A program made the position numbers and the translations under genes. Shown here piece by piece: positions 1 to 64,000 of a DNA stretch of 64,000 bases. The stretch's first letter is position 1. Every line of letters starts with the position of its first letter. The notes beneath the pieces are model-generated. The model worked only from the letters and a program-made list of their open reading frames with translations, was not told the origin of the DNA and ran no database searches. Source of the stretch: Spirochaetia bacterium (lineage in GTDB: Bacteria; Spirochaetota; Spirochaetia; SP-2023); NCBI GenBank assembly GCA_965225855.1, contig CBDDCK010000005.1:1888001-1952000 (forward strand), given 5' to 3'.

Positions 1-132
1 GTGGGTATTTTAGGCTTGTTGATGCTTATTCATTGGCGGCAGCGTCAGCTAAAATTGCGTGCTTTATTTGCCCAAGATGTGGCCAAAGATTTGCAGAAAA
101 ATAGCCAAATAGCAAAGGAATCTTCTTTATGA
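1..132 (+). CDS. 3' end of an upstream membrane protein (GldG-like ABC auxiliary component by context), partial
   Basis: Open frame VGILGLLMLIHWRQRQLK...ESSL* (TM helix then basic residues). TGA overlaps the ATG of the DUF4340 gene (ATGA). GldG-DUF4340 adjacency is common. Confidence 0.5.
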   Translation: MGILGLLMLIHWRQRQLKLRALFAQDVAKDLQKNSQIAKESSL

Positions 133-1139
133 ACCAAATAAAAAACGATATATCAGCTTCTGGATTTGATGAAATGGAAAACAAAAAGATAAAACTTAAA
201 AGCCATCAAGTGATAGAATTATTGGTGCTTTGTGGTTTGATTTTTATTTTGTTGTTATATTTATTATTGCGTTCTGCAGCAAGCTTTAGCTATAAGTTGC
301 CTGAATTTGACAAAGTTACGGGCATCGAAAGTATGCGATGGAGCCGTAGTGATGGTAGCGAAATCAATTTGAGCAAAAAAGGTGAACAGTGGTACATTGA
401 TAACCAATACCCAGCCAAACAAAACAATGTCGATACCTTATTGGGACAGCTTTCTGAACCTAGCCTACAAGATTTAGTTTCCAAGTCTGGTAATTTGTTG
501 ACTTTTGGCCTCAATAATGAACGGGCTTACAAGCTGGAAGCTTTTGATAGCAACGGTGATGTCTTGCGCCAGCTTTATATAGGCAAAAGTTCTAGCTCTG
601 GTCGCTATTCTTTTACCCGGCTAAGCGAAGATGATTGGCGGATTTTTACGCTATCTGAAAATTTGACTTCTGTTTTAGAAAAAAGTATTGACAATTTGCG
701 CGATCGTTTGGTGCTTAGTTTTTCCAGCAGTGATATTGAAAAATTGGAAATTAGTGAATCGGCAAGTGATAAATCAATTTCTATTGCCAAACAGGACAGC
801 AAGTGGCAAATTCCTGAAGGCCATACATGGAATGAAGAGCAGGTCGATAGTTTTGTCAACCGTTTTGCTAGCATGAATGCGCAAGATTTTCTTGCTGAAT
901 ATCCACAGACAGATGATGAATATCAATTGAAATTTATTGCCAAAGGTGGGGTTAGTTATATCGTTACAATTGCTGCGCAAAAATTGGAAGATGATAAAGG
1001 TTATGCCGCTAAATCTTCTTCTTATGGTTTTCCGTTTACTTTAAACAATTACACTGTAGAAAGTATACTAGAAGATTTTGGTTTTGTTGACACAGAGACA
1101 GATGCCGACACAGAACAAAATTCAGCGGAAGAAACCTAA
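129..1139 (+). CDS. DUF4340 domain-containing exported/membrane-anchored protein
   Basis: N-terminal TM helix; FGL...L.IGK....GRYSF.R and LRDR motifs typical of DUF4340. Confidence 0.7.
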   Translation: MNQIKNDISASGFDEMENKKIKLKSHQVIELLVLCGLIFILLLYLLLRSAASFSYKLPEFDKVTGIESMRWSRSDGSEINLSKKGEQWYIDNQYPAKQNNVDTLLGQLSEPSLQDLVSKSGNLLTFGLNNERAYKLEAFDSNGDVLRQLYIGKSSSSGRYSFTRLSEDDWRIFTLSENLTSVLEKSIDNLRDRLVLSFSSSDIEKLEISESASDKSISIAKQDSKWQIPEGHTWNEEQVDSFVNRFASMNAQDFLAEYPQTDDEYQLKFIAKGGVSYIVTIAAQKLEDDKGYAAKSSSYGFPFTLNNYTVESILEDFGFVDTETDADTEQNSAEET

Positions 1140-1151
1140 ATTATAAAAATA

Positions 1152-1190
1152 AAAAAGAACAAGGGAGGTATTGCCTCCCTTGTTCTTTTT
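1152..1190. terminator. Intrinsic, potentially bidirectional terminator
   Basis: AAAAAGAACAAGGGAGG-TATTG-CCTCCCTTGTTCTTTTT perfect inverted repeat just after the stop codon. Confidence 0.85.
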
Positions 1191-1237
1191 CTGAACAGTA
1201 GTAGAATTTATTTTTGAATGTCAATTTAAGGAAATTT

Positions 1238-2185
1238 ATGCAGCAAGATAGCCGAATATTTGTAGCTGGGCATCAAGGTATGGTGGGTTCTGCTATTTTG
1301 CGGGAGTTGCAGCAACGTAACTATGGCAACATACTTGTTGCCGAACGAAGCGCGTTAGATTTATGTGAACAAGGGCAAGTACGCAGTTATTTTGCTAAAC
1401 ATAAACCCGAATATGTTTTTTTAGCTGCTGCCAAAGTTGGCGGGATTATGGCTAATCAAACCTATCCAGCTGATTTTATCTATAGTAATACGCTTATTGC
1501 GGCCAATATTATCGATGCAGCCTACCAAAATGGAGTAAAGAAACTGTTAAATTTAGGCTCGTCTTGTATTTACCCAAAAGAAGTGTCCCAACCCATGCGG
1601 GAAGAATATTTATTGCATGGCCCGCTTGAAAAAACGAATGATGCTTATGCTATTGCGAAAATTACCGCTATAAAAATGTGCAGTGCCTATCACCGTCAGT
1701 ATGGTTGTAATTTTATATCAGCTATGCCGTGTAATTTGTATGGTCTCAATGATAACTTTCATTTACAAAATTCTCACTTGTTGCCAGCTTTAGTGCGCAA
1801 AATTGATGATGCTTTGCAAAATAAAAAAGAAGAAGTTGTTTTATGGGGTGATGGCAGCCCGCGCCGAGAATTACTATTTTCTAAAGATTTAGCCGATGCT
1901 GCCATTTTTTTGATGGAATATTGTAATGCTGAAGAGCTTGGCGAGCTGATCAATGTGGGGAGTGGTTACGATTTGGAAATTCGCGAGCTGGCAGCCAAAG
2001 TGGCCCGTATTGTGGGCTTTCATGGCGATATTCGTTGGGACAAGAGCTATCCAAACGGAACTATGTATAAGCTAATGGATAGCTCGCGGATCAATGCTTT
2101 GGGCTGGCAGCCAAAAGTGAGCCTTGATGAAGGTATTTGGCGTTTGCTGGCTGTCTATCGTTCAGGAAATTATCGTGAATGCTAG
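1238..2185 (+). CDS. fcl: GDP-L-fucose synthase
   Basis: GHQGMVGSA, LAAAKVGGI.AN, LGSSCIYPK, YAIAK, NLYG.NDNF motifs. ATG 1238 preferred over TTG 1214. Confidence 0.95.
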   Translation: MQQDSRIFVAGHQGMVGSAILRELQQRNYGNILVAERSALDLCEQGQVRSYFAKHKPEYVFLAAAKVGGIMANQTYPADFIYSNTLIAANIIDAAYQNGVKKLLNLGSSCIYPKEVSQPMREEYLLHGPLEKTNDAYAIAKITAIKMCSAYHRQYGCNFISAMPCNLYGLNDNFHLQNSHLLPALVRKIDDALQNKKEEVVLWGDGSPRRELLFSKDLADAAIFLMEYCNAEELGELINVGSGYDLEIRELAAKVARIVGFHGDIRWDKSYPNGTMYKLMDSSRINALGWQPKVSLDEGIWRLLAVYRSGNYREC

Positions 2186-2215
2186 TGCAAATAAAATGTG
2201 AATATAAGGGAAGCA

Positions 2216-3310
2216 ATGATGTCTAATAAAAAAGTGGCTTTGATTACGGGGGTTACGGGCCAAGATGGAGCTTATTTAAGTGAATTTTTGTTGGCCAAAG
2301 GTTATGAAGTCCATGGCTTAAAGCGCAGAGCATCATCATATAATACGGACAGAATTGACCATATTTTTACAGAAGCAGAAAGAAAGCAGCAGCCTTTTTA
2401 CTTGCATTATGGGGATATGAATGACAGCACGAACTTGATTTATTTGGTGCAAAAAATCCAGCCCGATGAGATTTACAACTTAGCGGCCCAAAGCCATGTA
2501 AAAGTTTCGTTTGAAACGCCTGAATATACAGCCAATGCAGATGGCATTGGCGTTCTGCGTTTGTTAGAATCACTGCGTTTGCTGCAGATGGAGAAACAAT
2601 GTCGTTTTTATCAAGCTGCTACCAGTGAGCTATACGGTTTGGTACAGGAGGTTCCGCAACGGGAAACCACGCCATTTTATCCGCGCAGTCCCTATGCTGC
2701 GGCTAAATTGTACGGATATTGGGTTACGGTCAATTACCGAGAAGCCTATGGGCTTTATGCGGTTAATGGTATTTTGTTTAATCATGAAAGTCCGCGCCGC
2801 GGTGAAACTTTTGTAACGCGCAAAATTACTATTGGAGCAGCTCAAATCGCCACAGGGCAGGCAGAAACTTTGGTGTTAGGTAATTTGGAAGCTAAGCGCG
2901 ATTGGGGTTTTGCCGGAGATTATGTTGAAGCTATGTGGTTGATGTTGCAACAAGAGCAGCCAGAAGATTTTGTGATAGCCACTGGCGTAACTGCCACCGT
3001 GCGCGATTTTTGCCAGTTAGCCTTTCGCGAAGCAAGTATGGAGTTGCGCTGGGAAGGTCAAGGGGTTGATGAAAAAGGTTATGACCAAAATGGCATATTG
3101 CGCATTTGTGTTTCGCCAGCATATTTCCGCCCTACAGAAGTGGAATTATTGATTGGCGATGCCAGCAAGGCTAAAGAAAAATTGGGTTGGCAGCCCAAAA
3201 TGGATTTAGAAGATTTGGTTAAATTGATGATGAAGAATGATTTGGAAAAAGTTCAGAAAGGTCTTCCATTCCAAAAAAACTTAAATATTGTAAAATCCCC
3301 AAGAAAATAA
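2216..3310 (+). CDS. gmd: GDP-mannose 4,6-dehydratase
   Basis: [53 protein letters not shown]. Confidence 0.97.
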
Positions 3311-3347
3311 ATTGCAAATTACTATTTACTGGTAAGCAGTTGAGCTG

Positions 3348-4100
3348 ATGAAAGATATAATCGCACAGCGGTTTTCTAGTGCAGCCCAAGATTATGATGC
3401 GATAACGCCGGTACAGCAAGAATGTGCTCAAACTTTGTTTCAACTGTTGGAAATTCGGCAGGCAATTGCTACCCCCCCTGTTTTATTGGATGTCGGTGTG
3501 GGAAGTGGCCGTTTGCTATTTTTGGCTTCTAAATATTTGGGGGAAAATTGGCAGCTGCACGGTATTGATTTTGCTCCGCAAATGTTGGCTCAAACACAAG
3601 CGCGCTTTCCTAATGTAAAGCTATATCATGCTGATATAGAACAATACCATTATTTACCCAGTTCGTATGATGTAATCGTTTCTAATTTTGCTTTACAATG
3701 GTGTGAGCAGCCAGCCCGATTATTAGAGAATTTGTATATGTCTTTGCGTTCTGGCGGCCAATTGGCTGTGGCGTTGCCGCTTTGCGGTAGCCTGTGCAAT
3801 CTGGTAGAACTTGTTCAACAGCTTAGTGGCGAACAATTACCCACCTACCCATTACCTCGTATTGAGGACTTCTTTTCTCTGGCGAAACAAATCCCAAATT
3901 TTACTTTACAAGTGCGAAATTTTGTTGCTCATTATCAAAATGCTTATGCGGCTGTTATGGCGATAAAAAAGGCAGGGGCGAATACAAGCTTAAATGCAAA
4001 TAAGCAGTTGAGCATGAAAGCTCTGCGATTGTTACACCAAGAACAAAGCCCTTTTATGCTCGATTACAAAGTTTTATTTCTGTTAGCAAAATCAATGTAA
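3348..4100 (+). CDS. bioC: SAM-dependent methyltransferase, malonyl-ACP O-methyltransferase BioC-like
   Basis: IAQRFSSAAQDYD N-terminus, LDVGVGSG motif I, SNFALQWC, IKKAGAN. Confidence 0.7.
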   Translation: MKDIIAQRFSSAAQDYDAITPVQQECAQTLFQLLEIRQAIATPPVLLDVGVGSGRLLFLASKYLGENWQLHGIDFAPQMLAQTQARFPNVKLYHADIEQYHYLPSSYDVIVSNFALQWCEQPARLLENLYMSLRSGGQLAVALPLCGSLCNLVELVQQLSGEQLPTYPLPRIEDFFSLAKQIPNFTLQVRNFVAHYQNAYAAVMAIKKAGANTSLNANKQLSMKALRLLHQEQSPFMLDYKVLFLLAKSM

Positions 4101-4116
4101 TTAAAAGGCAAAATAA

Positions 4117-4151
4117 GAGGCTGGCTATCTTTAGTGTTAGATACCAGCCTC
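4117..4151. terminator. Hairpin between convergent bioC-like gene and small ORF
   Basis: GAGGCTGG(C)TATCT-loop-AGATACCAGCCTC, followed by TTATTTT on the minus strand. Confidence 0.6.
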
Positions 4152-4168
4152 ACAATGCTACATAATTA

Positions 4169-4315
4169 TTAATTATGTTCAGCGAATAACTCATTTACGG
4201 TTGCAAACAGTTCATCCCATTTGTCTAGGTTTTTATCTAAATCAATAGAATGCATAGCTTTCGTTAAGCTACTGTTTTCTTTGATATTGGGCTCCTCATT
4301 ACTTGGAATATTCAT
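4169..4315 (-). CDS. Small 48-aa hypothetical protein (below ORF-track cutoff)
   Basis: MNIPSNEEPNIKENSSLTKAMHSIDLDKNLDKWDELFATVNELFAEHN*; AGAGGA RBS upstream of the ATG; terminator hairpin downstream. Confidence 0.55.
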   Translation of the reverse strand: MNIPSNEEPNIKENSSLTKAMHSIDLDKNLDKWDELFATVNELFAEHN

Positions 4316-4577
4316 TATTTTTCCTCTATATGTTAAATGGTTTTGGCAAGCTTAAACAATTTATCCTGATTGACAAGCCAATTGTGGACTTTTTTATTAT
4401 AGGTAGAGTAATTTTATTTCAGCTGTATCAAGAATAGTAAATTTTAGATAGTTTTATAGCTAGTTATAAATTCGTGTCTAAATGATACATATATCTTATA
4501 TTTATTTGACAATTGTTATTGTTATATTTTTGTTGTTTACTATAAAATCGGATAACTTGAAAACAGGAGGAGTGATA

Positions 4578-6269
4578 ATGAATGAGCAATTAAAAAGTGG
4601 TGCAGAGCTTGTTGTGGAACAACTGAAAGCTGAAGGTGTTGAATATATTTTTGGTCTTCCGGGTGGAGCAACGATTCCAATTTTTGATGCCTTGCATAGT
4701 TCAGAATTGGAATTTGTTTTGGTGCGTCATGAGCAGGGAGCCACGCATATGGCCGATGGTTATGCTCGTGCTACAGGGAAAACTGGAGTGGTTATGGCTA
4801 CTTCGGGCCCTGGAGCAACAAATTGTATTACCGGCATATATACTGCTATTATGGATTCTGTACCGATGGTGATTATTACCGGCCAAGTTACAACCCGTGG
4901 TATGGGTCTTGATTCCTTTCAAGAGGCGGATGTGATTGGCATTAGTATGCCGATCGTCAAACATTCTTATTTAGTCAAAGATACTTCTGAACTGAAGAAT
5001 ATTATACATGAAGCATTTTTCTTGGCGAATTCAGGCCGTCCGGGCCCTGTTATCATTGACATTCCCAAAGATATTTCTGCCAAGATTGTGGAGCCAAAAT
5101 CAATGCGTAAGCCATATTTACCAGGCTATCTATTACCTTGCCCACCTGATGGAAAGGTTGTTGAAAAAGCTGCTGATATGATTAATAATTCATATCGTCC
5201 TGTTTTCTTAGTTGGGCATGGGGCGATTTTAGCCAATGCTGGTAATGAAATAGAGGCTTTGGTCCAAAAAATAGAGATTCCTGTTGTTAATACTTTGCTG
5301 GGTAAAGGTTGCTTTCCAGAAACGCATCCATTGAATTTGGGTCTTCCTGGAATGCATGGCACAGCTTATGCTAATAAAGCTTTAGCTGAAGCAGATCTAA
5401 TTATTTCTATTGGCTCACGTTGGGACGATCGCATTACCAGTGATGTAGAGCGTTTTGCCCTATCTTCAAGGAAAATTCATTTTGATATTGACATTGCGGA
5501 AATAGATAAAGTTATTAAGGCAGACTGTGCTGTTTTGGGTGATGCCAAGCTTGGTTTGCAATTGTTGATTGATAAATTAGAGCAGCGCGATCGCAGTAAT
5601 TGGCTTTTGCAAATTGATAAATGGCGCAAAGAGTTTCCGCTGCGCTATCGAAAAGAAGGGAGGCTCAAACCACAACACATCATTGAAATTTTGCAGAGTC
5701 TCACCGATGGCCAAGCTGTTATGACTACAGATGTGGGGCAGCATCAAATGTGGGCGGCTCAGTTTTATCTAGTGCAAGGTGGTGAAAATTGGCTAACTTC
5801 TGGCGGTGCTGGTACCATGGGCTATGGTTTGCCTTCGGCTATAGGCGCGCAATTAGGCCGCCCTGGGAAAATTGTATTTAGTATTGTTGGCGATGGTGGT
5901 TTCCAAATGACGCTTTGTGAGTTGGCAACGGCAGCCCAGTTGAAATTGCCAATTAAAGTGATTGTAATGAATAACGGATACTTAGGTATGGTTCGGCAAT
6001 GGCAGGAATTATTTTACGATGAACGCCTCAGTGGTGTTCGCTTGGAAGGGAACCCCGACTTTTCTAAATTAGCCGAAGCATATGGTTGTAAAGCATTTCG
6101 CTTAAAGCGCAGCTCCGATATAAAACGAGTGTTGAGTGCTGCTTTGGAATATAATGAAGGTCCATTGGTAATTGATGCGGTTATTCCTCCAGAAGAAAAT
6201 GTGTTTCCAATGGTTCCCGCTGGTGCCCCTCTGGAAGGTATGATTTTAGAAAAGCCAGCCACTGAATGA
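4578..6269 (+). CDS. ilvB: Acetolactate synthase large subunit
   Basis: IFGLPGGA, RHEQGATHMADGYARATG, TDVGQHQMW, GDGGFQM ThDP motif. AGGAGG RBS before ATG 4578. Confidence 0.95.
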   Translation: MNEQLKSGAELVVEQLKAEGVEYIFGLPGGATIPIFDALHSSELEFVLVRHEQGATHMADGYARATGKTGVVMATSGPGATNCITGIYTAIMDSVPMVIITGQVTTRGMGLDSFQEADVIGISMPIVKHSYLVKDTSELKNIIHEAFFLANSGRPGPVIIDIPKDISAKIVEPKSMRKPYLPGYLLPCPPDGKVVEKAADMINNSYRPVFLVGHGAILANAGNEIEALVQKIEIPVVNTLLGKGCFPETHPLNLGLPGMHGTAYANKALAEADLIISIGSRWDDRITSDVERFALSSRKIHFDIDIAEIDKVIKADCAVLGDAKLGLQLLIDKLEQRDRSNWLLQIDKWRKEFPLRYRKEGRLKPQHIIEILQSLTDGQAVMTTDVGQHQMWAAQFYLVQGGENWLTSGGAGTMGYGLPSAIGAQLGRPGKIVFSIVGDGGFQMTLCELATAAQLKLPIKVIVMNNGYLGMVRQWQELFYDERLSGVRLEGNPDFSKLAEAYGCKAFRLKRSSDIKRVLSAALEYNEGPLVIDAVIPPEENVFPMVPAGAPLEGMILEKPATE

Positions 6270-6325
6270 GCAATTTGAATCTTAGGACTGCCATCGATTT
6301 GGCTGTAATGAAAAAGGTTTAATTT

Positions 6326-6850
6326 ATGAATGAAATGAAAAAAAAGTTTTCCCTGAGTTTGTACGTTCAAAATCGGTCTGGAGTCCTAGCGCGGATTGCT
6401 TTGCTTTTTAACAGGCGTAGTTATAATATCGATAGTTTGGTTGTGTCTTCGGCCCACGATCGAGATTTTTCCTGGATTAGTATTGAAGCTAGTGGGGAAG
6501 AAAAGCAAATACCGTTGCTGATTAAGCAGTTACAAAAGTTGATAGATGTAGTTCATATCAGTAATCATAGTGATGTGTTGGGTACACAAATTTTACAGCG
6601 TGAATTGGCTTTACTAAAAGTACAGTGTAGTTTAGATAAGCGTCTGGAGATTTTACAGATTATTGATACATTTGGCTGTAATTTGTTAGATGCTACCAGT
6701 AATTCGATTACGATTCAGGTTGTTGGTAGCCATGAATATATTGAAGCTTTAGAATTAATGCTTGATTCTTACCGAATCTTGGAGAATGTTCGTACAGGTA
6801 AAGTTTTTATTGCTCGTGGAGATGCTTCAACGGCGGGACAAAGAGTTTAA
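6326..6850 (+). CDS. ilvN: Acetolactate synthase small (regulatory) subunit
   Basis: ACT domain N.SGVLARIA.LF.RR.YNIDSL, KQL.KLIDV, RELAL.KV, VRTG; follows ilvB. Confidence 0.92.
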   Translation: MNEMKKKFSLSLYVQNRSGVLARIALLFNRRSYNIDSLVVSSAHDRDFSWISIEASGEEKQIPLLIKQLQKLIDVVHISNHSDVLGTQILQRELALLKVQCSLDKRLEILQIIDTFGCNLLDATSNSITIQVVGSHEYIEALELMLDSYRILENVRTGKVFIARGDASTAGQRV

Positions 6851-6977
6851 TATTTATCTTACAATTATTTCGTGATCGGGTTTTGTTATGTATTATTGTG
6901 GAGCATGGGTTGCAGTGATTGTTGTTGCTATTAGAATTCTGCCCAATAATTTAGTATCTTACTTATGGAATCCATTG

Positions 6978-7050
6978 GCTCCAGTAGCTCAGGGGATAGA
7001 GCAACCGCCTCCTAAGCGGTAGGTCGTACGTTCGAATCGTATCTGGAGCA
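6978..7050 (+). tRNA. tRNA-Arg(CCT)
   Basis: Acceptor GCTCCAG/CTGGAGC; anticodon arm ACCGC-CTCCTAA-GCGGT; GTTCGAATC T-loop; CCA not encoded. Confidence 0.95.
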
Positions 7051-7097
7051 AGAACTTATTTATTGGGTTTCCGTTTTAATCTTGAATAAAAATTATT

Positions 7098-8045
7098 ATG
7101 CCTAGCCTTGTTTGTTGTTTTATCTCAAAGTTTGTCAAGTCATGTAAACATCAGAGCAGGAGATCGTATTTAAGCCTATTATCTTTTTTGGTGTTTGTGC
7201 CCATTATTTTTACTGTTGTTCAGTTTTGCGAAAAAACAGATTGATGGGAGAAGGCTGCATCGTATTGCGGGCGTTGAGCCAAGCCTACCCCAAACAGATT
7301 CGTACATTGCGTTTTAGCAGCCGTGTGAATGATTGGATTGTCCAGGGTCAATGGCAAAGTTTTTCATTGAGCAACAGGAAGGATTTTGCCGGCAACTTGG
7401 CTCAAAATTATAAAAAGTATCGCAAATTGGGCTTTTGTCACTACCCTAAATTGTTGCCTTCACAGCCATTGTTTAATGCTGATGAAGAGAGAAAATTTCT
7501 AGTAGAATTAGCAAAAAATAAAAAAGGGTTGGTTGTTCAAGAAAATGATGCTTTTTGTAAAGCTTTATTTCAAGCTTCTAATAAGCAAGGATGCATTGAT
7601 TGAAGATATGTGGTTCATAGGGATTCGCGTGAAAGTTCATCCATTGATCATTCGGCCTTTAAAGCGAGTAGAAGCTCGGCTTTTACATATTAGGCGTAGC
7701 GTAAAAATAAAGATAGTAATCTTTTTTCGTTCTCTGCGTAATATTTAAGTTATGCGTGACGTAATATCCAGTATTTTAGCAAATTGAGCAACCATAGCTT
7801 TGGCACGGCATTGGATTTTTTGCTGCGCAATTGGAACGATAAAAAAGCATACTGGAGTTGGTTGGGAGATTATCGTAAGGATTGGTATAATACACCGTAC
7901 CAAAAACGTTGAACGCTCCCAAGTGTTGATCGATGGGTTTGAAAGTGAAGGTTTTATTTGGGGAGGAAAGTGGTTGTATTCTGATACGATGCACTTTGAA
8001 TATCGTCCCGAGTTGTATTTATTGCGCGATAGCCTTGCTAAATAA
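7098..8045 (+). pseudogene. Fragmented M15-family metallopeptidase (D-Ala-D-Ala carboxypeptidase-like)
   Basis: Pieces in several frames: KVHPLIIRPLKRVEARL; SYA*RNI..SKLSNHSFGTALDF (zinc motif at 7787-7816); PYQKR*TLP; GFIWGGKWLYSDTMHFEYRPEL. In-frame TGA at 7757 and 7910 plus frameshifts. Confidence 0.8.
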
Positions 8046-8811
8046 TTTACGCAATCCACAAAACAGCTTTGTTTTTGGCCTAAGCAATGGAAATGTTGGT
8101 TTTATGTTTGGGTTAGTCCAGAAATTGACCCTTGTTATTTCCAGTCGCTCCTATTAATTGGGCTTGGGGGATAATTATGAAAGTATTTTATAATTCGCCG
8201 AGCGCAATGGATTTTCGGCTTGAGAGCCGGCTTTTAACAAATACTTTTGATAATGAAGACCCTAATGGCGATAGAAATCTTTAATTTACGATAACTCAAA
8301 TACATTTTGGCGTAACAGGGACTTTGCATTTTTTATGCATTGGTCAATGGCCCAAGTATGATTCAAATGCAAGGTAATTTTGTAGTGGGCGGTGTTGCTC
8401 GACAGCGCAGTCTGTTTTTTATGGATTTTTACTTTTCTAGTGTTTTCATATAAAACCAAGAAAACCAAGGCGTTATTAAAAATAATTACTCTATATTGTA
8501 TTTTGGCCCTGGCCTTAAATTCGGCTTCACTATTCAACGCCGAGTCTGGCCGAAATTAATTTATTGAGACTATGCTTTTAGGTGTTCCGTTGGAGAATCT
8601 CAACAATATTTCCAATAGTCTAGGTTTCAATTTCAGATTTAATTTAGCTCTTCGTTTGACTCGTAAAGAATTATGGAGCCCAGAAATTATTAATCATCAA
8701 AAATTGAGCGTTTTAGTAGGAGAATATTGAAGAGTGTATAAATTATGTGTATGTAATGAAAGTAAATAAAAATTGTGTGTAAAAAATAACTTGATTTTTT
8801 GAATATTGCGC

Positions 8812-8839
8812 TTGACATAAAATGGATTTAGGCTATAGT
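8812..8839 (+). promoter_or_regulatory. rRNA sigma70 promoter
   Basis: TTGACA-16 bp-TATAGT, AT-rich UP region, GC-rich discriminator; boxA-like TGTTCATTGACAA at about 8904. Confidence 0.8.
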
Positions 8840-9033
8840 AGCGCACACATCGCAGCTATCTATGAATATGGCATTGTTTATGTCGAAGAGCAGTGTATGC
8901 GAATGTTCATTGACAATAGAGAAGAGTAGGGAAGACATGACGCTTGTGTAGCAGTTTTATTCATTTGTTTATGTATGGGAAATGAGTGGCTGTAACAAGA
9001 TGGAACAAACTTGCTAGCTTCGGCTAGTGTTAT

Positions 9034-10601
<1,568 letters not shown>

Positions 10602-10679
10602 AAAGTGAAAGGGTCTCGTAAGAGAAAATAGAGCTTATAAGCTCAACAACAGTCATGTCTTCCTTAGTCTTTTTTATAT

Positions 10680-10713
10680 AAGAATCCCCAGCAATTTGTT
10701 GGGGATTTCTTTT
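10680..10713 (+). terminator. Intrinsic terminator closing the 16S transcript
   Basis: AATCCCCAGCAA-T-TTGTTGGGGATT followed by TCTTTT. Confidence 0.8.
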
Positions 10714-10760
10714 GTCTAGTTATATATTTAGAATCAAGATATTTTTTAAATGAATTGAAG

Positions 10761-11476
10761 GTGAAAGGTTATAAAATTGATAAATTATATTCATATATTA
10801 TTCGCAGTGATCAGGGTTTGCACCGAATCCATTTGGGCGTGTATGTACTTTGGCTTGCTGTAAACCCAAGATAAGAAAAGCAGTAGGCAATAACTGGGAT
10901 AAAGGACAGAATATTTGGATAGTAGGGCTGACACCTAAAAATGAAGGTAACCAGATGGTTTATATCATGAAAGTTGATGATTGTATGAGCTTTGCAGATT
11001 ATTATGATAAATATCCTAAAAAGAGACCTAAAAGAGCTAAGAAACACTGGGACGATCATAATAGATCGACATGTGGTGATAATATTTATAAACCAAATTC
11101 TCATAAGAAGCATGGATTTGAACAATTGCCATCATTTCATAGTAATATAAAATATGATAAAGATGGTAACGTCGTGCGAATTTCAGAAAATCAAGAAACT
11201 AAGAAACATGACTTGAATGGTAAATATGTGCTGATTTCAAGGAATTTTGTATACTTTGGTTGTGAAAGTATTGGGCTCAAACCTTACTTGAAAAAACAAC
11301 TTATTGTAACTAGAGGCCACAAGTGCAACTTCCCAGACAAAGTGATAAAGAAGTTAAGGAACAAGTTATTGACTACTATAGCGAAGATATTCAGAATCGC
11401 ACTATCATGGCTAACCCTTCATTATGGTAGTCAGTCCCTTCTGCTAATAATAGCCGAACCGAACCCTAAAAATTAA
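10761..11476 (+). pseudogene. Nmad2 (nucleotide modification associated domain 2) family protein, frameshifted
   Basis: KLYSYIIRSDQG in one frame joins FAPNPFGRVCTLACCKPKIR in another (1-nt loss at about 10813-10820). GDNIY, VLIS..F.YFG and RGH motifs follow. Probable second frameshift near 11370. Confidence 0.75.
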
Positions 11477-11559
11477 GAGACCCTCTTAATAAGCATTAAG
11501 AGACCTTCTTAATATGCATTAAGAGACTCTATTAATGCCCATCAAGAGACCTTCTTAAT
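11472..11559. repeat. 23-bp-period palindromic satellite (ATTAAGAGACnnTCTTAAT family), 4 units
   Basis: Unit starts at 11472, 11495, 11518, 11541. Confidence 0.85.
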
Positions 11560-11767
11560 AAATAAGCAGAAATTCTATTGCCAAGTATGGTGCGGTTTGA
11601 CAAAGTTTCTAGTTATTAGAAATAACACAAAGCCTTATTGAATAGAGTAATAAATTTTCTATAATCGTCTAATTTATTGATTTTCCAAAAGAGAAACTAA
11701 GTAGAAAACAGTAATTCCAATTCAATAATCATATAGCATATCTAAAATAGTGTAGATTAGCTTAATT

Positions 11768-12529
11768 TTATTTCCACCAGCATAAAGCCCAAAAATATGG
11801 GTTTAGAAGACTTTTATCTGTAGTTAATGATCTTTTATGGTTGTCGCACTGTGTTTGAGAAAGTGGTTCTTCAAATTTGCCCTCGGTAAATTGAAATGAA
11901 CGATTATCCCATGAATGATTGCAAGCCAACAAACCAGAGCCCTCTAATTTAGCTAAAGCTTCATAGAAGCACCAAAATTTCAAAAACAATTGCCGTGCTG
12001 CTCGCTCATCATATAAAAGCAAAGAGCGGAGTTGTTCCTGTTCACTCGCAGTAAAAAGCATTGTGGCAATACCTAAAATATCGCGTTTCTTTGTCATATC
12101 CTTTTCAATATCAAGCCCTAACTCAAAATCAAAGCTAAGGGCTAAAGCCACACAATTACCCGAATGAGATAAATTAAAATAAGGCAATCTGGCATTAGCA
12201 AAATTGGGGCCAGTAAGAAACGGTTTACCATATTGGTTGATATCGAGCTGCCAACGATTCATCGCAATTTCAGGATTGCACTGGCTCAAGCGATAGCGCA
12301 ACAGAAAACGCCCTGCTACAAAACACAAAGCATCAACCTTGCTGTGGAAGCTCTGGGCACGCTTACATTCCTCTGCTGCTAGGTAAGATACCCAAGAAAC
12401 TCCAAAAGAATCTTCAGAGTGAAAATACTTTAGTATATCGGTATAAGTTGCAAAGTATAATTCTATTAAATTGGCTGCCGCACCCAGAGTATGCGGTAAA
12501 GGCTGGTAGAACAATTCTAATGGAAGCAT
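11768..12529 (-). CDS. 4'-phosphopantetheinyl transferase (Sfp-type)
   Basis: YGKP, FNLSHSG, LGLDIE, FW...EAL.K..G.GL motifs. Confidence 0.88.
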   Translation of the reverse strand: MLPLELFYQPLPHTLGAAANLIELYFATYTDILKYFHSEDSFGVSWVSYLAAEECKRAQSFHSKVDALCFVAGRFLLRYRLSQCNPEIAMNRWQLDINQYGKPFLTGPNFANARLPYFNLSHSGNCVALALSFDFELGLDIEKDMTKKRDILGIATMLFTASEQEQLRSLLLYDERAARQLFLKFWCFYEALAKLEGSGLLACNHSWDNRSFQFTEGKFEEPLSQTQCDNHKRSLTTDKSLLNPYFWALCWWK

Positions 12530-12549
12530 ACCTACAGACTTTATTTAGC

Positions 12550-12993
12550 TTAATTTTGTGAGTCTTGTGTAAAATCATAACCACAAATTTGGCTTACACG
12601 CGCAAAAGAGCAAGGTTTGCCGTTTTCTAAAGCTGCAATATAGACCTTTGCTTTTAAAACTAGCTGTTGTGCACGGTATAACTCTTGCTCACATATTAAG
12701 CGGAACAAACCTTTTTGCGCAAAAGTACTGTGAATGGTAAAAAGCTGTTGTGGCTTTAATGGTTGTAAATACTGTAACTGGATTTCGGCAACAACCAAGT
12801 GAATACCTTGCTGGCTAAGTTTGGGTACACTGAAATATTGCTTTATGGCAGAGTGGCGGGCATGTTCTAAATAATTTTGGTATACAGCATTATTGACCAC
12901 GCCTTGGTAATCACATTCGTAATCACGGACTTCCATTTCTAAAATATGCTTGATCTTGTCCCTTTTTTGCACCCTTTTTGTTTCTTTAACCAT
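12550..12993 (-). CDS. Acyl-CoA thioesterase (YbgC/FadM hot-dog fold)
   Basis: VRDYECDYQGVVNNAVYQNYLEHAR motif. Confidence 0.88.
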   Translation of the reverse strand: MVKETKRVQKRDKIKHILEMEVRDYECDYQGVVNNAVYQNYLEHARHSAIKQYFSVPKLSQQGIHLVVAEIQLQYLQPLKPQQLFTIHSTFAQKGLFRLICEQELYRAQQLVLKAKVYIAALENGKPCSFARVSQICGYDFTQDSQN

Positions 12994-13146
12994 TCCCTAT
13001 ACCTTGGCATTATCCCATTCTTGAGCCAGTACCTTTCCCCACACAGCATAGTGTATACAGCTCTTGCAATTTGTGCAATATAACCTTTGCCTTCCACCTT
13101 TAGCCGTCTAAAGCCTGTAATTGACCAAAGTTTATCTTGTTACAAA

Positions 13147-13364
13147 AACCTCTTGTTATGGATTAAGAAACTCTGTTGTTATGGATTAAGAAACTCTGTT
13201 GTTATGGATTAAGAAACTCTGTTGTTATGGATTAAGAAACTCTTTTATTGGGTATTAAGAAACTCTGTTGTTAGGCATTAAGAAACTCTATTATTGAGCA
13301 TTAAGAAACTCTGTTGTTAGGCATTAAGAAACTCTATTATTGAGCATTAAGAGACTCTCTTAAT
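13147..13364. repeat. 23-bp-period satellite downstream of lipoprotein 1 (9 ATTAAGA(A/G)ACTC anchors)
   Basis: Anchors at 13162, 13185, 13208, 13231, 13254, 13277, 13300, 13323, 13346, exactly 23 apart, with variable tails. Confidence 0.92.
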
Positions 13365-13380
13365 TTTTATGCCAAACAGC

Positions 13381-13416
13381 AAAAGCAGCCTTGATAATAA
13401 AATTTACCAAGGCTGC
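13381..13416 (-). terminator. Intrinsic terminator of lipoprotein 1
   Basis: Minus strand GCAGCCTTG-loop-CAAGGCTGC-TTTT. A related hairpin lies at 62172-62211 after lipoprotein 4. Confidence 0.65.
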
Positions 13417-13463
13417 AATTGGCCATAAGTAAAAGCCAACCAAGCATTGCTTACCGCATTTAC

Positions 13464-16400
13464 TTATGGGCTAAAATCACTGATGGTCAAGTCTTTCGGT
13501 GTATCTAAACCCGCCCAAGTACCAGTGCCAACGCTAAGCTTATCGTCTTGTTTACCAGGCGTATTCATATCAGGCTTGGCGTTAATAGCATTTTTATCGG
13601 CACCGGTAAGGTGAATCCAAATCTTTGTGCCATCGTTTTTAATGCGGTACTTATCTCTGATTATACCATAACCATTGGGCCCAGTGGGTTTGGCATCTGG
13701 AGTATAGGAATCTAAGGGTACGCCAGCTACCGTGATGGTTTGGATTTGGGCTTGGGTAGTACCATATAAGTTAGAACCTTGTAATTCTAAATAACCCAAG
13801 GCAGGTGTGTATTCACTTCTATCGCCTATTGCGGGTGGGTTACCACTAACGGCCAAGTCTTTAGGTGTATTTAAACCCGCCCAAGTACCAGTGCTAGTAA
13901 GCAACCCTTTTTTTAGACTATTGCTATCCATACCTGTCTTGCCATTCAGAGTAGTTTTATGTTGATCGGTAAGGTAAAGCCAAAGCGCTGTGCCATCGCT
14001 TTTCATACGGTACTTACCTTTTGCAAGACTGCTACTATCTGCCCCAGTGGCTGTGCCATCTGCAGTATAGGAACTTAAGGCTATGCCAGCTACCGTGATG
14101 GTTTGGATTTGCGCTTGGGTCGCCCTACCTAAGTGAGTACCTTGCAAGGTTAACAGCGCCGTGCCAACATGGTAGGTTGCACGGGTAATTGCGGGGTCGG
14201 GGTTACCACTAACGGCCAAGTCTTTGGCTGTATCTAAACCCGCCCAAGTACCAGAGCTAGTAAGCAACCCTTTTTTTAGACCATTGCTATCCATACCTGT
14301 CTTGCCATTCAGAGCAGCTTTATGTGGATCGGTAAGGTAAAGCCAAAGCGCTGTGCCAGCGCTATGCATGCGGTACTTACCTTTTGCAAGACCGCGACTA
14401 TCTGGCCCAGTGTCATCGTCATCTGCAGTATAGGAATCTAAAGCTACGCCATCTACCGTGATGGTTTGGATTTGCGCTTGGGTCGCACTACCTAAGAGAA
14501 TACCTTGTAAAGTTAACAGCGCCGTGCCAACATGGTAGCTTGCACTGGTAATTGCGGGGTTTCCACTAACGGTTAAGTCTTTGGCTGTATCTAAACCCGC
14601 CCAAGTACCAGTGCTAGTAAGCAACCCATCTTTTAGACCATTGCTATCCATACCTGTCTTGCCATTCAGAGTAGTTTTATGTCGATCGGTAAGGTAAAGC
14701 CAAATGGCTGTGCCATCGCTTTTAATACGGTACTTACCTTTTGCAAGACTGCTACTATCTGCCCCAGTGGCTGTGGCATCTGCAGTATAGGAATCTAAAG
14801 CTACGCCATCTACCACGATGGTTTGGATTTGCGCTTCTGTAGGACTTAAGTTAGAACCTTGTACAGTTAAGATAGCCGTGCCAACATGGTAGCTTGCACC
14901 GGTAATTGCGGGGTTACCACTAACGGTTAAGTCTTTGGCTGTATTTAAACCCGCCCAACTACCAGTGCCAACGCTAAGCAACCCGACTTTTCTACCATTG
15001 GTATCCATACCTGTCTTGCCATTCAGAGTAGTTTTATGTCGATCGGTAAGGTAAAGCCAAATGGCTGTGCCATCGCTTTTAATACGGTACTTACCTTTTG
15101 CAAGACTGCTACTATCTGCCCCAGTGGCTGTGGCATCTGCAGTATAGGAATCTAAAGCTACGCCATCTACCACGATAGTTTGGATTTGCGCTTCTGTAGG
15201 ACTTAAGTTAGAACCTTGTACAGTTAAGATAGCCGTGCCAACATGGTAGCTTGCACTGGTGATTTCGGGGTGTCCACTAACGGTTAAGTCTTTGGCTGTA
15301 TCTAAACCCGCCCAAGCACCAGTGCTAGTAAGCAACCCGACTTTTCTACCATTGGTATCCATACCTGTCTTGCCATTCAGAGTAGTTTTATGTTGATCGG
15401 TAAGGTAAAGCCAAATGGCTGTGCCATCGCTTTTAATACGGTACTTACCTTTTGCAAGACTGCTACTATCTGCCCCAGTGGCTGTGGTATCTGCAGTATA
15501 GGAACTTAAGGCTACACCATTTGTTCGGCTTCCTACCGTGATGGTTTGGATTTGCGCTTGGGTCGCACTACCTAAGTTAGAACCTTGTACAGTTAAGATA
15601 GCCGTGCCAACATGGTAGCTTGCACCGGTAATTTCGGGGTTTCCACTAACGGTTAAGTCTTTGGCTGTATTTAAACCCGCCCAACTACCAGTGCTAGTAA
15701 GCAACCCATCTTTTAGACCATTGGTATCCATACCTGTCTTGCCATTCAGAGTAGTTTTATGTCGATCGGTAAGGTAAAGCCAAATGGCTGTGCCATCGCT
15801 TTTAATACGGTACTTACCTTTTGCAAGACTGCTACTATCTGCCCCAGTGGCTGTGGTATCTGCAGTATAGGAACTTAAGGCTACACCATTTGTTCGGCTT
15901 CCTACCGTGATGGTTTGGATTTGCGCTTGGGTCGCACTACCTAAGTTAGAACCTTGTACAGTTAAGATAGCCGTGCCAACATGGTAGCTTGCACCGGTAA
16001 TTGCGGGGTCGGGGTTTCCACTAACGGTTAAGTCTTTGGCTGTATCTAAACCCGCCCAAGTACCAGTGCTAGTAAGCAACCCTTTTTTTAGACCATCGCT
16101 ACCCATACCGGGCTTGCCATTCAGAGTAGCTTTATGCTTGTCGGTAAGTTTCAGCCAAAGCTTTGTGCCATCGTTTGCAATACGGTACTTACCTTTTGCA
16201 AGATCGTTACTATTTACCCCAGTGGCATCGTCATCTGCAGTATAGGAACTGAAGGCTAGGCCAGCTACTACGATGGTTTGGATTTGCGCTTCTGTAGGAC
16301 TTAAGTCAGTACCTTGTACGGTTAACAGCGCCGTGCCAACATTGTAGATGGCGTTATTGATAGTCGGCTTAGACGGCCCAGAAGATCGATCATCGTCATC

Positions 16401-16475
16401 GGGTGGTGCGCAGGCCAAGGCCATAAAGGCCAGTAGCAATGCTAATGGCAATAAAAATAGTTTGTGCTTATACAT
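13464..16475 (-). CDS. Modular surface lipoprotein, copy 1: lipoprotein signal + 8 tandem ~120-aa type-A domains
   Basis: GGAGG RBS; MYKHKLFLLPLALLLAFMALA-C lipobox; eight P.IT.A.Y.VGTA.LT.QG...KGKYR...WAGL.T.KDL.VSG repeats with near-identical DNA. Confidence 0.85.
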   Translation of the reverse strand: MYKHKLFLLPLALLLAFMALACAPPDDDDRSSGPSKPTINNAIYNVGTALLTVQGTDLSPTEAQIQTIVVAGLAFSSYTADDDATGVNSNDLAKGKYRIANDGTKLWLKLTDKHKATLNGKPGMGSDGLKKGLLTSTGTWAGLDTAKDLTVSGNPDPAITGASYHVGTAILTVQGSNLGSATQAQIQTITVGSRTNGVALSSYTADTTATGADSSSLAKGKYRIKSDGTAIWLYLTDRHKTTLNGKTGMDTNGLKDGLLTSTGSWAGLNTAKDLTVSGNPEITGASYHVGTAILTVQGSNLGSATQAQIQTITVGSRTNGVALSSYTADTTATGADSSSLAKGKYRIKSDGTAIWLYLTDQHKTTLNGKTGMDTNGRKVGLLTSTGAWAGLDTAKDLTVSGHPEITSASYHVGTAILTVQGSNLSPTEAQIQTIVVDGVALDSYTADATATGADSSSLAKGKYRIKSDGTAIWLYLTDRHKTTLNGKTGMDTNGRKVGLLSVGTGSWAGLNTAKDLTVSGNPAITGASYHVGTAILTVQGSNLSPTEAQIQTIVVDGVALDSYTADATATGADSSSLAKGKYRIKSDGTAIWLYLTDRHKTTLNGKTGMDSNGLKDGLLTSTGTWAGLDTAKDLTVSGNPAITSASYHVGTALLTLQGILLGSATQAQIQTITVDGVALDSYTADDDDTGPDSRGLAKGKYRMHSAGTALWLYLTDPHKAALNGKTGMDSNGLKKGLLTSSGTWAGLDTAKDLAVSGNPDPAITRATYHVGTALLTLQGTHLGRATQAQIQTITVAGIALSSYTADGTATGADSSSLAKGKYRMKSDGTALWLYLTDQHKTTLNGKTGMDSNSLKKGLLTSTGTWAGLNTPKDLAVSGNPPAIGDRSEYTPALGYLELQGSNLYGTTQAQIQTITVAGVPLDSYTPDAKPTGPNGYGIIRDKYRIKNDGTKIWIHLTGADKNAINAKPDMNTPGKQDDKLSVGTGTWAGLDTPKDLTISDFSP

Positions 16476-16544
16476 AAGCAATACCTCCAACAAGGGATAA
16501 AGATTAACCAACCCATACGGGCTAGTATATAGCGGTCCTATATT

Positions 16545-16573
16545 ATTTTGTTGCTAGGGGGGTGTTGCGTCAA
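16545..16573 (-). promoter_or_regulatory. Putative sigma70 promoter of lipoprotein 1 with poly-C spacer
   Basis: TTGACG-caacaC6tagcaa(17 bp)-CAAAAT; same hexamers and spacing as the tRNA-Val promoter at 21786-21814. Confidence 0.55.
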
Positions 16574-16684
16574 GGCCCATACAAGCTTTTTGTAAGCTTT
16601 TTTTATGTTTTTGTGTGTGTTGGCACTTTTTTTGTGTCTTAGTGTTGTAAGGTGGTTAAAATCCATGCCAATCAAAAGGCTTAA

Positions 16685-16935
16685 GGCTATGCGATAGCAA
16701 GCACAACGCCAACCATGCCAACCATTGGGTGGTATGAATATATCCCAGTTGGGGTCATCGGTCCGCAATATATAGCCAGATATTGTGCAAGTCGTCTAAA
16801 ATGCCAGCATTGACGCTGTGGGCTAAGGTGAAAGCATCGGCATACTGGCCCTATTTGAGGTCGTCCCAGTTTTGGCTTTCCACGATGTTGTTGGGTTTTA
16901 GGAAGTCTATGGCCTGCTTATTTTTATGGTTTTTA
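16685..16935 (-). pseudogene. Relic of phage Mu gpF-like (minor head/head morphogenesis) gene
   Basis: QAIDFLKPNNIVESQNWDDLK*GQYADAFTLAHSVNAGILDDLH joined out of frame to LRTDDPNWDIFIPPNGW(HGW)RCAC, resembling MuF N-terminal AFTVA and C-terminal DDP.W...PPNGW.C.C motifs. Confidence 0.65.
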
Positions 16936-17250
16936 GTGCCTTGCTATGATACATCTCTCCGCCTTCGATCAAGGCCTTGATCCAAGGCGGATCAATACCT
17001 TACTCCAATGCGGATCAAGGCCTTGATCGAAGGGGGAAAGCTATATTGCACCAATGCGGAACAAGACCTTGATCCAAGGCGGAACAATACTTTATACCAA
17101 TGCGGAAAGCTATATTGTAGCAAGACAGGCGATGACTTGTAGATTCTCATCGGCAAACCAATTGCCCAATTGCGTTTGTATGGCTATTTCGGCTTGTTGC
17201 TTTGGGGTGGTTGCTTTGGGTTTGTTGGAAAATCCCTAGGTTGCCAATCA

Positions 17251-17293
17251 AAAAAGCTAGTAAGGTTTTTAGTCAAAACCTTACTAGCTTTTT
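17251..17293. terminator. Bidirectional intrinsic terminator downstream of the Fe-siderophore ABC operon
   Basis: AAAAAGCTAGTAAGGTTTT-TAGTC-AAAACCTTACTAGCTTTTT perfect 19-bp inverted repeat. Confidence 0.8.
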
Positions 17294-17528
17294 GAGACTG
17301 TGGCCGTTACCATGATATTTTAAAAGCATATTGTTGCCGACAACCCATATGCCGAAAAACAAAAATTTTTTACCTTTTTATTTTGGAAAGTAAGCCAATT
17401 TGTACCTTCCATTTGTGCCAAAAAATCCCGAGTTATCGCGCCTTATCCCGTTCAGTTATCATGTCCCGTATCACGAGCATAGTAGTCGTATAGTTCCCTA
17501 AAGGATTATTTCTAAATCTTGGTAAATA

Positions 17529-18617
17529 TCAGGCTCTATTGCAAATCATTAGCGCTAGAAAAACGGGCACACCAATAACCGTAAGCACAAGACCGGCAGG
17601 AATTTGTAAAGGCGCTAAGGCTACCCGTCCCAAATAGTCGGCTATGGCCACTAAAAGAGCTCCGGTTAAACCGCTAACAATCATGTGCATACCAACCCCA
17701 CAGCGCACAAAACGGCGAGCCATGTGCGGTGCAATAAGGCCAACAAAGCCCAAAGGCCCTACAGTGCATACCGCAAATGCAGCTAGCGCCGATGATAGGA
17801 AAATTAAAGATAGCCGGACTTTGGACGCATTTAAGCCCAAGCTGATGGCAATTTCATGGCCAAAACGCATTGCACTAATACAACGATAGCCCCAGAATAA
17901 AAACGGTATAATGGCCAAAAATAATAGAGATAGCAATTGAACATCTTGCCAATTGGCCGAATGCATCGAGCCAGATAACCATACCAAAGCCGATTGAACT
18001 TTTTCAATTCGGCCATAAGTCATCATAACGCTAATCAATGCAGAGATTAGCGTTGTAATGCCAATACCAGTAAGTAAAAAACGCATGGTATTTTTATCGC
18101 TGTGCTTAAAACTAAGAAATTGAATAATAAAAGTTATCGTTGCTGCGCCTAAAAATGCTGCAATAGGCGCATAAAAAATACGAATATCAGAAAATACCAC
18201 AAACAAAGAAATTACCGCTAGACTAGCCCCCTGACTCACCCCAACTAACGATGGGTCTGCCAGGGGATTGCCTGTAATACTTTGTAAGATTAAGCCAGAA
18301 ATGCTTAGAAAAAAACCGACATAAATGGCAGTCAGTATCCTTGGAAAACGAAACTCCCAAATAACCGTATGGATAATAGCACTGGGGGGATCGCCAAGTA
18401 GAGTATTGATAATCTGCGATAGGGGAATTGGCAGGGTACCGGTGCCTAGATTGAAAGCAACAATGCCTAGTAAATTTAAAAAGATGACTATGGCTACGGC
18501 CCAGGCTTTAGTATTCCACTGGAACGACACAGCCCCGCCAAAAATACGAACAAAACGGCGAGAAACTATAGGTTGTTGCTTTCGAGATTTGGGAGATATA
18601 AGAAAGGAGTCCATCAT
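17529..18617 (-). CDS. Iron-siderophore ABC permease (FecCD family)
   Basis: RFPRI, LQSITGNPLADPSLVGVSQGA, GPLGFVGLIAPHMAR. Confidence 0.92.
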   Translation of the reverse strand: MMDSFLISPKSRKQQPIVSRRFVRIFGGAVSFQWNTKAWAVAIVIFLNLLGIVAFNLGTGTLPIPLSQIINTLLGDPPSAIIHTVIWEFRFPRILTAIYVGFFLSISGLILQSITGNPLADPSLVGVSQGASLAVISLFVVFSDIRIFYAPIAAFLGAATITFIIQFLSFKHSDKNTMRFLLTGIGITTLISALISVMMTYGRIEKVQSALVWLSGSMHSANWQDVQLLSLLFLAIIPFLFWGYRCISAMRFGHEIAISLGLNASKVRLSLIFLSSALAAFAVCTVGPLGFVGLIAPHMARRFVRCGVGMHMIVSGLTGALLVAIADYLGRVALAPLQIPAGLVLTVIGVPVFLALMICNRA

Positions 18618-18629
18618 TATCAGTCGTTG

Positions 18630-19652
18630 TTAAAGTTTACAATGGCGCACCAGCCAAATGAAGAATGGAGCTCCCAACAATGAAGTAACCAGCCCGGTAG
18701 AAATCTCCAATGGTGCGAGGGCTATACGGGCTACAATATCGACCAATAATAGATAAATCGCCCCGAACAAACAAGAATAAGGTATGATATAGCGATAATC
18801 GGCCCCAACAAATAAACGCACTATATGGGGAATCACTAAGCCGACAAAGCCCATAGGCCCAGCTACCGATACGGCTGCTGCGGTTAGCATGATCACGGCT
18901 AACAGAACAATATTTTTTGCTTTGACTATGTTAATACCTAAACCAATAGCAATATCATCGCCCAGTGCTAAAGCAGTTACTTGTCGGGAAACACCACAGG
19001 CAATAATTAGCCCAATTCCAAACCAGGGCAAACTATAATACAACGCCTGTATATCGGAAGAAGAAATAGAGCCGACTAGCCAGCCACGCAGATGTTCTAA
19101 TGTCCTTTCATCGGTAATGTGGATAAACGTAATCAGTGCGCCTAAGAATGCGGTTACTGCTGCTCCGGCTAATACCAATGTCAAATTTTTGCCAGCGCTG
19201 GGAATATTGCCCGAAGATTGGGAAACTCTTAAAGACAGGGTGGAAATACCCCAAACGACAAAAGCGGTAGTTAAAGCACCAAAAGCCGCCCAAAAAGGGA
19301 TCATCGCATCGGATTGGGATTCAGAAAATGCAACGTAAATTACCACACTAAATGATGCTCCCGTAAGTAGCCCTAAAATAGAAGGTTCTGCCAAAGGGTT
19401 GCGCGTGCTGCCCTGCATCAATGCCCCGGCACAAGCAAGGGCAGCTCCTACCATTAGGGCAATTAAAGCACGGGGCAAACGCAAATCTCGAATGATGACA
19501 TGGGCAAAAATATCTGCGTTGTAGCTAAAAAATGATTCGAACACTTGTTGTAATGGAACAAACTTTGCACCTACCGCTAAATGCAATAAAAAAACCAAAA
19601 TCAATAAGCTCAATAGAATGGGTATGCTAATAATATTTCTTTTTGCGTTCAT
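18630..19652 (-). CDS. Iron-siderophore ABC permease (FecCD family)
   Basis: LRLPRA, MQGSTRNPLAEPSILG, GPMGFVGLVIPHIVR. Start MNAKRN chosen to avoid overlap with the ATPase. Confidence 0.92.
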   Translation of the reverse strand: MNAKRNIISIPILLSLLILVFLLHLAVGAKFVPLQQVFESFFSYNADIFAHVIIRDLRLPRALIALMVGAALACAGALMQGSTRNPLAEPSILGLLTGASFSVVIYVAFSESQSDAMIPFWAAFGALTTAFVVWGISTLSLRVSQSSGNIPSAGKNLTLVLAGAAVTAFLGALITFIHITDERTLEHLRGWLVGSISSSDIQALYYSLPWFGIGLIIACGVSRQVTALALGDDIAIGLGINIVKAKNIVLLAVIMLTAAAVSVAGPMGFVGLVIPHIVRLFVGADYRYIIPYSCLFGAIYLLLVDIVARIALAPLEISTGLVTSLLGAPFFIWLVRHCKL

Positions 19653-19674
19653 CAATACAGAATGGCTTACGAAA

Positions 19675-20466
19675 TTAAGTGGGAATAAGGGGGATGCAAA
19701 CCGGCTTCCTAGTTTGGGGATCCGAGATGATTTGAGCATCTAGGCCAAATACTGTTTTTAGATTTTCTGGGGTAATAGTGGACATGGGAGTACCTGCAGC
19801 AATTAATTGGCCATTTTTCATCATAATCACGGTGTCGGCAAAAGAGGCTGCAATATTTAACTCATGCAAAACCACTAACAAGATACGATTCTGCTCATGG
19901 GCAATTTTTCTAAGTAGCGTCATTACATCTATTTGAACTTTTAGGTCTAAAAAGGTGGTTGGCTCATCGAGGACAATAATATCGGTATCTTGGGCCAGCG
20001 CCATGGCAATCCAAACACGTTGGCGTTGCCCACCCGACAAAGAAGAAACAGACAAATTAGCAAATTCTGCGGTTTCGGTGGCGTGCATAGCCTGTTCTAC
20101 AGCCACGCTATCTTCTGCTGACCATTGCTGCAAGAGGCTTTGGTGTGGAAAGCGCCCATACGAAATCAATTCGTAAACAGTTAAACCTTCCGGAGCGATG
20201 GGCCCTTGGGGCAATAATGCCATTCGTTTGGCTAATTCTTTATTGGGTATGGTATGCACAGACTGCTCATCAATACTTACTTGTCCCCGGCTAAGTTTTA
20301 AAATACGGACAACAGATTTTAATAATGTAGATTTACCGCAGCCGTTGGCACCAATTAGTGCGGTAATCTCTCCGGCTCTGGCAGTAAAGGAAACCCCCTT
20401 TACCACCGGAGTTTTGTCATAAGCGACACATATATCCTGAATATTTAGAGCTTTAATTGTTTGCAT
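19675..20466 (-). CDS. Iron-siderophore ABC ATP-binding protein (FecE/FhuC-like)
   Basis: GANGCGKST, LSGGQRQR, LDEPTTFLD, VLHELN. Confidence 0.93.
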   Translation of the reverse strand: MQTIKALNIQDICVAYDKTPVVKGVSFTARAGEITALIGANGCGKSTLLKSVVRILKLSRGQVSIDEQSVHTIPNKELAKRMALLPQGPIAPEGLTVYELISYGRFPHQSLLQQWSAEDSVAVEQAMHATETAEFANLSVSSLSGGQRQRVWIAMALAQDTDIIVLDEPTTFLDLKVQIDVMTLLRKIAHEQNRILLVVLHELNIAASFADTVIMMKNGQLIAAGTPMSTITPENLKTVFGLDAQIISDPQTRKPVCIPLIPT

Positions 20467-20471
20467 TAGTA

Positions 20472-21512
20472 TTATTTGAGGATACGGCTTTCTACACTGC
20501 TAACTGCATAATGAATAGACATTTCCATCGTGCGGAAAGAAATAGCCCCTATATGTTCCGCTGGCAGATATATTAAGTTGCCGGCTTGGCAGGCCGTAAT
20601 GAAGTTACAAAAATCAGGAAGTGCTTCGCTAAAGCGTCCTTGTGCTTTGGAGGGACTCCCTTCCATAAAGCTATACCCTGCAAAAATAAAGTCAGGGTTA
20701 TCATCGACAATGCGCTCCGAGCTAATATAAGCTCCCCAAGATTGGCCACTATCTTGGTCTGGGTTATTTTCCAGTACATATTTTGTTAGTTCGGAAGGCT
20801 CAAAGCCTAAATCATTTAGAACCAATGTTAGCGGTGCATAGTTGGCAAAAAGTTTAATCTTACCGCGATTTCCCCTAAGGACAGAATATTTAAGACCAGA
20901 TTGGCTTAGTTGTTTTTTTGCTTGAGTAATTTGTTCGTTATAGTCCTTTTGCAATTTTTCAAAAGTGGAGATTCTATCGGAAATGTCGGCCAGTTGTGCG
21001 TATAGTTTTATAGGGTCGATACTGCCGTCAAATAAAGCGGTAGGGGCAATCTTTTCTAGCTTGGGCAATAGCTCTTCTTGAAATTTACGCCCAACAATTA
21101 AATCTGGCTGTAAGGAAGCAATCAACTCCAAATCAATGTTATCATAACCGCCAATATATTGGACTTGGCTATTTTCAAAGTCTTGGTTTAGAACCTCACG
21201 AACGCCCCACATATATTGGTTACCATCCTTGTTTAGCCGCCCATGAGAAGCTATTACAGAGGCATTCATTTCTAAGAGTGGCAGCGTTAAAGTTATATCC
21301 ACTAGCGACACGATACGTTTAGGTTGTTGCGGAACGGTTACATTCCGATTCAGGGCATCTGTGAATATGCGGGTATTGTTGCTAGAGTTTTTAGAATCTT
21401 CTGTTGTAGCAGCATTTATATTATTTTTGCTGTTAGTCTTACCGGGACTACAGGCCAACAATAAAAGTAATACATATAATAGGGCTATAATTTTAGGATA
21501 AGAATGTTTCAT
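20472..21512 (-). CDS. Iron-siderophore ABC substrate-binding lipoprotein
   Basis: LLLA-C lipobox; FTDALNRNVTVPQQPKRIV, ELIASLQPDLI, LEKIAPT; AAGGAGG RBS. Confidence 0.9.
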   Translation of the reverse strand: MKHSYPKIIALLYVLLLLLACSPGKTNSKNNINAATTEDSKNSSNNTRIFTDALNRNVTVPQQPKRIVSLVDITLTLPLLEMNASVIASHGRLNKDGNQYMWGVREVLNQDFENSQVQYIGGYDNIDLELIASLQPDLIVGRKFQEELLPKLEKIAPTALFDGSIDPIKLYAQLADISDRISTFEKLQKDYNEQITQAKKQLSQSGLKYSVLRGNRGKIKLFANYAPLTLVLNDLGFEPSELTKYVLENNPDQDSGQSWGAYISSERIVDDNPDFIFAGYSFMEGSPSKAQGRFSEALPDFCNFITACQAGNLIYLPAEHIGAISFRTMEMSIHYAVSSVESRILK

Positions 21513-21553
21513 TTGTTGCCTCCTTATTGGACAAATACTAGAATAAAAATATT

Positions 21554-21588
21554 AAAATTGATTATCATTATTTTTCAATTTTTGTCAA
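21554..21588 (-). promoter_or_regulatory. Fur box overlapping the promoter of the Fe-siderophore operon
   Basis: Minus strand AATAATGATAATCAATTTT (21554-21572) matches 15/19 of GATAATGATAATCATTATC and overlaps TTGACA-16-GATAAT. Confidence 0.7.
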
Positions 21589-21785
21589 GCTGTATTGGTA
21601 AAAAATTTTCTACACCAATTTTTTAAGATGTTATACTTTATAGAAAATAAAAGCTGGGGGAGGCTATGAAATTATTTGTTTTTTATTTTTGTATGGTTAC
21701 GATTTAACCATACAAAAATAAAAGGGTTGGAAAATTTAGATAGAAATATATTGTTTGGAAAACAAGTATTCTAGGATTAAAGGGA

Positions 21786-21814
21786 TTGACGAAATGGGGT
21801 TTGTTTTACAAAAT
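21786..21814 (+). promoter_or_regulatory. tRNA promoter
   Basis: TTGACG-17 bp-CAAAAT then GC-rich GCACCCC, 17 nt before the tRNA. Confidence 0.65.
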
Positions 21815-21831
21815 GCACCCCGAGCTTTATA

Positions 21832-21905
21832 GGGTGGTTAGCTCAGTTGGTTAGAGTACATGCATGACACGCATGGGGTCGGCGGTTCGAGTCCGCCACT
21901 ACCCA
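21832..21905 (+). tRNA. tRNA-Val(GAC)
   Basis: Acceptor GGGTGGT/ACTACCC; anticodon arm CATGC-ATGACAC-GCATG; GTTCGAGTC; CCA not encoded. Confidence 0.95.
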
Positions 21906-21983
21906 GTTATTATTTTGTATTATTTTGGTAACTTGTATTTTTATTGTCCAATTTCTTGCTTAAGAATCTTGTTTGATTAGCTA

Positions 21984-24605
21984 ATGAAATCCTACCTTTC
22001 TGTTTTAAGAGATCACTTTCCTAGTAGATATAATTTTATTATTATAAGCTCTATGTCGGTTCTTTTTTTCAGCATCACATTGGGTATGGCTTTGGGAAAG
22101 TTATTGAGTCTAGGGGCTTATGTAGGAACTTATGAACCACTAATCACAAATGATCAGCCTTTGCCTTCTCGCATTTATGACGTTCATAACAATCTAATTA
22201 CAGAGATTTCTCAAGGTTCACGCGAGCTGTTGGCTCAAAATGAATTGAACCGAAATTTAATTTATGCCTTGATGGGGCGTGAAGATAGCACATTTTTTGA
22301 ACACAACGGTTTTTCTCTGTTCGGTACGTTTCGCGCTTTTGCTTATATCGTTTTAGATAAATTATTTTCTGTTGGGACTGCAGGTGGGGGAAGTACCTTG
22401 ACCCAGCAATTGGCAGGTTCGCTCAAGGCAGACCGAACTGATATATCGGTGAGCCGCAAAATCCGCGAACTGTGGTGGTCTTTCATTTTTGAGAAATATT
22501 ATTCCAAAAATGAAATATTAGTTACTTATTTGAATAATATGTACTTTGGCGATCGCAATTATGGTATTGAAGCGGCCAGTCGTTTTTTCTTTGGCCATTC
22601 GGCTTATAATAATAGCATTGTTGAGTCTGTATTAGCTGTAATTCAATTGGCTCGTCCCAACGGTGATTTTTCGCCTTTGCGCAATCCAGAAATGGCCAAA
22701 TTAAGGCAAGAGGCCGTCCTGACCAAAATTGTTGATTTGGGCTTAATGACCAACGAACAAGTTCAGCAGGATAGTCAAAGATATTGGGATAGTTTTGACT
22801 TGACAAAAGTAAGCCAGCGGAGCCCGAAACGAATTGATAAGGCTCCATATTTTTCTGACTATGTGGCCAATGTATTGGAAAAAAAGCTTTATGGAATCAA
22901 TAATCTAACTCAATCTGGTTACAATATTTATACAACCTTAGACCTTACGGTACAAAAACAAGTGGATAAAATTGTCCAAGAAGAAATGAATATTGTTGAT
23001 AATATTTATAAAAGCCAAAATTTGGACTTATTTACCGTTTTAGAAAGGCAAGAATTACCTGAACTAGCCCGACTGCGTTTGTTATTTGGTCTAAATTTGA
23101 ATTTAGCTGGTGGGCGGTCTAAACGGGCTGCCGAACAAACTTTGCAAAATCAGTTTGCCCCAACGTTAGAAGTGATTGTCGGTACTTTAGGCTTGGAATC
23201 TCAATTGCCAATGTTGAAAATGTCTGCAGAACATTTGGATAAATTTTTGGCTAGAACGGTTCCTGAAACGGCAATTTTATCGATTGATAATCGCACGGGT
23301 AATATTGTGACTATGGTTGGAGGGCGCACATATAATATTAACGAAGCTCGTTTGTTTAACAGGGCTATTGATGCACGAGTGCCAATGGGTTCTTCGATCA
23401 AGCCCCTTTATTTTGCTGCGGCTTTTGAGAAAGGAGTGTTAACCGGTGCTACTCAACTGGGAGATTTACCTTATCGGTTTATCAACCCCAATGGCGAGCC
23501 TTACATTCCTTACAATTATCATGTCGATTTTAAAGGGGTTGTTTTGCCTCGCAGGGCTTTGCAACTTTCACTCAATATACCGGCGATTCACGTTTTTGAT
23601 ATGGTTGGTTTTAACAAAGGAGTTGATATGCTGACGCGTATGTTGGGGATCGATGATGCCCGCGCAATTCGTCGTGATTTTCCTTTTGTTTTTCCCTTGG
23701 CGCTGGGTGTATCGCCAGTGGCTCCCATACAATTGTTGCGAGCTTTTACCATTTTTGAAAATGGCGGTGTACCGATTGAACCTAACCCAATTCGATATGT
23801 TGAAGACCGCAATGGCCAAGTTATTTTCCACTATGAACAAGATAATTTGCGCCGTATTCAAGATTCTTCCCGCAGGGTATTGAGCCCAAAGACTGCTTAT
23901 GTTATGACTAAAATGCTGGAGAGTGTACCGAGTGGCGGTACACTTTACGCTTCAAAACACCGTTATGAAGAAAAATATGGTAAATTTGAACATCCATTAG
24001 CAGCCAAAACAGGCACAGCGGAAAACTGGTCTGATGGTTGGACGGTTGGGTATACGCCCAATTATAGTACTGCTGTTTGGGTTGGTTTTGACCAAGCTGG
24101 TAACTCCTTGGGGGAATCTCTATACGGGGGCAAGGCTGCAGGCCCGATGTTTATGCGGATTATGGGTTTGTTACATCAAAATAAAAAAGCGAAAAAAGTG
24201 AATTTTGAAAAACCAGAAGGTGTTTTCTCGCTGACGATAGATAAAAGAAATGGTTATCGCTGGGTTGCTGCATGTGGTGAAGAAAATAAAGTTTATGAAT
24301 GGTTTATTGAAGGAACCGCTCCTAGAAAAAAATGCACTGAGGCTCGCCAGAGCGATGTTTTTAATTTTGGGCTTATATCGTCTTATACTGCAGCAGAATC
24401 TTCTAGTGAAGAGTCGGATACTTTTGATCTTTCCAGTTTTAATTTTTTAAACGAAAGTTTAGATGATACTGAAACTTATGATAGTAGTTCTACTAGTGAT
24501 ATAGATGGCAATGATTTTGACGATTTGAATGATACTCCTACAAGAAATGAATCGAGTAATGATTCTTTTTTTGAGAATCAAGAAAATCTGCGTTCTGATA
24601 ATTGA
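21984..24605 (+). CDS. Class A penicillin-binding protein (PBP1A family)
   Basis: Transglycosylase EDSTFFEHNG, GGSTLTQQLA, RKIRE, YLN..YFG; transpeptidase SSIK, SLN, KTGT; acidic tail. Confidence 0.92.
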   Translation: MKSYLSVLRDHFPSRYNFIIISSMSVLFFSITLGMALGKLLSLGAYVGTYEPLITNDQPLPSRIYDVHNNLITEISQGSRELLAQNELNRNLIYALMGREDSTFFEHNGFSLFGTFRAFAYIVLDKLFSVGTAGGGSTLTQQLAGSLKADRTDISVSRKIRELWWSFIFEKYYSKNEILVTYLNNMYFGDRNYGIEAASRFFFGHSAYNNSIVESVLAVIQLARPNGDFSPLRNPEMAKLRQEAVLTKIVDLGLMTNEQVQQDSQRYWDSFDLTKVSQRSPKRIDKAPYFSDYVANVLEKKLYGINNLTQSGYNIYTTLDLTVQKQVDKIVQEEMNIVDNIYKSQNLDLFTVLERQELPELARLRLLFGLNLNLAGGRSKRAAEQTLQNQFAPTLEVIVGTLGLESQLPMLKMSAEHLDKFLARTVPETAILSIDNRTGNIVTMVGGRTYNINEARLFNRAIDARVPMGSSIKPLYFAAAFEKGVLTGATQLGDLPYRFINPNGEPYIPYNYHVDFKGVVLPRRALQLSLNIPAIHVFDMVGFNKGVDMLTRMLGIDDARAIRRDFPFVFPLALGVSPVAPIQLLRAFTIFENGGVPIEPNPIRYVEDRNGQVIFHYEQDNLRRIQDSSRRVLSPKTAYVMTKMLESVPSGGTLYASKHRYEEKYGKFEHPLAAKTGTAENWSDGWTVGYTPNYSTAVWVGFDQAGNSLGESLYGGKAAGPMFMRIMGLLHQNKKAKKVNFEKPEGVFSLTIDKRNGYRWVAACGEENKVYEWFIEGTAPRKKCTEARQSDVFNFGLISSYTAAESSSEESDTFDLSSFNFLNESLDDTETYDSSSTSDIDGNDFDDLNDTPTRNESSNDSFFENQENLRSDN

Positions 24606-24753
24606 GTTTTTGAAAAGATAGATAGTGCCAAAGATTCTAAATGCTTGATGTTTGCTTTGAGTCTTGCTTTAAGCAAAATATATTTTAGATGCCGGTGTGG
24701 CAGAATTTAGAATGAAGAATATTTTATAAATTGATAGGCTGTTGAAACATATT

Positions 24754-26829
24754 ATGATAGAAAATATACGCAACATTGGCATTATTGCACACATTGATGC
24801 TGGTAAAACGACAACGACAGAAAGAATCCTTTTTTATACCGGGAAAAATCATCGTATTGGTGAAGTGGATAGTGGCAGTGCTACGATGGATTGGATGGAG
24901 CAAGAGCAAGACAGGGGGATTACCATTGTTGCTGCAGCGACTACCTGTGATTGGAGTGTTCAAGTTTGTGGCAAGCAACAGCAAATTCAAATTAATTTGA
25001 TTGATACCCCCGGCCATGTGGATTTTACTGTTGAAGTTGAGCGTTCACTGCGGGTGCTCGATGGGGCCATCGCCGTTTTGTGTGCAGTAAAAGGTATTGA
25101 ACCGCAAACCGAAACCGTGTGGAGACAGTCGGAACACTACCATATACCGCGTCTGGTCTACATTAATAAAATGGATAGAGCGGGTGCTGATTTTGATGGT
25201 GTCATAGAGCAACTTCGTGATAAATTTGGAGCAAGGCCCCTGCCATTATATTTACCAATAGGAATAGAAAATAATTATATTGGCAATATTGATGTATTGC
25301 GTAAAGAAGAAATTTATTTTCATGGTGAAAACGGCGAGCAAATAGAACACAAACCTCTTTCTGCTGAAAATAGGGAACGGGCCGTACAAGCCTATGACGA
25401 GTTGATCAATGTTCTTAGTGAACAAGAAGATCAAATTGCGGAATTTTACCTCACGGGTGTAGAAATTCCATTGGAGCTGTGCCAAAATGTGATACGTCGG
25501 CTTTGTTTGGGTAAAGAAATTATTCCTGTGTATGTTGGTTCTTCGTTAAAAAATAAAGGTATACAACAATTGCTTGATGGAGTGGCTTTATATTTACCGG
25601 CCCCTGTGGATATGCCACCATTACAGGCAACTAAAGTCGGCGAGAAAAAAAATAAAAGATTAGAGACGGATAACTTGGTTGAGCTTACAGCGGATTCTAT
25701 GGCTAATTTGGCCGCACTTGTATTTAAAATACAATATCATAAAGAAATGGGTATGCTCTGTTATGTGCGAATTTACAGTGGCATTCTTAAAGCGAATCAC
25801 AATATTTTCAACGTGCGTAAAAGGAGATGCGAACGTGTAAACCGCTTAATTCAAATGCATGCAAATAGTTATAGCCCCGTTTCTGCACTGAAGGCTGGCG
25901 AAATTGGTGTTGTTGTGGGTTTAAAGTTGGCCCAAACAGGCGATACCATTTGCGATGAAAAAAATCAATTTTTGTTGGAATCAATGGACTTTCCAAAGCC
26001 AGTTATTTCTATTGCGATAGAATTAGAAAGTAGTTCTGATGGCGATAAGCTAGCTTTGGCTTTGCAACATTTAGAGCGTGAAGACCCAACATTCCATGTT
26101 AGAGAAAATAGTGATACCGGCCAGATTTTGCTTTCTGGTATGGGGGAATTGCATTTAGAAGTTTTGTGTAAAAGGTTGTGCGATGAATTTAAATTGCGGT
26201 TTCGTATCGGCAATCCCCGCGTGGCTCACCGCGAAACATTGCGCCATGCTTGCCAAGGTGTGGGTCGTTTTAGCCATGAAATTGCCGGTGTGCAACAAGA
26301 TATTATGGTTGAGTTAGAACTGCGGCCCATTGAATCTAAAAGTCAAGATAGGGGCTTTAATTATTTTTACAACCTTTGTGATGAGCTGCCTAAAGATTAT
26401 GTAGAGCTATTGAAAACTGCGCAAATGCGCCACCTAGAAACAGGGTTTTGTTTGGGCTACCCCGTGATTGACGTTGAGCTTGTGTTAAAATCTTGCCGTT
26501 ATAGTGCCGAAGAACCTTATGAGCCGGGCTTTGAAGCGGCTATGGCTTATGCTATTGATCAGGCAGTGCGAGAGCAAGAAACCTTGTTGTTGGAACCCAT
26601 TATGAACATTACGGTAATGGCTCCAGCAGAATATGTGGGTGATGTAATTAGCCAATTGACCCAAAGGCACGGCCAAGTGCACAGTATAGAAGCACAGCCC
26701 AATTGCGATGTGCTCTATGCAACCGCACCCCTTTCCAAGCTGTTTGGTTATTCGACTATTTTGCGTAGCCAAACCCAAGGGCGTGGTTCATTTGCTTTAG
26801 AGTTTGCTTACTTCGATGTTGCTTTGTAG
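24754..26829 (+). CDS. fusA2: Elongation factor G paralogue (EF-G2, ribosome-recycling type)
   Basis: AHIDAGKTT, RGITI, DTPGHVDF, NKMD, GMGELHLE; degenerate domain IV; not in the str operon. Confidence 0.85.
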   Translation: MIENIRNIGIIAHIDAGKTTTTERILFYTGKNHRIGEVDSGSATMDWMEQEQDRGITIVAAATTCDWSVQVCGKQQQIQINLIDTPGHVDFTVEVERSLRVLDGAIAVLCAVKGIEPQTETVWRQSEHYHIPRLVYINKMDRAGADFDGVIEQLRDKFGARPLPLYLPIGIENNYIGNIDVLRKEEIYFHGENGEQIEHKPLSAENRERAVQAYDELINVLSEQEDQIAEFYLTGVEIPLELCQNVIRRLCLGKEIIPVYVGSSLKNKGIQQLLDGVALYLPAPVDMPPLQATKVGEKKNKRLETDNLVELTADSMANLAALVFKIQYHKEMGMLCYVRIYSGILKANHNIFNVRKRRCERVNRLIQMHANSYSPVSALKAGEIGVVVGLKLAQTGDTICDEKNQFLLESMDFPKPVISIAIELESSSDGDKLALALQHLEREDPTFHVRENSDTGQILLSGMGELHLEVLCKRLCDEFKLRFRIGNPRVAHRETLRHACQGVGRFSHEIAGVQQDIMVELELRPIESKSQDRGFNYFYNLCDELPKDYVELLKTAQMRHLETGFCLGYPVIDVELVLKSCRYSAEEPYEPGFEAAMAYAIDQAVREQETLLLEPIMNITVMAPAEYVGDVISQLTQRHGQVHSIEAQPNCDVLYATAPLSKLFGYSTILRSQTQGRGSFALEFAYFDVAL

Positions 26830-26832
26830 TAC

Positions 26833-28902
26833 ATGCCAGTAATGCAAAATAAACAACAAGTTAGAGAAAACTTTATAGCTGATAGGGCAGCTCATTTTTC
26901 TGAAGAGCTCTACCCGTTACTGCATCAAGTCCAGCAAGATGGCGGTATCCAAAGATTGGCCTTTTCCCAGCTCGGCCCCTTGGCTAGCGAGTTGAGGCGT
27001 TCTCTAATAAATATTGTTCAATCAACGGGCGGGCATCTAGCTTCTAATTTGGGTGTTGTAGAGCTTACCATTGCTTTGCACTACGTTTTCCATTCGCCCA
27101 AAGATGCTTTCTTGTGGGATGTTGGCCACCAAAGCTATGTGCATAAGATGCTCACAGGGCGCTGGTTTGGTTTTGCCCATTTGCGCCAGCAAGGGGGGCT
27201 TTCAGGCTTCCCGCGAAGAGATGAGAGCCCGCATGACTATCTGAATGCTGGCCATGCTGGTACTGCTATTTCTGCAGGGTTGGGTTTGGAATTGGGTCGC
27301 AGCTTAGCGGCTAATTCAACACAAGAGCCGCGGGGTAAAGTGCTATGTGTGGTGGGTGATGCTTCTCTTACATCGGGAATGGCCTTTGAAGCGATGAACC
27401 ACTGTGGCCATGTATCCAACCAATTGGTTGTGGTGATGAATGATAATGAAATGTCTATCTCTGCGAATGTAGGGGCTGTATCGCGCATACTTAGCCGTTT
27501 GACAGCAGGGCATTCTTATGTGTTTATCCGCGACCATATCAACCAATTGGTTGGTTCTATCCCTTTTCTTGGTGCTCCAGCTTATCAAGGTTTGCTGCGC
27601 CTTAAAGGGGCCATTAAGAAGGCGGTCTATCGCAACAATCTCTTTACAGAATTTGGCTTTAAGTACATTGGCCCCATAGATGGCCACAATATCAAAATGC
27701 TTTTAGATGCCTTTGAAAGAATTGCTTTGCTAAGGGAACCAGTCTTTTTACACGTGCGCACGCAAAAGGGAAAAGGCTTAAAGGAAGCTGAGGAAGCTCC
27801 AGCGCAATATCACGGTGTCTTGCCCCAGCCCTCAAAATCTGTTCAGCCTGTGGCAACAACTGTGGTCCCAAGCAGACAACAAACTTTTACCCAGAGCTTT
27901 ACTACTGTTTTGATGGGTTTGGAACAACGTTATGCCGACTTGGTTTGTATTAGCGCAGCCATGTCCGGTAGTACTGGTTTAAAGGCCTTTGCCGATCGCT
28001 ATCCCCAGCGTTTCTTTGATGTTGGTATCGCCGAACAGCATGCGGTTACTCTGGCTTGTGGTCTGGCTCTAGCAGGCAAGCAGCCTTTAATTGCCATCTA
28101 CTCTACCTTTATGCAGCGGGCTTTAGACCAATTGATTCACGATATTACGTTAATGCATCTGCCCGTGGTCTTTGTGTGCGACCGCGCAGGGATAGTTCCC
28201 GGTGATGGCGATACTCATCAGGGTATTTACGACATTGCCCAGTTTCGCAATATTATCGGGCTGGAGCTTTATAGCCCTAGCACGCAACAGCAATTACAAG
28301 CTTGTTTAGAAACCGTATTGGAGCGCGGCTCTAAAGATATTACTTGTTGGAAGCAAGCCAGCCCAATGGCTAACCCACAGCTACACTCGCTACCTGCGAT
28401 AATTCGCATACCCAAGCGCAACTGCCCCGATATTCGGCCCAATGGAAGGCCCGACCAGCTATGGCAGCTACAATTCTTTGCTGCAAAGCCAAACATCAAC
28501 CAGTTCACAGGCCCTTTTGCCCAGCCGATAGCGCAGAAGGCTTTACTATTCTGTACCGGAAGTTTGTTAGTAGAGGCATTGGCACTTCAGCAAAAGCTAG
28601 CAGCCGAAGATATTTACTTAGATGTGCTACAGCTATGCCAATTATCACCGTTGCCCAGCTACTTGCAGGATTATTTTACCCCTAGTTATAGGGCCATATT
28701 CAGCATTGAAGACGCAGTTATTCAAGGTGGCGTCGGGGAGGCATTACTTCGCTTAGCTATGAATTTGTCTCTACCCGAGCGTGTATATATACGCGGGGTG
28801 GACGGGAAGATACCCCAGTTAGGCACGTATCAAGAATTATTACAAAACTATGGGCTTGATGTCGAGAGCCTTCAGGTTTGGGTTAAGCATACCCTTAGAT
28901 AA
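26833..28902 (+). CDS. dxs: 1-deoxy-D-xylulose-5-phosphate synthase
   Basis: GGHLASNLGVVELTIALH, WDVGHQSY.HK, GDASLTSGMAFEAMN, DVGIAEQHAV, DRAG..PGDGDTHQG. Confidence 0.95.
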   Translation: MPVMQNKQQVRENFIADRAAHFSEELYPLLHQVQQDGGIQRLAFSQLGPLASELRRSLINIVQSTGGHLASNLGVVELTIALHYVFHSPKDAFLWDVGHQSYVHKMLTGRWFGFAHLRQQGGLSGFPRRDESPHDYLNAGHAGTAISAGLGLELGRSLAANSTQEPRGKVLCVVGDASLTSGMAFEAMNHCGHVSNQLVVVMNDNEMSISANVGAVSRILSRLTAGHSYVFIRDHINQLVGSIPFLGAPAYQGLLRLKGAIKKAVYRNNLFTEFGFKYIGPIDGHNIKMLLDAFERIALLREPVFLHVRTQKGKGLKEAEEAPAQYHGVLPQPSKSVQPVATTVVPSRQQTFTQSFTTVLMGLEQRYADLVCISAAMSGSTGLKAFADRYPQRFFDVGIAEQHAVTLACGLALAGKQPLIAIYSTFMQRALDQLIHDITLMHLPVVFVCDRAGIVPGDGDTHQGIYDIAQFRNIIGLELYSPSTQQQLQACLETVLERGSKDITCWKQASPMANPQLHSLPAIIRIPKRNCPDIRPNGRPDQLWQLQFFAAKPNINQFTGPFAQPIAQKALLFCTGSLLVEALALQQKLAAEDIYLDVLQLCQLSPLPSYLQDYFTPSYRAIFSIEDAVIQGGVGEALLRLAMNLSLPERVYIRGVDGKIPQLGTYQELLQNYGLDVESLQVWVKHTLR

Positions 28903-28928
28903 TCATTTGAGGTAGTCGTTACAATTCT

Positions 28929-29561
28929 TTACTGTTGAGGCCGTAGCTCTGCATAGCGGAAGCAGCTTTGCAAGTGGTCATTGACAATACCAATGGCCTG
29001 TAGGTAGGCGTAGACCGTAATAGCACCCAAGCGACAAAAGCCATATTGCTTTAAATCTCGTGCAATCTGTTCGGCTAGGGTGGACTTAGCTGGGACTTGG
29101 GCTGCTTCATGCCAGTTATTGTGCAGAGTTTGCCCCTCGGTGAAATGCCAGATATAGGCGTCAAAGCTACCCCATTGTTTTTGCACTGCTAAAAAGCAGC
29201 GGGCATTGTTTATGGCACCTTCTATCTTAGAGTGGTGGCGAATAATACTACTATCGTGGAGCAACCTTTGCACCTTATCAGCACCATATTGGGCAACAAC
29301 AGCGGGCTGAAAGTTACTGAAGGCATAGCGGAATGCTTCTCTGCGCTGTAATATTAATTGCCAATTTAAGCCCGCTTGGAAAGACTCCAGCAATAGAAAC
29401 TCAAAATGGCGTTGGTCATCGTGCAAGGGCAAACCCCATTCGCAATCATGATAATCCTGCAGCAACCAATCAGCTTCTTTTATAGTGCTGGTTGCCGTTG
29501 TTATTTTGGCCGCCCCTTTGATAGCCCAAGGGCAACGATACCGTTTTTCCACGCTTTCCAT
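28929..29561 (-). CDS. tag: DNA-3-methyladenine glycosylase I
   Basis: RCPWA, YHDCEWG, LESFQAGLNW, GIVNDHLQSC. Confidence 0.93.
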   Translation of the reverse strand: MESVEKRYRCPWAIKGAAKITTATSTIKEADWLLQDYHDCEWGLPLHDDQRHFEFLLLESFQAGLNWQLILQRREAFRYAFSNFQPAVVAQYGADKVQRLLHDSSIIRHHSKIEGAINNARCFLAVQKQWGSFDAYIWHFTEGQTLHNNWHEAAQVPAKSTLAEQIARDLKQYGFCRLGAITVYAYLQAIGIVNDHLQSCFRYAELRPQQ

Positions 29562-29576
29562 CTATTTTAAAAGGCT

Positions 29577-30632
29577 TTAAGGGCGGTTCTGTAGGCTTGG
29601 TTGATTGGGCGTGCTACTGGTACGTGTTAAGTGAGCTTGATGTGCCGGGCGCAACTGCTTTTCATAAGCTTTACTAACTAACTGGCCGATCATGACGATG
29701 GCAATGTTGTGGTTTTGCTCTTTCAGCAAGTAAGAAGACCAATGTTTAGGAGAGCCATAGATTTTCTGGATTTCCTTTCGCCGAATATCTAGTAACTTTC
29801 GATCGATTCTAAAGGGCTTCTCATCGCCACACTTTGCTAGATGCTCTTGTAAGTCTTCGAGCAGTTGAATACTCACTAACTGGATTAAAGCATTTTCGCA
29901 TATATATCTGCGCCCCCATATCTTTTTTAGGCTATTTGGTTTTTTTTGAGGGAGCAGCAATTCTTCTAAAACTTGGGTGGCGAATTTTAGCTTGCCTTGC
30001 ACTAAAAGAGCTATGGAATAGAATAATTTGGCCCATTGATACTTATGGCTGTAGCGTTGTTGCTGAAAATCCTTAAAATCGCGCAAGTTGCCAAAGTAGA
30101 CTTCACTTTCATTTCCTGAATCGTCAACTAAATATGGTAGACCAAACTCGATGGCATATATACATAGGCACTTAGAGGCAGAAATAGCAAGCTTGTAGTC
30201 TTTGTGGTTTTGGTTTTTGGTTTTCAAGTAGGCTGCGTTACGATACAGAGGTGAATGGAGAAGCCTAGTTTTTTCTTGCAGCTCTTCAAATAATTCACGC
30301 AAAAGCTCTAAATTATTCAATTGTATGGCGACTTCGATGAAATAAAAAACATACTTTTTTTTGTATTGCTTTTTCTCAAAAATATTTTTTCGCAACCAAT
30401 AGAGTAGAGTATACCAGTCCCCTTGTTCTAAACAACAAAAAAAATGCCAGTTGTAAGCAAAGTAGAAATTGATGGCTATAAAGCTTAGCAGCATTATGCC
30501 GATAACAAACTTATTGTTTTGAAAATATGAAATAACATCACTACCTAAGAATAGTAAAGGTAGGGCTATGCTGAATAAGAAAGTCAGCAGTAGGCTTAGA
30601 TTAAAGCATATCAATAGTTTACGTAGAGTCAA
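29577..30632 (-). CDS. Hypothetical membrane protein (2 N-terminal TM helices, helical/TPR-like remainder)
   Basis: Long ORF, two hydrophobic segments, GGGGGG RBS before TTG. Confidence 0.6.
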   Translation of the reverse strand: MTLRKLLICFNLSLLLTFLFSIALPLLFLGSDVISYFQNNKFVIGIMLLSFIAINFYFAYNWHFFCCLEQGDWYTLLYWLRKNIFEKKQYKKKYVFYFIEVAIQLNNLELLRELFEELQEKTRLLHSPLYRNAAYLKTKNQNHKDYKLAISASKCLCIYAIEFGLPYLVDDSGNESEVYFGNLRDFKDFQQQRYSHKYQWAKLFYSIALLVQGKLKFATQVLEELLLPQKKPNSLKKIWGRRYICENALIQLVSIQLLEDLQEHLAKCGDEKPFRIDRKLLDIRRKEIQKIYGSPKHWSSYLLKEQNHNIAIVMIGQLVSKAYEKQLRPAHQAHLTRTSSTPNQPSLQNRP

Positions 30633-30697
30633 TGTTCCCCCCAGGACACAACGTCTAATTATGTTAAAGCTCTACAGGTAGTTTAGGAAAGCAAGTA

Positions 30698-31876
30698 ATG
30701 ACTGGCAACCAAAAAATAGAAAGAATTCCTCTTTTTAAAATTTCTGTCGCCCAGAAATTTCATAATGATTTGTATTATGATGGATTTCTTGTCCACCCCA
30801 AAGATACTCCAATTGCTGATGAAGATTTGGAAGTATTTAAGCTGTGGAAAGTTAGGTCGTTAGAGTTGCGTGGTAATACTGGAGAAAATAGTGAAGCCCC
30901 TGATGATGATTTTGCCATCTCCACTTTAAATGATAGTATTCATATCATACAGCAAGATATTAATGATATGAAACAAGCTCAAGTTCTCTACCAAGAAATT
31001 TGCGATTTTGTTGTTGAAAGCTATCATGTCATTAATAGACAATTGCCCTTTCCTGCAGGTGTGCTTTTCGGTAAAGTTAAGAAGTTTATGGAGAATATCC
31101 GGCATATAGGCCTACCCATTTTGCGTTTTCAAGAATTCCATACGGAAGTCGACTATATTGAATTGCATTCGACCAACTCGTTTATATTGACAGTTGCTTT
31201 GGGGAACGCAGCGAAAATGCCTCAGTACCGTTTGCTAAATTTAGGGCTGTCTGCTTTGTTTCATGAAGTGGGTTTAATGAAATTTGCCAATCTGATTAAT
31301 CAAAGTAAGAATTTTAGTTTGCAAGAATTTGATCTGCAAAAAATTCACGTACAAGAAGCGATAAGTTTGCTAAAAGTATATAATCTTCCTTATGAGGTTT
31401 TGGAAGGTATATCACAGCACCATGAAAGGCTTGATGGTTCTGGCTATCCCAATGGGCTAGTAAATAGTGAAATTTCAGACTTTGGCCGCTACCTTGGTTT
31501 AGTTTGTTCTTATATTGCGATGACAACCGATCAAAAATTTTTTGAATCGCAATTGGCTCACACCGCTATATTGAATTTACTCAAAGGAGCTAAAGTTCAT
31601 TATGATGCCGAGCTGGTGCGATTGTTAGTGCAGTTGCTTTCTTTATATCCTGTAGGTAGTTATGTGGCACTCAATAGTGGCAAGATTGGCCGTGTTTTTC
31701 GCAATAATCAAAAAAATCCACGTATGCCAGTAGTCCAAATACTGTTTGATGAGAACTATCAACCTATTTCCAGGAGCATTTTGATTCAGACGAATGATAA
31801 AATTCGTGTAAATAAACCGATTCACTACAAGAAAATGGCCCCGTTTCTTGCCAAATTACGGAAAAACATTCTTTAA
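30698..31876 (+). CDS. HD-GYP domain protein
   Basis: HHERLDGSGYPNGL and YPVGSYV.L.SG.IG.V tail; the HD dyad reads HE (LFHEVG). Confidence 0.85.
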   Translation: MTGNQKIERIPLFKISVAQKFHNDLYYDGFLVHPKDTPIADEDLEVFKLWKVRSLELRGNTGENSEAPDDDFAISTLNDSIHIIQQDINDMKQAQVLYQEICDFVVESYHVINRQLPFPAGVLFGKVKKFMENIRHIGLPILRFQEFHTEVDYIELHSTNSFILTVALGNAAKMPQYRLLNLGLSALFHEVGLMKFANLINQSKNFSLQEFDLQKIHVQEAISLLKVYNLPYEVLEGISQHHERLDGSGYPNGLVNSEISDFGRYLGLVCSYIAMTTDQKFFESQLAHTAILNLLKGAKVHYDAELVRLLVQLLSLYPVGSYVALNSGKIGRVFRNNQKNPRMPVVQILFDENYQPISRSILIQTNDKIRVNKPIHYKKMAPFLAKLRKNIL

Positions 31877-31939
31877 TTATTTTCTTCCGGCGTATTGTTT
31901 TGCTAAATATTATTTGTTTCTAATCGTCTTGATGTATTT

Positions 31940-34387
31940 ATGACTTATGCTCGCAATTCAAAAGATCAGTATCTGGTGAATAGTTTGCCGATTTTAATTA
32001 TCTATGCGGAAAGTTCTGTACAACAAGGAAGAGATAAACAAGCTTTGGGGAAACATGCTGATCACAGCTTATATTTGCTAGCTGAAATTCGCGATCAAGT
32101 TAAGTGTGAAGGTTTTTATATCTGTGAGCTAGACAATTATGCTGATTTTTTCGATTTAGGTTCACAGCAACATTTTTCAGCTTTTATCTTCAATTTGCCT
32201 AGGGATTTATTGCGCAGTAATCCCCTTCAAGGGGCTCAAGGGGCTGTTGAATACCAGTTGCTTGATGATATTATCGCCCATATTCGTCACTATAATGAAG
32301 ATGTGCCGATTTTTTTGTATGGCAAGCAAAGTGAATACAATTTGCTTAGTGAAGATGTTATTCGCGATACCACAGGATTTATTTACTACGGGGAAGATAC
32401 AGTAGAATTTACTGCGCGCTACGTCAGCCGAGAAGCGCGATATTACTTAAAAACTTGCTTGCCGGCATTTTTTCGCAATTTGATGGAATATGTCTATAAT
32501 AGCTCCTATTCTTGGCATTGCCCTGGCCATTCTGGAGGTACGGCTTTTTTAAAAAGCCCTGTAGGCAAAATTTTCCACCAATTTTTTGGCGAGAATTTGC
32601 TGCGCGCTGATATTTGCAACGCCGTGGAAAGTTTGGGCCAATTATTAGAGCATACAGGGCATATCGGCTCTAGCGAGCGCAATGCAGCCCATGTGTTTTG
32701 CGCTGACCGTTTGTATTTTGTAACCAATGGCACCTCAACTTCCAACAAAATTGTGGCGCACGCAAATGTTACCCAAGGAGATTTAGTACTGGTTGATCGC
32801 AATTGCCATCAAAGTATTTTGCATGCAATCATTCAAACAGGGGCTATTCCGATTTTTTTGCAACCGAGTCGCAATGCTTATGGCATTGTCGGCCCAATAC
32901 CAGAAGAACAATTTCATGTCAAATGGATAGAGAAGGCTATTGAACAAAACCCTTTGGTAGCCAACGCTCGTAAAGCTAAATCAAAATTAGATGTAACAGA
33001 CCAAGAGAAGAAACTTCAGCCATCTAGGCTGGCGCCTAAAGCCATGTTTCTTACCCAAAGTACCTATGATGGTATTTTGTACAATACGGAAACCATTAAA
33101 ATGCAATTAGATAATTATATCCATGTATTGCATTTTGATGAGGCGTGGATTCCCCATGCTGTGTTTCACGATTTTTATTTTGCGATGCACGCAATGGGCT
33201 ACCATCGGCCAGCAACTCAATATAGTACCATTTATGCTACGCAAAGTACCCACAAATTATTAGCTGGCCTTTCTCAAGCTAGCCAAATTTTAGTGCAAAA
33301 TGCAACGGCTACGCCGTTAGACCCTGCTCCAATGGAAGCTTCCTTTTTGATGCATACTTCGACTAGTCCGCAGTATTCGATATTGGCCAGCCTTGATGTA
33401 ACTTCTGCAATGATGTCTGGAGCTAACGGTTATGCGATTGTCGAAGAAGCTTTAGTAGAAGCTCTATGTTTTCGCAAGGCTTTGCGAAAATATGGTGAAG
33501 GTTTAGGGCCAGGGACTTGGTGGTTTCATGATTGGGGGCCACAGTATTTTAGCGAGGTAAATCCTTGCCCTGAATGGTTTGGTGAAATAGCAAATTTAAG
33601 TATGTCTGCACTGGAGTATAACAATAACGCAAACCAATGGCAGAAAGAATGGCGGCTAGATTCTAGCTCTAAATGGCATGGATTTGGGCACGGTAGCTCC
33701 GATTTTAATATGTTGGACCCGATAAAATGTACTTTGCTAACCCCAGGTTTAGACGAAGAGGGCAATTTACAAGAGTTTGGTATTCCAGCCGTAGTTGTTA
33801 GTCGGTACTTACAGGAAAATGGTATGATTGTAGAAAAGACTGGGCTGTATTCTATTTTTATTATGTTTACTATTGGAATAACCAAAGGCCGCTGGAAAAG
33901 TCTGCTCAGCGCATTGCAGCGTTTTAAAGTGGACTACGATATTCAGCAGTCGCTGTGGCAGAGTATGCCTCAACTGTGCCAGCAATATCCACAATATGCA
34001 GACTTAAACATTCAACAACTTTGCCAATTATTGCATCAAGGTTATCGTCAAAGCTGTATTTGCGAGCAGACGAATCGAGCCTATTCCAGCCAATTATTGC
34101 CTAGGTTAACCCCTAGTGAAGCTTACCGTTTATTTGTTTGTGGCCAGTATGAAAGCGTCAATGTTTTACAAATTGAAGGCAGGGTTTCCGCTTCGATGAT
34201 TTCTGTTTACCCGCCTGGCATTCCTTTAGTCTTTCCCGGTGAAATTATTTCCGAGGAAATACAACAGTACTTATTATGTGTAGAACAACAGCAACAGCAG
34301 TTTCCCGGTTTTGAAATTCATATCCACGGCGTGAAAGTTCCCATGAATGCAGAGCATTTTTTGATCAACGTGTTGAAAGAAGATTGA
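31940..34387 (+). CDS. Orn/Lys/Arg decarboxylase (PLP fold I, wing-domain type)
   Basis: WHCPGHSGG, FVTNGTSTSNK, DRNCH.S, HFDEAW, QSTHKLL (PLP lysine), HTSTSPQY, YPPGIP. Confidence 0.92.
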   Translation: MTYARNSKDQYLVNSLPILIIYAESSVQQGRDKQALGKHADHSLYLLAEIRDQVKCEGFYICELDNYADFFDLGSQQHFSAFIFNLPRDLLRSNPLQGAQGAVEYQLLDDIIAHIRHYNEDVPIFLYGKQSEYNLLSEDVIRDTTGFIYYGEDTVEFTARYVSREARYYLKTCLPAFFRNLMEYVYNSSYSWHCPGHSGGTAFLKSPVGKIFHQFFGENLLRADICNAVESLGQLLEHTGHIGSSERNAAHVFCADRLYFVTNGTSTSNKIVAHANVTQGDLVLVDRNCHQSILHAIIQTGAIPIFLQPSRNAYGIVGPIPEEQFHVKWIEKAIEQNPLVANARKAKSKLDVTDQEKKLQPSRLAPKAMFLTQSTYDGILYNTETIKMQLDNYIHVLHFDEAWIPHAVFHDFYFAMHAMGYHRPATQYSTIYATQSTHKLLAGLSQASQILVQNATATPLDPAPMEASFLMHTSTSPQYSILASLDVTSAMMSGANGYAIVEEALVEALCFRKALRKYGEGLGPGTWWFHDWGPQYFSEVNPCPEWFGEIANLSMSALEYNNNANQWQKEWRLDSSSKWHGFGHGSSDFNMLDPIKCTLLTPGLDEEGNLQEFGIPAVVVSRYLQENGMIVEKTGLYSIFIMFTIGITKGRWKSLLSALQRFKVDYDIQQSLWQSMPQLCQQYPQYADLNIQQLCQLLHQGYRQSCICEQTNRAYSSQLLPRLTPSEAYRLFVCGQYESVNVLQIEGRVSASMISVYPPGIPLVFPGEIISEEIQQYLLCVEQQQQQFPGFEIHIHGVKVPMNAEHFLINVLKED

Positions 34388-34511
34388 ACCAACATTGAAA
34401 GCTTGTTTGGTTATAATATACAGCAATGGCCATTTATATCGTTATATTTTAGTGGCTTCCAACAAAGCTAAGCTTTTGCTAGAATTGTTCGAAATTGTGT
34501 ATTTCTAAGGA

Positions 34512-35594
34512 TTGCCTATGTTATTTCTCAATATATTTTTTGATAACTCTATATTTAATGGTGTTTTTGCCTACCTTGAATATCCCAATTGGCTACAGCC
34601 AGAAGTGATTCCCGGCTTTAAAATACCACGCTGGTACAGCCTGATGTATGTACTAGCATTTAGCATAACTTATTTACTAATGCGTTATCAGTATCGCAGT
34701 CAGAAAAATTTAGACATTCCAGAAGATAAGAAACTATTGCCATATCCAGAAGACTATATCCAAAATTATTGCCTTTGGTGTATCTTTTCAATGCTATTTT
34801 TTATTCGGTTTACCTATGTGCTTTTTTATGAATTAGATAGGGCTTATTATTTGAGCCACCCTTGGTTGATCTGGTGGCCTTTTCGTAATGGTGAATTTGT
34901 TGGTTTGCAAGGGCTTAGCTACCACGGCGGCGTCATTGGGATTCTCGTAGGTATGTGGTTATTTTGTCGACACTACCGCCAACCTTTTTTGGTTTGGGCA
35001 GACGCCTTAACGGTGGGCTTGCCGTTAGGCTATACTTTGGGCCGTCTAGGAAACTTTTTTAATGGTGAACTTTATGGCCGTGTAACAACCGTGCCATGGG
35101 GGATGATTTTCCCACAGGCTGAAGCTGTTGGTGATGCGATGCCCACGCGGCTAGAATGGGTTCAAGATATGGCAGCCAAAGTTGGTTTGGAAATTCAAGG
35201 TGCAATGATTAACTTACCGCGCCACCCTTCGCAATTTTACGAAGCTTTTGGTGAAGGAATTTTGTTGTGGTTGGTTTTATGGTTTATTGTGCGGCCGCGC
35301 CGTCCCTATCCTGGTTTTACCTCTGGTTGCTACCTCATCGGCTATGGCCTAGTGCGTTTTATTTTAGAATATTTGCGCCAGCCAGATAGTTATCCCGGCT
35401 ATGTTATCCAATTAGGCAGCAGCTCGGACGTGCGTTATTTTAGCTCGTTTGGGAATATTTCAATAGGGCAATTACTTTCTTTAAGTATGATATTGGGAGG
35501 CTTATTTGTGATAGCGTTAGCTCGAAGTCTCTACCGTTATCGCAATAAGCTGAAAACCGATGCTTGTGAAAATGAAAGAAATACACAAACTTAG
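34512..35594 (+). CDS. lgt: Prolipoprotein diacylglyceryl transferase
   Basis: WYSLMY, GLSYHGG, GRLGNFFNGELYGR, RHPSQFYEA, RFILEYLRQPD. Confidence 0.95.
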   Translation: MPMLFLNIFFDNSIFNGVFAYLEYPNWLQPEVIPGFKIPRWYSLMYVLAFSITYLLMRYQYRSQKNLDIPEDKKLLPYPEDYIQNYCLWCIFSMLFFIRFTYVLFYELDRAYYLSHPWLIWWPFRNGEFVGLQGLSYHGGVIGILVGMWLFCRHYRQPFLVWADALTVGLPLGYTLGRLGNFFNGELYGRVTTVPWGMIFPQAEAVGDAMPTRLEWVQDMAAKVGLEIQGAMINLPRHPSQFYEAFGEGILLWLVLWFIVRPRRPYPGFTSGCYLIGYGLVRFILEYLRQPDSYPGYVIQLGSSSDVRYFSSFGNISIGQLLSLSMILGGLFVIALARSLYRYRNKLKTDACENERNTQT

Positions 35595-35644
35595 GCTCAA
35601 ATTTTGTATTACCCTTAATTTTTTTACAAAAATAGGAAACTGTT

Positions 35645-36130
35645 ATGAACCACAGTATATTATTTATTTGTATGGGAAATATTTGCCGTTCTCCGGCAGC
35701 CCATGCCGTGATGGAGCAGCTCAATCAAAAACACCAATTAGGTTGGCGTATAGATTCTTGCGGTACCCATGCTTATCATAAAAGGGCTTCGCCAGATACT
35801 CGCATGCAAAAAGCTTTACGAGATCACGGCTACCCCAAATTTCAGCACTTTTCCCAGCCATTTGAGCTAGGTATGGCCTACGAATTTGATTTACTGTTGG
35901 CAATGGACTTCCAAAACTATACATATGTTCGAGAAAAATTGTGCCACGATGAAACTTTGCTACAAAAGTTATATTTGTTTCGCTATTTTGATCCTCAAGT
36001 AGCTTCCGAATTTAACAATGATGAAGTTCTTGACCCTTATTACAACGGCGATAAAAGCTTCCAGGAAGTCTACCAGATGATTGTGCGCACTTGTGAAGCC
36101 TTAACAAAGCAGTTTGGCTCTTGTCAATGA
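35645..36130 (+). CDS. Low molecular weight protein-tyrosine phosphatase
   Basis: CMGNICRSP active-site loop, DPYY motif. Confidence 0.93.
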   Translation: MNHSILFICMGNICRSPAAHAVMEQLNQKHQLGWRIDSCGTHAYHKRASPDTRMQKALRDHGYPKFQHFSQPFELGMAYEFDLLLAMDFQNYTYVREKLCHDETLLQKLYLFRYFDPQVASEFNNDEVLDPYYNGDKSFQEVYQMIVRTCEALTKQFGSCQ

Positions 36131-36181
36131 AAATTAATTGAGTTTGGTGAAAATTGAACAAAGTTGAGAATTTTAATAGCC

Positions 36182-36210
36182 TTGACAAAATGAAATAATT
36201 TTTTTATGGT
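36182..36210 (+). promoter_or_regulatory. rpsP operon promoter
   Basis: TTGACA-17 bp-TATGGT. Confidence 0.6.
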
Positions 36211-36281
36211 TTGCGTACATTTGGTATCTAGCTAGTAAAAATAGCTATTGCTAAAAATACAATCGATATTGGAGAACAACT

Positions 36282-36527
36282 ATGGTTAAAATCCGCTTGA
36301 AAAGACTAGGTGCTGTTCACCGTCCCTACTACCGAATTATTGTGATTGATTCTCGTAAAGCGCGCAGTGGTCGTGCTATTGAAGAGCTTGGCTACTATCA
36401 TCCTATTGAAAAAGAAAACCAAGTGAAAATTTCTAAAGAGCGTGCTGAACACTGGCTAAAGCAAGGTGCTCAACCCACAGATACGGTTAGAGGGCTTTTC
36501 ACTAAAAACGGCGTTTCGCTTAAATAG
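36282..36527 (+). CDS. rpsP: 30S ribosomal protein S16
   Basis: [10 protein letters not shown]...[11 protein letters not shown]...GAQPTDTV. Confidence 0.98.
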
Positions 36528-36537
36528 TAGGTGATTC

Positions 36538-36783
36538 ATGAGCCCTAATGAATATGCAGATTTTGTTGCATACATCACCAAATCTTTAGTTCAGTATCCT
36601 GAAGAAGTAAAAGTTGAGTCTGTTGAAGGTGAGCGTTCTGTTATCTTGGAAGTGCATGTATCTTCAGCTGATATAGGTAAAGTGATTGGAAGGCAAGGTC
36701 GTATTGCCCGAGCATTGCGCACGTTGCTACAAGCTGCAACAGCATGCCAAGAAAAGCGTTATGCTTTGGAAATTCTGGACTGA
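36538..36783 (+). CDS. khpA: KH domain RNA-binding protein
   Basis: DIGKVIGRQGRIARALRT; conserved position after rpsP. Confidence 0.92.
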   Translation: MSPNEYADFVAYITKSLVQYPEEVKVESVEGERSVILEVHVSSADIGKVIGRQGRIARALRTLLQAATACQEKRYALEILD

Positions 36784-36837
36784 TTTGAATTGTAAAATAA
36801 CCAGAATACACCAATTTTTGTTATAAACCATTCCCTC

Positions 36838-36866
36838 TTGACGTGTGCTTTAAAGGCCTCCATAAT
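36838..36866 (+). promoter_or_regulatory. Internal promoter upstream of rimM
   Basis: TTGACG-17 bp-CATAAT in the 148-bp khpA-rimM gap. Confidence 0.55.
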
Positions 36867-36931
36867 ATTCTAGCATTTCGTTTTATGGGGTTTGGTTTCT
36901 TATTTTCTATATACAGTTTATTTTCCAAGCT

Positions 36932-37531
36932 ATGGTATGTATTGGTACTATCGTAAAGTCTCATAAAACTGATGGTCATTTTTTGTGCCAGTTGTTCAAT
37001 TCTTTGGAGTTAGATGAACAGGGCCAGCATCGCCTAAGTGAATTGAAACAAGTAGAATTGCGTTCTCCAAGGAAAAAGCATATTTCATCTAAAAGTATAT
37101 TTTTACCATTGGAAGAATTTGAAATTACCGGTCGCAGTGGTTTTCGTAGCGTTTTGCTCAAAAGTCCTTTGTGGGCAAAAGCAGAACAAGTAAAGTTTTT
37201 TCACGGTTGGGAGCTTTGGGCAGAAGACCAGTATGCAAGCTCTTGTGGAGATGATGAATTTTTATATTGTGAATTAATGGATACCAAAGTGTATATCTGT
37301 ACTGATGATATGGTAAAAAATCAATCAAAAGAAAATTATTGTTTACTCGGTTATGTCATTAATCTTTTTGAAGGTGGGGCTCAATTGCTTTTAGAAATTC
37401 AGCTTTGTGTCCAACGATACCCACAACATAAAACTATGTATTTACCATTCCACAGTAGTATTATTGGTAGGGTGGAGCGTAGAGTGAGTATTGAAATTCT
37501 CGATTTGGCATATTTTGAATCGTTGTTATAA
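36932..37531 (+). CDS. rimM: Ribosome maturation factor RimM (divergent)
   Basis: Position between khpA and trmD; IG.IVK.H, DEF...EL, G.V....EGGAQ.LLEI, YLPF. Confidence 0.78.
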   Translation: MVCIGTIVKSHKTDGHFLCQLFNSLELDEQGQHRLSELKQVELRSPRKKHISSKSIFLPLEEFEITGRSGFRSVLLKSPLWAKAEQVKFFHGWELWAEDQYASSCGDDEFLYCELMDTKVYICTDDMVKNQSKENYCLLGYVINLFEGGAQLLLEIQLCVQRYPQHKTMYLPFHSSIIGRVERRVSIEILDLAYFESLL

Positions 37532-37534
37532 TTT

Positions 37535-38431
37535 ATGAAATTTACCTATTTGACGTTGTTTCCAGAGCTTATTGAAGCGTACTTTCAAAATTCTATTATG
37601 AAGCGGGCGGTAGAAAAAAATTTAATTGAATACAAGGTGTTGCAGCTCCGCGATTTTGCCAATGATAGTCCGTACCACGCTTGTGATGATGCGCCTTACG
37701 GTGGTGGTGCAGGTATGTTGCTGAAAAGTGCACCTGTGGCCCTTGCACTAGAAAGTATTTCTGCTCGGGAAAAACTTTGTATTTATCCGTCGCCTAGTGG
37801 CTATCCATTTCAACAAAAAATTGCAAGAGCTTTAAGTTGCTTGGAGTTTTTGAGTCCTCAAAAAGAATTTGAACAGTTGAAAAATAGCGATTTCCTTGCA
37901 AATTTAAAAAATTCTATACAAAATATGCATGAATTTCATTTACGAAAAACCATTGAAAAATTTAATGATAACAATCAAATAAGTCGAGAAATTGTTTTTA
38001 TCTGTGGTAGGTATGAAGGTATTGACCAGAGAATCATTGATGATTATGTTGACTTAGAGCTCTCAACTGGCGATTATGTTTTATCTTCTGGTGAGCTGGG
38101 TAGCCTTTGCTTAACCGATGCGATTTATCGGCTCTGTGATGGGGTAATTAGCAAAGAATCCCTAGCTTCTGAAAGCTTTTCCAAAAATTTGTTAGAATAC
38201 CCTCAATATACTCGGCCTGAATATTTTTGTGGTCAATGCGTTCCAGAAGTATTACTTTCAGGCCATCATGAAAAAATTCGGCTGTGGCAGCTAGAACAAA
38301 GTGTGCGTATAACTTTCAGTCGTAGGCCGGAGTTATTACAACAAGCGCAAGATAACAATCAGTTAAGCTCTGAAGTTTTAGCTATTCTTCAAAAACTGCA
38401 AAATAATGATGCAATGGAAATTACCCAATAA
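37535..38431 (+). CDS. trmD: tRNA (guanine-N1)-methyltransferase
   Basis: TLFPE, DDAPYGGGAGM, CGRYEGIDQR, GDYVLSSGE, EYPQYTRP, VPEVLLSGHH. Confidence 0.97.
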   Translation: MKFTYLTLFPELIEAYFQNSIMKRAVEKNLIEYKVLQLRDFANDSPYHACDDAPYGGGAGMLLKSAPVALALESISAREKLCIYPSPSGYPFQQKIARALSCLEFLSPQKEFEQLKNSDFLANLKNSIQNMHEFHLRKTIEKFNDNNQISREIVFICGRYEGIDQRIIDDYVDLELSTGDYVLSSGELGSLCLTDAIYRLCDGVISKESLASESFSKNLLEYPQYTRPEYFCGQCVPEVLLSGHHEKIRLWQLEQSVRITFSRRPELLQQAQDNNQLSSEVLAILQKLQNNDAMEITQ

Positions 38432-38440
38432 GGAGAAAAT

Positions 38441-38800
38441 ATGAGCATTATGATTTCTGCTTTAGAAGCAGAGCAAATTATTCCCGATCGCAAGAGTTTT
38501 CGTGTGGGCGATACAATTAAGGTCCATTACCGTATTATTGAGGGGAAAACAGAGCGTATACAAGTGTACGAGGGCATTACCATTGGTTTTCGCAATGGTG
38601 GTTTGCGTGAGACTTTTACGGTACGCAAAATTTCTTTCGGCGTGGGTGTGGAGCGTATTTTTCCATTACACTCGCCACGTATTGAGCGCATAGAGGTTGT
38701 TCGGCGTGGTCGGGTGCGGTGCGCTAAATTATATTATTTGCGCAATCGGTCCGGTAAAGCAGCTCGTATACGGGAATTAGTTGGCAAGAAAAAAGCGTAG
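38441..38800 (+). CDS. rplS: 50S ribosomal protein L19
   Basis: [41 protein letters not shown]. Confidence 0.98.
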
Positions 38801-38938
38801 AAAGTAATTATAGCAAGCTGATTTTTTATATTTGGTTTGCTTTCATAAAAATATTAATTTTTTTAGAAATACTATTGTATTAATTATACTATTGTACTAT
38901 TATACTATTAAGCTAAAATCTATGTAGAAGAGGTTTTC

Positions 38939-40462
38939 ATGTTTATTATATATCAATACATAGTAGTATATTTATTTTATCTAATACTTGTATTGCCGGT
39001 TTCTTTATTTTCTCAAGATGTCAATCCAGAAAAGACAGATATTACCATAAGGAAAGCTTTAGCAGCACCGTGGTTAGAACCTGATTTTGAATCTGATCGT
39101 GAAGTTATCCAATGGTCAGATTTCCGCAGTAAAATAAAAGCTGCTCTGCCTAATTATACTCAGGAAGAATTGACGTTAGAGTTAAGTAGATTAGATTTAA
39201 AAGATCAGTATGTTGGCGGTGATATAAATATTGGTGCTTCAGCATCGTATGATTTTAGTACAAAAGAAGCGATGCAAAGTAAAGACTCGGTGACGACTCA
39301 TAATTTAAAAATCAATCCTTCCATTTCTAAGAAATTTTTGCGTACGGGAACAACTCTTTCTGTCAATTTAAATAATACGTTAAGCCAAACAGTTGTGGCA
39401 GGAAAAGACCCAACCGGCTCGACTATGATTAATTCTAATTTTACTCTAAAACAAGATTTATTGAAAAATTTCTTTGGTTTACTGGCTCGCCAAAATATTG
39501 CAAATTCGGAGCGGAATCTAGCTATTGACAAATTAAAACGCCAAAACAATGAACGCAAGCTTCAGAAAGATTATGATCTTATGTATCTCGATTGGATTTT
39601 GTTGTGGCGTAAACAGGAAGTTTTGCAGAAACAATTGGATCGAAGTACGAAAAGCTTGGCGAATGCTAGAGAGCAACGAAGGCTAAATTATATTGATAAC
39701 GGTACTTATCAACAATACTACAATACCCATTTAGTTTACCGTCAGTCGCTACAAGATAATGAACAAAATTTGTTTGCTATGGAGCAAGCTTTTGCTCGTT
39801 TTTTAGGCAACAAACTTTATATACCGGATAAGGACATATTGGAGCCTTTGCTTGAAAAATCAATGCAAAAATTTGAACCATTGTATTTTGAAGATTCTTG
39901 GACCTGGTATATCAACGAGCAAAGTTTAAAACAATCTCAAATTCTCTTTAAATTTAGCAAGTTACAGCGCCTTCCAGAATTGACGTTGAGCACAAGCTTA
40001 GGAGTTAAAGCGCAAGTAAATCATGGTAACAACAGCCAAGGTGATTATAGTTTGAAGCCAGAATTGACTTATTCCGTTGATATAAAGCTTTCTTGGCCGG
40101 CATTGATGATCAAAGCTCGGAATACAATCGCCCGATCGCGTATCAATTTACAAAAATTGGAAACCAGTATTGAACAACAACGGCAGAATTTTGAAATTAA
40201 AGTTGCCAAGCAATATGCTAGCCATAGCTATTTGTTGCAAACCTATGAAATTCGCAAAGAAAAATACAAAGCTCAAGCAGCTATAAATACTTCTAATCAA
40301 ATTAAATATCGTCAAGCACGTTCTAGTATCCGCGATTTAATGGATGGAGAAATTTCAAAATTAAATGCAGAATTAAGTTTATTAAATACTGAAAATCAAT
40401 TGATAGAACAATTGCTAAACTATCAGTATGAAACACGCAATGGTGATATTCTGAATCTCTAA
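38939..40462 (+). CDS. TolC-family outer membrane efflux protein
   Basis: Signal peptide, LKQDLLKNFFG, RLPELTL, coiled-coil/beta alternation; directly upstream of the RND gene. Confidence 0.8.
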   Translation: MFIIYQYIVVYLFYLILVLPVSLFSQDVNPEKTDITIRKALAAPWLEPDFESDREVIQWSDFRSKIKAALPNYTQEELTLELSRLDLKDQYVGGDINIGASASYDFSTKEAMQSKDSVTTHNLKINPSISKKFLRTGTTLSVNLNNTLSQTVVAGKDPTGSTMINSNFTLKQDLLKNFFGLLARQNIANSERNLAIDKLKRQNNERKLQKDYDLMYLDWILLWRKQEVLQKQLDRSTKSLANAREQRRLNYIDNGTYQQYYNTHLVYRQSLQDNEQNLFAMEQAFARFLGNKLYIPDKDILEPLLEKSMQKFEPLYFEDSWTWYINEQSLKQSQILFKFSKLQRLPELTLSTSLGVKAQVNHGNNSQGDYSLKPELTYSVDIKLSWPALMIKARNTIARSRINLQKLETSIEQQRQNFEIKVAKQYASHSYLLQTYEIRKEKYKAQAAINTSNQIKYRQARSSIRDLMDGEISKLNAELSLLNTENQLIEQLLNYQYETRNGDILNL

Positions 40463-40493
40463 AAAATAGATTACGAAATAGCAAGGGAATAGT

Positions 40494-43400
40494 ATGTCTA
40501 AAACAATACATAAGCAGGCTGAGTTTCATTCTAAAGATGGCTTCATCGGTTACATTATTACTTTATTTTACAACAAGAGGTTACTTAGTACGATTATCAC
40601 TATCTCGATCGTGATGATTGGGGTTTTGTTTGCTAGGGGTATTCAGCGGGAGGCAATGCCTAACGTTCAGTCTAATACTTTTCGAGTTACTATTTCTTAC
40701 CCTGGTGCTTCGCCTATTCAAGTGGAGCAAGATGCTGTAATTCCTGTAGAAGATGTAATTAAAGAAATTGCAGATATAAAAAGCTATACTTCGAGTTCTT
40801 CACAAGGTTATGGTACGATTTATATTAATATGAGTGAAGATGCTTCTGATCCTGATGCGGTGGGCGATGAAATTTACCGTAAAATTAATTTAAATAGTAT
40901 TAGCGGTATTTCCTCTGATATTGATTCGATAACAGTCAAGCGTTTTGGTACTTCAGATCAAGAAATCTATGGTATCGTGTTATTTGCTGAAGAAGGAATT
41001 GATGAACTTTTATTTCAGCAGACTGCCAATTCATTGGCAATCCAAATTGAAAATCTCCCAGGAGTGGGTGAAGTAAGAAAAGATGGCTATCATGAGCAGC
41101 AGATTGAAATTAACGTTAGCCCGCGTTTATTGGCGCGCAATCATGTAGATATTAATTCTGTGGTCAATGCTATTAAAAAACGCAATGTGCGCTCTAGTGC
41201 AGGTATCTTAGAAGACCCAGACAATTATAAGGCTATCGTTACCATCAGCGAGTATGAAAACTTGGAAGAATTGCGCAATACCGTGATACGAGCGGGTTTT
41301 GATAGGAATCAAATTTTATTGCGCGATGTGGCGAGGGTCAACAAAGTTTTTCCCGAACCAACTAGCTATCAACGTGCAAATGCAAAACCTGCTATTGTGC
41401 TTTATATAAACAAGACATCTGCATCGGATATTGTCAAAACAACCCAAACGGTAAAGGCATTCTTGGAAAAGAACGCTGAAAACTTTTTGCCTCAAGGTAT
41501 CACTTGGTTTGAATTTTTTGATGAGGGGGACGAGGTCAACAAAGTGAGTCGTGTTTTGATTACCAACGGTGTTATTGGTTTTTTGTTGATTTTATTGGTT
41601 TTGTTTCTCTTTTTAGATTTTACTACCGCATTTTGGACTGCTTGCGGGTTGCCTATCACGATGATTTTGACCTTAGCTTATATGGGGAGAACGGGGCTGT
41701 CTATCAATTATCTTACTTTGACAGCAATGATTACCATGATAGGTATGTTAGTTGACCACGGTATCGTTATTTCTGAAACTATTTTTGCCCGCCGAGCCAA
41801 AGGATTTTCTCCGCTTCGTGCCTGTATCGAAGGTCTGCGTTCGGTGTTTTGGCCTGTGTTGGTTACAGTTTCAACTACGATTATGGCTTTTTTACCAATG
41901 CTAATGGTTGGCGGTATGATGGGGAAATTTACTCGTTTTTTCCCCATCATGGTAACTATTATGCTGTCATTTTCTTTCTTTGAAGCTTGTTTTCTACTGG
42001 TTAGCCATTTATTGCACGCTAAGTCGAATGATGAATCTCCACGCCGATTGCGTAAAGAAGAGCGCAATTTGGTCAAAGGCCGTCTCCCGCAAGACACTTG
42101 GTTTTCACCTACTATTCATGTTTATCAGTGCATGTTGCGTTTTGTTATTCGTTTTCGCTGGTTGAGTTTAATATTTTTCGCAAGTTTTTTAGTTGGAGGT
42201 GTTTTTTATAGCTTACCTGCGATTAAGAATTTTGTGCTATTTGATAACGCTGACTCACCTATTATCGCTATCAATTACTTTCCTCATCAAGATACAACCC
42301 TCGAACAGGGAAGAGACGATTCTTTGGAGTTAGAGCAGCGTATAAAAGATATTACTCCAGAAGGGCAAATTAAAGGTATGACCAATAAGGTTTATAGAGA
42401 TTCACGTGGTACGGTAAAAGGCCAAATGTATTTACGAATGGTAAGCAAAGAAGATAGGGTACTCGATTACGCTACTTATGGCAAATTGCTCAGCGCCAAT
42501 TTACTGCCATACGGCGAACGCAGCCGCAAACAATTGATAGAAATGGCAAAAAAAGAAGAGGTGCAAAGTAACCCATACCAATTGAGCAATACAGAATTAG
42601 AGAGGATTCCTGTCTTATTTGAAAACGTGCGCCTCGGTTGGGAAGGTGGCGGTGGCCCAGGAGGGAAGGCGATTAGTTTCCGTATATATGGTAAGAATAA
42701 TGAGGAACTTCGCCTAGCTGGTGAGGAATCCGTTACTTTATTGGAGAATATGGCTGGTACTATGAATATTGAAAGTAGTTATGATACGCCAACAGAGCAA
42801 ATTCGCGTTAGCATCAACTATCAGCAGATGGCTCGTTTTGGCATACAATTATCCGATGTGAATCAAACTTTGCGTACAGCTTTTCAAGGTACTACGGCTT
42901 CTCAAAATCGCTCTGGGGATAAAACGTCTTATATTGTACGGCTGGAAAAATCGTATCGTAAATCTATCAGAACGATTTTATCGCTTACGGTACAAGCCTC
43001 TACTGGGCAATTTATTCCACTTTCGCGTTTTGCCCGCCTTACAACAGAATTTACGACACCGTCTATCCAGCATTTCAACGGCAATCGTACCATTACTTTG
43101 ACAGGGGATTTAGACCCCAATACAGAAGGGATTACATCTTTATTGATCAGCAATCAGTTTAAGAAACAATTTGCTGCAATTCGTGAAAAATACCCCAGTG
43201 TAACTTTGGAGACCTCGGGTGGAGAGGCAGAACAAACTAATAATTTTGTCGGCGACATCGTACCTGCTTTTGCTGTAGCACTTTTGTTAATTTCATTGAT
43301 TTTGATTTTGCTTTTTGATTCTTTTATACAACCTATGATTGTGATGGGCTCTATTCCTTTTGGCTTGGTTGGTGGTTTAATTGCTCTACAGCTTCACGGT

Positions 43401-43877
43401 CTACCCGCAGGTTTTATGGCGGTGCTAGGTTTTATGGGACTAATTGGTGTTGTCGTCAATGATAGCGTAGTAATGGTGGAGTTTATCAATAATATTGTTC
43501 GCCGCTATCCGCGTACAAAATCTAAATTGCTGGAACCAATGGTTCTTAAAGGAGCTGGTCGGCGTTTGCGTGCGGTTGTTTTAACTACATTGACTACGGT
43601 TTTAGGTTTGTTTCCAACTATTTATGGTCTGGGTGGAGACCCTGGTTTTGTGAGGCCGGTCGTTTTGGTATTGGGTTATGGGCTTTTAGCTGCGACTCTA
43701 ATTACTCTGTTTTTTATCCCTGCTGTGTATATGATGCAGTTAGATTTAGCTTATTTGGCCGACAGATTGAGGAATAAATTGGTGTCTCTCTTCAAATCGA
43801 AAAAGAAAGCCGAAAATTTGTTATCTTATCCACAAGATATTGACAATTATGATCTGCCTCCCGACCCTTGGGTTTAG
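40494..43877 (+). CDS. RND efflux transporter permease (AcrB/AcrD/AcrF family)
   Basis: YPGASP..VE, GMLVDHGIVISE, GVVVNDSVVMV, RLRAVVLTTLTTVLGLFP. Confidence 0.92.
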   Translation: MSKTIHKQAEFHSKDGFIGYIITLFYNKRLLSTIITISIVMIGVLFARGIQREAMPNVQSNTFRVTISYPGASPIQVEQDAVIPVEDVIKEIADIKSYTSSSSQGYGTIYINMSEDASDPDAVGDEIYRKINLNSISGISSDIDSITVKRFGTSDQEIYGIVLFAEEGIDELLFQQTANSLAIQIENLPGVGEVRKDGYHEQQIEINVSPRLLARNHVDINSVVNAIKKRNVRSSAGILEDPDNYKAIVTISEYENLEELRNTVIRAGFDRNQILLRDVARVNKVFPEPTSYQRANAKPAIVLYINKTSASDIVKTTQTVKAFLEKNAENFLPQGITWFEFFDEGDEVNKVSRVLITNGVIGFLLILLVLFLFLDFTTAFWTACGLPITMILTLAYMGRTGLSINYLTLTAMITMIGMLVDHGIVISETIFARRAKGFSPLRACIEGLRSVFWPVLVTVSTTIMAFLPMLMVGGMMGKFTRFFPIMVTIMLSFSFFEACFLLVSHLLHAKSNDESPRRLRKEERNLVKGRLPQDTWFSPTIHVYQCMLRFVIRFRWLSLIFFASFLVGGVFYSLPAIKNFVLFDNADSPIIAINYFPHQDTTLEQGRDDSLELEQRIKDITPEGQIKGMTNKVYRDSRGTVKGQMYLRMVSKEDRVLDYATYGKLLSANLLPYGERSRKQLIEMAKKEEVQSNPYQLSNTELERIPVLFENVRLGWEGGGGPGGKAISFRIYGKNNEELRLAGEESVTLLENMAGTMNIESSYDTPTEQIRVSINYQQMARFGIQLSDVNQTLRTAFQGTTASQNRSGDKTSYIVRLEKSYRKSIRTILSLTVQASTGQFIPLSRFARLTTEFTTPSIQHFNGNRTITLTGDLDPNTEGITSLLISNQFKKQFAAIREKYPSVTLETSGGEAEQTNNFVGDIVPAFAVALLLISLILILLFDSFIQPMIVMGSIPFGLVGGLIALQLHGLPAGFMAVLGFMGLIGVVVNDSVVMVEFINNIVRRYPRTKSKLLEPMVLKGAGRRLRAVVLTTLTTVLGLFPTIYGLGGDPGFVRPVVLVLGYGLLAATLITLFFIPAVYMMQLDLAYLADRLRNKLVSLFKSKKKAENLLSYPQDIDNYDLPPDPWV

Positions 43878-44189
43878 ACTTTTGGGCTTAGTTTACAGTT
43901 TAGTTTGGCTTTGCTGCTGCATGCCTTTACTACTGTTGCATATTTGTTTGGCATCTGTACCATCAATTATTGTATCGCCTAGAAAATAAGCCTTGCCTTA
44001 GCCTTGTTTCTGGTTTTAATATTTGCAGCATTTGGGCTCATGCATGGCATTTATTTTGTCCTCTGTAAGCTAACGATGAGTTACTTTAGTAAATACTTCT
44101 AGGCGTTTCGTTTCTCTTTAGTTTTCTTGGGATAACTCTAATTTAGTCTGCTCACTTATATCGTCTCCATAGCAGATCAATAATGAAAA

Positions 44190-44975
44190 GCCACAATAGC
44201 CCCCACCCCCAAGCACCACCCCACCGTCCCCACCCAATAACTGCCCCAGCCCCAACCAACAATCCAAAGCAACAAACCGAAATAGCCATACAAACGCAAT
44301 TGGGCAATTGGTTTGCCGATGCCAATCTACAAGTCATCGCCTGTCTTGCTGCAATATAGCTTTCCGCCTTGGTATAAAGTATTGTTCCCACTTGGATCAA
44401 GGTCTTGTTCCACATTGGTGCAATATAACTTTCCAACTTGGTGCAATACATCTTTCCGCATTGGAGTAAGGTATTGATCGAAGGCGGAGAGATGTATCAT
44501 AGCAAGGCACTAAAAACCATAAAAATAAGCAGGCCATAGACTTGCTAAAACCCAACAACATCGTAGAAAGCCAAAACTGGGACGACCTCAAATAGGGGCA
44601 GTATGCCGATGCTTTGACCTTAGCCCACAGCGTCAATGCTGGCATTTTAGACGACTTGCACAATATCTGGCTATATATTGCGGGCCTATGACCCCAACTG
44701 GGATATATTGATACCACCCAATGGTTGGCATGGTTGGGTTGGCACGGTTGGCATGGTTGGCGTTGCGCCTGCTATCGCATACCCTCAAGCCTTTTGATTG
44801 GCATGGATTTTGAACCACCTTACAACACTAACACACAAAAAAAGTGCCCAAACATAAAAAAACTTACAAAAAGCTTGTATAGGCCTTGACGCAACACCCC
44901 CCCTAGCAAAATGGGGATTTACAGACTAGCCCGTATGGGTTGGTTAATCTTTATCCATTGTTGGAGGTATTGCTT
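44190..44975 (+). repeat. Conserved upstream cassette element, copy 2 (C-run cluster, 23-mer satellite, MuF relic 44511-44785, poly-C promoter 44886-44912)
   Basis: High identity to 59340-60159 and to the reverse complement of 16490-17200. Confidence 0.9.
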
Positions 44976-47444
44976 ATGTATAAGCTCAAACTACTTTTAT
45001 TGCCAGTAGCCTGGCTACTGGCCTTTATGGCCTTGGCCTGCGCCCCACCCGATGACGATGATCGATCTTCTGGGCCATCTTCTGGGCCGTCTATCAATAA
45101 TGCCATCTACGACTTTGCTACGGCTCTGTTAACCGTACAAGGTACTGACTTAAGTCCTACAGAAGCCCAAATCCAAACCATCGTAGTAGATGGCATAGCT
45201 TTAGATTCCTATACTGCAGATGACCCAGCCACTGGGCCAGATAGTAACGGTCTTGCAAAAGGTAAGTACCGTATTAAAAGCGATGGCACAGCGATTTGGC
45301 TTAGACTTACCGATCGACATAAAGCTGTTCTTGAGGCCAAGGTGGGTAGCAATGGTAGAAAAGATGGGTTGCTTAGCGTTGGCTCTGGTGCTTGGGCGGG
45401 TTTAAATACACCTAAAGACTTGGACGTTAGTAATATACCCGAAAATAAGCAGTCTAAAGTATCCGATGACAATCAGCCATCTAAGCAAGCTGAAGAAGAC
45501 GAACAAGACGAACAAGCTGAAGAAGAGTCGCCTAAGCAAACTGAAGTCGAACAAGCTGAAGAAGTCGAACAAGCTGAAGATAAGCAGTCGCATGAACTAC
45601 CCGAAGCTGCAATTACCCGTGCAACCTACCATGTTGGCACGGCGCTGTTAACCTTGCAAGGTACTCACTTAAGTGCTACAACTGCGACCCAAGCCCAAAT
45701 CCAAACCATTACGGTAGATGGCTTAGCCTTAAGTTCCTATACTGCAGATGGCACAGCCACTGGGCCAGATAGTCGTGGTCTTGCAAAAGGTAAATACCGC
45801 ATTGCAAACGCTGGCACAGCGCTTTGGCTTTACCTTACCGATCAACATAAAACTACTCTGAATGGCAAGACAGGTATGGATAGCAATGGTCTAAGAGAAG
45901 GGTTGCTTAGCGTTGGCACTGGTACTTGGGCGGGTTTAGATACAGCCAAAGACTTGGCCGTTAGTGGAAACCCCGAAGCTACAATTACCGGTGCAAGCTA
46001 CAATGTTGGCACGGCTCTGCTAACTGTACAAGGTACTCACTTAGGTAGTGCGACCCAAGCCCAAATCCAAACCATCACGGTAGATGGCTTAGCCTTAAGT
46101 TCCTATACTGCAGATGGCACAGCCACTGGGCCAGATAGTCGCAGTCTTGCAAAAGGTAAGTACCGCCTGCATAGCGCTGGCACAGCGCTTTGGCTGAAAC
46201 TTACCGATCGACATAAAACTACTCTGAATGGCAAGACAGGTATGGATAGCAATGGTCTAAAAGATGGGTTGCTTAGCGTTGGCACTGGTGCTTGGGCGGG
46301 TTTAAATACAGCCAAAGCCTTGGCCGTTAGTGGAAACCCTGCAATTACCAGTGCAAGCTACCATGTTGGCACGGCGCTGCTAACTGTACAAGGTACTCAC
46401 TTAGGTAGTGCGACCCAAGCCCAAATCCAAACTATCACGGTAGATGGCTTAGCCTTAAGTTCCTATACTGCAGATGGCACAGCTACTGGGCCAGATAGTC
46501 GTGGTCTTGCAAAAGGTAAGTACCGTATGAAAAGCGATGGCACAGCGCTTTGGCTTTACCTTACCGATACCGATAAAGATGCTCTGAATGGCAAAACAGG
46601 TATGGATAGCAATGGTCTAAAAGATGGGTTACTTAGCGTTGGCACTGGTGCTTGGGCGGGTTTAAATACAGCCAAAGACTTAACCGTTAGTGGAAACCCC
46701 GCACCCGCAATTACCAGTGCAACCTACAATGCTGCTACAGGTAAATTAGTGATTACAGGCACTAATTTACCAAAAGCAGTTACAGGCTGGGACTTCACCA
46801 AATTGAGGCTTGTCGCAGGTAATGGTCGTAATAGTCAACCATTATTATGGCACAGACCAACCGGTATAAACAGAGCCACAGGTTCTGCAGCAAGTGCAAC
46901 AAGCTTAACGATTACTTTAAAGGGTAGTGAACACAGTAAAGCCAATAGTATATTGGTTAAGAATGGTGAAAGTGATGATGCTGGTGCATACAACCTGGAA
47001 GCAGCAGCAGGATTTGCAGGTGGTAGCGCAGAAGACACAAGCAATAACCCGATTACTGTCAGTGGCTACAAAAGCTATCTCCACAGCTTAAACTACTTTG
47101 CTAATAATGGCAAGTTATTGATTCAGGGTAAAAATTTACCGACAACAATTGCAGACTGGGACTTTAGCAAATTGACGCTTGTATCCGGTGATGGTAGTAA
47201 GGAATACACATTACCCCAGCACGCAACCGCAGATGCAAATACAGCCACAGGTTCTGATGCAAATATAGGCGGCGTAATAATTACTTTAAGCGGTACTGTA
47301 AAAGCCAAAGCCGAGAAGATACTGGTTAAGAATGGTGAAAGTGATGATGCTGGTGCATACAACCTTAAAGCAGCAGCAGGATTTGTAATTGGTAGTCCAG
47401 AAGACCCAACCACTTCAATTAGAGTTTTTGGTGTTAGTGAGTAG
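44976..47444 (+). CDS. Modular surface lipoprotein, copy 2: A - acidic linker - A - A - A - B - B
   Basis: GGAGG RBS; MYKLKLLLLPVAWLLAFMALA-C; four type-A domains as in copy 1; two type-B domains (PAITSATYNAATGKLVITGTNL...WDF.KL...GAYNLEAAAGF). Confidence 0.85.
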   Translation: MYKLKLLLLPVAWLLAFMALACAPPDDDDRSSGPSSGPSINNAIYDFATALLTVQGTDLSPTEAQIQTIVVDGIALDSYTADDPATGPDSNGLAKGKYRIKSDGTAIWLRLTDRHKAVLEAKVGSNGRKDGLLSVGSGAWAGLNTPKDLDVSNIPENKQSKVSDDNQPSKQAEEDEQDEQAEEESPKQTEVEQAEEVEQAEDKQSHELPEAAITRATYHVGTALLTLQGTHLSATTATQAQIQTITVDGLALSSYTADGTATGPDSRGLAKGKYRIANAGTALWLYLTDQHKTTLNGKTGMDSNGLREGLLSVGTGTWAGLDTAKDLAVSGNPEATITGASYNVGTALLTVQGTHLGSATQAQIQTITVDGLALSSYTADGTATGPDSRSLAKGKYRLHSAGTALWLKLTDRHKTTLNGKTGMDSNGLKDGLLSVGTGAWAGLNTAKALAVSGNPAITSASYHVGTALLTVQGTHLGSATQAQIQTITVDGLALSSYTADGTATGPDSRGLAKGKYRMKSDGTALWLYLTDTDKDALNGKTGMDSNGLKDGLLSVGTGAWAGLNTAKDLTVSGNPAPAITSATYNAATGKLVITGTNLPKAVTGWDFTKLRLVAGNGRNSQPLLWHRPTGINRATGSAASATSLTITLKGSEHSKANSILVKNGESDDAGAYNLEAAAGFAGGSAEDTSNNPITVSGYKSYLHSLNYFANNGKLLIQGKNLPTTIADWDFSKLTLVSGDGSKEYTLPQHATADANTATGSDANIGGVIITLSGTVKAKAEKILVKNGESDDAGAYNLKAAAGFVIGSPEDPTTSIRVFGVSE

Positions 47445-47513
47445 GGTTTGGTTATTGCGGTAAGCAATGCTCTTGGTTGGCTTATTGTTCGCTCTTAGAG
47501 AATAGGCTTAGTC

Positions 47514-47558
47514 GGCAAGCAAGGTTTGGGCTTTAGACCAAGCTTTGCTTGCCTTTTT
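47514..47558 (+). terminator. Intrinsic terminator after lipoprotein 2
   Basis: GGCAAGCAAGGTTTGG-loop-CCAAGCTTTGCTTGCC-TTTTT. Confidence 0.75.
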
Positions 47559-47634
47559 GGTGGCACTATGGCTAGTATTCCACTAGCAAGCGGGTTGGTG
47601 GATTTTTGGGTTTGGTAAATATTAGCACTTATGG

Positions 47635-48645
47635 TTACTGAAATTTGCCAAACCATTGTGCATCTATAGGAAGTAATTTTTGTCCTATTAAAGACATGTC
47701 TCCTTCCATAGGGCCTAAAGCAATTACATTGAGTGCACCTGCTTTGGCTGCCATATAGGCTGCCTGTTCCAACGGTAGACCATCGGCTACTGCCCCGACA
47801 AAAGCCGCATCAAAGCTATCTCCAGCCCCTGTGGGGTCAAGCACTGGAAATCTTTCGCCAATTGGATACGGCGGTATATGCAAAGGTTCTTTTTCTCTGC
47901 TATAAATAGTAGAACCATAAGCACCTTTTTTTAGATGTATAATCCGCAACCTTGGGTAGTTTTCAAACAGTGCTTGCACAGCAGCTTCAATTTGCGTCAC
48001 CGCCCTGACTTCTGGTATAGGGTGATCTGCTGCCAAAAGCAATTCAATCTCACTAGGAAGTAGAATAGTACAGTGCTGCATTACTACCCCTGCCAATTCT
48101 TCAAAACTGCGCCCTTGGAGCAGTTCTGGCCTAAGATTGGGGTCAAAACTAATTGCACAAGGATTTTGCTCGGAGCAACCAAAATGCTGTACGGCTTGCT
48201 TGATTGCCGAGCACATAATATCACTAACCATTAGAGAACAACCCATGACGTGAAAGATATCTGGTTGTCGAAGCACTGCCCATTGGCCCGATCGCAATGG
48301 CAAATCATCTGCTGCCGTGCCGGCTATATGGTAAATAAACTCACGATTGCCATCTTCATCGTAAGCTACAAAAGCTACGGCACTGGGCTTAGTGCTTTGC
48401 CAAATTTGGCTGCAGTCCACTCCGTCTTGCTTTAGCCTCTGTAATATGTTCTGCCCAAACTTGTCAAAACTAACCCCAGCTATAATTAGGCTTTGGTGGC
48501 CTAGCCTAGCGGCCGTACTGATAAATATACCGGGTGCTCCGCTAGCAAATGGGCCGATAAACTCATTTTTTTGCCCCAAAGGCATACCAGCCTTAGGACG
48601 CATAATCTCGACTAAAAGCTCTCCCAATGTATAAATTACTGCCAT
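47635..48645 (-). CDS. PfkB-family sugar kinase
   Basis: GELLVEIMR, GPFASGAPGIF, SFDPNLRPEL, DPTGAGDSFDAAF, GPMEG. Confidence 0.92.
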   Translation of the reverse strand: MAVIYTLGELLVEIMRPKAGMPLGQKNEFIGPFASGAPGIFISTAARLGHQSLIIAGVSFDKFGQNILQRLKQDGVDCSQIWQSTKPSAVAFVAYDEDGNREFIYHIAGTAADDLPLRSGQWAVLRQPDIFHVMGCSLMVSDIMCSAIKQAVQHFGCSEQNPCAISFDPNLRPELLQGRSFEELAGVVMQHCTILLPSEIELLLAADHPIPEVRAVTQIEAAVQALFENYPRLRIIHLKKGAYGSTIYSREKEPLHIPPYPIGERFPVLDPTGAGDSFDAAFVGAVADGLPLEQAAYMAAKAGALNVIALGPMEGDMSLIGQKLLPIDAQWFGKFQ

Positions 48646-48672
48646 AAGACGTTCCTAATGATTTTCTATATT

Positions 48673-49638
48673 TTACGTTCGGCTCAATATTCCGATTTTA
48701 CGTTTGTTTTGTGCATCAATATACACCGCAATAATGATAATAACCCCCTTAACAATCAATTGGTAAAAGTAAGGTATCTTTAGCAAGTTCATACCATTAT
48801 TAATAATGCCAATGATAAAGGCTCCTATAAAAGTTCCAATAATTGAACCATAGCCCCCAGATAGGCTTGTACCACCCAATACAGCTGAGGCGATGGCATC
48901 TAGTTCAGAACCTTGGGCGACATTGGGCTGTGCAGAATAAAGACGAGAGGCCAATAGAATACCACTCAGGCTACACATCAAGCCAGAGATACCATAGACA
49001 ATTACCTCAACCCTGGGGATATGGATTCCGACATACCGTGCGGCCTCACGGTTGCCGCCAATAATCTTTGCTTGCCGGCCAAACTTGCTCTTTTCTAAAA
49101 TAATATGAGTAGCCACGAGCGATATTACAACAATATAAATGGAAACGGGCACCAAGAATATCCGATTATTGCCCAAAAATAGGGCAAGCTCATTTTCTAT
49201 AGATACGGGTTTGGAGTCGGTAATAGCATACGTTATACCTCGGAAAATCCCCATAGTAGCCAAAGAGACAATAAAAGCGGGTATCTTGAGCCTAGAAATC
49301 AACAGGCCATTCAGCAGCCCCATCAAAATACCACCGACAAAGGCAGCAGCAAGTGCTAATGTAAATTGATGAGTATAATGCAGCATAACGGCAAAAATAA
49401 TGCTGACAAACGCAATGATAGAACCGATAGATAAGTCAATACCAGCTATCATCAATACAAAGGTCATACCAAAGCCCGTCAAGGCGATAATCGCTGTCTG
49501 GTTTAGAATATTCAAAATATTATTCGGGGTAAAGAAGTACCTGCTCGCCAATGAAAAAGCTATGATTAGGAGTAGCAGAGATAAGAATATTCCCTGTAAT
49601 GAATGGCTTTTGTGAGCGAAAAAACGCATAGATTGCAT
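48673..49638 (-). CDS. Sugar ABC transporter permease (RbsC family)
   Basis: GIDLSIGS, IPAFIVSLA, IGGNREAARYVGI, ELDAIASAVLGGTSLSGG.G. Confidence 0.93.
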   Translation of the reverse strand: MQSMRFFAHKSHSLQGIFLSLLLLIIAFSLASRYFFTPNNILNILNQTAIIALTGFGMTFVLMIAGIDLSIGSIIAFVSIIFAVMLHYTHQFTLALAAAFVGGILMGLLNGLLISRLKIPAFIVSLATMGIFRGITYAITDSKPVSIENELALFLGNNRIFLVPVSIYIVVISLVATHIILEKSKFGRQAKIIGGNREAARYVGIHIPRVEVIVYGISGLMCSLSGILLASRLYSAQPNVAQGSELDAIASAVLGGTSLSGGYGSIIGTFIGAFIIGIINNGMNLLKIPYFYQLIVKGVIIIIAVYIDAQNKRKIGILSRT

Positions 49639-49644
49639 AGATTA

Positions 49645-51151
49645 TTATTTCCCCCAAAACAACTTTTGCATAATATCCTTTTCTTCAATCTGTGAAGCAT
49701 CTTCGTAGCAATGCATGATACGCCGATCTTTAATTAGCAGAATGCGATGGGATAACTGGAGAATTTCTGGTAACTCCGATGAAATTAAGAGCACGGCAAC
49801 ACCATTTTGTGCAAGCTCATAAATAATTTTATAAATTTCCCTCTTGGCATTGATGTCAATACCGCGAGTTGGTTCGTCCAGAATTACAATCTGCGGCGCA
49901 TTCGCAAACCATTTTGCCAACACAAGCTTCTGCTGGTTGCCTCCACTTATAATTGTTAGTAATTTGCTCTAAACTACTGATCTTAATGCGCAATTGTTGG
50001 ACCTTTTCTGTGTTCAAGCACCTCTCTGAAGCTTCTGAAATAAAACCTCCCATAAACCGCAGACCTCTGCAAATGATCTTGTCTAAAGCCGCCATCGAGA
50101 TATTGCTCTTGATACTGTGGCTAATCACCAAGCCTTCTTTTTGGCGATTCTCACTGACAAAGGCCATGTTGCGTTTCATCGCATCGGCTGGCTGGCGGAT
50201 TTGCACAGGTTGCCCATCTATCTCCAATTGCCCCTCTTGTGCTGGCAGCAAGCCAAAAATTCCTTTGGCGATCTCTGTACGGCCAGCCCCAATCAAACCA
50301 TATAGCCCTAAAACCTCCCCTTTATATAGGTCAAATGAAATATTCTTATAATATTGGCTAGAAATATTTCGGCAGGATAAAGCGATTTCCCTCTCCTTTG
50401 GGCTCTGCTTGGGAGGAAATATATCTTTGATAGTGCGGCCAATCATCATAGTTATTAGCTCTCCCTCCGAGCTATCTTCTGTGGATACCGTACCAACAAA
50501 ACAACCGTCTTTTAACACCGTAACTTCATCGCAAATTTGAAATATTTCCTCCATCTTATGGGAGATATAGATAAAAGTAGTTCCCTCTCTTTTTAAGTTC
50601 CTAATAATTTCAAACAGAATATTACTTTCCTTCTTATCTAAAGAGGAAGTCGGCTCATCAAAAATAACGATCTTCGGCTTGCGCCAAATAACTTTGATGA
50701 TTTCTATCATTTGTTTTTCGGCAAGTGAAAGATTGGCTACCAAAGCCCCCACATCTATTCCTATGCCTAAGCTTTGTAGGTAATCCCGAGATTCTCGCTC
50801 CATTCTCTTGTCATCAATCAACCGAAGCGAGCTTTTAAGCTCTTGCATAATGAATAGGTTTTGGGCGACACTGAGGTTGTTCAGTAGGCTCAACTCTTGA
50901 TATACGATAGAAATACCTAGTCTTTCGGCATCGCAAACTCTCTGAATATCTGCTAATTGTCCCCCGATATATATTGCCCCCGAATCCGCTTGTAAAGACC
51001 CAGAGATAATCTTCATCAATGTAGACTTGCCAGCACCATTCTCTCCTAAGAGCCCGTGTACTGTGCCCTTCTGGATACGAAAACTGACATCTTGTAATGC
51101 CTTTACACCGGGAAATTCTTTATTGAGCCGTTGAATTTCTATATAGGACAT
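49645..51151 (-). pseudogene. Sugar ABC ATP-binding protein (RbsA family), split by a +1 frameshift
   Basis: GENGAGKST N-terminal half. AAT-TATA-AGT-GGA-GGC-AAC-CAG-CAG has one extra base at 49948-49951 just before SGGNQQK; the LDEPTRGID half continues in another frame. Confidence 0.85.
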
Positions 51152-51239
51152 AATATGGCAAACCCAGCAGAATATTTGATCAATAATTATACATCACTTA
51201 TCCACAATAATCTATCGCATATAGCTCCAAGACAATCGA

Positions 51240-52235
51240 TTATCGCAATTGGATTCCAAAATCTTTCTCTTGTAAATTCAAAGGAATATCTCCTATTTGA
51301 TAAGCGTACAAGGTAGGTACAATTTTGCTCTCCTTGGGAATGCGGCCGCCATTTTTTAACTCGATAGCCAGCTCAATCGCTTGGCTGCCCATTTGCATAG
51401 GCTCTTGCTTGACTACCGCCATAAAGGCATTGTCTTGGTCGACAAAGCCAATCGCTTCAGCCAAACCGTCAAAGCCAATCACAACCATATCTCTTCCTTG
51501 TTCTCGCACCACATTGGTCGCGGCTATAGCCATATCATCACCAAAGCCAAAAATCCCAGCTAGGTCTTTATTGGCCGTAAACATATCTTCGGCTGTGGCC
51601 TTTGCAGCCTCTCTAGTTCTGGCGGGCAACTCCGATACAATCTGCAAATCGGGGTAATTCTTGGCTTGTTCCTTAAAGCCATCAATCCGGTCTCGCACCG
51701 ACTGTACCTCGGGATAGGTCATTAAGGCAACTTTGCCCCGGCCCTGTAAGTATTGGGCCATCGCCTCTGCGGCAATCTTGCCGCCGGTGTAATTATCGGT
51801 GGCAATATGGGCATCAACTTCTACCCCTTCCGCTTTTATATCTACCGTAATTACGGGAATAGACGCCGCCTTGGCCTTTAGCACTGCTCCCTTCACTCCC
51901 TTAGAATCTACAGGCGTTAAGATGATAATATCGACTTGTTGTGTGATAAAATCCTCTACATGTGATATTTGCTTGCTTAGGTCTTGATCGGCAATATTTA
52001 TAATCAAGTCGACTCCTTTCTCTTCCGCCTTCGCTTTCATAGAGCTCTGTATTGCTTGGTAAAATGGATGGGCCTCCGTGAGCAAAGAAGCCCCAATTTT
52101 TAGTTTTGCATCCTTTACAGCTCCCCTAGCCGATAAATTGAAGGGGCACATAATTAATGCTGCCATTATCGATAGTATTACCGCAATGAGAGCTTGATGC
52201 CCCCTCAGATATAAAAATAATTTGTGCTTATTCAT
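51240..52235 (-). CDS. Sugar ABC substrate-binding protein (RbsB family)
   Basis: IGASLLT..HPFY, EDFITQQVD, IPVITVDI, HIATDNY.GG, IGFDG; GGAGG RBS before MNKHKL. Confidence 0.92.
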   Translation of the reverse strand: MNKHKLFLYLRGHQALIAVILSIMAALIMCPFNLSARGAVKDAKLKIGASLLTEAHPFYQAIQSSMKAKAEEKGVDLIINIADQDLSKQISHVEDFITQQVDIIILTPVDSKGVKGAVLKAKAASIPVITVDIKAEGVEVDAHIATDNYTGGKIAAEAMAQYLQGRGKVALMTYPEVQSVRDRIDGFKEQAKNYPDLQIVSELPARTREAAKATAEDMFTANKDLAGIFGFGDDMAIAATNVVREQGRDMVVIGFDGLAEAIGFVDQDNAFMAVVKQEPMQMGSQAIELAIELKNGGRIPKESKIVPTLYAYQIGDIPLNLQEKDFGIQLR

Positions 52236-52514
52236 AAGCAACACCTCCATAAAATAGATAATAAAAGTTCACAAACCCATACAGTCTGTAGCATTACGCT
52301 CTACTATACGAGAGGAAGAAAAAGTGACAAGAGGCATACAATATTTTTTGCACTTTTTTTAGGGCAGTTGCTAGAGTTTTATAAAATAACTATTAACAAA
52401 CACACAAAAAGTAGAAATACAATAGTCTTGTCCGATTTATTGCAATCGAATGGTGAATTTATACAGATTTTGTCTAGTTTCTGCTTTGCTTAGGCTTGGC
52501 CAAAGTTGTTTGGG

Positions 52515-52928
52515 AGAAGAGCCCCGACTAAATAGTGATAAGAAACCCGACTAAATACCCAGAAGAGCCGCAACTAAATAGGGATAAGAAACCCGGCTAA
52601 ATACCCAGAAGAGCCGCAGCTAAATAGTGATAAGAAACCCGACTAAATACCCATAAGAGCCGCAACTAAATAGTGATAAGAAACCCGACTAAATACCCAG
52701 AAGAGCCGCAACTAAACAGGGATAAGAAACCCGACTAAATACCCAGAAGAGCCGCAACTAAACAGGGATAAGAAACCCGACTAAATACCCAGAAGAGCCC
52801 CGACTAAACAGGGATAAGAAACCCGACTAAATACCCAGAAGAGCCGCAACTAAATAGTGATAAGAAACCCGACTAAATACCCAGAAGAGCCGCAACTAAA
52901 TAGTGATAAGAAACCCGACTAAATACCC
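52515..52928. repeat. Tandem array: 9 x 46 bp (two 23-bp subunits)
   Basis: Consensus AGAAGAGCCGCAACTAAATAGTG-ATAAGAAACCCGACTAAATACCC, units every 46 bp from 52515; degenerate short homologue at about 59243-59300. Confidence 0.95.
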
Positions 52929-53108
52929 AGAAGCCCATATAGCCCAAGCTAAAGTACCCTAACACAAAAAAAGTGCCAAAAACATAAAAAAAGTTTGTAA
53001 AAAGCCCTATATGGGTCTTGACGCAACACCCCCCCTAGCAAAATGGGACGCTATACACTAACCCGTATGGGTTTTGTCAATCTCAATCCATTTTTGGAGG
53101 TATTGCTT

Positions 53109-54449
53109 ATGTATAAGCTGAAACTATTTTTATTGCCTGTAGCCTTGCTACTGGGCTTTATGGCCTTTGCCTGCACCCCACCCGATGACGATGCGCCGTC
53201 TTCTGGTCCGTCTAAGTCGCCTAAGGAGGTACTCGAAACCGAACAAGTCGAAGATAAGCAGTCTGAAGTATCCGATGACAATAAGCCATCTAAGCAACCT
53301 AAAGACAAACAAGTCGAAGATGAGTCGCGTAAGCTACCTAAAGCCTCAATTACCAGTGCAACCTACGATGTTGGCACGGCTCTGTTAACCGTACAAGGTA
53401 CTCACTTAGGTAGTGCGCAACAAGCGCAAATCCAAACCATCAAAGTATATGACCTAGTTTTAAGTTCCTATACTGCAGATGAGGATGCCACTGGGGCAGA
53501 TAGTCGCAGTCTTGCAAAAGGTAAGTACCGCATCAAAAGAGATGGCACAGCCATTTGGCTGAAACTTACCGATCGACATAAAGCTACTCTAAATGGTAAG
53601 ACAGGTATGGATAGCAATGGTAGAAAAGACGCTAAGCTTAGCGTTGCCTCTGGTACTGGTACTTGGGCGGGTTTAGATACAGCCAAAGACTTGGCCGTTA
53701 GTGGAAACCCACCCGCAATTACCCGTGCAACCTACAATGCTATTACAGGCGTGTTATTGATTACAGGTACTAATTTACCAAAAGTAGTGGATAGCTGGGA
53801 CTTTAGCAAATTGAAGTTTGTCGCAGGTAATGGTGATAAGAGTCCCGCATTAAAAGCGCACGAAAACGCAGGTGAAAACACAGCCACAGGTTCTGCAGCC
53901 AGTGCAACAAGCTTAACGATTACTTTAACGGGTACTGAACAACTCAAAGCCTATAATATATTGGTTGTGAATGGTCGTAGTGATGATGATGGTGCATACA
54001 ACCTTGAAGCAACAGCAGGATTTGCCGGTGGTAGGGCAGCAGACACAAGCAATAACCCTATTAACGTTAGTGGGTACGACGTAAACCGGCTCTCCTACGC
54101 AAAATACTATTCTAATAGTAGCCTTTTAATTATTAATGGTAGCGGTTTACCGACAACAGTTGCAGACTGGGACTTTAGCAAATTGACGCTTGTATCCGGT
54201 GATGGTAGTAAGAAATTCAAATTACCCAAGCACTCAACTTCAGGTGAAGACACAGCCACAGCTAATCTTTTCTTTAGTAACGCCATATATATTCGTTTAA
54301 GCGGTAGTGTAAAAGCCAAAGCCAATGCTATACTGGTTCAGAATGGTGTTAGTGATGATGGTGGTGCATACAATTTGGAAGCAGCAGCAGGATTTGTAAC
54401 GGGTAGCGCAGCAGACCGAACAACTAGTATTAAAGTTAGTGGTTGGTAA
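53109..54449 (+). CDS. Modular surface lipoprotein, copy 3: linker - A - B - B
   Basis: GGAGG RBS; MYKLKLFLLPVALLLGFMAFA-C; one A and two B domains. Confidence 0.85.
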   Translation: MYKLKLFLLPVALLLGFMAFACTPPDDDAPSSGPSKSPKEVLETEQVEDKQSEVSDDNKPSKQPKDKQVEDESRKLPKASITSATYDVGTALLTVQGTHLGSAQQAQIQTIKVYDLVLSSYTADEDATGADSRSLAKGKYRIKRDGTAIWLKLTDRHKATLNGKTGMDSNGRKDAKLSVASGTGTWAGLDTAKDLAVSGNPPAITRATYNAITGVLLITGTNLPKVVDSWDFSKLKFVAGNGDKSPALKAHENAGENTATGSAASATSLTITLTGTEQLKAYNILVVNGRSDDDGAYNLEATAGFAGGRAADTSNNPINVSGYDVNRLSYAKYYSNSSLLIINGSGLPTTVADWDFSKLTLVSGDGSKKFKLPKHSTSGEDTATANLFFSNAIYIRLSGSVKAKANAILVQNGVSDDGGAYNLEAAAGFVTGSAADRTTSIKVSGW

Positions 54450-54562
54450 GTAGGGTTTGGTTGTTGCAAACGCTTGCATTGGCCAATTATAGCCTTGGTA
54501 TAAGGCTACAAACTTTTTTAGTAATAGCTTTGAATAATTATTACCAGAACGTTGCCATAACA

Positions 54563-54635
54563 ATTAAGAGAGTCTCTTAATGCCCAACAAGAGATTCTCT
54601 TAATAAGAGACCTTCTTAATAACTAACAAGAATTT
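54563..54635. repeat. ATTAAGAGA..TCTTAAT satellite downstream of lipoprotein 3
   Basis: ATTAAGAGAGTCTCTTAAT at 54563 followed by related units. Confidence 0.8.
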
Positions 54636-54853
54636 TTTGTAACAAGATAAACTTTGGCCAAGCCTTGCTTGCCTTTTTGGTGGGCAGTATGGCTAGCAAT
54701 AGTCGTTTCATTTTGCGTGCAAATTTACAAATGTACAGGCATAGAGCGCAGCCTAGAAAACTTTGCCTATGGCTTTTTGCGTTTAATGGAGATTTTAGGA
54801 TTAGGACACAGTTCAAAAACACAGAATTGCATAAATTACTAATTACAAAAATA

Positions 54854-55630
54854 TCACATTGCGGATATAGGTATCACAATTAAATTATCTTTGTGGCAAA
54901 TCACATCGACAGCATATTCGTAAACATCTTGTACCATTTGTACCGTCATAACATCGTTTACCGGACCATCGTCATATATTTGCCCATCTTTCATAATCAC
55001 CACGCGCTGGGCATATTGAGATGCTAATGTTAGGTCATGCAGCACAACTACCACGCACAAATCTTTTTGGGCTAATTCGCGTCCGGTTTTAAGAATATGG
55101 TGCTGATGCGCCATATCCATCGATGCCGTGGGTTCATCTAAAAACACCACTGGAAAAAAGCCCTTGCCGATACTATCGTAAATTTGTACTAATACGCGCG
55201 CCATTTGGCAACGCTGCTTTTGCCCCCCAGATAAAGTAAGATAACTGCGCTCTGCCATGTCGGCTAGGCCACAATTATTTAGGCACTCTTCTACAATATC
55301 TTGGCTGTCTTCTTCCAGATCACCCAAAGAAACTACTTCGCGCACGCTAAAGGCAAAGGACAAAAAACTCTCTTGGGGTAGAACGCAGCGGCGGCGCGCT
55401 AACTCTTTGATAGTCAAGTCTTTCATACGTTCATTGCCGTATAAAACCTCGCCACTTTTGCAAGCAATATCGCCACTTAGCAATTTTAGCAGTGTCGACT
55501 TGCCCGCTCCATTGGGGCCGAGCAATGCGGTTAATTCACCCTTTCTAAAGGATATATCTATATTGGAGATAATTTCTACTCCGCCGGGCGCAAAGCGCAT
55601 AGAGCGGGCAACCAGTCCATCTGCGAGCAT
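54854..55630 (-). CDS. hmuV: Haem ABC transporter ATP-binding protein
   Basis: GPNGAGKSTLLK.LSG, VLPQ.S.LSF.FSV.EVV.LG, RSY.TLSGG..QR...ARVL.Q, LHDL.LASQYA. Confidence 0.85.
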   Translation of the reverse strand: MLADGLVARSMRFAPGGVEIISNIDISFRKGELTALLGPNGAGKSTLLKLLSGDIACKSGEVLYGNERMKDLTIKELARRRCVLPQESFLSFAFSVREVVSLGDLEEDSQDIVEECLNNCGLADMAERSYLTLSGGQKQRCQMARVLVQIYDSIGKGFFPVVFLDEPTASMDMAHQHHILKTGRELAQKDLCVVVVLHDLTLASQYAQRVVIMKDGQIYDDGPVNDVMTVQMVQDVYEYAVDVICHKDNLIVIPISAM

Positions 55631-55668
55631 AATCTTTGTTCCTAAATTGGGTTATAGCTGATTGATAG

Positions 55669-56862
55669 CTATTGTATGTGCTTTTTATTTCGCAATAAGA
55701 CATACAAAAAGAATGGTGCGCCAATTGCCGCCGTAATAATGCCAATTGGTATTTCTGCGGGTGGAAACATAGTGCGTGCCAGAATATCCGAAAATAAGAC
55801 TAGGCAGCCGCCCAAGACCATGCTATTGGGCAATAAAAAACGATGGTCGGGCCCGGCAAGTAAGCGAATCACATGGGGTACTACTATGCCCACAAAAGCA
55901 ATCGGCCCGGCAATCGAGACACAAATCGCAACAGCTAATGCAGTTAGGACTACGCACCAACGGTTGAATTGGGTGGTATCAATTCCCATGTGGCGCGCTT
56001 CGGCTTCACCCAGTAGTAAAGCGTTTAGCCCGCGCGCCAAACGAGTGATAGCCAAACATACAAAAAGCAAAACTAAAGCGATAGGTATGTATTTCCAGCT
56101 GATACCGCCCAAACTGCCTAAAGACCAAAACGCAATATCGCGCAATTGTGCATCCGTTGCAATGTAGGTCATTGTGCCAGAAATGGAGCTCACAATTGCA
56201 TTGATAGCTATGCCTGCAAGCAACATGGTTACTACAGAGACGCCGCGTTCGGTGATAGATATGGTATAAATAAATACGGTGACTGTTACTCCTCCCACAA
56301 ACGCAAATACGGGAATGAGCCAGAAGCCCAAGATTTTTTGCGCAGCCGTAAACCAAACGCCAGCCAAAACGATGGCTATCGCCGCCATGACTGAAGCCCC
56401 AGCCGATACGCCGATTAAACCGGGGTCTGCCAGCGGATTGCGAAACATTCCCTGCATTACCGCCCCAGAAGAAGCTAAACCAGCCCCGATTAAAAAGGCG
56501 GCTATCATTCTGGGGAAACGGATTGTCCAAACGATTAAGTTTTCGGTTGTGTCGGCGCGGCTGGGTGTACCTAGCAAGTTGTGCGCGATAATTTCCCAAA
56601 CGCGAAAAAAATCCACTTGATATGCACCAATGACCATATCAAAAATAGCTAGCAAACAAGCTAAAGCAATAAAAATAGGTGGCAAGATTCGCCGGAAAAA
56701 GCGGTGGTGCAATTTCATTCCCAAAGGATTATATGTTTTGGGATTTTGCACTTTGGAATCTTGAGCCTCGTAATTTTTTGTTGGATAATTTAGGGATTCA
56801 CTATCCATTTGGTTGTCTATAGTGGGGTTTTCTATAGCGGGGATCAGTGGTTTACTACTCAT
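55669..56862 (-). CDS. hmuU: Haem ABC transporter permease
   Basis: MQGMFRNPLADPGLIGVSAGA, MLLAGIAINA, FWSLGSLG, LLGEAEARHMG, GPDHRFLLP. True start may be downstream. Confidence 0.85.
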   Translation of the reverse strand: MSSKPLIPAIENPTIDNQMDSESLNYPTKNYEAQDSKVQNPKTYNPLGMKLHHRFFRRILPPIFIALACLLAIFDMVIGAYQVDFFRVWEIIAHNLLGTPSRADTTENLIVWTIRFPRMIAAFLIGAGLASSGAVMQGMFRNPLADPGLIGVSAGASVMAAIAIVLAGVWFTAAQKILGFWLIPVFAFVGGVTVTVFIYTISITERGVSVVTMLLAGIAINAIVSSISGTMTYIATDAQLRDIAFWSLGSLGGISWKYIPIALVLLFVCLAITRLARGLNALLLGEAEARHMGIDTTQFNRWCVVLTALAVAICVSIAGPIAFVGIVVPHVIRLLAGPDHRFLLPNSMVLGGCLVLFSDILARTMFPPAEIPIGIITAAIGAPFFLYVLLRNKKHIQ

Positions 56863-56975
56863 ATTGCAAAGCCTCTTTCATATCAAAAGCCAAAAAGAAT
56901 ATAAAAAATATTAAAGAACAAGCACAAATATCAAGCAAGATACAAAGTAACCTGCTTGATAATCGCACAAATCTT

Positions 56976-57914
56976 TTATTTGTCTGTACCTAAAGATGAT
57001 TCGGGAGCGTAGGCGCGCGCTGGCAATTGGGCTTTTTTATCCTCGCCATGCAATTTGCCAATCATGTAGTTTACCGCCTGTGGGGTACGCGGCCCCATCG
57101 CATAAACCATGCCCGAAACAAACATGACTTTATCATTTTTATAGGCGCGGGTTTCTCTTAGCCCTGGCAAATCGGCTATGGTTTTGCCTGCTTCATCAAG
57201 CCGTTTTTGTGAAAAGGTATAAAACAAAATAACATCAGGGTCTTTGGCCAGCAGAGCTTCTTTTTGCGCCTCAGTACTGCGGGGTACTCCTAAAAATACA
57301 TTTTCTCCCTTAGCCCAGCCCAAGGTTAAAATAGAATCACCCGTGCCGCTGGCAAATAGTTTGTCTTTATAATAATAGACTAAGGCATATTTTACCGGTG
57401 TGAGCTGGCTGGCTGCGGCAGTAACCGCGGCAAAATCCGCCTCTACATCTTTGGCGATTTTATCCGCTTTGTCTGCTTCACCCAAAAACTCACCGATCAA
57501 GCGAATGTTGTGCGCTACATCGCTTTGGTTTTCGTTAATTTTGGTGCGCAATAACTTTATGTCAGGTGCTTGTTGTAAAACTTCTACAGTTTGCTCCGGA
57601 CCCATTTTACCATTACCAATAACATGCGTTGGCTTTAAAGTTAAAATTCCTTCTGCTGGTGCGCGGTGCACATAGCCCGCGATAGGATAGTCCTTTTGCA
57701 AGCGCGCTGGGTAGGTACTGGTGCGACCAACACCCACTATTTCCTTATCTTTGCCCAGCAACGCTACCACTTCGGCAGTGCCCGAACCTAAGACGACTAT
57801 GCGCGTTTCGTCAATCATAGCTTGGGGTTGTTTAGAATTACCCCTAGCGATCAGCAATGCTGAGACTATGGATAGTAAAAAGAGTGCAAAGGCACTTATA
57901 GCAAATTTTCTCAT
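56976..57914 (-). CDS. hmuT: Haem ABC transporter substrate-binding protein
   Basis: RIVVLG...AEVV.LLG, VG..TSTYP, GY (haem-ligand Tyr)...EGIL.LKP, MGPRTP; AGGAG RBS. Confidence 0.8.
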   Translation of the reverse strand: MRKFAISAFALFLLSIVSALLIARGNSKQPQAMIDETRIVVLGSGTAEVVALLGKDKEIVGVGRTSTYPARLQKDYPIAGYVHRAPAEGILTLKPTHVIGNGKMGPEQTVEVLQQAPDIKLLRTKINENQSDVAHNIRLIGEFLGEADKADKIAKDVEADFAAVTAAASQLTPVKYALVYYYKDKLFASGTGDSILTLGWAKGENVFLGVPRSTEAQKEALLAKDPDVILFYTFSQKRLDEAGKTIADLPGLRETRAYKNDKVMFVSGMVYAMGPRTPQAVNYMIGKLHGEDKKAQLPARAYAPESSLGTDK

Positions 57915-57977
57915 AACGAAAATGCTCCTTATTTTTTAGATTTTATTGATTAAAAACATAACCAATAATTTTGGAAA

Positions 57978-58010
57978 ACTATAATTAATATTATTATGAT
58001 AGTCAATATC
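57978..58010 (-). promoter_or_regulatory. hmu promoter overlapped by a Fur box
   Basis: Minus strand TTGACT-17-TATAGT; TATTATGATAGTCAATATC (57992-58010) matches 15/19 of the Fur consensus. Confidence 0.7.
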
Positions 58011-58085
58011 ATATTTTAATATTTTAACAATTTTTTTTGATATTTTTTACAATTAAAAATTTATTTAAATTTATTCTCTGGAGAG

Positions 58086-58115
58086 TTGACAAAAATGATA
58101 GTTATTACCAATAAT
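58086..58115 (+). promoter_or_regulatory. Ankyrin gene promoter overlapped by a Fur-like box
   Basis: TTGACA-18-AATAAT; AAAAATGATAGTTATTACC (58091-58109) matches 14/19 of the Fur consensus. Confidence 0.55.
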
Positions 58116-58174
58116 ATGAATCAAGCTTTATTAAGCTCGATTCACACTTAGATATATAAAAAGGAGTTTTATCT

Positions 58175-58792
58175 ATGAAATTTATAAAGTATGCTCTGCC
58201 GATTAGTCTTTCGGTAGTGTTAATTGCGGCTATAGGCTTTGGGGTGGGTTTTGCGGCCAACATTCAAAATACGTTTAGCATAGCGGGTTCTAAGCAAAAT
58301 TATCTGTGGCGCAAAGCATTCTGGCGCAGCGCAACGGTAGCCGATGTGCAAAAGCTTATTGCCAATGGAGCAGATGTTACCAAGGCTGACGAGCAAGGAA
58401 TGAGCCCATTGGCTCTGGCTGCCATGATCAGTCAAGATGAAGAGATAATCGAACTATTGGTAGATGCTGGTGCCGATGTCAATGCCCCTACTGCGGATTG
58501 GGGCTGGACGCCGTTATTTTGGGCAGCAATGAATAATACCAATCCGCAAATTATTAAAACTCTGGTGGAAAAAGGAGCTAATGTTGAAGAACGCTGTGTT
58601 GGTATCCACTCCACCCCGTTGATCGATGCGGTGGTACACAACCCCAGTTCGGCAGTAGTTCAGGCTTTACTAGATGCTGGTGCTAACCCCAACGCCAAAG
58701 ATGACAAAGGTTTATCTGCTATCGATTATGTGCGAATGGATGGTAATCATCACAAAGACAACGATGTTTACCAAATGTTGGTTAGCAGATAA
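58175..58792 (+). CDS. Exported ankyrin-repeat protein
   Basis: Signal/TM N-terminus; GMSPLALAA, GWTPLFWAA, TPLIDAV, LL.AGA..N repeats; AAGGAG RBS. Confidence 0.9.
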   Translation: MKFIKYALPISLSVVLIAAIGFGVGFAANIQNTFSIAGSKQNYLWRKAFWRSATVADVQKLIANGADVTKADEQGMSPLALAAMISQDEEIIELLVDAGADVNAPTADWGWTPLFWAAMNNTNPQIIKTLVEKGANVEERCVGIHSTPLIDAVVHNPSSAVVQALLDAGANPNAKDDKGLSAIDYVRMDGNHHKDNDVYQMLVSR

Positions 58793-58888
58793 TTCACTTT
58801 TGAAATAAAGCCTCTGCCCCATAATCTAAGGCTACCCCCATAATCTAAGGCTGCCCCCCCGAAAAATCTAAGAAAGTCTAAATGGCCC

Positions 58889-58929
58889 CAAGAAACGCAA
58901 GACATAAATTTTATGTCTTGCGTTTCTTG
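58889..58929. terminator. Long perfect hairpin after the ankyrin gene (probable terminator)
   Basis: CAAGAAACGCAAGACATAAA-T-TTTATGTCTTGCGTTTCTTG. Confidence 0.6.
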
Positions 58930-59329
58930 TTACTTGGTATTTGGCTGAACGTGATTAATAAAGTACTAGCCCAGTAGTCAATGCTAAGGGAACCAACCCG
59001 GGCGTGGGTTTAAGCCCCGATAGCAGCCAAAAGTTAGACTAGATAGCCCAAAGGCTGGACAAATTATTACAAAAGCGCAATTCCCAAATTTAGAGAGCGA
59101 AGGCAAAGGCATTTTGGAAGTGATGGCACGAATGCACGCCAGCGCAATGCACTTGGCTTACGGCATGATAGACTACCATGCGCAGCAACAAATCCAAAAC
59201 ACTATATGGCCAAAGTTGTTTGCGCAAAGTGCTTTCGGTATATACCCAGAAGAGCCCGACTAAATACGGAGAGAGCTTCGGCTAAATACGGGAAGCCAAT
59301 ATAGCCAAAACTATTGATCATTGCATGGA

Positions 59330-60159
59330 AACAACCAAAGGCCAACCAAACACCACCCCAACCCCACCCAATAACTGCCCCAGCCCCAACCAACAAGCCA
59401 AAGCAACAAGCCGAAATAGCCATACAAACGCACATACAAACGCAATTGGGCAATTGGGCAATTGGGCAATTGCCCAATTGCGTTTGCCGATGCGAATCTA
59501 CAAGTCATCGCCTGTCTTACCACAATACACCTTTCCGCCTTGGTATAAAGTCATCGCCTGTCTTGCTGCAATATAGCTTTCCGCCTTGGTATAAAGTATT
59601 GTTCCGCATTGGTATAAAGTCATCGCCCGTCTTGCTACAATATAGCTTTCCGCATTGGAGTAAGGTATTGATCGAAGGCGGAGAGATGTATCATAGCAAG
59701 GCACTAAAAACCATAAAAATAAGCAGGCCATAGACTTCCTAAAACGCAACAACATCGTAAAAAGCCAAAACTGGGACGACCTCAAATAGGGCCAGTATGC
59801 CGATGCTTTGACCTTAGCCCACAGCGTCAATGCTGGCATTTTAGACGACTTGCACAATATCTGGCTATATATTGCGGGCCGATGACCCCAACTGCGATAT
59901 ATTGATACCGCCCAATGGTTGGCATGGTTGGGTTGGCACGGTTGGCATAGTTGGCGTTGCGCCTGCTATCGCATACCCCCAAGCCTTTTGATTGGCATGG
60001 ATTTTGAACCACCTTACAACACTAAGACACAAAAAAAGCACAAAAAACTTACAAAAAGCTTATATAGGCCTTGACGCAACACCCCCCTAGCAAAATGGGG
60101 ATTTACAGACTAGCCCGTATGGGTTGGTTAATCTTTATCCATTGTTGGAGGTATTGCTT
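59330..60159 (+). repeat. Conserved upstream cassette element, copy 4 (C-run cluster, CAATTGGG microsatellite, 23-mer satellite 59492-59675, MuF relic 59705-59980, promoter 60071-60096)
   Basis: High identity to 44190-44975. Confidence 0.9.
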
Positions 60160-62133
60160 ATGTATAAGCTCAAACTATTTTTATTGCCTGTAGCCTGGCT
60201 ACTGGCCTTTATGGCCTTGGCCTGCGCCCCACCCGATGACGATGCACCATCTTCTGGGCCGTCTGGGCCGACTATCAATAACGCTATCTACGACTTTGCT
60301 ACGGCTCTGTTAACCGTACAAGGTACTGACTTAAGTCCTACCAGTGTGAAACAAGCGCAAATCCAAACTATCAGGGTAGGAAGCCGAACAAATGGTGTAG
60401 CCTTCAGTGCCTATACTGCAGATGCCAAACCCACTGGGGTAAATAGTAACGGTCTTGAACAAGGTAAGTACCGTATTAAAAGCGATGGCACAAAGCTTTG
60501 GCTGAAACTTAAAGATGAACATAAAGCTGCTCTTGAGGCCAAGGTGGGTAGCAATGGTCTAAAAAAAGGGTTGCTTAGCGTTGGCACTGGTGCTTGGGCG
60601 GGTTTAAATATAGCCAAAGACTTAACCGTTAGGAATATACCCGATAAGCCATCTGAACAAGCCGAACAAGCTGAACAAGCTGAAGAAGAGTCGCCTAAGC
60701 AATCTAAAGACGAACAAGCCGAACAAGCTGAACAAGCTGAAGAGCAGTCGCCTAAGCAATCTAAAGACGAACAAGTCGAACAAGCTGAACAAGCTGAAGA
60801 AGAGTCGCCTAAGCAATCTAAAGACGAACAAGCCGAACAAGCTGAACAAGCTGAAGAGCAGTCGCCTAAGCAATCTAAAGACGAACAAGCCGAACAAGTC
60901 GAACAAGCCGAAGAGCAGTCGCCTAAGCAAGCTAAAGACGAACAAGACGAACAAGCCGAACAAGTCGAACAAGCTGAAGAAGAGTCGCCTGAACTACCCG
61001 ACCCCGCAATTACCCGTGTAACCTACAATGTTATTTCAGGCGTGTTAGAGATTACAGGTACTAATTTACCAGCAGCAGTTGCAGACTGGGACTTTAGCAA
61101 ATTGACGCTTGTATCCGGTGATGGTACTAGATACACATTACCCCGGCACTCAACTTTAAGTATAAACGTAGTCACAGGTTCTACATCAAGGATTTTAAGT
61201 AGAAACACAGCCACAGGTTCTAGGGCAAGTGCAACAGAATTATTTATTCAGTTAAGGGGTAGTGTAAAAGCGGAAGCCGAGAAGATACTGGTTAACGATG
61301 GTGATAGTGATGCTAATGGTGCATACAACCTGGAAGCAGCAGCAGGCTTTGCAGGTGGTAGCGCAGCAGACACAACCAACCCTATTACCGTTAGTGGGCA
61401 TACAGCCAGAATCATCAGTGCAACCTACGATGCTAATACAGGCGTGTTATTGATTGCAGGTATCAGGTTACCGAAAACAGTTGCAGGATGGGACTTTAGC
61501 AAATTGACACTTGTATCCGGTGATGGTACTAGATACACATTACCCGAGCACGCAACTGCAGGTGAAAACACAGCCACAGGTTCTAGGGCATTTATAGACA
61601 GCATAACTATTACTTTAAGCGGTAGTGTAAAAGCGGAAGCCGAGAAGATACTGGTTAAGACTGGTGATAGTGATGATAATGGTGCATACAACCTGGAAGC
61701 AGCAGCAGAATTTGTAACTGGTAGTCCAGAAGACACAAGCAACCCGATTACCGTTAGTGGCTACGTAAGCCTGCTCGACTCCGTATTATACAGAGCTACT
61801 AGAGGCTTGTTATATATTAGTGGTAGCAGGTTACCGACAACAGTTGCAGACTGGAACTTTAGCAAATTGACGATTGTATCCGGTGATGGTAGTAAGAGAT
61901 ACACATTACCCGAGCACGCAACTGCAGGCACAAACAAAGCCACAGGTTCTAGTGCAAGTGCAACAAGCTTAATTATTACTTTAAGCGGTAATGTAAAAGC
62001 CAAAGTCAATGCTATACTGGTTAAGGCTGGTTTTGGTGATGCTAATGGTGCATACAACCTGGAAGCAGCAGCAGAATTTGTACCTGGTAGTCCAGAAGAC
62101 CCAACCACTGGTATTCAAGTTGTAAATTATTAA
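60160..62133 (+). CDS. Modular surface lipoprotein, copy 4: A - long EQA linker - B - B - B
   Basis: GGAGG RBS; MYKLKLFLLPVAWLLAFMALA-C; one A domain, tandem EQAEQAEQAEEESPKQSKD linker, three B domains. Confidence 0.85.
   Translation: MYKLKLFLLPVAWLLAFMALACAPPDDDAPSSGPSGPTINNAIYDFATALLTVQGTDLSPTSVKQAQIQTIRVGSRTNGVAFSAYTADAKPTGVNSNGLEQGKYRIKSDGTKLWLKLKDEHKAALEAKVGSNGLKKGLLSVGTGAWAGLNIAKDLTVRNIPDKPSEQAEQAEQAEEESPKQSKDEQAEQAEQAEEQSPKQSKDEQVEQAEQAEEESPKQSKDEQAEQAEQAEEQSPKQSKDEQAEQVEQAEEQSPKQAKDEQDEQAEQVEQAEEESPELPDPAITRVTYNVISGVLEITGTNLPAAVADWDFSKLTLVSGDGTRYTLPRHSTLSINVVTGSTSRILSRNTATGSRASATELFIQLRGSVKAEAEKILVNDGDSDANGAYNLEAAAGFAGGSAADTTNPITVSGHTARIISATYDANTGVLLIAGIRLPKTVAGWDFSKLTLVSGDGTRYTLPEHATAGENTATGSRAFIDSITITLSGSVKAEAEKILVKTGDSDDNGAYNLEAAAEFVTGSPEDTSNPITVSGYVSLLDSVLYRATRGLLYISGSRLPTTVADWNFSKLTIVSGDGSKRYTLPEHATAGTNKATGSSASATSLIITLSGNVKAKVNAILVKAGFGDANGAYNLEAAAEFVPGSPEDPTTGIQVVNY
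60655..60990 (+). repeat. Coding VNTR, ~57-bp unit with nested 9-bp GAACAAGCY repeats
   Basis: EQAEQAEQAEE(E/Q)SPKQSKD repeated 5-6 times. Confidence 0.9.
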
Positions 62134-62222
62134 GTAGGGTTTGGTTGTTGCAACCCTTGCATTGGTTGGCCAAAAGCAGCCTTGGTAAGTTTTTTTATCA
62201 TGGCTGCTTTTACCAATTATAG

Positions 62223-62456
62223 CCTTGGTATAAAGTATTGTTCCGCATTGGTGCAATACATCTTTCCGCCTTAGATCAAGGCCTTGATCCAAGGCGGAAA
62301 GCTATATCATAGCAAGGCACTAAAAACCATAAAAATAAGCAAGCCAATGTCAATAAGAATTTACCAAAGGTTGCCATAACAATTAAGAGAGTCTCTTAAT
62401 GCCCAATAATAGAGTGTCTTAATACCCAACAAGAAAGTTTCTTGTTGGGTATTAAG
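62223..62456. repeat. Partial copy of the upstream element followed by an ATTAAGA satellite
   Basis: 62223-62341 matches the 23-mers and TATCATAGCAAGGCACTAAAAACCATAAAAATAAGCA of 59584-59725. ATTAAG anchors at 62382 and 62451 are 3 x 23 apart. Confidence 0.85.
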
Positions 62457-63228
62457 ACATAATCAGACCACCATCCACATTGATTGTTTGTCCTGTAATA
62501 TACGCAGCGTCTTCAGAAGCAAGGAAAGAAACCAGTCCCGCTATATCTTCTGCTGTTCCTGCTCGGCCCATTGGGATATTCTTAACCCATTCTGCCATTA
62601 GTTCGCCTTGTTTATATCCCCCCAACAACTCTCCCCATTTTTGATCGTTGTAGACCCACATATCGCTTTCGATAATGCCTGGACAAAAAGCATTGACTCT
62701 CACTCCCTGTGGAGCTAATTCTTTTGCCAAACTCTGGGTAATACCGACCACACCCATCTTGCTTGCTGCATAGTGGGGCGTATATATAAAACCATTTCTA
62801 GCTTGCCCAGAAGCCGTGTTTAAGATTACCCCACTTTTTTGTTTCACCATAATTTGGGCTGCAACCTGACAACATAGGAATATGCCCTTGGTATTGATAT
62901 CCATTACCTTGTCCCACTCGGCTTCGGTTAGCTCTTCAAGCTTAGCAATAGTAATTACTCCCGCATTATGGACAGAAACATCTAGGCGCTTAAAGCGATC
63001 AATAATCTCGCGGTAGAATTGCTCAATGTGAGACTTCGATCTTATATCAAAGACCTTACTAAGAGTCTTTTCTGGGTGAGGCAACTGAGTTGCTACATCC
63101 TCTACCAGTTTTTCATCAGAAGCAATACAAATATTAGCACCCTCATAGGCGAAGCGCTCGGCAATCCCCTTGCCAATACCACGACTAGCTCCGATGATAG
63201 CCACAGTTTTTCCTTCAAACATTCTCAT
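62452..63228 (-). CDS. SDR family oxidoreductase (sugar/polyol dehydrogenase-like)
   Basis: GASRGIG, HNAGV, YAASK, VNAFCPG, ITGQTINVDGG; AAAGGAG RBS. Confidence 0.9.
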   Translation of the reverse strand: MRMFEGKTVAIIGASRGIGKGIAERFAYEGANICIASDEKLVEDVATQLPHPEKTLSKVFDIRSKSHIEQFYREIIDRFKRLDVSVHNAGVITIAKLEELTEAEWDKVMDINTKGIFLCCQVAAQIMVKQKSGVILNTASGQARNGFIYTPHYAASKMGVVGITQSLAKELAPQGVRVNAFCPGIIESDMWVYNDQKWGELLGGYKQGELMAEWVKNIPMGRAGTAEDIAGLVSFLASEDAAYITGQTINVDGGLIMS

Positions 63229-63254
63229 TGTTTAATCTCCTTTAAGGTTATTTT

Positions 63255-64000
63255 TTACCAGCAAGTAAAGCCACCATCTACTAGTAAATCAATACCAGTA
63301 CAAAATGATGATGCCTGGCTTGCGAGAAAAATTGCAGGACCAACCATTTCATTTACGCTAGCCATCCGCTCCATCGGGGTTTGTTCCTCAAAGAGTCTTG
63401 TCTGATGCACCATTTCAGGTCTTGTATTCATTGGAGTAGCTGTGTAACCTGGGCTGATTGCATTAACCCGAATTCCTTTGTTACACCACTCCATTGCCAA
63501 GCTTTTGCTCAAATGGAGTACACCTGCCTTCGATGTATTATAATGGCATTGGGTTAACCCCCGATTGACAATACTCCCAGACATTGAAGCAATGTTAATA
63601 ATAGTACCCGATAAACCGTGAGCAATCATATGTCGAGCTTCGGCTTGACAGGAGAGAAAAAGGCCTCTTAAGTTAATATTCATTAATTGGTCCCACTGCT
63701 CCTCTTCCATATCCTGTGCCGGGCAAGCATTAGCTATTCCTGCAGCGTTCAAGGCAATGGTAACAGCCCCCAAATTGTCTTTTGCCAAGAGAAGGCTTTC
63801 TGATAAGTCTTTTATCTCTGTTACAGAGCCTCTAAATGCTAGAGCCTTCCTGCCATTTGCCTGAATCTGTTTCGCTGTTTCATCTAGACCTGTCGAAGTC
63901 GGCAGATCAAAACATAAAACATCAGCCCCCGCCTTTGCAAAGCCAACGGCAACACTTTGTCCTATGCCACTACCAGCACCTGTAACGATGGCCACCTGAT
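63255..64000 (-). CDS. SDR family oxidoreductase (polyol dehydrogenase-like), 5' end outside window
   Basis: VTGAGSGIG, NAAGIA, NIASMSG.IVNR, YNTSK, VNAISPGY, VDGGF. The frame is open to the window edge. Confidence 0.9.
   Translation of the reverse strand, partial: QVAIVTGAGSGIGQSVAVGFAKAGADVLCFDLPTSTGLDETAKQIQANGRKALAFRGSVTEIKDLSESLLLAKDNLGAVTIALNAAGIANACPAQDMEEEQWDQLMNINLRGLFLSCQAEARHMIAHGLSGTIINIASMSGSIVNRGLTQCHYNTSKAGVLHLSKSLAMEWCNKGIRVNAISPGYTATPMNTRPEMVHQTRLFEEQTPMERMASVNEMVGPAIFLASQASSFCTGIDLLVDGGFTCW

Follow-up and report, generated by a model that had tools for sequence, protein, structure and literature searches.

Surface proteins of spirochaetes are known to vary by patchwise gene conversion between paralogues, as in vlsE and vmp of Borrelia and tprK of Treponema, and G-runs serve as recombination triggers at pilE and vlsE. 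Tandem duplication and the activity of insertion sequences (IS) are the usual explanations for the growth of large families of variable antigens, and mini-Mu elements are known as laboratory tools. Phase variation through a homopolymer run in the promoter occurs in the multigene lipoprotein families vlp of Mycoplasma hyorhinis and vlhA of M. gallisepticum, in which each gene copy has its own promoter. Homopolymer runs in promoters also underlie phase variation of tp0126 and the tpr genes in Treponema pallidum and of porA in Neisseria (available part of PMC7864442). In Xanthomonas, mobile insertion cassettes (MICs) carry TALE genes between the ends of TnXax1, a Tn3-family element (available part of PMC4337579), and the accessible sections of PMC8705779 describe mini-Mu solely as engineered tools.

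The stretch of DNA analyzed in this work, hereafter the window (64,000 nucleotides), contains four members of a lipoprotein gene family that comprises 106 full-length paralogues dispersed over the genome, all with intact ORFs and amounting to 8% of the DNA, beside about 10 short or broken copies. The preliminary description had correctly seen in the window a dispersed, recombining and promoter-bearing family of surface lipoproteins with mobile features, and the further cassettes it proposed to look for do exist. The products are built from predicted Ig-like A and B repeats, three to nine of them following the signal. A promoter-like sequence, a ribosome-binding site (RBS) and a signal peptide of type II are present in 106/106 full copies, and the lipobox is kept in every one (MALAC in 74, MAFAC in 29, MAFSC in 2 and IALAC in 1). 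The four window ORFs share, as was claimed, the promoter, the RBS (GGAGG) and a signal peptide ending in LAC or FAC, and their domain strings (A8; A-L-A3-B2; L-A-B2; A-L-B3) are exactly those given before. Collapse of the assembly, raised at that time as a possible source of the repeats, is ruled out because no two CDSs of the family are identical, contigs of short-read run X1 join unique flanks to cassette edges with 0 differences, and the summed depth over the cassettes in that run is about 50-85x that of unique DNA.

Copy 1, on the reverse strand, encodes a lipoprotein of 1003 aa with the string SP-A8 (13464..16475), and is one of just two full copies from which B domains are absent. Its upstream frame (16476..17225) contains a 23-mer array (16970-17107), a MuF-like relic (16679-16913), an A-tract and the promoter, and its trailer (13120..13463) an ATTAAGA 23-mer satellite (13146-13358). 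The other copies lie on the forward strand. Copy 2 (44976..47444; 822 aa, SP-A-L-A3-B2) follows a frame at 44200..44975 with an antisense G-run cluster (44200-44253), a 23-mer array (44362-44464), a MuF-like relic (44566-44775) and a promoter, and is trailed by 47445..47604. Copy 3 (53109..54449; 446 aa, SP-L-A-B2) lies downstream of a 46-mer (2 x 23) satellite (52515..52933), and its trailer (54450..54788) includes an ATTAAGA satellite (54552-54661). Copy 4 (60160..62133; 657 aa, SP-A-L-B3) has a long acidic linker with 57-bp repeats; its frame (59189..60159) holds an antisense G-run cluster (59356-59387), a 23-mer array (59502-59670), a MuF-like relic and a promoter, and its trailer (62134..62445) repeats the 23-mer module of the upstream side in direct orientation (62222-62346) and also has an ATTAAGA satellite (62371-62443).

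The upstream frames of copies 1, 2 and 4 (~730-790 bp) are 93-96% identical over ungapped columns; copy 3 has only the last ~150 bp in common with the others (88%) and a 46-mer array instead. The G-run clusters (G3-N1-12 x4, antisense) can be seen at copies 2 and 4 but not at copy 1. The dead MuF fragment finds faint support: the best window matches of two intact MuF proteins fall at these three frames, with collinear N- and C-terminal motifs, but at E 0.006-0.17 and with no MuF Pfam match in the two relic pieces scanned. The ATTAAGA satellite does lie downstream of copies 1, 3 and 4 and is absent at copy 2. Rather than being a cassette-specific part, satellites are intergenic repeats found genome-wide (189 arrays, 111 near family genes); an earlier description of the 23/46-nt satellites was not found in a literature search with subscription journals mostly outside its coverage.

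A Mu/B3-type prophage of ~36 kb resides at 1.258-1.294 Mb of contig C5. It encodes MuA (phrog_310, E 2e-70) and MuB (phrog_296), has head and tail genes and TG...CA ends as expected of a B3-type transposable phage, contains the only MuA transposase gene in the assembly, and has a satellite in a baseplate gene. It is true that the window has no recombinase, transposase or reverse transcriptase, as was noted before, but this is misleading, for the genome has the MuA-type transposase, RecA and two tyrosine recombinases; no reverse transcriptase was found in the genome (94% complete). Of 35 matches to the left end of the prophage, 31 are found no more than 2 kb upstream of a family gene and face into it, and of 32 matches to its right end, 27 are found downstream of a family gene, also facing in; two further right ends, with different flanks, are at contig ends. 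Among the 106 full genes, an intact left tip is present at 30, an intact right tip at 27 and both at 17, such that 40 have at least one end. Window copy 1 is one of those with a left tip: the phage left end at 17368..17473 (reverse strand, tip TG at 17473) faces into the gene with ~91% identity to the prophage, and the right end was not found in its trailer. Neither main tip is present at the other 66 cassettes, which have ragged edges and include window copies 2-4. No phage tip was found in the frame of copy 2. The trailer of copy 3 ends in a 60-bp piece (54730-54788) 84% identical to a prophage tail-region gene, and two joined pieces of the prophage baseplate region (58987..59188, forward strand; 87% and 92% identity) mark the outer edge of the copy 4 frame. 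There is no transposase inside the elements, and three intact elements compared with the prophage match it only in the end sequences and satellites. A second, TGT-tipped sequence lies downstream of 10 cassettes, facing in; neither a partner end nor a duplication was found for it.

Perfect 6-bp target duplications flank 5 of the 17 two-ended cassettes (per-pair chance 0.0015, P 5e-11) and are lacking at the remaining 12; matches of hexamers across different cassettes amounted to 3, not above chance (null mean 1.2). A 6-bp duplication is the scar of B3-type phages (available part of PMC8705779). Here it is seen at the mini-elements; the C5 prophage, which has a damaged left tip, does not show it. 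Variation between strains, another point the preliminary description wanted examined, was positive: a contig of run X6, from another sample and study, joins position 474 of locus L101 to position 3964 and thus skips exactly the 3483-bp element and one copy of the 6 bp. The locus had been picked beforehand, and the empty site consists of one contig of depth 2 with 52 letters on the short side, at the one locus that was tested out of five. In the congeners G001-G003, comparison of empty sites was defeated by divergence and rearrangement; two stretches of G001 have a short-chain dehydrogenase pair and then other DNA, which says little on the matter. A search for mini-elements in the congeners found the ends of a G002-type phage once each in G002 and once in G003, and at 14 lipoprotein loci of G001 the flanks share satellites and gene pieces, with no phage ends recognized.

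From the inward-facing prophage ends, the 6-bp target duplications and the empty site, we infer that the cassettes represent mini-phage elements that are not autonomous and that carry a host gene. The prophage transposase, supplied in trans, would move the cassettes between its ends, and the 66 copies devoid of these ends would be eroded or recombined descendants. The mobile system proposed earlier thus does have mobile features, but it had been missed that they derive from the ends of a transposable prophage in the same genome. As in MICs (available part of PMC4337579), a passenger gene lies between transposon ends with no transposase of its own and the cognate transposase elsewhere, target duplications occur at some copies, the cargo is a diversifying family of repeat proteins, and only part of the family keeps the ends (45% of TALEs vs 38% of the cassettes here). 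Inward ends of a known autonomous element, as expected of MIC-like elements, are found at 40 cassettes and not at 66. Unlike in MICs, the ends are those of a transposable phage and not of an IS or a Tn3-type element, there are 106 copies in one genome, and the cargo lipoprotein has its own predicted slippage promoter. With B3-type transposable prophages (available part of PMC8705779) the system shares TG...CA ends, repeated subterminal motifs, the 6-bp duplication and a MuA/MuB helper. Unlike laboratory mini-Mu or mini-D3112, the cassettes are natural, measure ~2.4-3.7 kb and carry a host surface gene, keeping roughly 90-260 bp of the phage left end and 50-70 bp of the right. No natural mini-Mu carrying a surface-protein family was found in our literature search, which had the same limited coverage.

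The cassettes have exchanged sequence extensively. Identical tracts of at least 200 bp between copies number 147, the longest of 1764 bp, and involve 71 of 104 cassettes, and identities from module to module are hardly correlated (-0.02 to 0.18). The CDS of copy 2 is a mosaic with exact tracts of 491, 430 and 358 bp in common with three different loci, and its last B is 98% identical to a fourth. The model put forward in the preliminary description, in which a dedicated system swaps whole domains among fixed, expression-competent loci with G-runs as trigger, could account for the 20 distinct domain strings of the family and for the position of the G3x4 motifs, 34 of 77 in the genome lying no farther than 1.3 kb upstream of a family gene, 33 of them antisense. 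However, the distance from a tract end to a domain border is at most 10 aa in 23% of cases vs 20% at random, and tract ends thus ignore the borders, such that exchange is patchwise and the whole-domain mode is largely refuted. Moreover, G-runs are missing from most cassettes, the loci are not fixed, as the empty site in X6 indicates, and an arrangement of one expression site and silent donors does not apply, as promoters are present at all copies. We therefore regard that model as highly improbable. The mosaics point instead to likely gene conversion between cassettes, and the patchwise exchange may be of the RecA type, RecA being encoded in the genome. Segmental exchange between surface-protein paralogues is what vlsE, vmp and tprK also undergo; unlike there, the cassettes have neither a single expression site nor a promoterless donor array, and exchange takes in promoters and flanks.

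The dN/dS ratio was 1.68 for the last B (codon bootstrap 1.27-2.19), 1.28 for the first B (0.96-1.79) and 0.83 for A, values that are a rough measure among recombining paralogues, and variable positions alternate along predicted strands. The A-B-B segment of copy 3 was modelled by structure prediction as three beta-sandwich domains. Of the 92 matches to copy 3, 78 were outside sequences, giant DUF4347 / DUF4214 / RTX proteins of Proteobacteria (27-36% identity), in which Ig-like repeats lie inside secreted proteins of 800-2200 aa, whereas here they follow a lipoprotein signal. An A-A query matched family members only (90/90, at least 55% identity; 85 on contigs that agree in length with those of this genome and 5 on other contigs), and for A and B alike weak recognition scores point to one set of unnamed Atlas clusters and of SWM-repeat clusters. 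Pfam matches of copies 1 and 2 (CrtC, DUF6679 and others) were rejected, as no stretch passes alone and single domains are unmatched. In the protein, A may form a stalk at the cell surface and B a variable tip that serves in binding or as an antigen. Alternatively, the mini-phage could have captured one lipoprotein gene and multiplied as a parasite, the short promoter spacer only limiting the cost and the diversity being a by-product of recombination. Neither A nor B domains were found in the three congeners, and the expansion would therefore be recent and local, as expected of such a selfish element. Yet 106 full-length ORFs stand against some 10 short or broken ones, the lipobox is universally kept, and dN/dS above 1 is confined to the distal domain with its alternating variable positions, which makes this parasitic origin improbable.

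The promoters contain a C-run between -35 and -10 in 104 of the 106 copies, as judged by consensus match. Among the 104 parsed promoters, with the -10 assigned by consensus only, 84 have a 15-bp spacer with C7 and 17 a 14-bp spacer with C6, the others being one C8 (16 bp), one C9 (17 bp) and one of 17 bp by insertion; the single C8 and the single C9 could be assembly errors. In ordinary upstream regions of the genome, spacers peak at 16 and 17 bp (38 and 40 vs 10 expected) and are few at 15 bp (5). It is thus likely from spacer length that 101 of the 104 promoters are off by default, and the loci, described before as expression-competent, are probably not so as they stand. In the window, copy 2 (TTGACG-15 bp-CAAAAT with C7, 44886..44912) is predicted to be off or weak, and copies 3 (53018..53044, forward strand) and 4 (60071-60096, forward strand) have spacers of 15 bp (C7) and 14 bp (C6), respectively. 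In copy 1 (16545..16573, reverse strand; TTGACG-17 bp-CAAAAT), where the run is C6, an insertion of 3 bp brings the spacer to the canonical length, and the gene is therefore predicted to be on, together with the copies at C5:803129 and C5:1508714. Slippage of the C-run would switch the short-spacer promoters on. Of the 139 C or G runs of at least 7 in the genome, 87 are family promoters. As in tp0126, tpr and porA (available part of PMC7864442), the length of the spacer depends on a mononucleotide run situated between -35 and -10, with 17 bp as the optimum. The likeness to vlp and vlhA lies in a lipoprotein family of many genes, each copy of which has a promoter. Unlike in these systems, the run is short and nearly uniform, and there are ~100 dispersed mobile loci rather than few or clustered ones.

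The same promoters could be read otherwise: having spread with phage ends and become mosaic, the family would not be phase-variable, the short spacer and an inverted repeat around -10 (CCCTA-N6-TAGGG, in many copies) would form the site of a shared regulator, and all copies would be co-expressed as a mixed adhesin coat. The striking uniformity of C7, the palindrome kept in both promoter types, the intact ORFs throughout, and the presence of the mismatch-repair proteins MutS and MutL agree with it. Mismatch repair and the shortness of the C6/C7 runs also weigh against slippage, and no C-run indels occur among the rows listed for the assembled short-read contigs of X1 and X6. Against a shared regulator, spacer length varies solely in the C-run, the spacer measures 16-17 bp and the -10 box is better in divergent members whose C-run is interrupted, and G001 has a parallel default-off family. 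In that congener, an unrelated dispersed lipoprotein family has a 7-bp repeat that puts 17/17 examined starts out of frame, and it follows the same default-off logic as the C-run family. Joint expression under one regulator is thus unlikely, though it is the best placed of the alternatives.

Taken together, we favor, with a probability of about 0.7, that the family spread as mini-phage elements, which is likely because 40/106 copies carry ends of the resident prophage, that it was reshuffled by likely gene conversion, and that copies are switched on one by one, as predicted, by slips of the promoter C-run. A farther-reaching version, to which we give somewhat less than an even chance, is that of a domesticated phage-transposition system: the bacterium would use its resident prophage to copy the lipoprotein cassette to ~100 sites, recombination between copies, with diversifying selection, would give rise to novel Ig-like tips, and a promoter slip of one or two bases would pick the tip displayed. 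The unrelated family of G001 suggests that the genus may have built such default-off lipoprotein libraries more than once. With its phage ends, jump scars and slippage promoters predicted to be off, the family is likely to give the cell a large stock of interchangeable coats spread by a phage. One surface gene appears to have been multiplied to 8% of a genome by a natural mini-phage, with transposition scars and an empty site as traces, and this offers a testable route by which a prophage may create the antigenic or adhesin repertoire of its host.

Searching the genome with profiles of the signal peptide (SP) and of the predicted Ig-like A and B repeats retrieved 120 family reading frames in 2.71 Mb, with the signal peptide in 116 of them and at least three domains in 106, so that further cassettes, for which the preliminary description had proposed a genome-wide check, do exist. 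The 106 full genes sum to 218 kb, or 8.0% of the genome DNA, and are spread over all five contigs and both strands. Their usual order is SP-A-acidic linker (L)-(A)0-4-(B)2-4, in 20 domain strings, SP-A-L-A-B-B being the commonest (34). The four paralogues of the window (13464-16475 on the reverse strand; 44976-47444, 53109-54449 and 60160-62133 on the forward strand; copies 1 to 4) bear out the domain strings, common promoter region, satellites and upstream frames described for them, while the MuF relic placed in these frames is weakly supported. The actual start codon of the genes is an ATG at least 12 codons behind the first listed start, 3′ of a GGAGG site. Collapse of repeats during assembly is ruled out because no two coding sequences are identical. 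Read depth over the cassettes was far above that over unique DNA in runs from two other samples, and therefore the expansion is not limited to one sample. With these queries, the A repeat matched none of 30 other genomes and the B repeat none of three congeners (89-92% complete). Four divergent members (C5:353763, C5:571748, C5:209202 and C4:210671) have other promoters and a mixed A/B order, and are candidates for ancestral, non-mobile genes. In the window, iron ABC operons adjoin copy 1 (17529-21512) and copy 3 (54854-57914), and the rRNA operon is split: immediately after the 16S rRNA gene come an Nmad2-domain ORF and a satellite in place of a 23S gene (9040-10590 and 10850-11476).

A search of the genome for intact MuF located a prophage of 36 kb (C5:1.258-1.294 Mb), which has genes for terminase, portal, MuF, repressor, MuA-type transposase, MuB and tail; two further phage right ends, with differing flanks, lie at contig ends. 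Matches to its left end lie upstream of a family gene in 31 of 35 cases and matches to its right end downstream of one in 27 of 32, both sets facing in. The left tip is intact at 30 of the 106 genes, the right tip at 27 and both at 17, and in five of these 17 the target is duplicated perfectly over 6 bp (P about 5e-11), the scar length described for B3-type phages (PMC8705779). Similarity of three intact elements to the prophage is confined to the ends and shared satellites. When four runs from two other samples were aligned to the cassette at C5:800480-803962, a contig of one run from another study joined both flanks and skipped 3489 bases, namely the 3483-bp element plus one hexamer copy; this empty site was seen in one contig (depth 2, 52 letters on the short side), and no contig of the three remaining runs spans the site. 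We put the probability that part of the family was moved by transposition through phage ends at about 0.9. Against this model, 66 of 106 cassettes have neither tip, and their edges are ragged, in many cases at a C-rich tract; 12 of 17 two-ended cassettes show no duplication, which in four is explained by a left tip nested in a satellite; and hexamer matches across cassettes are at chance level. The ends were probably eroded by recombination between copies and by adjacent deletions, but spread by other routes besides phage-end transposition is possible. In the window, copy 1 retains the phage left end (tip at 17473) and copy 4 bears pieces of phage baseplate genes; copies 2-4 have no phage tip.

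Other termini were observed in the genome. Ten cassette trailers (e.g., C5:93018 and C5:1708243) have a second sharp terminus that begins with TGTAAC and faces into the cassettes, with a look-alike in a congener (G001, C4:30410). At C5:2007116-2013500, a cassette gene is followed by an iron-type ABC operon and then by an orphan trailer and a phage right end, an arrangement that may represent a larger composite element, and at C5:2030137-2031000 a 680-bp phage left end precedes a cassette-type frame without a lipoprotein gene before the contig end. In a second congener (G002), C1:229792-257556 is occupied by a related transposable prophage about 28 kb long, with similar ends and no match to the terminase, portal or major head genes of the source genome. 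The cassettes work like mobile insertion cassettes, the best match being TALE genes between Tn3-type ends (PMC4337579), but the ends here belong to a transposable phage. A vlsE-type system was rejected because every copy carries its own promoter. Our literature search did not find a natural mini-phage with a surface-protein family as cargo.

When genes were compared in pairs, the identity of one module (promoter, first or last A, first or last B) hardly correlated with that of another (rho -0.02 to 0.18); individual modules were 100% identical between genes otherwise 75-90% alike. Among 104 cassettes (the two most divergent genes were excluded), 71 were involved in 147 exact tracts of at least 200 bp, which span promoters, linkers and trailers. 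Whole domains had been proposed as the units of exchange; however, 23% of the 218 in-gene tract ends fall near a domain border vs. 20% by chance, and exchange among copies is very probably patchwise and homologous instead. RecA is encoded in the genome, and changes in repeat number would stem from unequal exchange between tandem repeats. Judged by its sequence, a database protein on a contig outside the assembly is a further chimera, identical to the C5:1495437 product over the first 250 residues and 63-94% alike thereafter.

Arrays with a period of 22-24 or 45-47 number 189 genome-wide, 111 of them no more than 1.5 kb from a family gene, and comprise several unrelated satellite families alike in period (22-23 or 46 bases; in the window, 11472-11561, 13146-13358 and 52515-52933). 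In the C5 prophage, a 350-bp 23-mer array (1292524-1292877) stands in place of about 480 bp within a baseplate gene, whereas the gene is intact in another prophage copy (C4:335614-336666), which suggests that such arrays originate where DNA was broken or deleted. The upstream regions of family genes are enriched in G-run motifs (34 of 77 motifs).

None of the four window proteins has a credible Pfam family. Copy 3 was modelled over its A-B-B part with 13 aligned paralogues (mean pLDDT 78.5), which gave three beta-rich domains, each about 120 residues long. Foldseek matched the model best to tandem Ig proteins, titin among them, with 9-16% identity and low TM-scores over the whole chain. Relatives of B at about 30% identity occur within giant DUF4347/DUF4214/RTX proteins of Proteobacteria; a word-seeded search found no relative of A outside the family. 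As A and B match the same Atlas clusters, though recognition was weak, and A regions are weak matches of the B profile, the two may be distant kin. dN/dS, a rough measure among recombining paralogues, was 0.83 for A, 1.28 for the first B and 1.68 (1.27-2.19) for the last B. Along the predicted strands of the last B, variable positions alternate with fixed ones, and this pattern fits one exposed variable face. We infer a lipid-anchored stalk with distal B domains.

The predicted promoter of 104 of the 106 genes consists of a TTGAC[G/T] box, a C-run and a CA[A/C]AAT box, in this order. Its spacer measures 15 bp in 84 genes and 14 bp in 17; one gene reaches 16 bp (C8), and two reach 17 bp, by C9 in one case and by a 3-bp insertion in the other, window copy 1. 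Spacers of 771 ordinary upstream regions peak at 16 and 17 and are low at 15, and of 139 C/G runs of at least seven in the genome, 87 are family promoters. A spacer set by a run is the mechanism of porA and tp0126 (PMC7864442), and because the family spacers fall short of the genome-wide 16-17 bp, most copies are predicted to be off; we lean towards a switch in which a slip of 1-3 bases would turn one on. The C-runs are short and MutS and MutL are encoded, which counts against slippage, and an inverted repeat around the -10 box could instead be a regulator site. Slippage switching is backed by analogy in G001, where a dispersed and unrelated family of lipoproteins with a GLUG motif occupies about 16 or more loci. 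In 14 stretches of that genome, 17 of 17 starts have a 7-bp unit repeated 5, 6 or 8 times directly after the ATG; these copy numbers put the gene out of frame, and the family is likely a translational repertoire that is off by default.
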